From: Lophium mytilinum
Lineage: Eukaryota
Length of the DNA: 64,000 bases
Assembly (NCBI GenBank): GCA_010093605.1
Contig: MU004191.1
Location: 1,348,816-1,412,815, forward strand
Direction: 5' to 3'
The notes below the pieces were generated by a model that did no database searches, was not told the origin of the DNA, and was given only the letters and a program-made list of their open reading frames with translations. Positions 1 through 64,000 of this stretch are shown one piece after another; positions within the stretch are counted from its first letter, which is position 1; each line of letters opens with the position of its first letter. The position numbers were made by a program, and so were the translations under genes.

Positions 1-244
1 TCTGCACCTCAGCCTGCAAGCGTGCGTAAGTCCATGAATAGGCGTCGCAGTAGTAGCTCACAAGGGCGACTTAGCCAATCAAGACGCATGAGAATGTCAG
101 CCAGCCTCAGCTGAGCCGGGCGCCACCACTTCTAGAATAGACTTTAAAGCGACGAGACTGCACCTAATCTTTTCAAAGCAAACTCAGTCAGGCTCGACTT
201 CTTCAGCTCGGATTGTGGTGCTGTTCTGTTCGAGCTTCCCCACA

Positions 245-1829
245 ATGCTCTCCGCCGGAAGATCGACTGCCTTGGTAGCACTAGTCTACTTTGTCTCTAG
301 TACGGCTTCACATTCACTCGTAAGGATAGGGCTAGCGCTGTATATCTGCTAACGCTTTTTAGGTCTTCTTACATTCACTACCGCGGCTCGTGCTCCACGC
401 ATAAACGCGATTGTAGCAAGAGAAGATAATGCTGCGTCTTCTGCCTTTGTGTATGGGGTTGATGGCGGAAACATCAGTTTCGCCATAACTGCCGTCAAAT
501 CAAACGGTGACATCTGGTTCCATATGGCCGCACCTTCAAAATACTCTTACATTGCATTCGGTACTGGCACACAGATGGACGGCTCGACAATGCTCCTTGC
601 GTATGCCAGTTCAGATGGTAAAGGTATTTTCACGCTCCTAATCTAGACAGCCAAAGCCTCAAGCTTTCCACTACATGTTCTCAATACTCACTCCCTTCAG
701 GGGCAACACTTTCCCCTCGCACCTCCGGGGACCACGTCGAGCCGGAGTACAGCTCCAAGATCAAATGCAGCCTCGTTACTGACGGGTTCGAGAACGGTGT
801 CATAAACAAGACTCTCCTCGTGAACGGCCACTGCACGAACTTCACCGCCGCACAATCCGGCCAGAAAGGGGATTCAAAACTCAATTTTGACTCCACCCAG
901 CAGTCCTTCATCTTTGGTCTTGGCCCAACAACCCATACGCTCCACTCGAACGACTTGCATGCTGGCATCCGGCGGCATACCGAGTACGGCACCTTCGAGA
1001 TGGATATGACCAAGGCTAGCGTGCAGGACGACGACAGAGTGACCGTTCCCACTGGCGCTGCGGTGTGGACGAACTCGAATACGGGGAAGGCTGAGGATGT
1101 GACGACTGGAGATATGGACTACATCATTCCCATCCACGCCGCGGCTATGTGCGGCGCATTCGTGCTACTCTATCCCAGTGGCGTGCTCCTTCTGCGGGTC
1201 CTAGAAAAAGTACTGTGGCACGCCTGGATGCAAGGTCTAGCAACCATCGTAGCCATTCTCGGAGTGGGACTAGGGATCAAGCTCAGCCTAACTTACAACC
1301 ACGTAAGATCCTACCCTCTCTCAAGTCTCTGTTTTTACGTCGGACCGTTCTTTTAGCGTCCCCTAACCTCTTCCAGTCCAAATCTTTCAACAGCGCCCAC
1401 CAACTCCTCGGCCTCGTGGTCGTCCTCGCCTGCATCGTCCAATTCGCCCTCGGCTACCTCCACCATCGTGCCTACAAGCGCACGCAGCGGCCCACGCCCC
1501 TCGGCCGCATCCACCGATTCGCCGGGCCTGCGATTCTTCTGATTGGCATCGCCAACGGTTTCCTAGGCTTCGACTTTTCCGATGCAGCAAAACACAACCT
1601 CATGTATGGTATTGTGGTCGCGGTGGTGCTCGTCGCCACTGTGGGGTTGCTAGTTTGGGCCCGAATGCGGAACAGGCGGCGGGCGAAGAAGGCGACCAGT
1701 CAGGAGTTCGGGCTGCCGGGGTATGAAGGGATGAGAGGGGAAGTAGGGGATGATAGTAGTGGGTATGATGCAAGTAGGTATGGGAGCAATGTGCACCTAG
1801 GAGCTATGCAGCCGAGGCCGATGATGTAA
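245..1829 (+). CDS. CDH-cytochrome/DOMON-like domain plus cytochrome b561-like transmembrane protein (4 exons)
   Basis: ATG at 245 begins a signal peptide. Introns at about 300-362, 624-700 and 1303-1376 join the ORFs. DOMON-like motifs IWFHMAAPSKYSYIAFGTGTQMDGSTMLLAY and TLSPR; TM helices with heme-type His (IHAAAM, WHAWMQ, AHQLLG, IHRFAG). Confidence 0.8.
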
Positions 1830-2255
1830 TGGGTGGAGTTTTTCATGAGATGAATACGGAGATTGGCTCACAACAATTTTCTTCCGCCTAATTTCTCGTC
1901 ATTGATAGCGTTAGCGGTTATCTGAAGATCAAAACCTGAAGATATAGAAATGGTTGAAGAAAAGAACCTTGCCACTGTAGAAAACCCACTTTTCACCATT
2001 TCCCATCAAGATCTATCCAAAATACCTGAAGTACAGTGACAGGCCACAAGTCTGGGCACACTGGTACGCCACTGCTTGGGGTACCCCTACAAGGGTTTAA
2101 AGACTCAAGGGCGATGTCAAGCTTCAAGCAGTGCAGATTAGACTGCTCCTTGACTAATTGCCCGCTCAGCAGCCAGGCTACCCCTAACAGTGGTGTTAGG
2201 TGGGCAGACTGGAGCGATCTTGTGCCCAGACTTGTGGCCTAGGACTGTAGAATCA

Positions 2256-5200
2256 TCAAAGAAGATTCAACACTTCAGGTGGGCTGCTCATGATACTTTG
2301 CAAAGCTGCGAGTGTTGCCGACAGCTCAGAATTCGGCGTAGCAGTCGCTCCTCCCGTTGTCGCTGGAGCCAGCTGCACAGAAGCGTCCGATGCCCACCCT
2401 CTTATACTATTTGTCGCCTTTGCGTTACCCTTGCTGACAAAGTCTTTTACAAAAGATCTATGCTGCGAAGCTAAGGCTGTCGGAGTCGAAGCATACGTTC
2501 CCAGCGCGGAAGACGCGCTTGGATTAGCAGCGAGCGCTTGAACCAAAGCTAGGAGCGTATCTTCGACACCTGTAGCAGTCTCGTTGAGTTTCAACGCGAC
2601 ATTTCTTTCGGCCATGTAGCTTTGCGCTCTGCCCACGTTGGCCAAGAGAGCGAGCTTTTTATCCGGAGTTGCCGCGTTCCACTTCTCCTCCGCGATGATG
2701 TTGTTCGGGAAGGTAAAGATTCTCGCTTTGACGCTGTTGATGTTCTGCTTCAGAAACACGAGGAGGTCCTGGTTCGTAGTACTTCCCAGGCTTTCCATAA
2801 CCGCTTGGATCCACGTGTTCGCCGGATTGCTCGTGGTTGGCGTGCGGGGTGTATTCCAGAATATGTCAAAGATGTCATCACAGCTGAGCGTGCTTTCGAG
2901 AGTCTCAAGGAAGAGCGAGATCCAGTTGCCCTCGTAGATATGCTCGGCAGAGAACCCAACGTCGCCGATTTGGCTAGGGTTTGGTGGGTTCGAGGCTGTT
3001 GTGACTGCGAGATCTGTGCATTCAGTAGGATTTGCGGCTTGGTACCAATCACTGATAGTAATCGAGGCGAAGTTCATCCTGTCTGCGTAGTCGGGGTAAG
3101 TAGCCAACGTGATTTTGCTCGTGGTACCAGAACACTTGTAATTGTAGGTTCGTAGCCCCCGCTTCTCGAGTTGGCCTTTTAGTTCTCGGCGTTTCAAGAT
3201 GTCTGTCACAAAGACTTAGACTATGTATATAGAGGAGTGTCTTGGAAGAAATTGTGTGCTTACCAAAGTATTCAGCGGAGTCGTCGATCTCTTTACATTT
3301 CGAGCATCCTGTGATCGGGCATGCATCCGCAGTGGTCGTGTAAGATGCACTCGACATGGACAACGTGCTTGATGTTACGGAGGTGCTGAGAGAGAGGCCA
3401 GTGATCACTGGAGAGGAAGATTCGTCCGATAACTTGGATGTTTCCAATGGCTCCGGCTTCCTCGACCGAGTGGTGTTTTTGTAGCCGGTGAAAGTCGATA
3501 TGGATAGTAGTGTGACTGTTGATGAGTCGCTGTGCCGCACTGACCTAGCCGTGGTGGAAATAGATACTTCACTAGTCATGTCGGTAGCGGTCGAACTATC
3601 ACTTGATTGAGTTCTGGACTTCGAAAGTCGTTTGGTCGTTGGCTTTTGGGAAGGAGAGATATCAATCTCGGTCGTCTTCGTTTTCTCAGAAACGGCAGGA
3701 GTAGTTGAGATTCCTTCTTTAGAGATTGAAATAAGGGTAGAGGACTTTTTTGAGACCAGTTTCGAAGAGATCGGCTCTGATGTGGTGCGTAGTTCCGATT
3801 TCGTAATAGTTTTGGAAGGCTTCAGAGCCTTGGAATGACTTGCAGGATTTTTCTTGCCTGCGGTCGTCTTGGGTTCCTTCTTTTTTGCAGTCTTTTTTGC
3901 AGTCTTTTTTAGAGCCTTATTAGGGTTTACTAGTGTTCCTGTTTTCACGTTCTCCGCACCAAACGCAAAACACTTTGAGAACAATGGTCTTGTATCGCTC
4001 TATCACCACAATGTCAGACTAGAAGTGAGAATAGTTGCAATGTTGAGAGTTACGACGTACGTATAGTTCCTGAGTCCAGAAAGGATTCGCTTCGTTGCCA
4101 GCTGTAGCAGCCTGCACAGATAGGTCGACTCCAACATTTGCATTTACATCTACTCCAAGCGTATGAAGCCCACCACATACACCAGTAGAGTCTGAAGCCG
4201 TCATAATTAGCGGATAAGCCTACCAGTTGTTGGGGTCTTTTCGTCTTACCGAACATTGCAGTGAAATCTGCAGAGATGTCAGGTAGCTTCAGGTTCAGTC
4301 CGACTTCAAATCCTTTCCCTGTAGTTGATGTCAATGATACGTCCGTATGTCTTTAATTGGCGGAGTGGCCTACCCAGAGCTTTCGCAGTAAGCTTGATTT
4401 TCGGCTCCGCGAATATCTCAGCAGAACCTTCTACCTTTGCGCTGACTTGGAGGGGGATAGGAACTACATCCGGCATCCAACCCGAGAACTGGTTGTTTTC
4501 TGACTTCACTAGGTCGACCACAACGATAGCCGAATTAGGCAAAGTCATGCGGGCACCCATTGTTGCGTGAGCCTCGCCTTCCCACTCGGCCATAGAGAAG
4601 CCACTGCGATGTTACATTAGCTTCTAACAAGCACTGAAGACCGATGAAAGTATGAAGTATCTTACACGTCGACATCTAAGAACGCGCCGAGCTTCACAAT
4701 TTTGGCAATCTCGATTCCATCGATAGGGATTGATACAATGGTCTTTTCCCAGTTGTACGCCGACGAGAGAGTTCCGCTTTCAGACATTGAAACCTCTAGG
4801 AAGGCTGCAACATCTTTCGGGGATATGGTCATCTTGGCCGAAGATATCTTGAACAAAGCAACATCAATGTCAAAATCGACGTTGAGGGAACCGCTTGTCC
4901 CACAGTTTGAGCAATCAAGGGACATGTCCACTCCAAAGGCAGTGGTACTGAAAAAGTTGCGATTGAAGGAACTAGCAAGATTCATAGAGAAATCCGGATC
5001 ACCTCTGAGGGCAAGTCGCTTCTCCGGAGGCGGCGCTGGGGTATGGCCGACACTGAGACTGTAAGTGTGAGCAATCTCAGTCCAGTTCTTCTGATCTGCT
5101 GTCAGAAACGCCTTGGAATGCTGTGCATCATAGACTATGTTCGTAACTGTGAAAGGTTGTCGTTCTGCCGCAGGTCCGCAGCCTTCATAGTTCGCAATCA

Positions 5201-5664
5201 TAACGAAGGTATTGTTGACGTCGTTGTTGACCCAATTCCAGACTCGTTGCGCGTATGCGAAGCTTGTATTATCCTTGAACTCGAGCATCATGTGGTCCGA
5301 GCAGTCGACAGATTTAAGCATTCCAGCAAATCGCTCCATGGAGATTATGTTTTCATAATCCCCCGTGAAGTACAACGTCAAGTTGGCGTATACAATGTCT
5401 CCAGCACCTATGACATTTGTTAGATTGGTGCAAAGACCTAGACGCGGGAAAATTGAGCATACTATATCCACCCCAATAGAAAGTCTCGAAATCTTGTAGG
5501 TCCAGTGATTCGGTGTGATTCCACTGCCGTTTCTGGTGGCCATGCTGACCACCAGTCAAATCGTCAGGGTGAGAGACGGGAAACAATTTCAAAGCCAGGG
5601 TATCAGGAAGTAGCAAAAGGAGCGTGAGAATCGAGAGACCTAATGAGTAGATCTGTCGATACAT
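2256..5664 (-). CDS. Large secreted multidomain protein (~1000 aa): signal peptide, DUF7029/DUF7223-like region, K/S/T-rich linker, C-terminal helical domain
   Basis: MYRQIYSLGLSILTLLLLLPDTLA signal at 5664. ORFs 4662-5552, 4306-4593, 4050-4334, 4019-4204, 3049-3984 and 2256-3209 are linked by GT-AG introns (e.g. gtacgt...gatag giving ELY|SDTRPLFSKCF; gtaagc...gacag giving EYF|DILKRR). DUF names are from recollection only. Confidence 0.7.
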
Positions 5665-5878
5665 ATCCAGCGCAGTGAGTACTGTAACGAGTGAAAGATT
5701 TGATAGACTTAGAGAAGCACGATCAAAGTACAAAAAGCGAAAGATCTGAAAGACGATATCTTGAAGGAATGGAATGTTGTGACAAAATATGCTAGAGAGC
5801 GATCTACATTTATAGTTCGTATACAGATTCCCTCATTCTCCTAGGCACTTCCGTGGCTGGACCTGACTTACGGGAAGG

Positions 5879-6040
5879 TTGTTCAAGGGCGTGGCTTGTA
5901 GCAGCCGATATGTATTCCGCAACACCAACGGTGACTTGTGAACTTGACATACGAGAACTGTGCTATTCAAGGGCATACCTTGTAGCAGCCAAGATCTATC
6001 TCGCAACACCGACGGATGCTTCTGCACTGACAAGAGATGG
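5879..6040. repeat. Diverged tandem duplication, period 84 bp
   Basis: ttcaagggcgtggcttgtagcagccgatatgtattccgcaacaccaacgg (5882) vs ttcaagggcataccttgtagcagccaagatctatctcgcaacaccgacgg (5966). Confidence 0.75.
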
Positions 6041-7041
6041 GGGCGGCATGGTGTTGGTTGCCCATTCGCTACTGTCGGGAATTACAGTTTGGAGTACAGG
6101 AGAGGGCAGACAATACACGAGCCTTGGCTCGTACAAACCATCGGAGTGGCTTTAGCAATGCCACGGCCAAGACAGGGCTGAAACGTGGAGAGGTGAGAGC
6201 GAGACACTCTCCTCCCGTGAGGCTAAATTTGGCTGGCCATGCAGACTCTTATGGACGAAAATAGGCTAGACAGGTGCTGGAAATGAACCACTCCGCACCT
6301 GAGGTTCAATTTGGATAGAGAGTTCTCAAAGCTTGCTGTGACACGCCATCTTGTCCTCGTGGTGCATCCTGGACTTAGCGCCACTGATGCTTTCAACTCT
6401 GCTTGAAAAAGTTGCACACCGTCAGGGTCCTCTAGGGGTAACAGTGGCAGTGACAAGGCCACGAGATACCTGTACCTAGAGTAGCTGAAGATGAAATACA
6501 TAGGTGTGCTGCTATATTCGGCGCAGCGCGTAGTGGAACAAAGCCAAGGTTGGGGGCTGATATATTTCATCGAAACACAACACGAGGAATACGGGTCAGT
6601 GCTAGAATAACCGACCGAGAAACGTCAGCTCGAGGCCAAGCCCGATACTTCGGCAAGCCGAGGTGCCCCGATGGATGGCAGGAGATAGCGGTGAGGTTGT
6701 GAGAGGCAAATGGTGTTCAGTGGAAGAAGGGCCTTGGCTCCGAATCTTCTGCATGGTCACTTCCTTTCCTTTCTTATCGGCAAACAAGGCTTTTGATAGC
6801 TAGCAGAATATCTGTCAACAATTCGTGAGCTAAAGAATCTCATCGTGAATGGGAATCGAGAATAAATGATGATGAAGCGAGTAGAGTCTTGTGCGGAGTG
6901 CTCATAAGGCGCTTTTGCATTGCCGCTAACCAGTTTAAGCAGGGTGCGCACCAAGCCGCTAATCCTTCACTCGTCCACCGCCCGGCAGTATATTCAGAGT
7001 TCAGGCGCAGAGCTTCGTTGGGCAAAACACGACATCACAAC

Positions 7042-8883
7042 ATGACCTCGATCGACGATCTCTTCAAGAAACCGAACCTCCCCTCGAAGCGCAAGCTCGA
7101 AGACCTCCCAGACCCCTCGAAATCCTACAAGTCCGCAAAAGTATCCACCAATGGCCACGTCAAGCAGTACGCGACACCTTTCGCGGTGGATGAGATAGAT
7201 GAGGAAGAGGAGGCAGGGCCGCAGTTGCCCTCCGATATCCAGCCAGAGGATGGACCTAACGAAGATGATGAAGGCCGATTCTTTGGCACCGGCATAGACG
7301 ACAACGCCAAACAAGCTCTCGATTACTTAGACACACGAGAGGCTGAGGAACGATTCGTGGACGAGAAGATAGACAGCTCTTGGCTCCGTAAGCTGGCCCT
7401 GAACTTCGAAAAGCGGATATCAAAGAACTCTGAGCTCCGCGCGAAGTTTGAGGACGAGCCTCAGAAGTTCATAAACTCTGAAGCCGACTTGGATACGGAC
7501 ATCAAAACGCTATCGATCCTTTCCGAACATCCAGAGCTATACGAAGAATTTGCAAAGCTGGGCTGTGTCAATTCACTAGTGTCGTTGTTGGCCCACGAAA
7601 ACACCGACATTGCGATTGATGCAATCGAGATCATTTCTGAGCTCACAGACGACGACGTCGAGGCCACTCCCGAGCAATGGGATGCGCTTTTCGCGGCAAT
7701 GTTTGAGGCAGATCTGTTGGGACTGCTTGTCTCGAACTTCTCACGTTTTCACGAAGATAATGAGGCTGACCGTAGTGGCGTATACCACTCTCTCAGTGTC
7801 ATAGAGAACCTGGCCTCCCAACCCGCCAACTCGGACCGCATAGGCAGAGACACCGCCCTTTCCAAATGGCTACTCGACCGCATACAGAAGATAGAGTCAT
7901 CCGTATCCCAGAACAAGCAATACGCGGCCGAAATCCTCGCTATTCTATCCCAGTCCTCCTCGCTCAACCGTAAACGCTTAAGCGACCTCGACGCCGTCAA
8001 TATATTCCTTGAACTCCTTGCGGCATACCGAAAGCGCGACCCACATAAGGACGGAGAGGAAGAAGAATATGTCGAAAACCTCTTCGATTGCCTCACTTGT
8101 TTAGTGGATGAGCCGGAAGGAAAGACGAAGTTTGTGGAAGGTGAAGGGGTCGAGCTATGTCTAATTATGCTACGAGAAGGAAAGATGAGCAAGCCGCGGG
8201 CGTTGCGGGTACTAGATCATGCTGTGGGCTACGCCGAGGCCAAGGAGCCTGATCCCAGTTCTAAAAAAGGCAAGTCTAAGAGGGAAGAAGAAGAGAGTGT
8301 CAACCCAAACCGCGGTGCCTTAGTCTGCGAGAAAGTGGTAGAAGCTGCTGGCTTGAAGACGATTTTCCGCATGTTCATGAAGAAGCAAGACGCTGCAACT
8401 ACCGAGCACCTCCTAGGTATTTTCGCCGCTATGCTTCGATCATTACCTGCAATGTCAGCTGCCCGGATACGCACTCTTGCTAAGTTCATGGAGAAGGACT
8501 ACGAAAAGATCACAAAACTGGTCACTTTGAGGAGGGATTTTGCCGGGCGAGTCGAGATGGTGGACGCACGGATCAAGGAGGAAAGGAGGAATCTGAGCAA
8601 GGAAGAAGTTGACACTATGGCGGATAATTGGTTTTCTCAACGTCTGGACGGAGGTTTGTTCAGTCTACAAATGGTAGATGTGATCCTCGCATGGTTAATC
8701 GCGGAAGACGATGGCGCGAAGGCAGCGATCGTTAAGGCGCTAGCCGAACGCGATGAAAGTGTGGACGACATCAAAATAACTCTGCGAGAGCAGCTGACTG
8801 AAATTGACGCGGTCACTGGGGATGGTTCGGAGCAGGCAAACCTACGGGAGATGCTGGAAACTTTGGTTGGATTTTTGGTATGA
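7042..8883 (+). CDS. CTNNBL1: Beta-catenin-like protein 1 (Prp19/NTC-associated spliceosomal armadillo protein)
   Basis: Intronless ORF from MTSIDDLFK. Motifs NSELRAKFEDEPQKFINSEADLD, SLLAHENTDIAI, NKQYAAEILAIL, EYVENLFDCL, RLDGGLFSLQ. Confidence 0.92.
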   Translation: MTSIDDLFKKPNLPSKRKLEDLPDPSKSYKSAKVSTNGHVKQYATPFAVDEIDEEEEAGPQLPSDIQPEDGPNEDDEGRFFGTGIDDNAKQALDYLDTREAEERFVDEKIDSSWLRKLALNFEKRISKNSELRAKFEDEPQKFINSEADLDTDIKTLSILSEHPELYEEFAKLGCVNSLVSLLAHENTDIAIDAIEIISELTDDDVEATPEQWDALFAAMFEADLLGLLVSNFSRFHEDNEADRSGVYHSLSVIENLASQPANSDRIGRDTALSKWLLDRIQKIESSVSQNKQYAAEILAILSQSSSLNRKRLSDLDAVNIFLELLAAYRKRDPHKDGEEEEYVENLFDCLTCLVDEPEGKTKFVEGEGVELCLIMLREGKMSKPRALRVLDHAVGYAEAKEPDPSSKKGKSKREEEESVNPNRGALVCEKVVEAAGLKTIFRMFMKKQDAATTEHLLGIFAAMLRSLPAMSAARIRTLAKFMEKDYEKITKLVTLRRDFAGRVEMVDARIKEERRNLSKEEVDTMADNWFSQRLDGGLFSLQMVDVILAWLIAEDDGAKAAIVKALAERDESVDDIKITLREQLTEIDAVTGDGSEQANLREMLETLVGFLV

Positions 8884-9851
8884 AAATCTGATATTCAAGA
8901 CTGCATTGTGGTCATGATCATAAACATACATCCTGTCCAAAGTGCTGAGGTTCCGTTGAAGAAAGTCGGATAGTGGTGAGTGAGTGTCCACATATTGATA
9001 AGCTTTTAGCGGTGTACCATGGATGAAGCAAAACTGTAATGTTTCTAGATGCAAAAACTATCCTTGGAACCTCCACGTACTTCGTCACCTGCCTCGATGG
9101 ACGCACCATAAAAACTCAACGTCCTCAGATTTTTATTCTCACAGCTTCTTCGAACTCGACTTTATCAAACATCATAAGAATGTCATTAACGACTACCTCC
9201 TCCAGTGTTCTTGCTTTCATTTGTCATGCTGGAGCGGCTTCATCGTCGAGCCTCCTCAAGATGGCCGTCATAGCTACCTCTCGCCATGTACCCAGTTTTG
9301 CTAGTCAAGCTCGAGCGCCTGTTAGGCGCCCTTTGTTGAACCATTTTCAATTCAATGCCGCTAGAGGTATGCTTTAATTTCAAGTCTCTGAAAATGTATT
9401 AGGACATAAGCCTATAGACACGTCACTGCCACTGTTTGGGGTTGCTTAAATATCTTCGAAAGACTTCACAGGACCTGTAAGTATGTCACCGCAACCTCTT
9501 GTCTGGCCTTTCGACATTCCAGATCGAAAGAATGCCTAGCTGAGCCACTCGAATGTCGTGGTGGCCGTCTATCAGATAAAATTGAAAAGGCATAAGCACC
9601 ATATGCAACAACTAGCAAAGTGTACACAGGCTTGGGTTCTAGAATTGTTCAAATATCTCCATTCTACCAAGAGCTACTTGCTAACTCGCCACAGGCACAG
9701 CCAACGCAGCGATGACCTCTCGTTCAACCAGCCGTAGACTCAGGGCTCCAGCCGCCGCATGGGGCAACTCCCAGACCTTCCATACCGCTCGCTACTCAAC
9801 CTTCCATAGAGAGAGTAAGAGATACCCCCCTCCCGTCTCCTCACCACTGAC

Positions 9852-10394
9852 TTGCCAGACCTCGCCGGAGATCTCTCCCGCACCACCCCCATCACTTCCC
9901 TCGCCCAGCCCCAAGACCAATCCGTCCGCAACGCCCTCCACCACAGTACGCCATTCCCCCCTTTCCCTTACCCCCAACCCAGCACGCCCTCACCTAACAC
10001 GCAACCAGCCGTCACCCAAGACATCAAACACCTAAAAGAAACCAACGAGCGCCTGGAAGCCGACAACCGCCAACTCGAAACCGCCGAGCGCCTCCCCTCC
10101 CACAACACCACCCTGCTCTCGCTCAACAAGCGCCTCTACGAGAAAAACGTGTCCCTGCGCCAGGAAAACACGGCGATGCAGCAGCAGGTCGAGCAGCTGC
10201 AGCTCCAGTGTTTCGTAAAGGCGCACACGCCTCACCCAGCTACACCGAAAAACGCCTCTCCATCGCCGCCGCGAGTCTCCAGCGTCGTGGTGGAGCGGGG
10301 AGAGGTCGTGGTCGTGGAGGGGGGTGAAGTGGGTTGGGTGGATGGCGGGGAGTTTTGGGCTGATGTTTTGGGGGACGGGGACGCACGACTGTGA
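9852..10394 (+). CDS. Hypothetical protein with coiled-coil segment (start uncertain)
   Basis: Open frame with heptad-like LKETNERLEADNRQL...LYEKNVSLRQENTAMQQQVEQL and the local C-rich to G-rich gene signature. The upstream frame contains stops. Confidence 0.35.
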   Translation: MPDLAGDLSRTTPITSLAQPQDQSVRNALHHSTPFPPFPYPQPSTPSPNTQPAVTQDIKHLKETNERLEADNRQLETAERLPSHNTTLLSLNKRLYEKNVSLRQENTAMQQQVEQLQLQCFVKAHTPHPATPKNASPSPPRVSSVVVERGEVVVVEGGEVGWVDGGEFWADVLGDGDARL

Positions 10395-11260
10395 TTTAAC
10401 GCTTTGGGGCTTCTTGTGGGCGTACTTGGGGATGATGTGGCTTATATTTGCTTTTTAGATGGGGGGTGGGTGAGATGGGGTAGTGGTCGTGAGGGGATGA
10501 GTTCTACACTCAATCGTATGTTAGTTATGTAGATGTACATAGGAAGGAAATCTCAATGCTCGTGATACCTATTGTAGTCGTTTTCGCTTGGTATTTATAG
10601 GGAAGCGACGTGTTAGGTATCTTCATCAACACACTATGCTAACATTAGGATTAGCCTGGAGCATATGAAAAGCTTACAGGGGATCAATCACTATGTATGG
10701 GTCGCTCGTCTTTTCGCCTAGAGCTATGAATGCAATTGCGGAGAAGTGAGTTTGCTAGAACCCGAGTTGCACGCACGGTGGGCTCGACGGGTTGTGAGTT
10801 CGCCGAGCTGCCTTATATGTGTATTGGATGGTCCTTAGAAGCTACGAGCAGCTTCATCCTGTCAACCTCGACGTACGCGTGCCAGACGCTCGAATCGGAA
10901 GCGTCTGAAAACGGTATATTCGCAACTATATGGGGTGCTTCACATCATTACCTTTTTTGCCAGGGTGCCACTTGTAATGCGACAAAGCTCGACTTACTAG
11001 ATCGTGGATTGTGCGAAGTCATACTGTGAAGATTCAGGTTGGTTGACCACGTCACATTCGCTAAATGGAGATCTTTCCTGTTTGATCAAGCGAACTCCAG
11101 TTGTGAGTATAAGGAAGAAGGAAATTTGAAGAACGTGATTGTATTAGAGGTCTGCTAGGTAACTCGGACGGATTAAGTAGAGAGTGAAGGCATACAAGCG
11201 CCAGGCCCGAACGACTTCAGGGGTCAGTCAGAGTGAAGGTTTAATTCGCTCGTTGGGGAA

Positions 11261-12553
11261 TCATGAAATGAAAGTCGCCTCGGTGTAGCAAGCCCCCTTC
11301 TCCTGAATAACCTCGTCGCCAATCTTGAGCGTCAGTTCCAACTTCGGGGCATATTGGTAGATGTAGGGCCTCGTGCCAGCCGCGGCCGCCACGATGTTCT
11401 TGACAAAGCCAGGCACCTCGGCCATGACGTCCACGCGATCTAGTCGCTTGCCTAGGGCTCCATCAATGTCTGCCACAACGGCCTGGCCCTCGGCCGTCTT
11501 CCCTTCCCAGTGGTATTTCGCCGCGGTTGGTTCAGGCCAGTCGTTCTCTGAGTCCTGGGTGACTGCGGTGTGTGTGCAGATGCCCATGTTGCCAGCTGTG
11601 AGTATCTTGCCATCCTTGACAATCCCTCCTACTCGCACAACAGTGTCACCATATGAAGGCGGCGTGATGAATTCCATCATAACGGCTGAATAAGTAGGTC
11701 CTTGGAAGTTGGCGAAATTCCAGCGGCAAGCTGTATTAGGATTAGCATATGCTTTTAAAGGGGCTACTTCCAGACGTGCCTGCATGATGTGGCTTCATTC
11801 CCTGCAGCGCGAAAGAGAAGAATCCTTTGCCCAGGAAATCGATCTCGCCCGCTTTAGTGATGATGCTCCCCTCGACATGGCATCTAGGCCAGAAGGCGTG
11901 GCGCATCGAGCCCCACGGCTCCTTGGGATCGGTTCCGTAGGTGGTGGTGCCATTCTTCCCCGCCATGAAGCCAGGGGCTGTCCGTATGATCTTGAGGTTC
12001 ACCAAGCTCGCTTCGTTGGTAGCAGACTTGATGGTATAAAAGGACCCGTCCTCGGACAGCTCCATGGAGCAGCCATCAGCAAAGAAGCTAAACTTGTCGT
12101 CGTCGAAGTCGATATTCGACAAGGGGTCCGAGGACCAGAGATTCGGGGTGGTGCCATCAGGATAGTAGATTTTGGTGTTGAACTGACAGGTGGTGCGGAG
12201 GCCGCTGTAGGCAGTAAGTACTTAGCACAGGCTCTGCTGCAGGACGCTGGCTTTCCTCTTACGCGATGTTGTTATAGATGATCTGGACCCAGCCCACGTA
12301 GCCATTATCGGCGGTGAGGTAGAAGGTCTGTGTCTCAACGCAGGTCGACTCCATGGCGGCCCATCGCAGGTCGTTCTTGGTCAGCTCGGTGAAGCCATGC
12401 TCGGTCTGCTGCTTGTTCACGGACTGAATGGCTCCGGGCCCGTAGATGGGCTCTTGGGTGCCGGCGACATTGGCCAGCCTAGAGAATCGTGATCAGTGAG
12501 GTCATAGGGGCGGGGAGGCGGGCCACTGACTGCTGCTTGGCCCAGTTGAACAT
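11261..12553 (-). CDS. SVF1: Survival factor 1 (Svf1)
   Basis: [22 protein letters not shown] start; [48 protein letters not shown]; ends EATFIS. Confidence 0.92.
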
Positions 12554-12999
12554 TTTACGCGTACGTCGGGGCACTATTATATCCAAGTGGTGAGCGTGTG
12601 TATGCAAGGGCAGTGGGGTCCCAAAGTGGTAAGGATAAAGATATGGGAGGAGTGGCTGCAGAGTGGCGGGCGACTTCGGGGCGGAGGTTAGGTACTGTTG
12701 GCACTGTTGAGCGGGACTCGGTGGCTGCTAGGGCGGGCAGGGATGCCGGTGCAGATGTGTTCTCGCAGACCTCGGGAGCGGCGCAGGCGACAGGGCGACA
12801 GGGCGACGGGATGACTCGGCGGGAGATTTGGTGGGCAGACTGCGAGCAGACGGCAGAGTTTGCTGGCGCGATCTCGGCTTCAATAGAGCCTTTGTGCAGC
12901 GGGCCTTCCCTCAAGGAAAATCAAATTTTTTCGACGGCCGGCTGAACCTCGGGGGCTCACGTAAGTGAACTTGACCGATTCAGGCTGTATCAACCTCAT

Positions 13000-13290
13000 A
13001 TTTCTTGGCGCTTCTCCTATTGACTCAATTCACTCTATATAATTATATAAACACTACAACTATATAATCTTAATAATATTAAGCGGGGCAATTAATTCCC
13101 TATATCTAATAGCTGTATATATACTTATTCAGCGCCGCACAACTAGAATTAATAGCAGCTCGTTTATATACGGGCGCACGGCGTGGAGCATAGAGGATTA
13201 TAGAAATAGGGGTAAGTATAGCCCAACAAAGCCGCGCGCGTTGTATTAAAGTTATAGGCTAACGTTTCTCTAGCTATACGCAGTTAGTAC
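13000..13290. other. AT-rich, TpA-rich patch consistent with a RIP-degraded repeat or duplicated fragment
   Basis: Abrupt shift to tatataattatataaacactacaactatataatcttaataatattaag... with many TA and few CA/TG dinucleotides, in otherwise GC-balanced DNA. Confidence 0.6.
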
Positions 13291-14238
13291 AGTGCAGATT
13301 TTCAGGAGGAACCTCGAGTTCTTGCGAAGAACTCAACGTTCTTCGTTAAAAGGATGTCTTGCTGAATACAGTTAGGTAACGCTCAAAACAGCTAATCCGA
13401 TTGCCAAGTCTGAGCGATTTTCAGACGGAAGGACCGCTGCACAAAGGCTCTAATAATGTGACGGTGCACTGTGTTTGGCTGTCCGGGAGTCGCAAAGGCC
13501 TCACCTTGCACTGAGCACTGTGCAGGCGGCTCACAGGGTACACGCCCACGGCGATATCCTTGCCGAGATCGCGGCCGACACAACAGGTAAACCGAAGCCA
13601 AAAAGGAAAAGAGGACCCCTCCACACGCCGACTGCGCTCTGCTGCTACTCTGCTCTCGACCTACATCCAAGCCCATACAAGCCCTCTCACGCCTCCTACG
13701 TGCTTCTTCTAGTTCCTCTCCCTGCCCGCGCTGCTGCAGCGACGTTCGCCCGCTCATCCGTTGCAGTTCCGCGCTCAAGGCGTCATCACAGTATCCGCAC
13801 CAGCAGATATCTTGGCTGCCGGGCTATCCGCAATTGCACGCCGACCATTCTCCATTCGCTCGTCCCGCCAACCCAGTCCTCCCCGCGACATACCCATACA
13901 CCTCGTGCGATACACTTACAGCTCATTCTCTTGGGCACTCAGTGGCTGCATTCTTGACCCAGACCATATCCAACGTCTTGCTCGTTGCCCGGATCGCCAT
14001 ATCAACTGCGCATGCTCCAGTCCCGAACAGGACTACCATTGAGGCTTCACAGCCTCTGCACCGAGGTCTACCCACTACCGCTGGTGGAATCCCATCTCCA
14101 CGTCACAGGTAAGCTCCCGCCCGTCGGTTTGCTCTACGTGACACCATTGCCCTCCGTTCCACCTCTCCCGCCGTCCTGTCACCACCGCGTGCTTACGCTG
14201 ACCGCACACCTGAATAGCACTGCCCAAACTTGCCCAAG

Positions 14239-16769
14239 ATGACACCCACATCACACGTCCCGCCCCAGCAGGCGGTGCGCTTCAGCTCGGTCAACCAGGA
14301 AATCGATCCCGTCTCCTCGTCCCTAGACCCGTCTCTCGCATCGACAGACGAGTCGAAAGAGAACCTCTCGCTAGAAGACCAGGAGGCTATCCGCAGTCTG
14401 CCAATCTCCCTGCAGCAGTCAAGATGTCAAGCCAAGCGAATGGAGAACTTCTCCTTTGAGCCAGTATCATTGCCGCCGTCGAGAGTGAGTAATCCTCTTT
14501 CCATGTACAGACTCTGGACCCCTGCTGACTGTGTCAAAGGCACCATCACCAGCCTCCGCGCATAGGATACCTTCTACACAGTCTAGCTATCGCTCAGGCA
14601 CAACTCCAAGGCCGTCTCCCCCAGCGTCCGCCATGCACTCTCCTCCATTGACCCCCGCCGCAACCCTATCGCAAGACGGAAAGCCCTCGCCCGCCGCAGA
14701 CCAGAGGAAAGCACATAACGATCCCGCTATGATGACTCCTCAGGTCTCCCCACCCCACGAGCCTCCTCCTACATCTGTACTTACTATGAACAAGGAAAGG
14801 GAGAATAAAGACGCTGCGCCGGCCGCATCTCTCAGGCAGTCTCCACAGCCCTCCTCTCGGCCCCAGTCAATATCGGATATAAGCGGAATCGTGTCAACAC
14901 ACCCCAGACATGCTCCCACATTCACCGTTGGACCCGCTGGTGACTCTCTACCTCCTTCTCGAGAGATAAGTCCCTCTGGATCTCCCTCTTCTACTCCTGG
15001 TCACCATACCCCGGGCACATCTACTCCAACATATAGTAGACCATTTACTCCATCCGGAGAGAAGGACGATCCCTATGCCCGAAGTAAACGCCCGCCTCAG
15101 GCGAGGAACCTGGAAGCCTTGGATGCTAGATTCATCTTTGGAGGGCGAGACTCGAGGAAAAGAGACAGCCAGAATTACTCAACCTCGTCAGCGGCACCGC
15201 CGCTACCCCGCTCGCGTGGCAGTGCGACCGACATAGCAGCGAAGGAGGAGAAACGCCAAAGTTTCTTCAATGGCAATAAACACGAGAACGATTCCAAATC
15301 GAGTCAAGTAGGCATAGTTAAGCAGCATGATTCCATGTCAAATTTGAAGCGCTTTTTCAAGCTCGGAAGCCACAAACATACCAAGGACAAAGATAGCAAG
15401 TCTAGCAAAGACAAACGTTCCTCGCCTGCGCCATCTATTAAATCAAGTAAGCCGGCGAAGCCTACCCGAGCGGGTACTGCGACTCCTCCTGGCTCCGTCA
15501 GCGTTCCTTTCGCCGATGACCATGGATTGGAAAGCAAGTACGGGAAATTTGGAAAAGTCCTGGGCTCTGGAGCTGGAGGCTCAGTCCGACTGATGAAGCG
15601 GAGTAGCGACGGAGTTACATTTGCAGTGAAGCAGTTCAGAGCTCGGCATTCGTACGAGACGGAACGAGAGTATAACAAGAAAGTTACAGCAGAGTTTTGC
15701 GTCGGCTCTACGCTTCACCACGGGAACATCATCGAAACCATGGATCTTGTTCACGAGAAAGGCAATTGGTATGTTGTTATGGAGTTCGCGCCCTTCGATC
15801 TATTCGCTATCGTCATGACGGGCAAAATGAGCCGTGACGAGATAAGTTGCGCTACGTTGCAGATCCTCAACGGGGTCACCTATTTGCACAGCATGGGTCT
15901 CGCACATCGGGATCTCAAGCTGGACAATGTTGTCGTCAACGAACATGGCATCATGAAGATCATCGACTTTGGCAGTGCCGCAGTATTCAAATATCCCTTT
16001 GAGAATGAGATTGTTTTGGCAAGTGGTAAGTTCATTCCGTCTTCCGTATATCCCTCTAAGTCAACTCACCGTACTAGGCATTGTTGGATCCGATCCTTAC
16101 CTCGCGCCTGAAGTCTACGACTTGTCGAAATACGACCCACAGCCGACGGATATCTGGTCACTCGCAATAATCTTCTGCTGCATGACATTACGACGTTTCC
16201 CATGGAAGGCACCTCGCCTCTCCGATAACTCGTACAAACTGTTCGTCTCTCCAGCCAATGATGGCCCTCGAAGCATTCAATCGAAATCGGCGTCGGACCT
16301 CAATCCGAATTCCGGCGACACCCGGCGACAGGCGGGATCATACTCGGAGCCCACCTCCCGACAAGCGTCAGACACATCGACCGCACCCCCTCACCATCAT
16401 CATCACCACCACTCGACTGGAGATAAGGATGCTGCGCGCTCAGACCCTGCGGTCAACGAAAATCGACTCTCTACTGCATCGGCATCAGCGGGGTCTACTA
16501 GGGAGCAACCGCAGGTAATCAAAGGGCCATGGAGGTTACTCCGACTCCTGCCCCGCGAAAGCCGGCTCATAATTGGTCGTATGCTCGAGGTAGACCCTCG
16601 GAAACGAGCAACCATGGAAGAGATTCTCGAAGACAAATGGGTCTCAGAGAGTGCAATCTGCCGACAGGAGGAGGGCGGCATGATTGTAAGAGCAGAAGGA
16701 CACGAACACGCGCTTGAGCCTGGCACTGGTGTAGGTGCCACTTCTGCATCGCAGCAAGCTAAGCGGTAA
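14239..16769 (+). CDS. SAT4: Ser/Thr protein kinase, HAL4/SAT4 (NPR/HAL) family
   Basis: [68 protein letters not shown]. Introns near 14484-14539 and 16026-16078. Confidence 0.88.
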
Positions 16770-18315
16770 ACAGGTCAGCGCGTGTCATGTGCCGAAGATG
16801 ATGAAGTCCGAATTCGCTCATCTGTCCCGTTTTCTTCATACATAATCAAGAGTGCCTAGTAAGTGCACAGTAGGGGACAGTTGGAGGTATTGTTATGCCA
16901 TTGCATAGGCGTTCTTTTTGGATTTGGCTGAGGCCCTTTGTTTGAGTTTGGTAAGAAAGCCGGAAGGCTGCTATTTCTTCTCCCCCGACGTCTTGGGGTT
17001 GGGTGTACATATTGTTACTACTCTTCGTCGTCGGTATTGCTCCACAAAGGATTCTTCTCTTCTCTTTTTTTAATGTATTTGGTGGCTTGGGTGCGCGTAG
17101 TCTGAGCGGGTGGGGGGCATTGGCGTGCAAAGGGGTTAGCGGAATTTCTAGAGGTTTGTGGATTGACGGGGGCTGCGAAAACGCCACGTGTGACGTCTGG
17201 TATGATCTTAGACAACATATATAGCGAAATGGATTTATAGGCACAAACGAAAACCGAATGAAGAGACGCACATGCCCAGCGACGTCGTGAATAAAGAGAT
17301 AGATAAGAGGCGTCCTCTTGGCTTGCAAGTCACCCGCCTTCCTAACATAAGATACGATATGCGGCTTTACCTAGGGCCCAAGATAGCACACGCAGCTATC
17401 TCTCTCCAACGAGGGTCACATGTCTACTACAAGCAACACCCCTCCCCCCGATCGACAGCCCGGCTGCCCCGCGATGAGTCGATGGCGCAACTGCACCCGG
17501 CACGCTCGCGTTTCGGCGCTGTTTCAACTCTGCGGAGTGCCCCCGTGCCCCCTGGAGTCGACCAACGCGCTTCGCTGACAAGGACGAGGACGAGGACGAC
17601 CAGCCTTGGCACTGTGCCTCCCATACGCTGAGACGGACGCCGTGGACGCGCGGATGACGCAAAAGCGCCCCACGAGCGCGAATTCTGGCGCGTTGCACCT
17701 CCTGTTCCTGCTAGAGCTGTCGACGGAGCCATGGGTCGTCTGCGCAACTCACACACCGATTAGATAGCCAGAAAGCTACCTACCAGCTAGATTGTGCGTC
17801 TGCGACCCGGGCAGCCGGTGGAGGGGGGACGAGGTTGGAGGTGGTTGATAGAGAACTGTGCTTATCTCTTGGGGAGGGCTGATTGGGTGGGTGCGAGCCC
17901 AGCTTTTGCGCTGCTCCTCCCACAGGTTCACCATATCAAACCCAGACCCAGCAATCCTAGGGAGGGGCGCGATAGCTGGCCTGAGCGGGCGCCGACTTGC
18001 AAGAAAGCCAGCTAGCGCAACCAACGCCGCCGCTTGTGCGTGTTGGAGGGGCTGCGGGGCCTGGGGCAGAGCTCGAGCTTTTTCGTTGCTATCATATGAG
18101 AGCCAATACGTGCAGCACGTTTCTCCCAGCTTTCCTTTCTCTTGCCCTTTTTTCTCTCCCCCCGCCGCGCTTTGCCAGGCCCTTTTTTTACCTAATTGCT
18201 TTCCCACTATTGATTCCTCGTGTTTAATTCGGTTTCGGTAGAAGTTCTTCTTTGAGAGAGTTAGACTCGTTTTGGCGCTGGCGCAATAGAAGATTTTTTT
18301 CGGGAAGAGTAGAAG

Positions 18316-19655
18316 ATGCGGACGATGGTCCGCCAGCTGCCTCCTCCGCACCTCAAAGTGCCCCCTCCGTCTGCGACTTCTGCGAGCTATCGGTTCGTCG
18401 ACGTGGTTAGTCAAGGGAACCAGTACGCCGGTGCGGTTGGCGATAGGCTTATTCCTGTGATTCCTGGGTTTCGGACCAGCGCTGGTGAGTTTGGGGTTGT
18501 TTGTTTTCTCGGGTATTGGGGTGACACAGCTTTGGGAACTTCGAGGGAAATGGTCTGGACGAGCACACTATTTGATCTTATCACGTCTTCTTCTTGTTCT
18601 TCTCCATCTTCTCGTTCTATTACTTTAAAGCTCCAAACCCGCAAAAAAACCACAGCTAACACCCAACCCCAGCCTTCCTCACTTCCCTCAGCGCAAACCT
18701 CCGCCTCACCGACGACGACCTCATCCCATCCCCAATGCCCACCCCGCCCAGCATGCGCAGCAGCACCGCCCACCTCCTCCCACCCCCCTCCCCTCTCTCC
18801 GTCCCCACCTCCACCCCCCTCGCCGCGCCCTCCGCCTCGCCGGCCGAGCACCATCTAAAAGCCACCACCAACTCTACGAACACCCCCGCGACCACGCAAC
18901 CCGCGCCCGAACCCGCATTACCCGAACTCCGCACCTACCCGGCCACCACCGACGCGGACCGCATCGCCGGCCTCAAGCTCGTCGCCGACAGCGTCGCGCA
19001 GCAGCGCCAGCTGACCGCGCGCGTGCTCATCTTCCACCCGCTGCACCTCGCCGCGCTGACCGCCGTGCTCGCCGTCGTGAGCCAGTACCTGTATGCCAGC
19101 TCCGGGGATCTGGTGCTCGTGGGCACGACGTGGGGCGGCGTTGTTATGGCGTGTCTGGCCGCCGTGCGCTGGGCGGGCGGGGCGTATATCTTCCACGCCG
19201 AGACAATCGATTGGGCGTGGCTTGGGGGGGATGAGGTGGTGGTGGTAAGGTGGGGGGAGGAGGTGATTGGGGGGTTGGTGCTGGGGTGGAGTGAGGAGGG
19301 GTTGGCGGCGAAGCGGGCGAGGGGGAAGGGGGGGAGGAGGGGGTTGGGGCTTGTGAGGGGTTGGGCGGTCACGCAGAAGTATCGGGGGAAGGGGATTGGG
19401 GGGAGTTTGCTGGAGGAGGCGGTTAGGGTGGCTGGGGAGAGGGGCGCGAAGGGGATCGAGTTTGCGGAGGAGCATGCCAGTGAGTACTGCCCAGGTGGTG
19501 TCGTTAGTTGAGAGGGGGTTGCTAATCAGTGTGTAGATGCGTTGAGGATTCTGCCGGCTTTTTATAATGGCTTCTTGGATAAGAGGGATGCGAGGGCGGC
19601 GAGGGCGTTGGAGAAGGTCGCGAATGCGAAGGGGAGCTTTGGGAAGAGGAGGTGA
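18316..19655 (+). CDS. Membrane-associated GNAT-like acetyltransferase
   Basis: Exons 18316-18484, 18673-19479 and 19538-19655 join in phase. LKLVADSVAQQRQ, two TM segments, and acetyl-CoA-binding-like motif VRGWAVTQKYRGKGIGGSLL. Confidence 0.7.
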
Positions 19656-20085
19656 TGGGTGTGCGGTGGATTATAGAGGATCTGGTAGACGGAGAACGGA
19701 GCTTTAATAGATAGTTGTTAGGGCCGCATCTTCATGTGGTCGTGAATCCACCCTCTTGGAGAACTTATTCCAAACAATATTGTGCTTAGATATGAGCTTG
19801 TGCACTCTCTTTTGCATCATGCAGATTTCTTGAGACACGTTTGGCCACCCCCAACGAAACGGTAGAACCAGCCGATCAGAAGCCTGAGACCGCCTCAATA
19901 CACGACCTCTTGACCTCGACATCCCATCTCAATCCTTGATAATGCACCAGAGGACCTCAGACAGCGGCGAGCAATCGCACCCCTCTTTATCCTAGCACTT
20001 TATCATAACACACCTCATACCATTCCCATTCCTAAACGCCTTCATCTGCCGGGTATCAAACACTCATAATAACACAGCGCACCGC

Positions 20086-20422
20086 CTACGCCTCCTCCTC
20101 CTCCGGCTCCGGATATTGGATCCGCAATTCCTTGATAACTTTCTATACGCAAACATCAGCGTCGCCTCTGTCTAATGTATGCGAAGGAGGCATGTACGGC
20201 TAGCGCTTCCGGATTGACCCCATTCTCGATCAGCGAGACGCAGTAGGAGAGTTGTTGGCGGTTGAGATGCGTATTCTGTTCGCGCGTGAAGGTTAGTCGC
20301 GGCATAGCAGGGAACTGCGGGGAGGAGGGGTGGGGAGGGCGTACGAGGAGAGTCGCGATTTCGTGTAGGATGTCGATGACTTCGCGCGCGGCTTGGCGCT
20401 TGTCGACAGGTTCGGGGGGCAT
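20086..20422 (-). CDS. MZT1: Mitotic spindle organizing protein 1 (MOZART1/Mzt1)
   Basis: [48 protein letters not shown]; two introns. Confidence 0.93.
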
Positions 20423-20758
20423 TGTGGGAGGGTTGGTGGGGTGTGATGTGGTGGAGTGGAGAGCGCGTTGTTGGTGTTTAATGTTTTTGGAGAAGCGAGC
20501 GTGGGGTTCGATGGTGAAGAGGCGCGTGGAAGGTGTAGCCGAGAGAGAGGAGCTGAAACGGCGCTGGTGATGGGTTCTAGATAGATCCCACGACGATGAA
20601 GGGCTTTATGGCCAGTGTGAGGAGAAAAGCGGCTTCGCGTTTAATAATGCAATTGTATCTGGAATTGCTACAGCTATGTCCATCTGGAATCGGTTCAGAT
20701 GAAGGTGGGTGATAGAGTAGTAAAGAGTCTTCAGATTCGTACGCTGGAGGGGACAGAC

Positions 20759-20913
20759 GCCGGGGGCAGCGGATACACTTTCAATCTGTGTACACCCTGT
20801 TGATGCTGTCTGGGGTAGCCTCACGAGTGTACTAGTTGTCCAAAATGCCGTACTTTTCTATTGTTCGTAACACTGGAATGCTATGAATACTACGAGGCTC
20901 CTCACGCATCGGT
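20759..20913 (+). ncRNA. Dispersed structured element, copy 1 (candidate HDV-like ribozyme)
   Basis: Collinear similarity with 49130-49275 and conserved complementary segments (see findings). The repeat itself is clear; the ribozyme identity is inference. Confidence 0.4.
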
Positions 20914-21245
20914 AGGCGAGTGTACTATAACGAGGCATTGTAACTGAGGCCGACTTCAGCACGTTTGGAGTCTGCCCTCGCATCTACCAACTGTCAAGAC
21001 GGCACGGACTTTCCCTTTCACCGCCACAGTCACTGAGAGCAGAGATAACACGCTATCATGTGCTTTCGTGAGTTGGCGAAGCCTTGGCGAGCTCGGAAAG
21101 TCCAAGCTCGCCTCCGCCTCAGGCTCCCTCGTCGCCCCGCCTACCACAACACCTTCGCTTTCGACCAACTTTATGGTCGCATAGCCCTCACACTCACTCC
21201 ACAAGCCTTGCGGGCTACCCACGGCCGTCGGTGATCTTGAAAATC

Positions 21246-21973
21246 ATGGCCAAACCATCCACAGCCGCGAGGCCACAAGGCGCGCCCATGAGCAGGTGGA
21301 CGACCGGCTGGATCAACAACCCAGTGCAGCGATATTTCAACGGCTCCGGCTCGCAATCGACACCAACGCCCACGCCGGCAGCTGGCAATGCTTTCGGTAG
21401 AGGAGGCCTAGGCCTGGGTAAAGGCAAGGCTATGAAGCGCCATCGGTGAGTAAACAGACGCCCAAACAACCACCACCATGTTCAGGATATATCATGAACA
21501 TTGTCTAACGATCGCCCAGGCGCGTGCTGAAGGATAACATCCATGGGATCACCAAGAGTGACATCCGGTAAGTTCACATCCTCCTTTGCCGCATTGAGTC
21601 ACCTTTCTATCAGATTCCACGGTGCTGCTCGAGCCCGAGCCATCTTGTTTAGAAAGAGTTACTGTTTACGCTTCCTCTATACTGACTCGGTTGTCTCATA
21701 GTCGTCTCGCACGTCGCGGCGGCGTCAAGCGGATCTCCGCCGATGTCTACGAGGAGACACGCCTGGCTCTTCGCGCCCGCCTTGAAAAGGTACGCACAAC
21801 TACCTGACTTGCTGAAATCGCGATGCTAATTCCTATTTCTCCAGCTTCTCAAGGAGATGACAGCCGTGGTCGAAGTCTGCGGAAGGAAGACAGTCTGCGT
21901 GAGCGATGTGATCTTCGTGCTAAAGCGACTCGGCTCGCCGATCTACGGCTTTGGAGAAGCGAATAGAAGGTAG
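21246..21973 (+). CDS. Divergent histone H4-like variant
   Basis: Exons 21246-21445, 21520-21567, 21702-21789 and 21845-21973 give ...[48 protein letters not shown]...RKTVCVSDVIFVLKRLGSPIYGFG. Confidence 0.88.
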
Positions 21974-22732
21974 AGGTCGCTCCGTCCTCGGTCCTGTCCG
22001 ACAAGCTCGTCGACTTCTCGGGAACCTAGGCACCAACTGCCAGGTCGTCGACATGGAGTTCCTCTGTTGCCCCATAATTCCGGAGTTCTAGGATTTTTGA
22101 TACCTGCAGGATGATGAAGCTGTCTTTGGAGTTGTGGTCTCGAGTGTGCTCTTTGTACCTGTTCGATTGCCAGCGGCTGCTATGTGGTGGGTGGGAATGC
22201 CTTGAGGGACTTGTTGCCTAGGAGTATATTCTGCCTACAAGAATAATGAACAGTGAAATGCTTGGATGAATACATGACTTTTCACAACCCAATATATGGT
22301 ATATGTTTGCTCTGAGTTGCGGAGTTGTCGTCTCACAGATTGGGCTAGCTCCATTGAAGGCTTAGTAAGACACCAAAAGCAATTACGCAGTTGCCTCCCC
22401 TTCAACCTCAGCTTCATTCACACCATCACGCGTGAATGTTTCGAACTTTGAACAACCTATCTGACACAAGCAGCCATCAGTAAGCAGCAACCTCTGGCCT
22501 TCCAGGTATGCGAGTGTTCGTTGTCATGGCTCGCTTTGACCAGTCTACTATTTCATCCAACCTTACTTTCAAGTGCCCCTGCTCTACTCACTCATCATTA
22601 TCACGCATCTCCAATCGTCCATCTTCACAGTTCTAGCACACTTATGTCACTTATGCTATCTCGATGTCATAGCAGATTCTAAAATGTAACCAGTGCATCA
22701 AACCCAGGTTATTTTATAATCCAGTCAGCGCG

Positions 22733-23737
22733 ATGAATACACCTCCATGTACGCCTAGGAGGCAAAAGTCGCCTCCTTATGCTCGTTCTACAGTCGCGTC
22801 CTCCGCGAAAAGCTCAAGCAAGAGTCTAGCAGCACCCACAATTACAGCCAACTCAGCCGTTAAAGACCCGAGCACACCAAGTCGTTCTCCGAATCCCCAC
22901 CGCATCCCTACGCACTTTCGGACGCCACCCAGCAACGCTCCTATCAAAAGCACACCTGGTCAAGTATGCCATCTCGCCCGCCTACCCGCCGAACTCCGTA
23001 CCGTGATCTACAACTTCGTCCTCGAGCCTGAGCTCGAAAACCATATCAATCGGCCCCATCGTTTCGGCCGCTCTCTCCCCAGGACCCGTCTTGTCCGCGT
23101 CTGTCGCCGCATCCGCTACGAAGTTTCATATGAATTCTACCGTCGAGCCCACTTCAGCACCTACGTCGTCCACAACGACTTCTTCACGGTCATGAACTGG
23201 TTCCGCCGCCTTACCCCGCTTCAACGCGCTGCGGTGTCGCGGAATCCAAATCTCACTCTGGAGCTTCGGCTAAGCGCCTACCCCGGCATCATCACTAACG
23301 AGAAATACGCTTGGGATGCGACTCGGAACATTGGGAATATCTACGAGGTGTCGCCGCGCAATCGGGATAGGTTCCTCAGACTCGGGGGCTTGGTGACTTG
23401 GTTTACGTTTATTGCGCACCCGGCGCTCAGGGATGTCGAGTTCAGGTATAGCCTTGGGGCGGATAAGTGGCACTACTGGGGTATGAGTAAGCGTTTTGGG
23501 GCAGTTGATGTGGATGAGATTCTGCGGGGGACGCTCGGGCCGCTTTGGGGCGAGTCGGGAGCGCGAGCGCAGCTGGATGGAGAGCAGAAGGAGGCGGTTG
23601 TCCGGGGAGTCGAGAGAATGGTCAAGAGTTTGGAGGAAACGCAGGCTGCTCTGGGGGTGGATTTCGGCAAATGGCATCGTCGGGTGAAGCAGCTGCGGAG
23701 GTCCCTGCTTGGAAATGGTGTTGAGGGGTCCAGGTAG
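22733..23737 (+). CDS. Hypothetical protein with F-box-like LPAELR motif
   Basis: 334-aa ORF; HLARLPAELRTVIYNFVL followed by LVRVCRRIRYE, a pattern typical of fungal F-box-like/2EXR-type proteins. Confidence 0.6.
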   Translation: MNTPPCTPRRQKSPPYARSTVASSAKSSSKSLAAPTITANSAVKDPSTPSRSPNPHRIPTHFRTPPSNAPIKSTPGQVCHLARLPAELRTVIYNFVLEPELENHINRPHRFGRSLPRTRLVRVCRRIRYEVSYEFYRRAHFSTYVVHNDFFTVMNWFRRLTPLQRAAVSRNPNLTLELRLSAYPGIITNEKYAWDATRNIGNIYEVSPRNRDRFLRLGGLVTWFTFIAHPALRDVEFRYSLGADKWHYWGMSKRFGAVDVDEILRGTLGPLWGESGARAQLDGEQKEAVVRGVERMVKSLEETQAALGVDFGKWHRRVKQLRRSLLGNGVEGSR

Positions 23738-23979
23738 TGAAAACTAGCAGGTTTTATATGTCCCCTTTGACTATAAGGTAAACATTCCCTAAAGACTCTT
23801 ACCGATATGTTCGATCTCGCAATTTCATGTTGAAGAGCATAGAATCAGGCAAACGCAAATATCATCAAACTCATTGATATCTAGCTCGTCTATGCTAAAG
23901 TGTAAATCAGTGCCAATTAGGCCAAGGCTAACGACATCTCAAAGAAATGAACACGCATTAGATCGATCAATCATCTGGA

Positions 23980-25263
23980 TCATGTGGGCCCATAATGAGA
24001 CCCAGCATTCTTCATCTCATCCCAAATTTTCGGCAGCAACGCGTCACCATGAAGTGTACCGAATTGCCCCAGCCGCTCCGGCTCGCCTTCTTTCTGGAAA
24101 GCTTCCTTGATCACTCCGGCCTGACTTTTGTCCACGGGGCTCCAACTACTCGCCTTTGCAACCACCTTCTGGCCCTGCGTCTCCCCATGTGCTCGCCACA
24201 ACGAGTCGAACGGACTCCTGCCCACGCCCAGGTTCCGCCACACCTCGACCACAATCTCGATCGTTCGCAGGTTTGAGTGCGGAAGACCACGATAGCAGCA
24301 CGTAACCTGGTAGTCGGTCGAGCACTGGCCGCAGTACTTGACGTCCGACTGGAAGAACTCTTGCGGCGGCATCATGGAGAGAAATAGCTGGATGACCCAG
24401 ACTAAGTCTCTATGTCTGTGCTCTTTACTCCGGTGGCCCACGACAACCTGTGGCATTGCCCTCGTGATCTCAATCGCGATACCTGGCTGAGGCCGCAGTC
24501 TCAGGGGTATCGTAACAGTGCAGGCGGCGTGGAGTAAGAATTGGTTCGCCACGATCCGCGCCATCGTGCTGGTCTCCATCTGGCAGTCCACTCTCAGGAT
24601 CTTCGCCGTCTGCTTCGACAGGAACGTAAACTCATCCAGGGGGATCCCGTACTCCGGCCCGCAGAGGTGCCGGTTCATAGCCAGGCGCACGTGATGGTAG
24701 GCGAGCGTGAAGCCGCGTCCACAGCGCAGGAAGCTGTTGAACTGGGCACACTCGCGCTTAGTCTCGCGGCTGAAGTGCTGGGGCCCGCCGGCGTGGTCGT
24801 GGCGGTGGAATTTGTCGCACCAGGCGCAGAGCCAGTGGCTCGGGAAGGCTCGTTCGAGGATCATGGTGTTCGCCCGGCGGTCGAACTTGCTGTTATACGC
24901 CGCCCTGAGGAGGGTGTGCAGCGCCTGGGTGCCGACGGCGTAGCACGTGAAGCGCGAGCTTAGGCAGAAGGAGGCGGTCTCATGTCGGGACAGATAGGAG
25001 GCGATTTCTTGGATGATCTCGACGGGGAGTTTGTGGATGGCTGGCAGGTTGGTGGGAAGCGGGGCGGAATCGTCTGTGTATACTGCGGAGTCATGTTTTA
25101 TGTGTTGAGTGCTCTGCTCTTTCGGCTCTTCTGGAGCTGTTTGTTCCAAGATTTCGGCGGGTTCTTGAGTTTGCTTCTCTTGTAGTGATCGCAGACTCTT
25201 CTTATAAAATAATTGTGAGATGCGACGGAAGTTGGTATCAAGAGACTTATTGACTAGAATCAT
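23980..25263 (-). CDS. F-box domain protein
   Basis: IHKLPVEIIQEIASYLSRHETASFCLSSR; CAWCDKFH and CGQCSTDY Cys pairs; VWRNLG. Confidence 0.72.
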   Translation of the reverse strand: MILVNKSLDTNFRRISQLFYKKSLRSLQEKQTQEPAEILEQTAPEEPKEQSTQHIKHDSAVYTDDSAPLPTNLPAIHKLPVEIIQEIASYLSRHETASFCLSSRFTCYAVGTQALHTLLRAAYNSKFDRRANTMILERAFPSHWLCAWCDKFHRHDHAGGPQHFSRETKRECAQFNSFLRCGRGFTLAYHHVRLAMNRHLCGPEYGIPLDEFTFLSKQTAKILRVDCQMETSTMARIVANQFLLHAACTVTIPLRLRPQPGIAIEITRAMPQVVVGHRSKEHRHRDLVWVIQLFLSMMPPQEFFQSDVKYCGQCSTDYQVTCCYRGLPHSNLRTIEIVVEVWRNLGVGRSPFDSLWRAHGETQGQKVVAKASSWSPVDKSQAGVIKEAFQKEGEPERLGQFGTLHGDALLPKIWDEMKNAGSHYGPT

Positions 25264-25719
25264 AGTGATGTTAGAGTGTAGCAATGAGGCACCCGTAAGT
25301 TTACTTGAATGTTGAGACGGCACGGGTGGCTGAGGTATTAGTGGAGAGGTTCGAGATACCTCAGGGCTTTACATCTCTTTATGTTGTATGCCCTGATTCA
25401 TGAGCCAAGCGTCATCTGTTGGCAGGTGATTAGTGCATGCGGCGAAGCAGTTCCCAGGCACAAAAGGTCAGGCAGTGCAGGAGGGTGATACCTGAGGTGG
25501 ATTAGGCTGCTGGTGTTTAGTAGAGCTCTTGACTTCGCTTGTTGTGGGCTGAGCATTTCACCGGTCCCGCTAAATCGCCCACTAGTGCCCTCGTATCCAA
25601 TACCCGAAACCTGGCACTCAGATTGACGCCTTCATCAACCCCACGGCCTCAGCCACCGCCATACACCACAGAGCCACTCGACCCTCACCACCACTCCAGA
25701 CATCACTACCACCGAAATC

Positions 25720-26234
25720 ATGGGTTCCGTCGTCTTGCCACATCTGCCCACCGGCTGGCACGTCGACCAGGCCATCATGTCCGAAGAAGAGCGTCTGGTC
25801 ATCATCCGTTTCGGCCGCGACTGGGACAAGGACTGCATGGCACAAGACGAAATTCTGTTCCGGATCGCCGACCGCGTTAAGAACTTCGCCGTGATATACC
25901 TCTGCGATCTAGACCAGGTCCCCGACTTCAAGCAAATGTATGTATCTTCCCCGGCCCTTGCGCATCCACTGCACAAGGCAACACCATCATGTCAAGAAGC
26001 AAAAGCTAACTGAGAAACAGGTACGAACTGTACGACCCCATGACCATCATGTTCTTTTTCCGCAACAAGCATATGATGTGCGATTTCGGCACCGGCAACA
26101 ACAACAAGCTCAACTGGGTTCTCGAGGACAAGCAGGAGCTGATCGACATCATCGAGACCATTTACCGCGGCGCGAAGAAAGGTCGTGGTTTGGTTGTGTC
26201 GCCGAAGGATTACTCTACCCGCTACCGATACTAG
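25720..26234 (+). CDS. DIB1: U5 snRNP thioredoxin-like protein Dib1/Dim1
   Basis: MGSVVLPHLPTGWHVDQAI...VPDFKQM|YELYDPMTIMFFFRNKHMMCDFGTGNNNK...KDYSTRYRY; one intron at about 25938-26021. Confidence 0.96.
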
Positions 26235-27202
26235 ACGTGCGTGGAACCCCTCTCGTCCTCATACAGCATTATTATAAGGACGACATTGAACATCTACGAA
26301 AACGGAGCTGGGTTGGTGATGAGGGAGGTTCCGTTAGAATTTAGGTCGAGGGTCGGTTTCACGGGGATGATGCACTTGAGAGATTACGAGGCGTTTCGGT
26401 TTGTCTCACTTTATCTGAGAGTATGATTACGATCAATATGCTAATGCGGATTGCCATTCAAGAACTTCCTCTTACTGAAGCACTTTGTAAGTGCTACTGA
26501 GTGCTACCTACTAACAGTGTTGTAGCCCATCCTTATTAACCCCAGCAAAACCGTGACTGTCGTAGAACTCCCGTACCCGAAGTCAACGTGGCATCTTTCG
26601 TAGCCTGGGGTCCGGGGTCTGATATCGCTCCTAACTAACTCGAAGCCATAGTCTCGAAGCTCGAGCATTATGAGACGCTACAAATAATCTCACAGTTTTC
26701 CTCGCGCGCTCGCTTTCGGCATATCATGATATATCATATCCGTTCCTACGCATATCGCGCGCTGAGGCGAGCAAAGCGGCACTCGGAAACTATGCAAGTG
26801 TTAAGCAGGCCCTGTCAGACCCTGAATTAGATCATAGTCCAGGTCGCATTCAAATGGATGCTGGGAAGGCCTTTGCTATACCTCCATGAATACTCGGTTG
26901 GGGTCTATCTGACCGTTTGCTGACCGTCCGTTGCCATCCGCTAATCCTCCGCCATCTAGCTCGCGAAATAATCTTCAGTTCCATGCGTTCTGATTGTACT
27001 CCCTATCAATGCTAACTCCAGATAAGGAGAATCAAGCTTCTAATCAGTCAACGAAATACCTAACGCCGAGTTGCGATGACGGGAGATATCCTGTCGTCTA
27101 GACTACAGGTCAGTATACTATCAGATGCGTCCCGACTCAGCCTCACGTACCTTTGGTATTCTTTTCAGGCATAATTATTCCAAAACTCTTTCATGATACT
27201 AA

Positions 27203-27730
27203 TCATGAGAGAATCTCATTTCCAAAAACCAGGTTGTCATAACCAATCATCACTTTTTGGTTTTGTATTATGAAATGCGACTCGTCCTCTTGAGAAATCG
27301 TTCAGCGTCTCTTGATCTTTTGGAATTCCACAGTCGAACTCACTATCAAGCGCCATTACAAAGTCAACATCGTTCATCACCTCCCTCCAGTCATCCAAGC
27401 TATCGAACCACAGCTCTTGCACGCCATCATAGTCAAGCGTCGGTAAACCCGCATCTTTCACTGCGCTTCTCAACTCGGGCGTGATATGGTACTGCCGGGA
27501 ATCATCAACATCATCCTTACTCCAAAGGCTAGCTAGGGCTAGAAGGTAGCTTGGTTGCTTACTTGGTTGTATCTGCGGATGTTCTCCCTAAAGACGTCGT
27601 TTTGCATCAAAACTTGAGCATTCCTCTCGGTCCACCACCGATGGAACTCCTCGTCAGTGCACTTGGGCGAGCGCGTTAGGTACACGGTGACTTTAATGTA
27701 TTTTGGAGGTTGCGGAGAAGCAGGAGCCAT
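27203..27730 (-). CDS. EthD-domain protein
   Basis: VYLTRSPKCTDEEFHRWW...IRRYNQ|YH...DYDGVQELWFDSLDDW...DESHFI; two introns. Confidence 0.8.
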
Positions 27731-28380
27731 TCTTTTTTACTTTGTGGTAGGATGTTTTTGGGTGGTTTTCATGCAGGACATATAAAAATGTCGGAAGAGA
27801 GTGAGGCGCGACGACGTACCCTGCAATGGGCGGTGAGTGGATGGAAACACGAGCAGATTTTTGTACTTGGGCCAAGTCCCTACCTAGCACTCTTCAGGTG
27901 GCATGCCGGTGTTTAGACGGACCACTAGGACTGAACTGTCACCTGCCACAGGCGTAACGCGCGTATAAAGATTGGGACTGTGATACCATGCTTGATTTGG
28001 CTGAGAGTGATAAAACACAGGCCAAGCAGAGGCGGGGAAGTTGGATGAGAAACAAGGGCTACCTAGCACCGCGTGGGGCAATTCCACGACGCTTGTTTCC
28101 TGATTTGACTTCCACCCTCTTCGATTAACCCCTCCCTTTCATTCCAGCATCTGCTTCTCTGCCTCAATTGGCTCCTATCAAAACTTCTCCAAAGGAGGTT
28201 CATAGCACACAGGCTGTATACATTCACCAAATAGGATTAGCCGCAACAATGACGTATGATTAACATTTGGGGGCTGGAATCGGGCAACCTCAATACTCAT
28301 GCTTCGATCACTTCCTCGCTTTCACCTTTTCTAGTCATCTCATTTCAACTTTGCATTTCACTCTTTTCTATGCGGGTTTC

Positions 28381-29799
28381 ATGGCTGAAAAGGTGGATAA
28401 AACCGCTGAGCTTGGTCGAGATCATGAGAACACAACTCCCGGAGAATCTGACGAGTCAAGCCATGAGCAAGACGGTGCAGAGAAACCTAGCGATCAGAGT
28501 CATAATAAGGAGGAGGTCGAGGGAGACATAAAACACAACTCCACGCGTGGAAACGTGCTTTTCGCTTTTGGCCCTAACCGGTCGTACTTCATATACACGA
28601 ACCCAAGGTGGCAATAGTATGTGTCTGCTTCAGACTGGGTCAGGTATTTTGATATCAATCTGACGCCCATACAGCAGTGGTCCTGGAGCTGTGGTGAAGG
28701 CCGTACCAGACACAATACTTCCCCCATATGCTGTCTCAATCACCCCCGAAGGCGACTTATTCTTGGCGTACAAAGACGAGCACCTCTCACCAGCTTGGAC
28801 GTGGATCAACGCTCCAGACCAAGGTAAGGCTTTCTTGCCTCGGCGTTAGCTTCACAGTCAGAATATCTCATTCAATCATCCTCTAGTGATCGCGACTAGC
28901 GCTGCCGAGCAATGTTTGTAGCCACTCCTTACCACCTCGTGCGATTCTGATTAGAAATAGGGGCGCAGCAAAGAACAGCATATAAACAGTTATTCGACAA
29001 GATTGCAAAGTCTGATGCTGGCTCCCTGGAGAAACTCCGCAACGTATCCGTAACCATCGGTCCTAAGGGCAGTTACTTCGCGCGCTCATCAACTGGCACA
29101 CTACAACACAGACTCCCACCCGACCTAGCATCCTCAATCGCGACCCAAAAGTCCGCCAACCCGCCCATCGAGCCCACCCAAGTCGCTCTCGGCATCAACG
29201 GAACGTGGATCGCACTCTGGTCCGACGACACGTGCACATACAACATCGGCACCAACGCGCAACTCGAGGAGAACCTCTGCGATGAAACCAAGGGCCGGGT
29301 TGCATTCGCGGCGCTGAGCGTGCACAACGACGAGCATTTCTTCCTCGCATATGAGAACGGTGCGACATGGTATTGCGTGCCTACCACAAGCGACAACTAC
29401 ATCGGCCACGCTACGAATGCGTACATGCAATCCCGCGCTCAGCAGGACGGCACGACGTTTCAGTTCAAGCGTTGGGACCCGCGGAGCACAACGCATGTGA
29501 CGATATCGCCATCCACGAAGTATGAGTTTCCGGCCCATCTTCACAAGGAGGACGCAGGGCCGCGTGCGTGGCGTCAGATGGTGCAAACGCGCCTTTTTTC
29601 CAGTATGGAGACCGATGCGATGAGGAGACTGGGGATGCATAGATTGGCGAGAAGAGAGAACATGGTTGCGATGGGGTCGGCGGCGGTTAGTACGGCCGTT
29701 GTCTGTCGTGCTTTGCAGCTTTCTCGTGGCGCTACGATTGTGGCGGCGGGAGTGGCGGCGGGCGGGACGGGCGCGCTGTGCTTGTTGTTGCAGAAGTGA
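28381..29799 (+). CDS. Hypothetical protein with repeated (F/I/L)G-P-x-x-S-Y-F beta-strand motifs and C-terminal hydrophobic segments
   Basis: FAFGPNRSYFI, VTIGPKGSYFARS, VALGINGTWIALW and AALSVHNDEHFFLAY across exons split by introns near 28617 and 28823. Confidence 0.55.
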
Positions 29800-30054
29800 G
29801 GAAGGAAGATAAGAAATGGTCAGTAGTTACTGGAATGGAGGCTTGTTCGTTTGGAGATATGTTCATGGTACGCGATCTTAATGTGGTCAGGAACGCAACA
29901 TTTGTCCTTTATCAAAAGAGGCTGCAACGGCAGACAATCCTACACAGACTGAACCCGAGGTTCTATATCCCCAATCTAACTTCTACCCCCAACGCACTAC
30001 CCAACCTACTCTCATCTCTCACACCTCTTCCTCCAAACCCCACCATCTCTTCCC

Positions 30055-32306
30055 TCAAACCACCTCCGCCAACCTCCCCACCTCCGCTACCGCCTCCTCA
30101 AACCCATCAAACGCCCCAATCGGCAACCCACTCTCCGCCAGCACCCGCCTCCCCACCTCCTCATTCGTCCCCCTCAACCTCACCACCACCGGCTTCTCCA
30201 CCCCAACCTCGCGATACGCCAGCACCACCCCGGCCGCAATCATATCGCACAGCGTCAGCCCGCCGAAGATATTCACAAACACAACCGCGACACGGGGGTC
30301 CGCGAGAACCAGGCGGAAGCTAGTCGCGATAGTCGCGGCCGTGGCCTTGCCGCCCGTGTCGAGGAAGTTCGCGGGGGATGTGTGCGGCAGGCGGGTGGTT
30401 AGGACGTCGAGGGTGTTCATGGCGAGGCCGGCGCCGTTGACGAGGGTGCCGATGAGGTTTGTAGGGGAGGTGGGGGTGGGAGGGGAGGGCAGGGGGATGT
30501 AGACGATGCCAGCGGCCTCGGCTTCGGTTTCGGTAGGGGATAGTGCTGCGCGGAGGGCATGGAGGGTTTCGTGGCGGTACGCGGACTTGAAGGCGGCGTC
30601 GTCGAAGGTGAAGGAGGGGGTCGAGATGTTGAGAGTGGAGGAGGATGGGGGGATGGAGAGGTTGACGGTTAGGGTGAGGGCTTCTTTGGATTTGTAGAGG
30701 TCCCAGAGGTCGGAGATGAGGGAGGCGGCGGCGGCTTTGGCGGCGGGTGGGGCAGCGTCGAGTTGGAGGTGCGAGAGGGCGGCGAGAATGGTGGATTTGG
30801 AGGGGCCGGTGCGGTAGTCGAAGGGGATGCGGCGGGAGCGTTTGGGGAGGTGCTCTGGGTCGGTCGTTGGGGAGGCTAGGACGCAAGGGCTGCGGGCGGA
30901 GCGGTCGATGGTAATGCCGACTAGGTGGGTGTCTGATGATGAGGGCGGGCTTGGGGAGACGGTGATGTTGTAAGGAGCGAGGAGCTCGGCGGCTTGATCT
31001 GTGGTGATGTGGAGACCACGAGATTGAGGCAAGAGTTTCGAGCGAGAGAATGATGGCTGTGGGCGATGAGGCGTTTGGGAAGTCTGGTATGATCTTCGTT
31101 GGTTTGCAGCAGACTTTTGCTAGCATAGTGTCAGACGTATACGGCTGTAAGTAGGAATGAAGCTTACAATCTCTTGAACATTCCTTCCACTGCTTGATAG
31201 GAGTCCTTTCATCACATTTCCAAACTTGGCTGGATGATCTACCATAGTAACCCCGGCTTTTTCCAGAGCTTTGTACTTACTCTCCGCATTGCCCTCTCCA
31301 ATTCCAGTCCAAGCTCCTGCATGTCCCATGACTTGGCCAGGGACAGCTTGGAAGCCACCGATCACGGCTGCGATGGGCCTGATACAACTAGTCAGAGAGC
31401 GAGATAGGAGTTATCGAAGGAATATACATACTTGGGGTTCTCAGTCCGCTTTTTATAGTCTTTGATCCACTCGGCTGCCTCCTCCTCCGCAGTCCCACCC
31501 AACTCGCCTACTAAGATGATTGCCTCGGTGTCCTCGTCCGTCTCAAAGATAGTGAGGCCGTCAACAAAATTAGTCCCAGCAATCACATCGCCACCCATTC
31601 CTATACACAAGCTTTGGCCGAGCCCAGCTCTTGTCAACGATCCAACAGTTTCGTAGCTCAGGGTTCCAGATTTGGCCACGATACCTATATGGCCAGGGGA
31701 GAAGGTTGACAGGGGTTGAAATCCAATCCTGCATTTCCCAATTGCTGAGATGATTCCAGGGGCATTAGCGCCGACTAGTCGTGACTTTGACTGAGTGCTG
31801 AGAATCGAGTGTATCTGAAATTCTTTAGCAACAGCTCATGGAAAGAAGAAGTAGTATCATAATACCCGCATAACATCATGCAGAGGGACATGCTCCGCAA
31901 CCGCTACTATCAAAGGGATCTCTGCTTCAATCGCCTCCTCTATAGCTGACGCAGCATGCTGAGCTGCTACAAAGATGGCCGTTGCATCTGGGTTAAGCTT
32001 CTCTTTGGCAGCCCTCACACTGGGCAGAACCGGAAGACCAAGATGCTCTGATGTGGTGCCAGGTTTCACGCCTCCAACGATATGGGTGCCCCAGTCGATT
32101 GACTGCTGGGCATTTGCTGTTGCTTGCTTTCCAGTGAAGCCTTGGTACATTACCCGAGTGTGCTTCCCAATCTTAAGGTTCGGGATGGTTTCCGCGTATC
32201 CATTGCGAGAGATAGAAGTCGAGAACGAACGAGGACCGTATTTACCAGCATACGCATGCCTTGAAGGATGTAAGACAATCCTTGGCGAAATACGGAGAAT
32301 TAACAT
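30055..32306 (-). CDS. Succinyl-CoA synthetase-like alpha-beta fusion protein, mitochondrial
   Basis: Alpha-subunit motifs RVMYQGFTGKQAT, IVGGVKPG, AKSGTLSYE and VMGHAGA (phospho-His) are spliced in frame to beta-subunit motifs FDDAAFK, IGTLVNGAGLAMNTLD, PANFLDTGG, VNIFGG and PVVVRLRGTN. Confidence 0.85.
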
Positions 32307-32943
32307 GACGGGCACGTGCTCGCTAGATGAGCAGTCGTATGGATTCTTGAGCAAAGGAAACGACCGGCGCCCTTTAGTCTCGTGGAATGTCTATAAGAAG
32401 GACCGGGCGTCCGTATGACTAGGGCCAGTGCAATTGACTCTTTCTGCTACTTTTGAGAGGAGTAAGATTGAATTTGAGACGCGGGAATACCGAGGAAATA
32501 ACGACTCGTGACAACAGCACTCGGCGGGCGACCTCGGGAAGTCGCAATTGGGGTCAAAATCAACGGAAATATGAGGTAAAATCCAGAAAAGGACGACGCG
32601 GTCTTTCTATCTATTTTAACGTACGACGACTGTCAATTTCATTGGAAAATAAGAAGCAACTATAGAGAAATGTAGAAAGGGAAAGTCGTCGAGTGACGTT
32701 GGAGCTTGCCCGTTGGAGCTTGGACGACGTTCCCCTCCATTTATCCCCACACTTTGGTCCGATCTTGTTCCTGATGGATCGGCACTTTGTCTCCTTGTCA
32801 CCTCCCAACATTCCACCTCAACGAAGCTGCTTGCATATACAGCTTGAAGCGATCTGCTACAATCCCATCCCTACCTCCTCTCTACATGATCCACACGACA
32901 AACTAGCACTCTCGCCCAAAGCACCCCCATAAGTACCCCCACA

Positions 32944-33594
32944 ATGTCTCACACCACCCCCTCCGAATCAGGTACCCTCTCCCCAACCCCCCCCGCCTCC
33001 TCCACTCTAACCAACACCCTAGAAGTCACCAGCGCCATCAGCAGCCTCAAAATCAACACCGCGCCGGCCTCCCTCTCCACAAAATCCACCATCAAGCCCA
33101 AGAACCAAAAAGTCGCCGACTCCTGGGACGACGACGTCTCCGACGGCAGCGCCACCGAGACCGAGCCCGACGGCGTGCTCTCCCCCTCCCTCTCCAACGT
33201 CTCGTCCGCCTCCACCTCCCTCAAGCCCACAGCCTCAAACACCCCGCCGAACCCGCCCCCGCCGACCCCCGCGTCGCCCACCGCTGCGCCGTTCGGCTTG
33301 CCGGACGCGCCGCCCTACTCATACGCGTATGAGGGGGATGAGGGGCGGGAGCGGAGTCGCAGTGGGAGCGGGGCGGCGAGTCCTGCGCGCAGGCCGGAGA
33401 AGACGACGGCGGTGGCGGGGAGGTTGATTGCGGCGGGGTTGGGGGTGAGGGCGCCGCGGCGGACGGAGGAGGAGCGGGAGTATGATCGTGTGATGCGGGA
33501 GAAGGAGAGGAAGAGGCGGGATGAGGAGAGGGATAGGAAGAGGCGGGAGGAGGCGGAGAGGGAGAGGAGGGTGAAGGCTGCTTGGGATGATTAG
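32944..33594 (+). CDS. Conserved fungal hypothetical protein (ADSWDD...RPEKTTAVAGRLIAAGLG), convergent with SUMO
   Basis: 216-aa ORF; low-complexity N-terminus, RLIAAGLGVRAP motif and charged C-terminal helix ending AWDD. Confidence 0.7.
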   Translation: MSHTTPSESGTLSPTPPASSTLTNTLEVTSAISSLKINTAPASLSTKSTIKPKNQKVADSWDDDVSDGSATETEPDGVLSPSLSNVSSASTSLKPTASNTPPNPPPPTPASPTAAPFGLPDAPPYSYAYEGDEGRERSRSGSGAASPARRPEKTTAVAGRLIAAGLGVRAPRRTEEEREYDRVMREKERKRRDEERDRKRREEAERERRVKAAWDD

Positions 33595-34241
33595 AAGAGG
33601 AGTTCGGCGGCTCGAATGGTCTGGTTTGTTGCGTTTCGTTTTATGGGCCGGGTTGGGTGGCGTGGTTTGGGAATCGTGGTGATGGGACACGATCTGTATG
33701 AGATATGGTGTTCCTCGAGCTGAAAAACCAGGTGGAAGTTTCAGGTTCTTCTGCTGCCCTTGTACGCGTAAATAATGTTGAAAGTACTCTGGATACGATG
33801 ATGAAAGATAGCCTGTTACGGAGTCGTAATAATGTGGGCTCATGGCCAAATGCGTCTAGCAGACATCTTTATTGGGTTACATGCGTCACTAGTGAACTTG
33901 TAGATAGAACCGATGAATTTTATATTTATGTCCGAGAAGCACAAAAACATGCATAGCCCCATCTTGAACTTCCCGGTGGTGTCGTGGAATAGAAAGGGAT
34001 ATTGGGGAAGCCTTCAATGTCAACACCAGTTGGACGCCAAAAGCGCCATCTTCGAGTAGTTCCCCCGGAACACCCAGAAATCGAGGAAAACCACCCGCAT
34101 AAGATTCGTTCGTTCATTCAAGTGGAAAACCCCTCGCTCCCACCCTCCTCAGATCCGATATATCATAAGCCGTTTTGTCGCCCGGTCGGGAAACCTATGT
34201 GGTGCCGTCGTTCATCGAAAGTCGTCGGGGAAATGGCTTGA

Positions 34242-34714
34242 TCAACAGCCGCCAATCTGCTCCTGGTGGACCTCGAGCGTATCGCCGTCTTGCATTTCGA
34301 GCTACCACAAAATGTCAGTACTGTAAGAGAAGCGAGTCTGCGATTGAGTGGCGAGAAAGTAGGGCTGCGGTAGACGTGCTTCCGAGTTCTATACTGATAT
34401 TCTAGGCAAGAACTACCATGATATGGTGGTGTATTACTTGGGATAGGGCATTGTAGCCACAGAAAGCAACGGTCACTCACAGATTCGGGGTTGTCGGTGG
34501 GTTGGACTCGGACGCCTTCGAACAAGAAGCGGACACTCGCGAAACTTTTGCCCTGACGGTCACAGAAAGCGTCCATCAGCTTCTTCAGCTGAGTGGTACG
34601 CTTTATTTTGAAGAAAACTTCATTGTTGTTGTCGGTGACTTTGATGTTCAGGTGCTCTGACTGCTCAGCCCCCTCCGGCTTCTGCTGCATGTTGGGACTG
34701 CCGGAATCGCTCAT
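34242..34714 (-). CDS. SMT3: SUMO (Smt3)
   Basis: EHLNIKVTDNNNEVFFKIKRTTQLKKLMDAFCDRQG...VRFLFEG|LEMQDGDTLEVHQEQIGGC*; one intron. Confidence 0.97.
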
Positions 34715-36407
34715 CTTGAGGAAATGTAGGTAGGATCAGTTGTGGTTGTCTGGATGATGAAGTTGATGGTGGAGGTGGTGGAGGTGATGAAGCTGCTGCT
34801 GCCTGTTAGCCGGTGAAGTATTTGAAGGACAGGCTGGCGTGACCAACCTGTGGGCGGCGGACGCGCGAGGTGATATGGCAGCGGAGTTTGTGCTATTGCC
34901 GTGCAGGCCCGCGCGAGTTTCACGTTCTGGAGGGTCGGCGAAGAAGCTGGGGAGGAGCTGGAGGAGTGAGAAGGGTGTGGCAACTGGCAGGCGGATCAGA
35001 AGAGACGAGATGGTTCGTTGTGGATGTGTCAACGAGAGTAGTGAGGTGGAGGATGTCTGGTGGGGTCTTGAAAGAAGGGCCAATGCGGAAGCGAGCCGCG
35101 AAAACTGGGCGAAGGGTGGCAATTGAGTATTTCACTGCTCTGCAAGACCTTACTGTGTTGATCAAAGAATAAGAGCGCTTCGAGACCCTTCTGCGCCCTT
35201 TATACTCGCCGCCGCGCTGTCTGTCGGGTGTCCACGTGACGAACTGTCCTTGTGACACTATGGTATCTAGAGCAAACACCTCTGCATCGAGCCGCGCTGA
35301 TTCGCCCCAGGGACTTAAGGACGACCTCAAGACTGATCCACCGTGCCATCCCAAGGCGTGTGCTATACAGGGTGGGTCATTAGGCCTTCTCACAGCACCA
35401 ATTCTGATCACACAGTATAGATTGCCTGCAGAAGTCAAACTACAACGAAGACAAGTGTCGGAGCCAGGTCGGTTCCTAAGCTGTTCACGCCCAAGCAATC
35501 TAACTAACAGACAAGGTCGATGCTCTGTATGAGTGCTGCAACGAGTTCTACAAGGAGAATGGGGACAGCGCGAGCACTGTCAGCTGCCCCAAAGCATCTC
35601 TATTACGGTGAGAGCTCACGGTGCAGCTTCATCGCCCTCCTCTCATCCATGCTAACCATACGGCAGCCTTAAGATGAAGCAGAAAGCTCAGGGCTTGTAG
35701 ACAGCAGACGGCAGACGGCAGGCAGGATCGTGGCATAGATTCTAATATGTAATAACCGGATCCAACCCCAATAGTCACTGGGAAAATTGAGCGAGGAAAG
35801 CAGATATGTTGGTATAAGACGGTCGTGAGCGCGCAAAGAGGCCGCAAGGACCTGCTCAAACATGGAGTATTGTTTGAACCGAGACTCTAATGACTGCCTA
35901 AAGACATTGTTGAAGAAAAGAAGAGGACGAGAAATTTTTTGGTTGGTTTTGAGAAGCGAGATCGGCGCTAGGCCCAGAACAGCTGGCCTGCATAACATGC
36001 ATATTTTTGGCCATGCAAGGAGCAATGCAGTGAATTGACGTTTGAAATACTGTTTTTGAGATCGTAGGCATGCGTGACTATGGCGTTTTATGTATTCGAA
36101 AGCATTCCAAGCAGACTTGAGGAGATCTTGAAACAACGCCAAGTACTTGCTGATCGGGGCTGAATCCGTCGGAGGAGCTGCCACCTATCGATTCTCGACT
36201 CGGAGTTCCTTAAGAAGCTCATCTCACGCCCTACATTGTTACTGTAACTTACTAGCGACGCGTTTGCTCGTCCCTTGTTAGCCGTGAACGTGCCATATAG
36301 CTTCCCCCGCCTGCGACTGGCTCCTGAGCTCCACGATCCGACCCTACGACCGCCTCGTGCCCCGAAGCTACCATAGCCCCCCCTATCGCGATGAGACGGT
36401 GACACGC

Positions 36408-38711
36408 ATGTTCGACGGAGGACGCCACCGGACTCGAGGAGGACTAGGAGTCGCTCCTGAGTCCAACATGGTGACACGCACTATATTTCCCACGGATGAA
36501 GAGCTTGGGAAGAAGGACGACGACCACAAACCCACCAGGTCACCTACGTGGAGCGCGTTGCGGAATCCATTACGATGGCGTAGAAGGCGGATACTCCTAG
36601 CGTTAGTCGGCCTCTATCTGCTATACGTTTTCATACACAACATTCCAGATCTGGGCGAGGAAAATGGAAGGAGACCGCCGAAGATACCACTCACGAAGAG
36701 CGGGAAGAGTTCATCCTCTGACCTCGGGCCCCCTACTGGACCACCACCGGGTACAAAGACGCCGAAAGACGAGGAAACGTCGCATACATACAGTGGAAGA
36801 ATCCGCTTCTACAAGTTGGGGGCTACGCTGCAAGGGTTCTATATGGGAAACCGTTATACCAATAGAAATGTCCTTTTCGCGGTGTCGAATCTGAAGAGCG
36901 CTTCAGTCATGCTACCACTGGCATGTGAAATGTCAAAATGGAACAGGAATGATGTCCATCTGGCTTTTGTGGGCCGCGAGGACATCCCTCTCGAAGACAT
37001 CCTCGAGATTAATGGAGTGGACGAGAAGAAATGCAAGGTCTATTGGCATGACGCCCGCCCGGATTACTCCGAATACAGCACCGATTTCCGCGCCGAAGCA
37101 AGTGTCACTGCGGCTATGAATCACATACACAATTACCTCCACCCACAGGTGGCTATCATTGATGATTCTGTTTCAGAGGATGCCTTCTTCGTAAGAAGCA
37201 TACGAGCGAAAGCAAAAGTCCAAGACATGCCTATTATTGAAATTCCAAAAGACGGATCTGAGAACTTCCTATGGTTGGGCAGACTAGATGCTGGATCATT
37301 AAGGTCGTGGCACCGCTCCACGATCGACATTCTTATACAAGCTCCCTCTCAGTCGTCTGGGTCACTCATTCGCCTGCTCCGATCAATCCAAACTGCCGAC
37401 TATAGGGGGTTAAAACCTCCTCGATTGATTATTGAGCTGCCGACGAGATTAGACCCCCCCACTCAATACTATCTAGAAAACCTCATCTGGCCACCTGCGG
37501 CGAAAGACAGCCCTCTTGCTACTAGCGAGATTATTTTACGACATCGCATCCCTAACGAACAATCATCTCAAGAAGAGTCTTCCATTCGATTTTTAGAAAG
37601 CTTCTTCCCCACGAGCCCCGCAAATTCTCATGTTCTCTTGCTATCCCCTCAGGCTGAACTGTCTCCGCTATATTATCATTACCTCAAGTACAACCTCCTT
37701 GAATACAAGTACTCTACGTATGGCGCAGAAGATGCTGCAGATGTCATGGGTTTGGCTCTAGAACTTCCATCCTATCTCTTGGACGGAACTTCATCCCTAA
37801 AAGCGCCCACCTTAGTGGACATGCACGACTCCAAGTACAAGGCTATGACCGGAGTTCCCAGCGTCCCTTTTGTTTGGCAAGCACCAAACAGCAACGCAGC
37901 TCTGTACTTCGGAGATAAGTGGGTGGAACTCCACTCCTTCCTCAGCAACCGCATATCCGCAGAACGCCGAACCCCAAAGAGAGCGCCCCGCGCCAAACTC
38001 ATCTCCGAAACCTTCCCCGCGTGGGCCGAATACATGCTCGAATTCATGCGAACCCGCGGCTACGGCCTCATCTACCCAGGCACTCTGTCTTCAGAAAGCC
38101 TCGCCAAAGTCCACAACGAGCTATACCAATTGCCCGAAGAATTCCAAGTGCCCCTCTCAGAGCCTAAACCCAAAGACAGCGATGCTCCGCCGCCGAAAAA
38201 GCCAGAGCAGCCCTTCCTAACAGATGAAGCCCCGCCTCCGCCGCCGGTCAACGCGGAATCGCCTCTCGTCCCTTTCTCTCGACCCCTCCACGCCGCACTC
38301 CCATTCGAGGGCGACCTCCCCGAGATCCCTCACTTGCCCCATCTGCTCTACTCAGGCGAGCTCATCGCGCCGGCAAACGTCACGCGCGAGGCAGACGCCT
38401 TCGCCGCCAAATTCCGCGAAGAGATCGGAGGGTGCGCGCCTGTTCCCAAGGGACAGCGGCGGAAGGTTCTTCCTGGAAGCGCGAGAGATCTGTTCTGTTT
38501 TGGGGATGAGGACGAGGACGACTTTGAGGATGAGGAGCAGCCGCTGCTGGGGTCGGAAGCTACCGATGCGTTCTGGGGGCGCAAACCAGCAGTAGTCGAA
38601 GAAGAAGATGCTACTTCAGTTGTTGCGCCGGCGGCGTCGGCGTCGGCGTCGGCGGCTGCGAGTGAGATGCCGGTTAGCAGTGCGGCGGCAGTAATGAAGG
38701 AGGGGGTGTGA
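36408..38711 (+). CDS. Type II membrane glycosyltransferase-2-like protein
   Basis: Long intronless ORF; DEELGKKDDD, single TM after RRRR, WHDARPD, RFLESFFP, VLLLSPQAELSPLYYHYLKY, WQAPNSNAALYFGDKWVELHSFL. Confidence 0.7.
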   Translation: MFDGGRHRTRGGLGVAPESNMVTRTIFPTDEELGKKDDDHKPTRSPTWSALRNPLRWRRRRILLALVGLYLLYVFIHNIPDLGEENGRRPPKIPLTKSGKSSSSDLGPPTGPPPGTKTPKDEETSHTYSGRIRFYKLGATLQGFYMGNRYTNRNVLFAVSNLKSASVMLPLACEMSKWNRNDVHLAFVGREDIPLEDILEINGVDEKKCKVYWHDARPDYSEYSTDFRAEASVTAAMNHIHNYLHPQVAIIDDSVSEDAFFVRSIRAKAKVQDMPIIEIPKDGSENFLWLGRLDAGSLRSWHRSTIDILIQAPSQSSGSLIRLLRSIQTADYRGLKPPRLIIELPTRLDPPTQYYLENLIWPPAAKDSPLATSEIILRHRIPNEQSSQEESSIRFLESFFPTSPANSHVLLLSPQAELSPLYYHYLKYNLLEYKYSTYGAEDAADVMGLALELPSYLLDGTSSLKAPTLVDMHDSKYKAMTGVPSVPFVWQAPNSNAALYFGDKWVELHSFLSNRISAERRTPKRAPRAKLISETFPAWAEYMLEFMRTRGYGLIYPGTLSSESLAKVHNELYQLPEEFQVPLSEPKPKDSDAPPPKKPEQPFLTDEAPPPPPVNAESPLVPFSRPLHAALPFEGDLPEIPHLPHLLYSGELIAPANVTREADAFAAKFREEIGGCAPVPKGQRRKVLPGSARDLFCFGDEDEDDFEDEEQPLLGSEATDAFWGRKPAVVEEEDATSVVAPAASASASAAASEMPVSSAAAVMKEGV

Positions 38712-39138
38712 GGGAGTTGGGTTTTCTTCTTTTTTCGAAGGGTTTTGGATGGCGTTTGGATATTGGGTGATCTGATGGGTAGCTTTAAGGAACGAGATCT
38801 AGCGCCCGATATCTCTATATCTGGAGCATGGGCTTGATATATATAGAGCATTTTTCACGCTGTTACTGAATTTGTTTCTCCTCACCGTTGGCTGCGACCT
38901 ATAAGTTTGGGGTGTCTTGCATCTTCGATTCAGCTACATCATGTCTGGTATAAAGCACGTGAGAATTCGAGGTGAGTACGCGACGGGCTCGAAACTTTAT
39001 TCTATCGACCGCAAAAACGCCAAACCTGGTATCATAAATCTTCGTAGCGCGCGTCCCACGCCCGCCTTCCAACCGAACTGCGATCCGTTCCTTTTTCTAA
39101 AATGCGCTCAACACTCCAAACGCAAAAGCTTGCTCATG

Positions 39139-41278
39139 TTATTGCCCTAGCAGTGGCCTAAACGTCTCAAGATCCTCAGACGCCCCCTCCTCGATCATAC
39201 TGCGAATCATGTCGTCACTCGCAATCGAGTTCCAATGGTGGATGCTCATCGACTTCTTCGAGTTAAACATGACGCTCGCGACGCCGCGGACCTGCTTCAG
39301 CACCGTGTTGGCGACCGGCCACCAGGCGGATAGGCTCTGCAGCGAGCCGGTGTCGAGGCGGATGAGGCCTTTGATCTTCTCGTCTTGGCCGTCTGGGACA
39401 AGGAAGGACCAGTAGGAGAGGTGGACGACTGAGGCGACGACGACGACGCATGTGAAGAAGGGGGAGTGCCGTTGGAGCGGGGTGGGGAGGGTGATTAGCT
39501 TGGAGATGTCTTCGGCGGCTTGGAGGCACTTGGCTGTGTGGATTTCGCGCGCTTGCGTTGGGAGTAGGATTTGGCCGGGGTCGACGCAGACGGTGACTTC
39601 TTCAACGTCGCCGAAGCCGAGGTTGGAGCGGGGGCGGTGGAGTTGGATGGTAGCGCTGTTACACGGAGTTAGCTAGTGTTTGGGTGTTTAGTATGGGATG
39701 TTCTTACGCGCAGATGATCATTTGAGCTTGGAAGAGTATCTCATCAACGTCCCTGTCGTTGTGAAGCATGTCTCGTTTGAGTTTTGGTAGATGGAGCGAC
39801 CAGTTAACCAGGTCAGCGTCTGTGATATCAACCATGTGGTATTCCAAATTGTCGGCTCTGCTGACTTCAAGAACTTTACCCATGATGCGCACGGCGTCGA
39901 TGAGGTACGTAAAGGATGAGAATTGACACTCTTCGGTAGCAAAAGCGGAGTCATCATAATCTTGAAGCGAACGGGTGAACGGAATGTGCTGTTATCTGGA
40001 GTTAGCTTCGAGTGGGAAGAAAAGGCAGGAATAGTATTATAGCGATATTGGGTGAAGGCTCTTGGGATATCATGAACAGGGAATAAGCTTACCCCGGAGT
40101 AGTATTCCGCTTCCTCACAAGGTAAAGGTACGTCAGTCACCACGTCTCGAAGGCGGAACGGGATGCGAGGGTTTACTCCAGCAAAAAGGCCATTAATTAC
40201 GTATAACGACCACCAGGTACGCCTAAGACACTCTTCAAGTATTCTATCGTTTGAGCCGTGCATCAAAGCAAAGTCTCCTCGGTTCAGTCCAATCTCGAGA
40301 GCTATATTGATTGCCACATCGAGCATCTGGCCAGCTCTTTCCGGATCGTTGTTGGCATGCAGACCAATGGCAAAAAGCAGCAAAGTTTGGACTGAGAAAG
40401 CGTCCTTGGGGAGATTGTGCTGAGATAACATCCGTTTCAGGGCATCCTTGTACATTTCAGTGGGAGCTGCTGGGAGGAAACACGATCCAATGTACTGAAT
40501 AGCAAGTTCCAAGTGTGGAATGCGTCTTTGTTTTAACAACTCCACTTGACGATGGTGAGGCAACAAGAATGGATGTGAACTGTAAAAGTAGACATAGAAC
40601 GCGCCGGTTGTGCTCGCGACGCCAGAGTTCATAGAATGTGTTGGATTCAGGGATGATGGTAATGACAATTGGTTGGAAATTGGAGGCGACGCGAAGGGAT
40701 TTGTGTTGATAAGGCCGTCATAAGATCCGTGCTGTGGAGTCCCCATTTGACTGATGGGCACTGTATCAGAGTTGAAGTCAAAAGCCGGAGTTGATGCGTG
40801 AGAAGAACTGAATCCCAAGACGCTTCCCATGGGAGTTTGCACAGGCAATGCGTTCTCTTGACCTGCAGAGTTGTAAGAGAGATGCGCACACGTGACTACC
40901 TCTCAACTGATTGGAGCATTTACTAGATGTCGATTCGCCAGCCTTGAGTTTCCTCTTCCCTTTCCAGCCGCGGCGTGACTTCACGTAGGAGCACTCGACG
41001 CCATCGGCTCTACACCTTGTACAGCGTACACCACCGTCGCACTTGAGATGGCGGCTTCGACAGGCCACGCAGGCGACAGGAACCGACGTTCTGTTTGCGG
41101 ACACATTTCGAGCATTTCGAGCTGGCTGCGTCGCAGTAGGTTCGGGTAAACCGTTCGGATGAGCCAAAGGAGCATCTGGTGAGGAGTTCGAGGCAGTAGA
41201 AGCGTCAATAGACCACCACGAAGAATCTCCAGCGGCAGACACGGAGAGCCGAGAAGACGTGGGCATGTGAGGCTCCAT
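39139..41278 (-). CDS. Zn2Cys6 transcription factor with fungal-specific TF middle-homology domain
   Basis: ACVACRSRHLKCDGGVRCTRCRADGVECSY; YFYSSHPFL; EECLRRTWWSLY; LPCEE; several introns. Confidence 0.88.
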
Positions 41279-41531
41279 ATCCCATTAACCAGGTGTTGAA
41301 ACCACGATGAATCAAGAGTGGGCTTCAAGCTTGAATATAGAGGGGCGGTATAGGGATGAATGCGATCGACAAAGCGGTGCCGGATAGATGGACTCCAGGG
41401 TTGACGTGATCCTTATGAGTGGAGAAATTCAGCCCTGTGACCCTTGAGGGAAATTAGATAATCAAAGCCACCATGTAACGCTGTACCTTGCAGCTGAGGC
41501 TCCAAAACCTTTTCCAGCTCTTACAAGGCTT

Positions 41532-41660
41532 CAGCTCTTGGGCACGTTCGTTTTCTGCATCTTTCATCAAGGCTGGTTCCGCGATTAAATGTGCTCTTCG
41601 TAGTCTAGAATAGAATAATGCCTAGGCACAGTCGGACCGACTGTAGGGCTATTCTACTAC
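41532..41660 (+). repeat. Structured direct repeat, copy 1 (partner 43535-43660)
   Basis: agctcttgggca...tccgcgattaaatgtgctcttcgtagtctag...ctaggcacagtcggaccgactgtaggg; the 27-bp core differs from copy 2 at one base. Confidence 0.85.
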
Positions 41661-41804
41661 CCCAGTCTACACAATCCTGACTCCTCTGCTCTTTCATCTT
41701 CCCCCAAAAAACATCTAATGCTATGTCTATAGTCAATCTCATTCAGAGAACAGGGTTGACGCTGTCTGAGGTGGCCTGAACAGTTTTCAGACTGTGAAGA
41801 CTAC

Positions 41805-43157
41805 TCAAGCATTTTGAGCTTTACACTCTGCATCATAAGCCTTCAGCTGCTCCATCTTCATATCTGCGAATTGCTCCATCTCCTCTCTTGTTTCCTTGTC
41901 AAGCACATCGTCTCCTGGCCTATGGAGCGCAGCCCAATAAATCGCATCAACATCAAAACTCTTCCTAATTCCATAGTCAAACCAAAACCTCCCCGAGTCC
42001 CAGGAACCGCGCATGCGTGTAGATAGAAGTACAGTATTGTGGCTCCCTTCCGCCTTCGCCCTCGCCCTCGCTTCCACCCTTTTCATCGCCCGCAAGAACT
42101 GCTCCATTCGCGGCACGTAATGCGCCACGAAAGCTTCCATCGTGTAGCGCTCAAGCCACATGTCCGGACCCAGCAAGAGCAACCACCATGGCGGATCGTA
42201 CGCAAATTGTACTGGCAGTGTGTTTGAGAACTCAAAATCTAGGACAGCCGTGATGCGCAGAAGTTTTGGGTCTGCAAGCATGTTCGCAATCCGTAGGTCG
42301 TCGCAGTAGGGTTTGAAAGGCCCGGTGTCGGCAAGACAGTAGCGATCGACCGACTGTTTGAAGCGGTGACGGGCGATAAAGCGCCTCTTCGCATCTTCTC
42401 TACTTGTAACGAGGTTTCGTTGCGTCCGCAGATGGACAAGATGCTCGTCAGCGAGAGAGTAGAGAAAGGCTTTTGCTGAGGTAAAAGGCGCCGCGGGGAA
42501 GCCACTTATAGGGTAATTCGACACAACAGACGCTAATTCGTTCATGTTGTAGGTAAAGGGTCTCTCGCTAGCAGTCCACTCGTTCGAGGACGGCTTCCGG
42601 GATATCGCTCCAATAGCGGAGAAGTCTAGCTGGGACAGTTGCAGCATATAGTCGGCCAGTTGCTTATAGATATAATCTAATTTCTCACCGTCTACGTTCT
42701 CCGCAAGGATCACCTCTTCTTGTTTAGTTTTGGTTGGCTTCTTTAAGAAGAGTTCTAGCGACGTTCCGGGCATAAAGTCCATGATAATAAATGGACCGAG
42801 CTGCTGGGGACTGTCTTCGGTCATGCCCCAGCTGAGCACTTGGGGCACGGGGATCGTTGTCCGCTCACGCAGATAATTCAGGATCTGTGCTTCATTTCTA
42901 ACCTTTTACTCCCGGAGAATTGTAGCTGTGTGTCCTGGTTTTGGAAAGCGAACTAGAACTTTCCGCCTATCGCCGAATCTCACAACGAAACTGAGGTTGA
43001 ATGAACCTTTGAGGTAGCTGTCAAGCTCGGCTGAGCTGCCTCCTACTTGACTAGCGGCGAAGGCAACGATCTCTTGCTTTGTATCGATGGCCTTAGATAC
43101 CCAGGCCTTGAACTCATTGTCGCAATCTGTTTCGGCTAGCTCGTCGAATACAGTCAT
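41805..43157 (-). pseudogene. APH/choline-kinase-like phosphotransferase with one in-frame stop
   Basis: GSFNL, VRFPKPG, E*KVRNEA, TTIPVPQV, FIIMDFMPG, DDLRIANMLAD, AVLDFEF. The two ORFs share a frame and are separated only by TAA at 42906-42908. Confidence 0.82.
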
Positions 43158-43534
43158 CTCCCCGTCAAGCCAGAATCAGATGTGGGGAGTGATTACTTCT
43201 GGGCAGAAATAAGATCAAGAAGTGATTGTGGTTGTTCGACATGCATCATCGGAGTTGCCAATGAGCTCGCGAGAATGTGCTGTGCCGCAACATATTTGAG
43301 GGCCAGTTCACTCGAGACCAGGGGCCGCAATCGGACCTTCTGAGCTAAGGGTCGAAAGTCTTTCCAGCTGTTAAGACGCGTCAGCTCCTGTAGTATTCTA
43401 ATGCGAGGACCGTGTTGTGTACAATGGCTTGACGCCGTCTGAAGCCCCCCAGTAGGTTTCCAGAAGCCGTGAAACTACAGTTTCAGTGATCGTGACAGCA
43501 CCCTAGGCCACCTCAGACGCTGTCACAGCCCCGT

Positions 43535-43660
43535 AGCTCTTGGGCATGTATGTTTGTCAACGTTTTTTACGAAGTATCAGGATAGCATCCGCGACAGAAT
43601 GTGGTCTTTGTAGTCTAGTGACTAGGCACAGTCGGGCCGACTGTAGGGTTGTTGTACGCC
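43535..43660 (+). repeat. Structured direct repeat, copy 2
   Basis: agctcttgggca...tccgcgacagaatgtggtctttgtagtctagtgactaggcacagtcgggccgactgtaggg. Confidence 0.85.
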
Positions 43661-45069
43661 CCTTTTTCAGCTGCCCAGAACCCAACCTCAAACAGCATCA
43701 ATGCGAAAAGAAAACTGCTTCTTGAGTCCCAATCAGGAAATAATGTCCTTCCTCCGCATACGGTCTCCGTTACCGCTCACGCCTCGCAACGGCGTCGGGT
43801 AAAATTCCACACGTCCGTCGAACAAAGGTTCGGTGACAGCTTCCATCCCATCGGCCCCCCACAAGAAATGTGGAGGCGGCGCCACCACCGGGGATCCGCT
43901 GCAAGGGCTCCACCCACCCCCCTGCCAGAAGTGAGATTTAAAGCAGCGAGACGGGCGGAAATAGCCACGAGGTTCCGCCCCGCTGTCACTCTTTTGGCCC
44001 GACACTACCCTCACGCAACCACCCTCTTTTGCTTCTCTGATGAACCAGTTTGCTGTCCTTAAGGACGTGGCATTAGTCCCGCATGGTCTGCGCCTTTGGG
44101 GCCGCCCAGGCCAAGAGAACCTTGGAAGTGAACAGGTACAGCCGCAGTTGATGGACCCAGCCCATTCAATCCAGCATGCGGAGAAACAGCATCATCGTCC
44201 CTTCACCCAGTGCCACCACGCCGGGACTGAGCGAGAATGAGGCAGTGGTGGTGCTGCACTCAAGTTGAGGCACGCCGAGGTCTGTCTCCGGGCTTGACCC
44301 CTCCGAGCATCCGACCTTCAGCGCAGTACCCAGCATCGTCTGTTCACGAGGGAGTGGCGTGGGCGGCGAGAAGTCCCATATGGTAGGCAGAAGCCACTGC
44401 ATGAACCAAGGCGGTGGAAGGCATCGGGTGAATAAACCGAGACTCTCTTCCCTAATTCAATTCTGACAGCTGTGACTCTACTTTCTCGTTGTTTCACTTC
44501 CTTCCTCCAATCTCTCGATCTGTTTCGTCATATAGCATTGCAGCGTATGCATACCGGTCACATCATCAGGGATTTCGCTGTCAAAAAATCTGCTCCTCAT
44601 CCTCTCTCATTGCCGTGTCAGGACGCTCGCTATGCCATGCTCTCCTTGCAGCAAACAGGTACCTACTAAACACTACCAACTCCTATCCCGCGAGCTCGCT
44701 GCCGTCCTACCACGACTACTGGAGCTACCTAACAGCTCCTAACAGCCCACCTTCGTCCAACGCGCGTCTCAAATTGCGCGCAATCTAACCCCACACAGAT
44801 CTGCGGCCTTGGCTAGATCGAGCCGCCGTTCCGTCCATTTCACCATGGTGATCCATCTCGATGCTCGGGAGAACGGGCAGCACCGCCTCCCCGCACTCGT
44901 TCGCGTCCAACGTCTGCGCTGGTTTTCCTACACGCGGTGCACCCAGTCCAGACCCCGTCGCCTGCGCGATAAAAGCCTTCACAAGTGCGCCCGCGCGCTG
45001 GAACCTCGGAGGTGAGCTCCGTGGCGCCACCGCCCCTCAGGACAGTAGAAAATGTTCCCTCTTAAGCGT

Positions 45070-46216
45070 TTAGCTCGTATTCAGCGGCGTGGTGAAGTCC
45101 GAGTAGTTGCAGTACTCGACCCACCCGTCCAAGTCCATGAGCTTGATGACGGTGCTGAAGTTCTCGGCGTCGGCGTTGGCGCCGCAGTAGCTGTCCACTT
45201 CGGACTTGGTCACTTTTTTGCCGGCGTCGGGGTACTCAATGTGGAAGACGGGCTTGTGGTGCGTGATGAAGGCGGTGAAGTTTGAGCACTCGGAGTACTG
45301 GGCGCATTGCTCGTTGACGCTGAAGTGGACGAGGGGGAGGACGTCGTCGATGATGGCGGCGGCGTTCTTGAGGCCCATGGAGAGTTTGTGGGCGAGGGTG
45401 GCGTTGGAGAGGAAGGAGAGGAAGGAGATGCTGTCGGCTGGGGTGAGTGAGAGCCCGTTGGTGTTGGACTTCGGGTGGGTGTTAGTTATGTTGCATATAC
45501 TTGTCAATCTACACTCTGTTTTGACGCTTTGTGGGAAAGAGAGGTAGGGAGAAGGCGGGGAGAGAGCGTACATAGCCATCAACGTTATCTGGATCAACAC
45601 CATCACACCCCTTCTGCGCGGCTAGCTCTACCCTCTTCGTCATGATGTTCCGCACATTCGTGCTGTTAAGATTGAGCCAGTACTCTCCGGGCCACCCATC
45701 CATCTCCTTCCCTTTATCCGCATCCTTGAAGTCGCCGCTATCTGGTCTGTCTGGCTCATAGCTGCCCGCACTGAAGTAGCAAATCACCTTCTTTCCCAGC
45801 TTGTGCAGCGTAGATATGACCTCGGCGCTGTTCGTGAAGAGGTCGATGTCATACACCTCGACGTCCGGCGTTATGGATGTTGCGTCGGACGACAGCTCCA
45901 GCGGGTTCTGCAGCACAATCTGCCAGGTGCTGTTGACGGTTGGCGCCCATGTGGGCTGTACGGTGGGCGATGGGAGGGGAGAAACAGTGCTTGTTGGAGC
46001 AGAAGAGGGTGACGAAGGGTCGTTGTTTCCGCTCCCTTTGCGGGTTAAACCAACACCGAGGCCGATTGCGAGAGCGATGACAATAATGATCACAACGGCA
46101 CAGGCGATGAGGCTGATACGTTTACGGCGGCTGCGATGCTCAATTGGGGCGTTGGATAGTTTAGAAGACATTGTGGTGTGGAGTAGGGGGTATTCGCTAG
46201 GAGTCGTGGAGACCAT
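45070..46216 (-). CDS. GH114 endo-alpha-1,4-polygalactosaminidase (Ega3-like), type II membrane anchor
   Basis: TM after RRKR; WQIVL, VYDIDLF, KVICYFSAGSYE, GWPGEYWL, KGCDGVDPDNVDGY|, GLKNA, VNEQC, KPVFHIEYP, STVIK. Confidence 0.88.
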
Positions 46217-47268
46217 GGAGAGTGTCTTGAGAATTGAGAGGCTTTGGAATATGATGCGAGTAGGCGTTACAGTTATATAATAGGATCAGACCATATAAGT
46301 TGCTGCGACACAGGAGTGAGTTGCTCCTCTGCAAGTGCTAGTGGTGCAGACGTCCTCTCCTTTCACGCGACGGTCGAGGCTGAGCAGAGCAGCAACCCGA
46401 GCGACATTGAAAGAACAAAATCTAGAGAGCTAGAGAGCTAGAGAGCTAGTACCTTGGTAATGAAGGATTTTAGCGTATTGAGTTGGAAGACTAACGTGCT
46501 CCTCCTGGCGCGAGTGTGGCTGAGCAGGCAAGCTCGGCCAGGGAGCTTTAGATTGCGTGGGCTGATGATATTCTACGATTATCATACCGGGCGCGGAACT
46601 GGTCGTGTATGAAGAAAGAGAGATACCCAGGTATGGCAGAGGGCGATGCGCTGGTGGGAGTAATGGCGACAGCATGGTCAAGAATGCGTGCATAAAGGCA
46701 ACAAGGGAGGTTTCAAACAGCTGCAATATATTCTAGAAGTGCAACTGTAGGCGAGCAGCTGCGCCTCATCTGGAGAGTAAAAGCATTGGAAGGGTTCCTG
46801 CGGGCACGGGCCGATTACTAGCTAGACACGGGGCTCATCGCAGCTAGTACATACGCTATGAGCCTTCAGCTACCATTTCTTGTCCCTTCTCTCAATCTCC
46901 TACAGCTCGCCACGAAGGCCTCGATCACAGATCGGCAGCATGGTTAAACCCCGGCATCCAGTATCATGATCATGCCACCACAACAGTTGTGCAACCTAAT
47001 TGGCTTCCCAGCAAAGTCGTTCGACCTTCCCTTTTGACTTTTGAACAGCCGAAAAGGGGCATTCGGGTTGTTTTGAGACAATCTGTTCATCCGGGTTTGG
47101 CACTTGCACTCGATCTTATAGTTCATAAAACTATATCTTGCCGTTCCACTCAAACTTTGCTTCTGTCTACTATTGCAGACATGGCGATATTATGATGCTA
47201 GCAAACTATACACTTCGCGCCTAGCCAATCCGCCGAGTAGTCATAGATAGAAAGCGTAGAAAATGCCA

Positions 47269-48430
47269 CTACAACCTTACCGCCATCGTCAGGGTGTACG
47301 TGCGGGAGTACCCACTCATCGTGACCCAAAGCATTGGAGGATCTGTCCTGACCTGCTCCGTAGTCGCGCCGCTGATCGAGGTGACCGGGCCGGGATAAGT
47401 CACGGGAATCGTCGTTCCGAAGGTATTGCTATCGGAGGTGATCATCACTCTTAAGGTTGACATGCCGTATGCTGAAAGATTGTACTTGATGTTGGGGTTG
47501 CAATGTCGCGTATTTGACGAATGACGAATTGCAGGGTGAGATCATCGTATTTAGGGGTAGTGAGTGGCCAGGTGGAGCTGCTCTTGTTAGAGAGGTAGCC
47601 ATGAAGGCTGGGGGAATACTTACAGCCTTGTATCTCTGTGACGACAGTTCCAACCCAAATTTGAGGCAAGGAGAGCTGCTGTGAACTTCTATTCACCTCG
47701 GCGCTTGCGACGTCGGTCTGCCTTAGGTGTTTTTGGTGTATCTTGTACCTGTAAACCAAAAGCCGGAATGTCACTCTATGGATAGGATGCAACCCGAGAA
47801 GATGCCGTGTGTTCGTTGCTCCAGCAACTGCAAGAAGATTGTCAAAAGCTCCACTACCTCCAGACGTGTTGATCCATTCGGCCGATGTGCATGCTGGAAC
47901 ATCAGAATCGTAATAATTGGTGGTTGCCCATCGAGGCACGATCATCAGACCATCATGTCCATTCGCAGCGAGCGTGGTTGTGAGCGGCCAAGATGGATTC
48001 TCAGTATTCAACAGCACTGAGCGGGTATTATCTCCTATCACATACTTATTATTAGAGACTTAGTTAGTCATCCATACCCGTATAGCGTCTCCATTGTGAA
48101 CTCCGGTAATGGCAAGTAGGGTTAGACCATTCACGCTGAACCTAACGGCGTTCCATATACCCACTTGCTTGAGCCAGGCAATGTTGAAGGTTATCTCCTT
48201 CAGAGTATCCGAGTACGTAGCATCGTTCAGATCTTCGTGTGTGCTATCAAAGGTCAACAAGAGCTTCGCAGAAGGCCCCATGAATACTTACGTTGTGTGA
48301 GAACTATGCGAAAACGCGTTGAGATTCGATGGGGTTGCGAGCTATTGCTTGAGTGCATCAAGCTTAATACATGCCAGACTCCATGTGTACGACGTTGGTG
48401 TGGTGAGCTAAACGTTTGTGCTACTCCCTA
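47269..48430 (-). pseudogene. Degenerate C-terminal fragment of an Agd3-like polysaccharide deacetylase
   Basis: Fragmented frames: NLNAFSHSSHT|HEDLNDATYSDTLKEITFNIAWL, AITGVHNGDAIRVW, GDNTR, MIVPRWAT, EWINTSGGSG, NTRHLLGLH. Stops and frameshifts; no 5' half visible. Confidence 0.78.
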
Positions 48431-48461
48431 GAGGCTGTTGGAACTAAAAAGCGGTATGCGG

Positions 48462-48513
48462 ATGAGGAAACTTGAGTTGTCGGTATGAGGAAACTTGAGT
48501 TGTCGGTATGAGG
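48462..48513. repeat. Perfect 23-bp tandem repeat (2.3 copies)
   Basis: atgaggaaacttgagttgtcggt x2 + atgagg. Confidence 0.9.
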
Positions 48514-49129
48514 GTTTCCCCAAGCGGCCATGTCACGGGCTTAATGATAGATGTATATATGCTTATGTACCCTTATTGAGCATCGTTTGAGGTCCTCTGG
48601 TATGTTATTGCTATTCAAGAAGGACCAGCTTTGACAAGCCTGATAGTTCTCCGGACCACCCTTCTGAAAGTATATGAGGACCTTGGCTTCCCTCTGCAAA
48701 GCACTCGCACTCGACTTACAGCAAACACCCTGGCCTCAGCACGTTCACAGCACAGCTACACACACTAGAAACCTCACACAACACAGTATCTTAGTTGACA
48801 ACGAAAGGTATGTGTCTAGGCGCCAGAGCAAGAAGAAGGTTGAGTTGAAAGCCGCAGCCGAGATAGAAAAGAAAGAGGAACGGGTTTGCAATGCACCTAT
48901 GGTGTTCATCTAGTTCTATAATGACGACAAGCTGGTCCATTAGAACTAGTTGGAGAACACTAAGTTTCTTCGACGCCGCGGGGAGGAAATGAAGAAGGCT
49001 CTTCTAGAGACCTCAGACGGCGTCGAACTGCTGCCTGAGTGTGCCACCTTTTTCTTGCCTAATTCGTAGCGTGATATGTGCACTTGCCTGCCACTGCCTG
49101 GGGTTCCCTGGTATAGGATACTAATAGAG

Positions 49130-49275
49130 ACCGGGCAAGCGTATGCACTTCGAATCTGCGTACACCCTGTTGACGCTGTCTGGGTTAGCCTCACAAGCTT
49201 ACAAGTCCTCTAAAATGCCGGTCATCTCTCCTATTCAAGATGCTGAAAATACTATGAGGCTCCTCACGCAGCGGT
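49130..49275 (+). ncRNA. Dispersed structured element, copy 2 (candidate HDV-like ribozyme)
   Basis: Homologous to 20759-20913: tacaccctgttgacgctgtctgggttagcctcac...aaaatgccg...aatactatgaggctcctcacgcagcgg. Confidence 0.4.
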
Positions 49276-49474
49276 GAATGAAGGTGATGGGGGTGGAAGA
49301 AAGGAAGACCACGGGCCGGAATAAGTTGCTCCCGGCCACTTGGACCGAATCGGCGCCTATTTATGGCCTAGCGTGGTTCCCAAAAATCATGGGCGACGCG
49401 ATCCACCTCCACCTCCACCCCCTCGTCTTCCATACACAACAAACACCTCCCACCACTCCGCGGCCTCGGTCGTC

Positions 49475-52400
49475 ATGTCTAAACGCCAGATCGAAGTGCA
49501 AGGCACGAAGGATGGCACCTCATTCCAAGGCGATGGATCTGCTTCCGCAAATGCTGAAGATGTCCCCAAGAGGGCGACAGCGGCGCAACTCGCGAACAGA
49601 AAGTAAGTAGAGGACCAACCGCGCAGGAAGACAGCATTACCCATCGTCGCACCTAGCTGGCCGTCGGTCGCGACTGTGTGGACAGGTGGCGCTCTGTTTC
49701 TTTGACTGCATAGAGATTCACTGGCAGCCGCGCCTGTCCACAATCCCTTGTCCTCAATGCCTTTATAAGCTTGCACCCGCTAATGCCTTCTTCACAGACT
49801 CCGAAGTATAAAGCAGCCACTCTCGCGCAAACAAACGTCTGGCTCGGTAAGTCATGCCTCCTCCCCCCCGGCACAAGCGCTTTCAGCGTGGTCCCCCTCG
49901 AAACCCTTCTTCCCTCAACTTCAACATTGATCGTCTCGTTGCTCAAGCACAAGCTCATACCTCTCAGCAGTCCCACAATCAAGGCGGCGTCTCACAACCA
50001 AACCCCTTCGCCCAGGCGCAACTAGGAACGCCCTCGTCGGCCTTCGGATCTCAACAACAAAATGCGCCTCAACAACCGAGTCCCTTCGGACTCCAACAAC
50101 CACAACAGCAGGATGGAGGCATTTTTGGGGGCGCAACAAGCAGCTTTCCTCCAGCACAATCTGCTACGCCTAGCTCATCATTCGTCAACTCATCCTTTCC
50201 AGCTTTCGGCGCGGGTGCGAACGCGAATGTAAACACAGGTTTCAGCTTCAACCCGACTCCTCCAACAGCGTCGGGTTTCAACTTCTCCGCCGGCGGGCCT
50301 AATCCGTTCGCTGCCACAAACACCGCCGATGCTCTGAAAACTCCTGTATCAGCCGGCTTCTCAGGATCCATATTTAATCTGGCTCCTCCGCAACCCGCCG
50401 CGACGCCAGCTAAAAACACCGCGACTCCGTCCAATGCCCAGGCATTAGCCGCGCCTTTCAGCTTTGGCGCGACCGGCGCATCAAGCGCTCCATCTCCTAG
50501 CATCTTTGGTCAAACTACTCAGACCCTTGGTACCAATGGAGCATCTTCCAGCATCTTCGGCACAAGCACTACCCCGAATACCAATATTTTCGGCCAAGGC
50601 AATGCGCCGACGACACCATTCTCCTCGAGCCTAGAGAAGGTGTCCAGCCCAGATGCGATGCAGACTTCACCTGATTACTCTCCCTCAAAGCCAACGTCCC
50701 CGGCCGCCACTACTTCGCAGCCTTTGGGCACGAGTCTGTTCGAGAGAATCACTCCTGCGGATCCGAAACCTCAAGATACACCAAGACAGTCTGTGGAAAC
50801 TCCGCCGGCAGAGCAGCCTAGTCAACCGCCGTTCGCCGGTTTTGGGCAGACACCTGCGGCTAACAAGGCGCCTATTGCTGGTAATCCTTTTGCAAATATT
50901 GCACGCACCCCTTCGCCGGCTAAAGAAGTCGCACCACCGCGGCCTGCCGAGGAATCGAAGCCTACAAACCCTTTCTCAAAGATGCATCCACTTGACAAGC
51001 CAGGTCAATCAAGTCCATCTCCAGCTCTAAGCCAGTCTTCCAATATCTTTGGACAACAACCAGCTTCCAATATCTTTGGACAAAAACCGGTTCCCACTCC
51101 ATCCGCGAGTATATCAAAATCCTCCGAGCCGGTTGCATCTCCATCCAAACAACCGCAACCACCATCCGCGGCCACTAAGACACCATCATTTGCGCCAAAT
51201 CCAACAGGTCCTCCTATATTAGGCTTGCCTTCGTCGTCCTTTGCTCCGCCTAAGAGCAGCCCCTTGAAGTTCTCTACTCCTGTCGATGTCACACCACCAT
51301 CGAGTAAACGTAGTGCTGTCATGGAACAGCTAACGATCTCGTCGACATCTACCGCAAATGTTTTTGGCAGCTCACAAGGACAACCGATGTTCAGTGCACC
51401 CCCATCTACCAATAAGTCGACCTCAGATGGAACAACTGACGCTGTCGGCTATGATCCTGTCACAGGCAAGGTCACCAGCCTGGACGTTCGCAAGGCTACT
51501 CTAGCTGATCTGGAAAAGGCCATAGGAGATGGCCCAGACCCGAACGCGGATGACCTCAGCAAGGAAATCTGGTGTCAGAGGGAAAAACTACGGATCTTGA
51601 ACCGTGGATTCAAAGATAGCATCAACCGTGCTGGTGCGTACGCGGACTTGACTAGGTACACGGTGTGGTACACAGAAGTAGGCCAGGAGATCTCCACACT
51701 CCTAGTGGCCGCAAGGAGAAAGAAGGCAGCGATAGACGAAGCCAATTCCGGCCCAATGAACCCATCGGTCAAGCGGAAAGCGGATCATAAAGGTGAAGGT
51801 CAGCAAGAAGGATCTGGCAGTGTCGCGAAGAAATCAAAGAGCGTGGAAAAGACCTCTGCCCCCCAAAAGACTGTTTCGCAAACGGCCCAGTCTCTCGAAG
51901 ATGTCCTGAGTGGTCGCTCTGCTGCGCCCTCACCGCGTCCTGCCTCCAATCCACCGTCTGTTTCAGAAACATCAAAGTCACTGGAGAATATTCTGAATGG
52001 TGGCTCTGCTGCGCCCTCACCACGCCCTGGCTTAACACAGCCGTCCAACTCTCCTTTTACGAGCACTCCTGCTGCCCCCGCCAACCTGTTTTCAGGGTCG
52101 GCTTCTACAGCTGCGGGATCTTCACGGTTATCTAACCAATCCGCAAACAACCGTGCAGACTTTGCTGCTTCTGCTCCTAAATTTCCCCCGGCGTCTACAT
52201 CCGGTGGTTCTAATCAGTCACCGTTCAATCCTTTCAACCCTCAAAATAAGTCGCCGGCGCCCAGTTTCTTCAGCTCTGAGGCAGCGTCTAATTCTTTCAC
52301 CCCGGTCTCCAAGAACCCAGTTTCCAATCCCTTTGACTCAGCTTCTACGACGTCCAAAGCGCCTCTAGCTAATCCATTTGGCTCTGTTTCCAAGGCGCCA

Positions 52401-54221
52401 GCCTCTAACCTCTTCAATCCTGCTCCCAGCTCAGCTCCCAAGGAACCAGTCGCGTCTAACGCTTTCACCTCTTCTTCTAAGGAGCCAACCTCTGACATCG
52501 GCTCATCGAATTCTCTCTTCCAGAAACCCACCAACGCGACCGAAACGCCAACACCCTCCTCCAAGCCGTCTACCACGTTCTCAGGGGGCAACCCCCCCGC
52601 GACGGCCCCACCTGCTTTCTCAGTGAAGCTCCTTCCGGCCGGTACCACCAACGGGATACAGATGCCCAAGTTCTCACTAGGCTCGGGAACTCCTAATTTC
52701 ATGCAGCAGTTCGCCAAGAATGCCCTGAGTGCCGAGGAGATTTTGGCGGAAGAGAAGAAGAAGGCGATGCGCGACCTGCCTGACCCAGACGATTCCGATT
52801 ACGAGGAAGAATTGGCAGAATTCGAGGAGAAGTGGGAAAAAGAGCAGAACGAGAAACGCGCTAAGAAAGCGGCGGCGTCTTCGACAGCCCCGGTTTTCCA
52901 ATTCACACCGAGCGGTTCGAACGCCTCGAGTGACTCTGAAGCCGCGCCCAAGGCTACATTCTCCTTGGCTAGGCCAAGCAGTGCTGCCTCGAGCAACGGA
53001 CTTTTTGTTTCACGCAACAATAGCCCAACGCCCTCGACGAATGGCGGTACATCAGTTTTTGATACGCCAGCTGCACAGTCTACCCCATTCGCGAACATCT
53101 TCGGCCATCTTTCCGGAGGTGAATCAGGCGCTGACGCTGCTGGTGAGGATGATGATGAAGAAGAGGAGACTGAGGGGTCTGATGACCAGGACCCGAACGA
53201 TTCCACCCCTGTTGTTGCTCAGCAGACTTCTACCAAGCGTAAAGAAGTCGACGAGCAATCCGAAGAGGACGTGCTCGAGGAGACTATGAGGCGGAAGCGC
53301 CAAGACCGAACTCCACAGGCCGAAAAACAAATCGAGAGCACGCAAGCACCTGTCCAATCGAAGGGCAAGAGCATATTTGATAGAATCAACCACGGCCCCG
53401 ACGGGCAACCAGAGAGGGAACTTCCTACTCCTGAAAGCGGGAAGGCGAATGGAGCGTCTGAGACCCCGAAGGCAACGATGTTCGGCAGCTCACTGTTCCA
53501 ACCAAACACATCACTGTCCGGCGATCAAACTTTCAACCGCGAAGGCCCGATCAAGTTTTCATCGACCGCGCCCGCTCCCTTTAGCTTCACGGCTACCAGC
53601 CCAGCAAATGGCAAGAATTTGTTCGCAAACTTGACGCCATCTACGCTAGCTCCCTCGAACGCCGCACCGGCACAATCACTCCTCGCCCCGCCCGGCACAG
53701 CGTTCGGTCTTCCTTCCGGATTCAACTCTCCATTCATGTCTCGCGCAGCAACCCCATTCTCGGCGGATGAAGCAAGTGGTAAGGAGTCGGGAGACGCCAG
53801 CGGAAAGACTCAGGATGAGGACAAGCTCACCGATGCCCAGCTTCAACTCACCGATCTCACCGAGACTGAGAAGCGAGAGAACGATGTCTTGTTCGAATGC
53901 GATAAGTCGAAGGCTTTGGAGCACGACAGAGGTTCCAAGAACCCTGGAGGCAGTTGGGAAAATAGGGGTTTGGGCCCAGTTCGCATCCTAAAGAACAAGC
54001 AGACGGGAGTCGTCAGCCTTCTTCAGCGTCAATCGCCTGGTGGCAGAATCGTGGTCAATGTGCGAATCTTACCTGGAATCCCCGCAACCGGCGCAGGGAA
54101 GAGCATCAAAGTGCCTGTTCCGTCGAGCGGCGATAGGCCAGCTACGTGGTGCTTCAGATTCGGGACCGAGGAGAGCGCGGCCGATTTCATGAAGACATGG
54201 AACGAGAACAAGCCATCTTAA
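49475..54221 (+). CDS. Nup2/Nup50-like nucleoporin with C-terminal RanBD1 domain
   Basis: N-terminal exon MSKRQ...PKRATAAQLANRK (Nup50/Nup2 importin-alpha-binding type), FG/FxF/NPF-rich body, C-terminal WENRGLGPVRILKNKQTG...LQRQSPGGRIVVN. 5' exon junctions are approximate. Confidence 0.8.
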
Positions 54222-54861
54222 GCATTCGGTGGCATGTCTTCGAGAACGATACTTGAGATTGGTCAGGTAGCCTGAGCGGCTCTAATCATCAGATTGCATC
54301 CATTATTTCTTTCTTGGGCGACCTCTTTTCTTGTAAATGGACTTTTCTGCAAAAGGTCTTTTCTTAATTCAAATTTTCGGCGGTTTGTTCTGCATGGGAG
54401 CCGGAGTTTTCGGGCATATGGTCCGCTAGGGATCCTCTTTGAAAAAAGGAATTGGCGATACACCTCTGTAACACTAGATTAATTTTCCTATACTGAATTT
54501 GACAGTTCATTCACTCAATCCCTCGGGAACACATGCGGTACAGCTATTGTACAAGTCACTAATCAATTCATGAGTTCTGTGTGCACAGGGTAGGGAGTTT
54601 CAATCTCAACGTCACTAACCTCCCGATCCCGCCCTTACTTGCCAACCTCCGCGAGGGGTGCGGAATGCACGCCACCTGTCCTTACCTCGACTTCAGCTCT
54701 GTGTATACTATCAACGCGCAGGCAAGCATGACTGACTGCAATTTGTCCGCTCCATCTCCTTCCTCACTCCTGGAACAACTATATACCTCTACCCTCGTCG
54801 GAGAATCGAGCACCAATACGCATATCAACGAAACAGAATCGACCCGCAGCCCCCACGGACG

Positions 54862-55413
54862 ATGCAGCTCACCAACTTCATCCGCAACCGGCAGTCCGCT
54901 CGCGCCGCGCTCGCCGCCTGTGCACTGGTTGTCCTCGTCTTCTTCCTTAACGAGCTGCGCTGTGTGCGGTATGGGTGTCTCAGAAGAACGGGTTTCACGG
55001 GCGGGTGGGGGCAGGAGGAGATGCAGAGTCAGAACGCGAGTCCTGGGAGTGAGGGAGTGATGGAGGGGAAGACGCTGGGGTGGACGGGTGGGGAGGATGC
55101 GGGGCCGTTTGGGGTTGGGGAAAAGGAGACGGAGAGCCAGGGGATTTCACAGCCGGCGGCGGTGGTGGTTGAAGGGGGGGCGGGCAGTGTGGGTGTGAAG
55201 GAGTGGCAGGCTCCAGCGCATGTGGATGGGAGCCAGATCGCGGGTGTGGGTGGAGGAGATGGGGGTGTGATTCATGGAGGTGGGCAGGGCGCTGGGGTGG
55301 AGGCTGGGGTGGTGCAGACGGGACATGTTGTTCAGAGTGGGGGGGCGCAGAATATGGGATTGGGATTGGGATTGGGATTGGGTATGGGTGTGGCTGGGTT
55401 AGATGGGACTTGA
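54862..55413 (+). CDS. Hypothetical small single-TM Gly-rich protein
   Basis: MQLTNFIRNRQSARAALAACALVVLVFFLNEL followed by a Gly/Glu-rich tail. Confidence 0.45.
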   Translation: MQLTNFIRNRQSARAALAACALVVLVFFLNELRCVRYGCLRRTGFTGGWGQEEMQSQNASPGSEGVMEGKTLGWTGGEDAGPFGVGEKETESQGISQPAAVVVEGGAGSVGVKEWQAPAHVDGSQIAGVGGGDGGVIHGGGQGAGVEAGVVQTGHVVQSGGAQNMGLGLGLGLGMGVAGLDGT

Positions 55414-55565
55414 GGCTTTTGGAAGGGTTCGATTGGATGATTGTTTGGTAATCCTGTCCATGGCTAGTCTGTAGAAAAAGAGCTATGTATACCTATCGGA
55501 TATAGCAAAGGCTAACCGCGATCCTACCGGGCCCTCCTCACAGCCGAGGGGTCCGTAGTGCCCGT

Positions 55566-56501
55566 TCATGCGAACTGAATGGGATGTGCCACGAAGTACT
55601 CTTCAAGAGTGGTGAGTTTCCCCCGAGCGTTCTCAACGGCCCAGGCTACCAATTGCTCCTCGCCTGGCCCATAGTAGCCCTGCTCCTCTTGGGCCAAGAA
55701 ACCCTCCGCGAAGATGTCCGCCATAAATGAAGGTATGGTCTTCTTGAAGTCGTCAACGGGAATCTGCTTGTAGATGATGGTCTTCCCGGTGGCCTTAGAC
55801 AAGTGAGCAGCTATTTCTTCCAAGCTGTACAGTTTCGTGGCGGCGCAGAACCTCTTGCCCTCGTACTTGTCGGGCTCGGCGAGGATGGCGCCAACGAAGT
55901 TGCCGGAGTTCCCGACCGCGTCGATCAAAGGCATCTTGGTCTTGGGAGAGTTGGGACGGGACATAACCCAGGCGCCATCCGGAGCCTCTTTTGGAGCTAG
56001 GAAGGTTTGAGACGCGAAGTTCTCCATGAACGATCCCGGGCAGTAGAACGCGCTCTTAATGGGAAGTGTTCGAATGTACTGCTCGATCTTTGCTTTGGCG
56101 TCGAACGGGGTGACCGCGGTGAACTTGCCGCTAGAGATCTCTGTCACTGATGGCAACGTGCTAAAGATGAGGTAGTCCACCCCTTTCTCGACCGCGACGT
56201 CGGCGATCGCCTTGCCACTGTTGTACTCGGTAGCTACCGCGTCCGGACCGATGGAAGGTGTTGTCATGGCGAAGACGGTGTGCACGCCGGTTAGGGCTGT
56301 TTCGAGGGAGGCCCGGTTGAGGACGTCCCCCTGAACGACTTCGACCTGCTCCTTGAGCTGCTTGGCCTTCTCTGAGTTGACATCGCGGGTGATGGCGCGG
56401 ATCTTGTACTTTTTGGAGAGCTCCGGGTCGCTCAGCACATACTTCAGGACTGATCCGCCCTGTTGGCCAGTGGCGCCGAAGATAGCAAGGGTTTTGGACA
56501 T
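55566..56501 (-). CDS. NmrA-like atypical SDR
   Basis: Intronless; AIFGATGQQGGSV, IRAITRD, FDAKAKIEQYIR, GSFMENF. Confidence 0.9.
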   Translation of the reverse strand: MSKTLAIFGATGQQGGSVLKYVLSDPELSKKYKIRAITRDVNSEKAKQLKEQVEVVQGDVLNRASLETALTGVHTVFAMTTPSIGPDAVATEYNSGKAIADVAVEKGVDYLIFSTLPSVTEISSGKFTAVTPFDAKAKIEQYIRTLPIKSAFYCPGSFMENFASQTFLAPKEAPDGAWVMSRPNSPKTKMPLIDAVGNSGNFVGAILAEPDKYEGKRFCAATKLYSLEEIAAHLSKATGKTIIYKQIPVDDFKKTIPSFMADIFAEGFLAQEEQGYYGPGEEQLVAWAVENARGKLTTLEEYFVAHPIQFA

Positions 56502-57392
56502 GTTTTAGGCTGATTAAAGGAGGTGAAGGGAGGTTGGTCTTGCGGCACTTGGGCTTTTTCTCAGAAGTTCTTCGAGTTTGATGTTTGATGATTTTCTGGA
56601 GGAAAGCAGGTATGCTCGATCCTATTATACATTTTGAGCGGACGAAAAGAATGCTATCCTATGGCTTTCGGAGAGTCTTTGTTGCCGAGCATTACGAAGA
56701 AAGGATAGAGTTTCACGGAGCTCCATGTTAAACGAGAAGAGTTCATGGGACTCCGAGAATTGTGTAGATGCGTGCGGCTGGCGAATCGTAAGCAAAGCAG
56801 CTACTCACGGGTCAAACAACATGGACTCAGCAGACGGCTGATGATGAATTTGTACCTGTAGGTCGTGATTCAATTTACCTTTACTTTTTAGATACTCACC
56901 TAGGAAGTACTCTAGATCTCACACTGGCCCAGAATGGCACCGCTTGAACCCCTGGCACGTCATCAAGAATTGAAAGACAACAAATACAAGAAGGCTGATA
57001 GCTCTTTGGGCCACCGTACACGCCAGACAGTGTTATAATAGTTTACCTTGTTTGATGAAGCCTAATATTCTATGGATACGGATTACGCGCATAGGGCCGC
57101 CCGTACAGAGATCTACGCCTATGTTCTGACTTCTACGCTGATAGGGCCGAAAAAGTGTAGGAAGCTGCCCGCTAGTTCTACTTCGTAATGGTGTTTATAG
57201 CGTGCTTGTAGCCGACCTCAACTCTTACGCCCATGTCTATCTGAACCGGAACAGTGAAGCGTTCGAAGAGACAATGCTTCTGCTTAAGCTCTTTGGCATG
57301 ATATTGAGTAGTCACGTGGATTTTCATTGGCCTGGGTGATTCACGCAGAAGTAGGTACGGGCGCGACCCGCGATCCTACCATGCCCACCAGA

Positions 57393-59014
57393 ATGATTAA
57401 GTCTATCTTTTTCACGCGCTTCCACCCGGAAAAAGGTGAATGCTCTGTCCATGCATCATACATATAAGAAGGTTACTGACCTAATACTAATCAAGGCTCA
57501 CGCGTTCTCCATCAAGTCCCCGAAGGCTCCATCACGCCCTCGGCGTCTCCCTCAGCGCTCAAACAGCCCCTCTTCCACTTCCCCTCCGTCTCCGACTATA
57601 TAATCCCACGGCAAGAATTCTGCGATCGCCTAGTCACAACCTGCACGAACCGCTACCGCGTCGTGGGATACCCGGTCTGCATCAAGGGCGAGGGAAAGTA
57701 CTATCGGAATGAGTTCATCTTCAACTTTGCGCTCGTGCTGGACGAGGATGCTGCGGATTGGGGAAGCTATGCAAGCGTGGTGAGAAAGTTAGGGAGGCTT
57801 CTCAGGGCACTAGAGGAACAAGGAGGCTTTCTGAGTCGAGAGGAAGATCTGAGAATGTTTGAGGACGACGAGGACGATGGACTGTCCTGGAAAGAGCTTG
57901 GACAGACAGAAAGTCAGACAGATGATGATGATGAAAGGGAAGATAGACATTTCAACACATGGAGATCTGAACCGTCTGGCAGTGGAGGAAAGGTGTATGC
58001 ACTCTGTGAGATGATTCTGGAGGATTTGAACAACTACTGCGAGTGCATGATACCGATAGGTACTACTCCTACGAATCCATTCATCAAAAGCACTCTCATC
58101 TAACTATCCGCTCCCAAGTAGACGACTCGAACACCATCAACCTCAAACTCTTCCCCACGCACCTCCCGCCCGCGCCCATCTTCGCCTGGCACGTCCCGCT
58201 CCTAACCATCGACCTCTCGTCCTTCTCCTCCACCACCATCTCCTCCGACCTCACCCTCACGCGCATCCTCCCCTACATCGACGGCACACGCTCCGTCTCC
58301 CACCTCTCCCAACTCGCCGACACCGACCTCAGCCTCACCCGCAAAGCCGTCCAGCACCTCGTCTACTACGGCTGCGTCATCCTCCTCGACATCTTCCACT
58401 TCAACGCCATCTACGCCCCCACCGCCGAGATCTACGACTTCATCACCGACCAGAGCCTACAGGAGGAGTGCGCGCGCTACGTACGCATCCCGCACATCAG
58501 CCTGGCGCACGGCGCGCGGGACGAGCGCAAGACGCTCGCCGCGCGGAACGTGCTAGCCGAGGACGGCGGGAACGAGGCGGCGGCTGTGGACGCGGACCGC
58601 TATCGCGTGCCGAAGGAGCATCTGGTGAAGCTGTATACGAGCCTGAAGCAGGGGCTCACGCTGCGCAACTGGGTGCTGGAGAACTTTGAGCTGCTGACGT
58701 GTGTGGATGTGCGGAGGTTCATCACGTTTGGGGTCATCAAGGGGTTCCTGTACCGCGTGCACAAGTACGCGATTGCGACGTCGTCGTCGGGCGTGGCAGG
58801 GTTTGAGGAGGAGAAGAGGCGGGAGGTGCTGATGAAGCCGCTGGAGGGGGAGGGAAGGGCGTATGGGTCGGATGCGAGTCGGGAGTTGCCGCTTGCGCGG
58901 TATTTGGATGGGTTGCATAGCTTTGATGAGATCTGCACGGAGCTGAGAATGAATGAGAGGGATGTTTTGGAGAGGGTGAAGGGGTTTGGGGAGGTGCAGA
59001 TAATACATCGATGA
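57393..59014 (+). CDS. NPR2: Nitrogen permease regulator 2 (SEACIT/GATOR1 subunit)
   Basis: MIKSIFFTRFHPEK|GSRVLHQVP, YIIPRQEFCDRLVT, YYRNEFIFNF, EDLNNYCECMIPI|DDSNTINLKLFP, DVRRFITFGVIKGFLYRVHKY. Confidence 0.93.
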
Positions 59015-60088
59015 AAGCGGATCTTGAAGGCATTTGCTCGGCTAACAATCAGTCGGAGTTTTGGTAGTTGTAAGACAGCTTGATCTTGAAGACAAGGTTC
59101 TCAACTTTTATGAGTGGGCCCGGAACACGCTGTATGATACGTGAGAAGTCCGGAGAGTCTCAGATGTGAGTGGTAGAAGGTGCTTGACAATCAGAAGGGG
59201 AGCGCGAGAATCTTGGTATTCCACCCCCTAGGAATCCCATAGATGCATAGTAAGATCATGTCACTCATCATCTTGCCCGTGCTAAGTAAGTCGTCGTCGC
59301 GAAAAGCAACACCATCGATAGACATCTACACCCCTCGTATAAGTACACGCTACGTTCAATAGGGCATACACTGCCTGCGCGAGGGGAGGCGGCAGAGACC
59401 CAAAAAGGTCCCATCACAATGGCGTTGAAAGGAGTGGCCCTGGCGTGTTACAGAAGATAGAAAGCCGCCAGGACTAAGAGAACTCGCCAAGGAAACTATG
59501 AAGAGACAAGCATTTTGGGTGTGATAAGAATAGTACAGCAATGTAACATATGATGGTGGTAAAATCCGGGCGCGCTGCCGATGAAGGTCTCCGTACGATT
59601 TCTTTCCTTATACCCCCTCCTCTTGCGTACCAAAGGTCCCTTGAAGATTGTTTGCGCCTTTCAATGCAACGCCAGTTCCATTCTCTTTCTGAACGCGACG
59701 TGTCGGGCATATAATTAGTAGTATCGACGTCACTCTCATGTGTCGCAAGCATGATGGTGTCGATGCCTCTCGCCTGCCTTGCGAACCGTGCGGATAAATT
59801 GTGTTCCCCCAGACGCCTCTTGAATACCAATAGCTTTGAGCCTCCATCTCTTTAAACCCCATGGACGCCACATGATTGTACCACCAGAAAAGAAATCGCC
59901 GAGAGAAGTCGTGAGATAAGCCGTAAATTCGAATTAGTTTGTAAGGTTGAGCACGCTCCAGTACGTGGAGGTCCGAGAATTGGATTGAAGTCCCGTCATG
60001 ATAAACACAAGCATGCAGTCTGCTAGTAGACGAAAAGTTCCGAATATGTGGAGCAAGGAAGACCGAAATGAATGATGCAAAGGGAAAG

Positions 60089-61761
60089 CTATCCTGCTTG
60101 GTAAATACGACCAAGACCTGAAACCGAACCACGGTGGGACAGATTTGTGCCGTGCTCAAACGAGTCACGCCGCAAAGACTCCATGCTGGTTGCATGCTGC
60201 GGTTGAGATAGTGGCGAATATCGTTGTCCATTCACGAGTGTCCCTTCGGTTGCTGCGGCCTCCCCCAGAGAATTGCGCTTAGATGATTGCTCCACACCGA
60301 AGGTGTATAGATTGGGACAGGAGTCCTGGCGAGAAAGAGCCATTTCGCCAGAAGAGCAGACGGGAAGGGTCTGTTGGCGCATGAGCGAATAGCCTGAGCC
60401 CAAAGATGTTGCTGGCATCGTCGAGTCTGAAGACGAAGTACTGCTGTAGGACATCGAGGGCGCAGTGCTGATAGGAGATGGCTCGGGACTGTTTGTCTCT
60501 GCAACGTGATAACCAAACCCGGGCTCCGGAGCGGATACTGCGGACATGTATGTTTTCAAGGGGTTTGGTGAGGTCATGTCGCCAGAGGAAGAGCTCGCGA
60601 TTGAACTCGGGCGGCCGCTGGCTCTGCCACCTTCGGTGGACCAAGGCATAGCGGCTTTCGTGTAAGTACCATTCGAACTGACGGTGGTAGTAATGGTAGT
60701 ACCTTGAGCAGCTGGTAACAGTCGGGTCGGGATCTGGTCCACTAGCGCCGTGGGCAAAGACCGGGTCGTCTGCTGCGGAATTGGCAACTGTCGGTCAGTC
60801 AATGCGACCGGAAGAGTCGAGTTGAGTGATGTCATGTTCAATGGCGAAAAGCATTCAGTGGTAACTGCTGGTCGTATCGGGGTCGTGAGGTATGGAAGGC
60901 TGTTGCCCGCATAGGTAGTCGCAGGGTTGTCTTGATCGAGATATACGCCGGTGCCGTTAGGCATTGATTTATGGGGCATTTGGCTCCATCGGAGACTACT
61001 CTCTGGTGCGGTATATACAGAGCTCATAGGCCCTGGCCCCATCAGACAAGCACTGTTGGTAAGGCCGTAAGACTCTACAGGGGAGTCATCAGTGAAGGGG
61101 CTTGATGACCAGGGCTGGGAGTAAGCCGTCTTCGTATTGACGGAGGGATACTGGGTGCTAGGGTAGACTCGCTGGCATGTAGGAGAGCTAGCTGAGTATA
61201 TTGGAATCATTCCATTCTGATTGGAACATCCGGTCGTCATGCTGCTGAATTGGGCAGCGATGGGACCGGTCATGACGATGCATGCATCTCCAGATCCAAC
61301 CTGCTCGCCGGATTAGATAGCCATACATTTACGTACTAGAATCATCAGGGGACGAACTCGATTGAATTGACACTGGCTGATATCAGCACCAGAGCCCCTA
61401 CAGTTGTCGCATCCCAATCCATTTCCCGGATCGCCACTGCAACGAATCTTGCGTTTCCTGCAACGAGCGCACTGATGTTAGGTCAGCAACGGAGACCCTC
61501 TGGTTGTGAGTGAAACAACAGGCACTAAGAGTGTACCTCACTTACTGCTACAGCGATGCGGCGTCTAGGTTGTCCACCACCCTGTTCTCCTTCCAGATCC
61601 CTGACCGAAGAACCGCGATGCCGAGAAGTGACCGGATAGCCACGGAAATCGGGGCGCGTGGAGTTAGACAGGAAAGACGGAGCATTGCGGTCGCCAGAAG
61701 AAAGCCCGTACCGTTGCATGGCGAAATCGGGGTAACGCCGGACGGGCTCGTAGTCGTTCAT
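60089..61761 (-). CDS. Zn2Cys6 transcription factor with low-complexity C-terminus
   Basis: RRRIAVA|CARCRKRKIRCSGDPGNGLGCDNCRGSGADISQCQFNR|V joined to ORF 60089-61273. Confidence 0.85.
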
Positions 61762-64000
61762 GGCGCTGGCAATGCGGTCTGGAGCAATGTTAATTAGGAT
61801 GCAGTATGAACAAGGACAGAGGGTATGCAAACTGCAGGTACAGTGGAATGGAAGCACACGTAGGCTTGCTTGCAGTCAGAAGCAGCGTGCGCCCCGATTG
61901 AGTTCGACTCGAGCTTTCGACAATGAGCAGAGACAGGCCACAGCAGTGGCCAGACAGGATTGTAAGGGTTATGATCCAGAGCTTCTTCGCAGTCGCAACA
62001 CCCTCGAAGACTGGAGCGGCAGACTGAGCGTGCATCGATCTGGGCTTGTAAAATTTATACACATGCACGGAAGACGGCGGTCAAGATTCCGGGGTGATTG
62101 CTCGTAGGTGCGCTCAACTACGTGGCGAAAGTGATAGCTGAGCCGTCGTTCTGTGAAGCGTGCTGTTCCTGAAGAATCTGGATGTCTTGGGAGAAGGGTC
62201 AATAGCCCATAAAGTAGTTTGCAGACGAAACAGTCGAATAGGTATCACTCTAGTGGCGGCCGGCTGCAGTGGTGGCCCTGTGTACCAATCCTAGGGCAGC
62301 ACGCGCCAACGAACAAGGCCATGTCCAACGGTCGTCTGGCCCTCTGGAGTGCGATAATGTGTAACCAAGGTACAAAAGCTCCCACCGGTACGTCGTCAGA
62401 CATGTGCACAGCCCGTCTCCCCCCGTTGAAGGAGCCGGCCGATGAGCCCAGCGCCCTCTGCGGCAACGCACCCGAGACAAGGTCGCCCCCGTCGAGACAG
62501 GAAATAGACGAAACATGCGGCCCAAGACAGTGCAAATTTGAGGAGGAAAAGACAAAGAGCTAGACGGCAAGGCACAGTAGCCTAGCGCCGCGGGGTTGGT
62601 AGCAACCCACTCCGCATGCGACCCCCACACAATCCCCTTCACTCTTGGTCGTGCTTGGTATTCGTCAGTTTTGTGCGTTTGCTCTCTGCGCGTGGTACCA
62701 CGAATTCCGGTTTGGTCGACAGATGGAGTAGTTGCACGTGTTGACTGCTTGCATCGAGAGTCTGCATCTTTGGGTGGCTATTGTCGTTTAATGACCATGC
62801 AGTGTAGCAAACGTCGAGGGGAGATCTACGCACACCGAGAGTCCTCTTAGGCCGAATGAAATGCGCCGCGCGAAGAAGCTATTGCGTAGGCGCAGCGTGA
62901 AACGGTCGAATACTGTGCCGTGATTTAGTAGTAGACACCATGGCCAACGTGGAAGCGGAGAAAAGAAGAGCAACTCGAAGCGCACTATCAAACTGTGGGG
63001 ACAGCCAGCTCAAAAGATGTGCGTTGATACGGTGAAGCGGGACCATGACAAACAGGTATGAGGATTGCCACGGCCGCATGCCAAGTAGGGAGAATTTCAG
63101 GTGCGCTCTGGCTCCGGTAGAATACCACAACAGATAGGGACATCTCAGCATCCAGAATGACGAGACTGAAGTCGCCATGAAAGGATGGGGTCTGCGATCG
63201 ACCCTGCGTTCGTGCATCCGATATGACGGCGGTGGGTGGACGGCTAATCGTTGCGAGCAAGGCTAGAGCCGCCCTCAGATCAGACGCTGGTTCCCACGAT
63301 GGAGGGGCGTACATCAACGACAGAGCGGTACACCACATCTGGACTGCGGGCCGGTGCACTTTGGGGTAGCCGGCGTCTTGCCAAAGTAGACCCAGTAGCC
63401 GCTACCCCTGTTGCGGAAGATTCGTCAAGTCATCCAGTGCTTTTCCGCAGTAGGAGATGACAGCGATGCAGCAGAGTGGGGCGGCAACGGCGGCGCAAAC
63501 AGAGCCCCTGGAGACGACCCAGCCCGTTACAGTGTCACCGTCTGAGGCGTCATGAGATGAGAATCCCCGGACTTGCCTACACGTGATCTTAAATCACTCC
63601 TTATTGCCAAGGATCGTGGAGAGGTCTCAGTAGGGAACGACATGGTCGTCTCTCCCTTCGCGTGCAGAAGCAGGGACGCGATGAAGCTTAATCCAAAGCG
63701 CGAAAGAGCAGGAGTGCAAACCAACCAAGGCTCAATAACAAAGGAGTCGCTGGCAAACAAGCTAGGGTATCTAGGTGGATGCCTTCGATCGTGATGTTTC
63801 ACAGCAACTCTTTGGTGACGAGCTTTTGGGACGCAGCCCACAAAGTCCTTGCCGATGCGCTAGAGCTCACGTGGTCCTCGCAGAAAATAGCAGAATGAGA
63901 CGTTGCAGAAGCTTTTTGGGGCACATACACAGTGGGCGGTTGAACAACCATTCTGCATAGGAAGAGAAAGAGCACTCGGAGACAGAGAGAACTCCTCAGA

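Follow-up and report, generated by a model that had tools for sequence, protein, structure and literature searches.

Copies of the repeat in the window and in the source genome

The window analysed here, a stretch of 64,000 nucleotides from Lophium mytilinum, contains two full copies and one fragment of a short repeat, all on the plus strand. A protein sequence of 560 aa from the window agrees at 100%, over 73% of its length, with a protein named from this species, while the next named relative reaches 72%. Copy 1 (20759-20913, 155 nt) is without the left ~35 nt of the repeat and carries 8 additional bases in its middle. Copy 2 (49099-49277, about 179 nt, core at 49130-49275) is the fuller of the two, and its left edge near 49099 was placed by means of the loose ends of other copies. 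The decayed third fragment of the same family (41735-41789; nhmmer E 0.0012, blastn E 0.011; model positions 23-79) is located ~15 nt beyond the stop of a minus-strand ORF. The sequence-only reading of this DNA had described two collinear plus-strand stretches of ~150 nt, 20759-20913 and 49130-49275, lying between genes, and both the alignment at these positions and the intergenic placement were borne out. Copies 1 and 2 are collinear in ungapped blocks of 104 nt at 78% and 36 nt at 86%, a global alignment has 116 of 155 columns identical with 9 gap columns, and searches within the window recovered the copies with E-values of about 7e-26 (blastn) and of 2.5e-55 and 8.1e-51 (nhmmer). No alignment was found between the flanks of copy 1 and the flanks of copy 2.

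The limits and the inner structure of the copies became clearer by comparison with other members of the family. The span previously given for copy 2 was right for its core, but the similarity reaches left to about 49099: when set by eye against copy 2, the loose contig ends preceding 20760 and 20768 extend the family likeness ~35 nt to the left of 49130, into a part that is absent from copy 1. Likewise, an insert within the proposed P4 helix had been called variable; the 8 additional bases of copy 1 are real, but the segment is not free to vary, as contig loose ends behind 20850 and 20859 show a copy-2-like middle shared by other members, even though both ends are better preserved than the middle when copies 1 and 2 alone are compared. 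Just right of copy 1, at 20917-20927 on the plus strand, the 11 nt of 20824-20834 recur exactly and in direct orientation; this partial duplication is local and should not be taken for a target-site duplication.

In regard to the size of the family, copy 1 was matched at a likeness of at least 80% by 31 contigs of run X1 of the source genome and by 20 contigs of run X3 of a close relative, counts which do not equal exact copy numbers, since one copy may span two contigs, as the orthologue in run X3 does. Likeness to copy 1 was 99% or higher in 1 of the 31 contigs, 90-95% in 6 and below 90% in 24, and 29 of the 31 fit copy 1 only partly. Family members diverge from one another by 5-20% (likeness 80-95%). 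Of the matched material, a fraction of 0.91 in run X1 and 0.85 in run X3 continued into unlike sequence, and run X2, made from the same sample as run X1, gave the same contig outcome. Metagenome scans with degenerate core patterns of 25 and 35 letters yielded 0 matches each; the longer pattern was verified to match both window copies. The stretches 20759-20913 and 49099-49277 are members of a scattered non-coding repeat family present in ~30 genomic places. The two copies noticed originally are both real, yet they do not form a pair, given the 31 matching contigs of run X1 and the third fragment at 41735-41789.

The earlier statement that the repeat has no convincing coding potential agrees with the stop codons found in each of the six frames, in one or both copies. 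A small protein or an upstream ORF was considered for copy 2, which is open for 49 codons, but copy 1 has a stop codon and a frame shift there, and the 8-base indel between the copies breaks the frame. A search in protein space with the minus-strand frame through copy 2 gave no candidate. Furthermore, the TAG at 20833-35 is not removed by any common variant among the family contigs, and the 19 variable places across these contigs are distributed 5:7:7 over the three codon phases. A coding reading was therefore rejected because of the stop and frame shift in copy 1, the TAG kept by most members and the even spread over codon phases.

The position of the copies relative to genes invites a regulatory explanation, according to which the repeat would be a cis-regulatory module under selection in gene flanks, for instance a portable promoter or start-site element, a reading that is compatible with a mobile origin. 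Copy 1 lies 146 nt and copy 2 198 nt upstream of a plus-strand ATG (21058 and 49475, respectively), in both cases in divergent intergenic DNA. Copy 1 also precedes the ATG (20422) of MOZART1, a minus-strand gene, by about 340 nt, and with respect to the minus-strand gene on its left each of the three copies is oriented alike. Proximity to start sites nevertheless says little, because where fungal genes are densely packed there is hardly any intergenic DNA far from a start codon. The functions of the neighbouring genes are unrelated, and the ~30 copies, with their likeness of 80-95% and indels along the whole length, resemble drift and not constraint, which makes selection for such a role highly improbable. 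Paralogous promoters were rejected because the repeat has about 30 copies.

Predicted folding and the proposed ribozyme

Two structures were predicted on the plus strand of copy 1, namely a hairpin (H1) of 5 bp with a 9-nt loop at 20773-20791, and a long imperfect hairpin at 20804-20911, in which 20804-20822 pairs with 20894-20911. A compensatory change between the copies was observed in 1 of 30 predicted pairs, 20775-20789, which is A-U in copy 1 and G-C in copy 2 (49145-49159) and which belongs to H1. Fold energies compared with those of shuffled sequences gave z-scores of -1.13, -0.34, -0.93 and +0.70, indicating no unusual stability, while the full copy gave -0.01 and +0.11 on its two strands. 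The long hairpin is likewise no more stable than its shuffled counterparts.

As one of two interpretations, the sequence-only reading had offered an HDV-like self-cleaving RNA with cleavage on the 5' side of G20764. On this view, the plus-strand RNA would adopt a nested double pseudoknot, and its self-cleavage might serve to mature the 5' end of transcripts from a retroelement. Every helix listed for copy 1 could be located at its given coordinates, and a descriptor script returned exactly that arrangement as its one solution, with P1, P1.1, P2 and P4 in the right order and G.U as the first P1 pair, as in HDV-like ribozymes. Cytosines are present in J4/2, and the multi-copy nature of the sequence, evident from the contig matches to copy 1, would suit a retroelement origin, as retroelements bearing ribozymes are multi-copy. 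In HDV-like ribozymes, a P3 of ~3 bp abuts P1 and closes the L3 of the double pseudoknot. The P3 of about 2 bp that had been described as weak is, however, absent: with P3 demanded, the descriptor gave 0 solutions for either copy, and a long gap separates the would-be P3 from P1. When P3 was not demanded, there was 1 solution in copy 1 and, unless a bulge was permitted, 0 in copy 2, for which a bulge in P1 had been noted. The same loose topology arises by chance at a rate of ~3%: 37 of the 1000 dinucleotide shuffles made from copy 1 contain it, as do 23 of 762 background tiles taken from the window.

Comparison with Rfam points in the same direction, with 0 matches at the gathering score in the whole 64 kb and no ribozyme family near either copy even at E<=10. 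At that threshold, the surroundings of copy 1 gave two weak unrelated matches, both beyond the element, and those of copy 2 gave none. The z-scores of -1.13 and -0.34 also weigh against a functional fold, and the sole compensatory pair, 20775/20789, favours H1, which occupies the bases of the 5' strand of the proposed P2 and so excludes that helix. In addition, the long hairpin includes the proposed P4 and competes with the proposed P1. Across the family, likeness does not stop at the proposed cleavage site but extends ~35 nt farther upstream. Among the contigs of run X1, 8 have A in place of C20797, a proposed P1.1 partner, and 6 have A in place of G20805, the closing base of P1. Nothing supports a self-cleaving RNA, and we conclude that the repeat copies are in all likelihood not ribozymes; the probability left to the pseudoknot reading is close to negligible. 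Such a ribozyme would be a new class variant in fungi, and the evidence stands against it.

RNA structure would have a different role if the family consisted of small structured RNA genes, or of SINEs dependent on polymerase III, where the copies are transcribed on their own, H1 and the long hairpin are functional, and spreading takes place by retroposition. The compensatory pair within H1 and the better preserved ends of copies 1 and 2 are consistent with this, and the H1 loop of copy 2 holds a TTCGAA core resembling a B box, for which a core of this type is a known motif. In copy 1, however, TTCGAA is replaced by TTTCAA, and the middle of the repeat proved to be preserved in other copies as well. 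The search for tRNA-like structure returned 0 genes, no Rfam family of any kind was matched on either copy at the gathering score or at E<=10, and the folding of the full copy equals that of shuffles on both strands. Neither end of copies 1 and 2 bears an A-rich or simple-repeat tail. The repeat therefore resembles fungal SINEs in being short, dispersed and non-coding, and copy 1 in having no left end, but it differs from them by the missing tail and by having no tRNA-, 5S- or 7SL-like head, and we regard an origin as a small RNA gene or SINE as unlikely.

Probable mobile-element character of the family

Taken together, the family consists of dispersed non-coding repeats, about 180-190 nt in length, for which copying of a small non-autonomous mobile element is the most likely origin, an assignment we make with somewhat better than even confidence. 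Mobility is deduced from the dispersal, since termini and target-site duplications are undefinable from two full copies. The previous suggestion of the end of a mobile element was close to right about the mobile kind, but the sequence appears as a whole small dispersed repeat in ~30 places and not as the end of a larger element. Fungal MITEs, such as mimp of Fusarium, are also short and non-coding, occur in dozens of copies and flank genes, and they possess terminal inverted repeats. The repeat is like them in all of these features except the last: no terminal inverted repeats were found in the copies, where the only inverted pair is internal, 11 nt long and 82% matched, and no target-site duplication is visible in the flanks of copy 2. 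Searches of the window for tRNA genes and for Rfam families at the gathering threshold gave 0 results each. A solo LTR was considered too and rejected, as any TG...CA pair falls short of the full conserved part and a duplication of the target was not seen either.

According to the explanation that we propose, the element would be copied to new sites by machinery supplied in trans, and the copies would drift after insertion. Introners that land inside a gene are excised from the transcript by the spliceosome, by means of their own GT and AG or of ones borrowed from the flanks. For the three window copies, located in gene flanks, splicing would be unneeded, and they are probably inert.

Likeness to published introners

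A candidate splice signal is present on the minus strand of copy 1, where GTGAGG at 20900-20905, 8 nt inside the conserved region and identical in copy 2 at 49262-49267, resembles a 5' splice site as judged by the fungal splice-site consensus. A branch-point match accompanying GTGAGG on the minus strand of copy 2 was not found. The plus strand also carries weak splice-like candidates, and the splice signals are ambiguous. Joints were absent from 20700-20970 in the runs, a result that comes from contigs and has no bearing on splicing.

Introners have been listed for Lophium mytilinum in two surveys, where the species is present only in supplementary tables; our search found no main-text paper on this species with introners or intron gain. 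In its row in PMC9860276, 4 introners are recorded as introns and 13 more were recovered by BLAST-back, 11 of them in genes and 2 outside, the introners average 200.75 nt and the remaining introns 86.4 nt, and the column 'Introner More Stable?' holds the value 0. Dataset S2 of PMC12130899 enters one family for the species, fam2, with 4 copies, class Unknown and GT-AG borders in 4 of 4, whose repeat takes up 190 alignment columns inside an intron of 202 columns. The size of our repeat fits these entries, as the 179 nt of copy 2 and the 8-base insertion of copy 1 add up to 187 columns, compared with the 190 given for fam2. The most likely identity of the repeat, at about even odds, is the single introner family surveyed for this species, the two being matched by species, size, copy number and unclassified status only.

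In comparison with the introners and introner-like elements of Dothideomycetes, as described in PMC3609843, PMC4457414, PMC9860276 and PMC12130899, the repeat is likewise a multi-copy, short non-coding sequence at unrelated loci, about twice as long as an ordinary intron (about 180-190 vs 86 nt), lacking inverted ends and a clear duplication of the target, and belonging to no class of transposable element. On the other hand, the three window copies lie outside coding sequence, whereas 15 of the 17 introners counted in PMC9860276 are inside genes, and they are candidate introners. The copies are also 80-95% alike and not near-identical as in the active introners of these accounts, and the predicted fold of the repeat is not unusually stable, whereas introners are expected to be more stable in predicted structure than regular introns; the row of this species in PMC9860276 likewise gives 0 for stability.

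As a short dispersed repeat, the family is a routine genome component; its only wider interest is that it probably samples an ascomycete introner family in intergenic DNA. Copies located outside genes are relevant to the question of whether introner families move as DNA or through spliced RNA. It is possible, albeit doubtful, that the repeat is the Lophium/Mytilinidion introner family and that this family forms a free-standing mobile element, with insertions also outside coding sequence, beside the start regions of genes in divergent pairs. Reverse splicing into transcripts, as modelled for fungal introner-like elements, could then not be the sole route of its spread. In PMC9860276 and PMC12130899, the mechanism of ascomycete introners is left as 'Unknown', and in the case of such a free-standing element, the full set of copies, with its 5'-shortened members and the conserved H1, would offer a handle on how ascomycete introners move.

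A dispersed repeat family and its genomic setting

Two collinear plus-strand stretches of about 150 nt, noticed in the sequence-only reading of this DNA, were found as described: copy 1 at 20759-20913 and copy 2 at 49130-49275. Their ungapped matches are a 104-nt block at 78% identity and a 36-nt block at 86%, and a global alignment of the two spans has 116 identical columns out of 155, with 9 gap columns, 16 transitions and 14 transversions. Alignment of the flanks revealed no similarity outside the element. A search with nhmmer within the window recovered both copies (E values of 2.5e-55 and 8.1e-51), together with a third, decayed family fragment (41735-41789, E 0.0012) that lies about 15 nt beyond the stop of a minus-strand ORF.

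Copies 1 and 2 belong to a dispersed family and are not an isolated pair. Contigs from three sequencing runs were placed on the copy 1 region (20700-20970) at 80% likeness; runs X1 and X2 represent one sample, possibly the source of the window DNA, and are thus not independent, while X3 carries a different organism label and shares 0.97 of the words. In X1, 31 contigs were placed (1 at ≥99%, 6 at 90-95% and 24 below 90%), 29 of them fitting in part only, and 0.91 of the placed sequence continues into dissimilar sequence; the figures for X2 were identical, and 20 contigs were placed for X3. The listed family pieces occupy varied places in contigs between 2 and 28 kb long; they represent copies dispersed among differing flanks, and the family comprises about a few tens of copies, contig counts not being exact copy numbers.

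Contig depths in this region range from 5 to 476 in X3, compared with an even 121-188 in X1 and X2, a spread that would fit RNA, although the RNA nature of X3 is a guess. The MOZART1 side is spanned in X3 by a 1098-nt contig of depth 475 that terminates at 20770, within the left edge of copy 1; a contig of depth 5 continues from 20748. If X3 is RNA, the end at 20770 might be a candidate transcript start.

Genes are dense in the window, which is fungal nuclear DNA of a Dothideomycete, and both full copies reside in divergent intergenic DNA. Copy 1 lies between a minus-strand MOZART1 gene (20156-20422) and a plus-strand ATG at 21058; copy 2 has an Agd3-like gene on one side and a plus-strand ATG (49475) on the other. 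The MOZART1 gene has an intron inside its Pfam domain; its N-terminal exon starts at the ATG at 20422, and the long frame matches profile positions 15-40 of 47 only. On the minus strand (45509-48059), Pfam recognized two adjacent genes, one for an Agd3-type deacetylase and one for a GH114 hydrolase; they match PDB entries 6nwz and 6oj1/6ojb, the agreement with the solved Aspergillus proteins being only moderate, and they stand side by side as in the galactosaminogalactan cluster of Aspergillus. Pfam also identified a GNAT acetyltransferase, protein kinase, CTNNBL, NPR2 and fungal transcription-factor domains, and a long plus-strand RanBP1-domain ORF. A 560-aa query taken from the CTNNBL ORF shows 100% identity, across 73% of its length, with a named Lophium mytilinum protein, the next named relative being from Glonium stellatum (72%). 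The window DNA thus belongs to Lophium mytilinum or to a very close relative.

Several other repeats occur in the window. Two tandem 87-nt units (51871-52044, 74% identical) inside the RanBP1-domain ORF probably encode repeats of a peptide module in a nucleoporin-like protein. A second short repeat of about 130 nt is present at 41530-41665 and 43533-43665, exactly 2000 nt apart. Identity reaches 81% over the best 52 nt, the palindrome CACAGTCGG-N-CCGACTGT is kept with GTAGTCTAG flanking it, and the DNA fold z values are -2.4 and -2.0; this repeat could represent a further small element of the dispersed or hairpin type. Direct repeats of 63 nt, 78% identical, are found at 5882-5944 and 5966-6028, 84 nt apart.

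Extent of the element and the ribozyme reading

In regard to the extent of the element, the loose-end consensus of other copies left of 20760-20768 resembles, by eye, the sequence left of the copy 2 start (about 18/22 and 19/25 aligned letters). This similarity of copy 2 extends as far left as a TGGGGYTCCC motif near 49099, and nothing like it was found in the left flank of copy 1, which suggests a fuller element of about 179 nt (49099-49277) and a copy 1 shortened on the left. Likewise, loose ends right of 20850 and 20859 in other copies resemble the middle of copy 2, indicating that the middle is conserved in the family and that copy 1 has an insertion of 8 bases. At its right edge, copy 1 is marked by a local partial duplication, in which an internal 11-nt piece (20824-20834) recurs exactly just past the right end (20917-20927); as the repeat carries the minority G at 20829, it was copied locally.

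The sequence-only reading proposed an HDV-like self-cleaving RNA or, alternatively, the end of a mobile element. Every helix it named lies at the coordinates it gave, and a script using its loose rules (a 7-bp P1 with G as its first base, GG next with CC in the loop, a 6-bp P4, a 5-bp P2, and P3 omitted) recovers exactly that solution, once, in copy 1. However, the same rules give no bulge-free solution in copy 2, and neither copy has one when a 3-bp P3 is demanded. The loose rules are also satisfied by 37 of 1000 dinucleotide-shuffled versions of copy 1 and, among 762 background tiles (166 nt, rest of the window, both strands), by 23. A search with Rfam covariance models returned no match in the whole window at the gathering score and no ribozyme even at E≤10; at that threshold two weak unrelated matches lie close to copy 1 but beyond the element, and the surroundings of copy 2 have none. 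The predicted folds have unexceptional minimum free energies: core z values on the plus strand are -1.13 and -0.34, those on the minus strand -0.93 and +0.70, and full copy 2 gives -0.01 and +0.11. Between the copies, 1 of 30 predicted pairs is altered on both sides, 20775-20789 (A-U to G-C). This pair belongs to a local hairpin (20773-20791) using bases of the proposed P2, and the change earlier read as G.U to G-C is the same substitution viewed from the opposite side. Among family members, C20797, a supposed P1.1 partner, is A in 8 X1 contigs, and G20805, closing P1, is A in 6. Family similarity extends upstream of the cleavage site placed 5′ of G20764. A self-cleaving ribozyme is unsupported and very improbable.

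A coding reading of a 49-codon open frame in copy 2 was rejected, since in copy 1 it is interrupted by a stop and a frame shift. In the contig placement on copy 1, the 19 variable family positions common to at least two contigs and away from alignment ends fall in codon phases 5:7:7.

Possible relation to published introners

The copies are an ordinary short dispersed repeat, and in this respect the mobile-element alternative was broadly right. Neither terminal inverted repeats nor a tRNA-like head were found in the element, and no tail or target duplication is visible in the flanks of the two copies. On the minus strand, GTGAGG is kept in both copies, 8 nt inside the conserved part, and the reverse complement of a loose-end consensus (agreement just 0.64) shows CTAAT and then TAG near the far end in some other copies; no branch-point match was found at the far end of copy 2 on this strand. 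As the plus strand has weak splice-signal candidates of its own, such signals do not fix the strand.

Introner-like elements of Dothideomycetes are described as multi-copy spliceosomal introns longer than regular ones (PMC3609843; PMC4457414). For Lophium mytilinum, Supplementary Table 5 of one survey gives 4 found as introns, and its BLAST-back adds 2 outside genes and 11 inside, 17 in total; according to its Table 9, introners average 200.75 nt and other introns 86.39 nt, 109 reads are spliced-out and 41 spliced-in, all introners have GT-AG, and 'Introner More Stable?' is 0 (PMC9860276). Dataset S2 of another study lists one Lophium mytilinum family, fam2, with 4 copies of class Unknown, splice sites at alignment columns 23 and 224, repeat columns 32-221, shared with a Mytilinidion resinicola family, the annotation 'co-opt both' and a weak duplication of 3 nt (PMC12130899). 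As listed there, the 190-column repeat of fam2 within a 202-column intron fits the element described here, of 179-187 nt. Judged by species, size, copy number and lack of classification, the two have about an even chance of being one and the same. The repeat family is probably an already catalogued, though undescribed, introner family of Lophium mytilinum.
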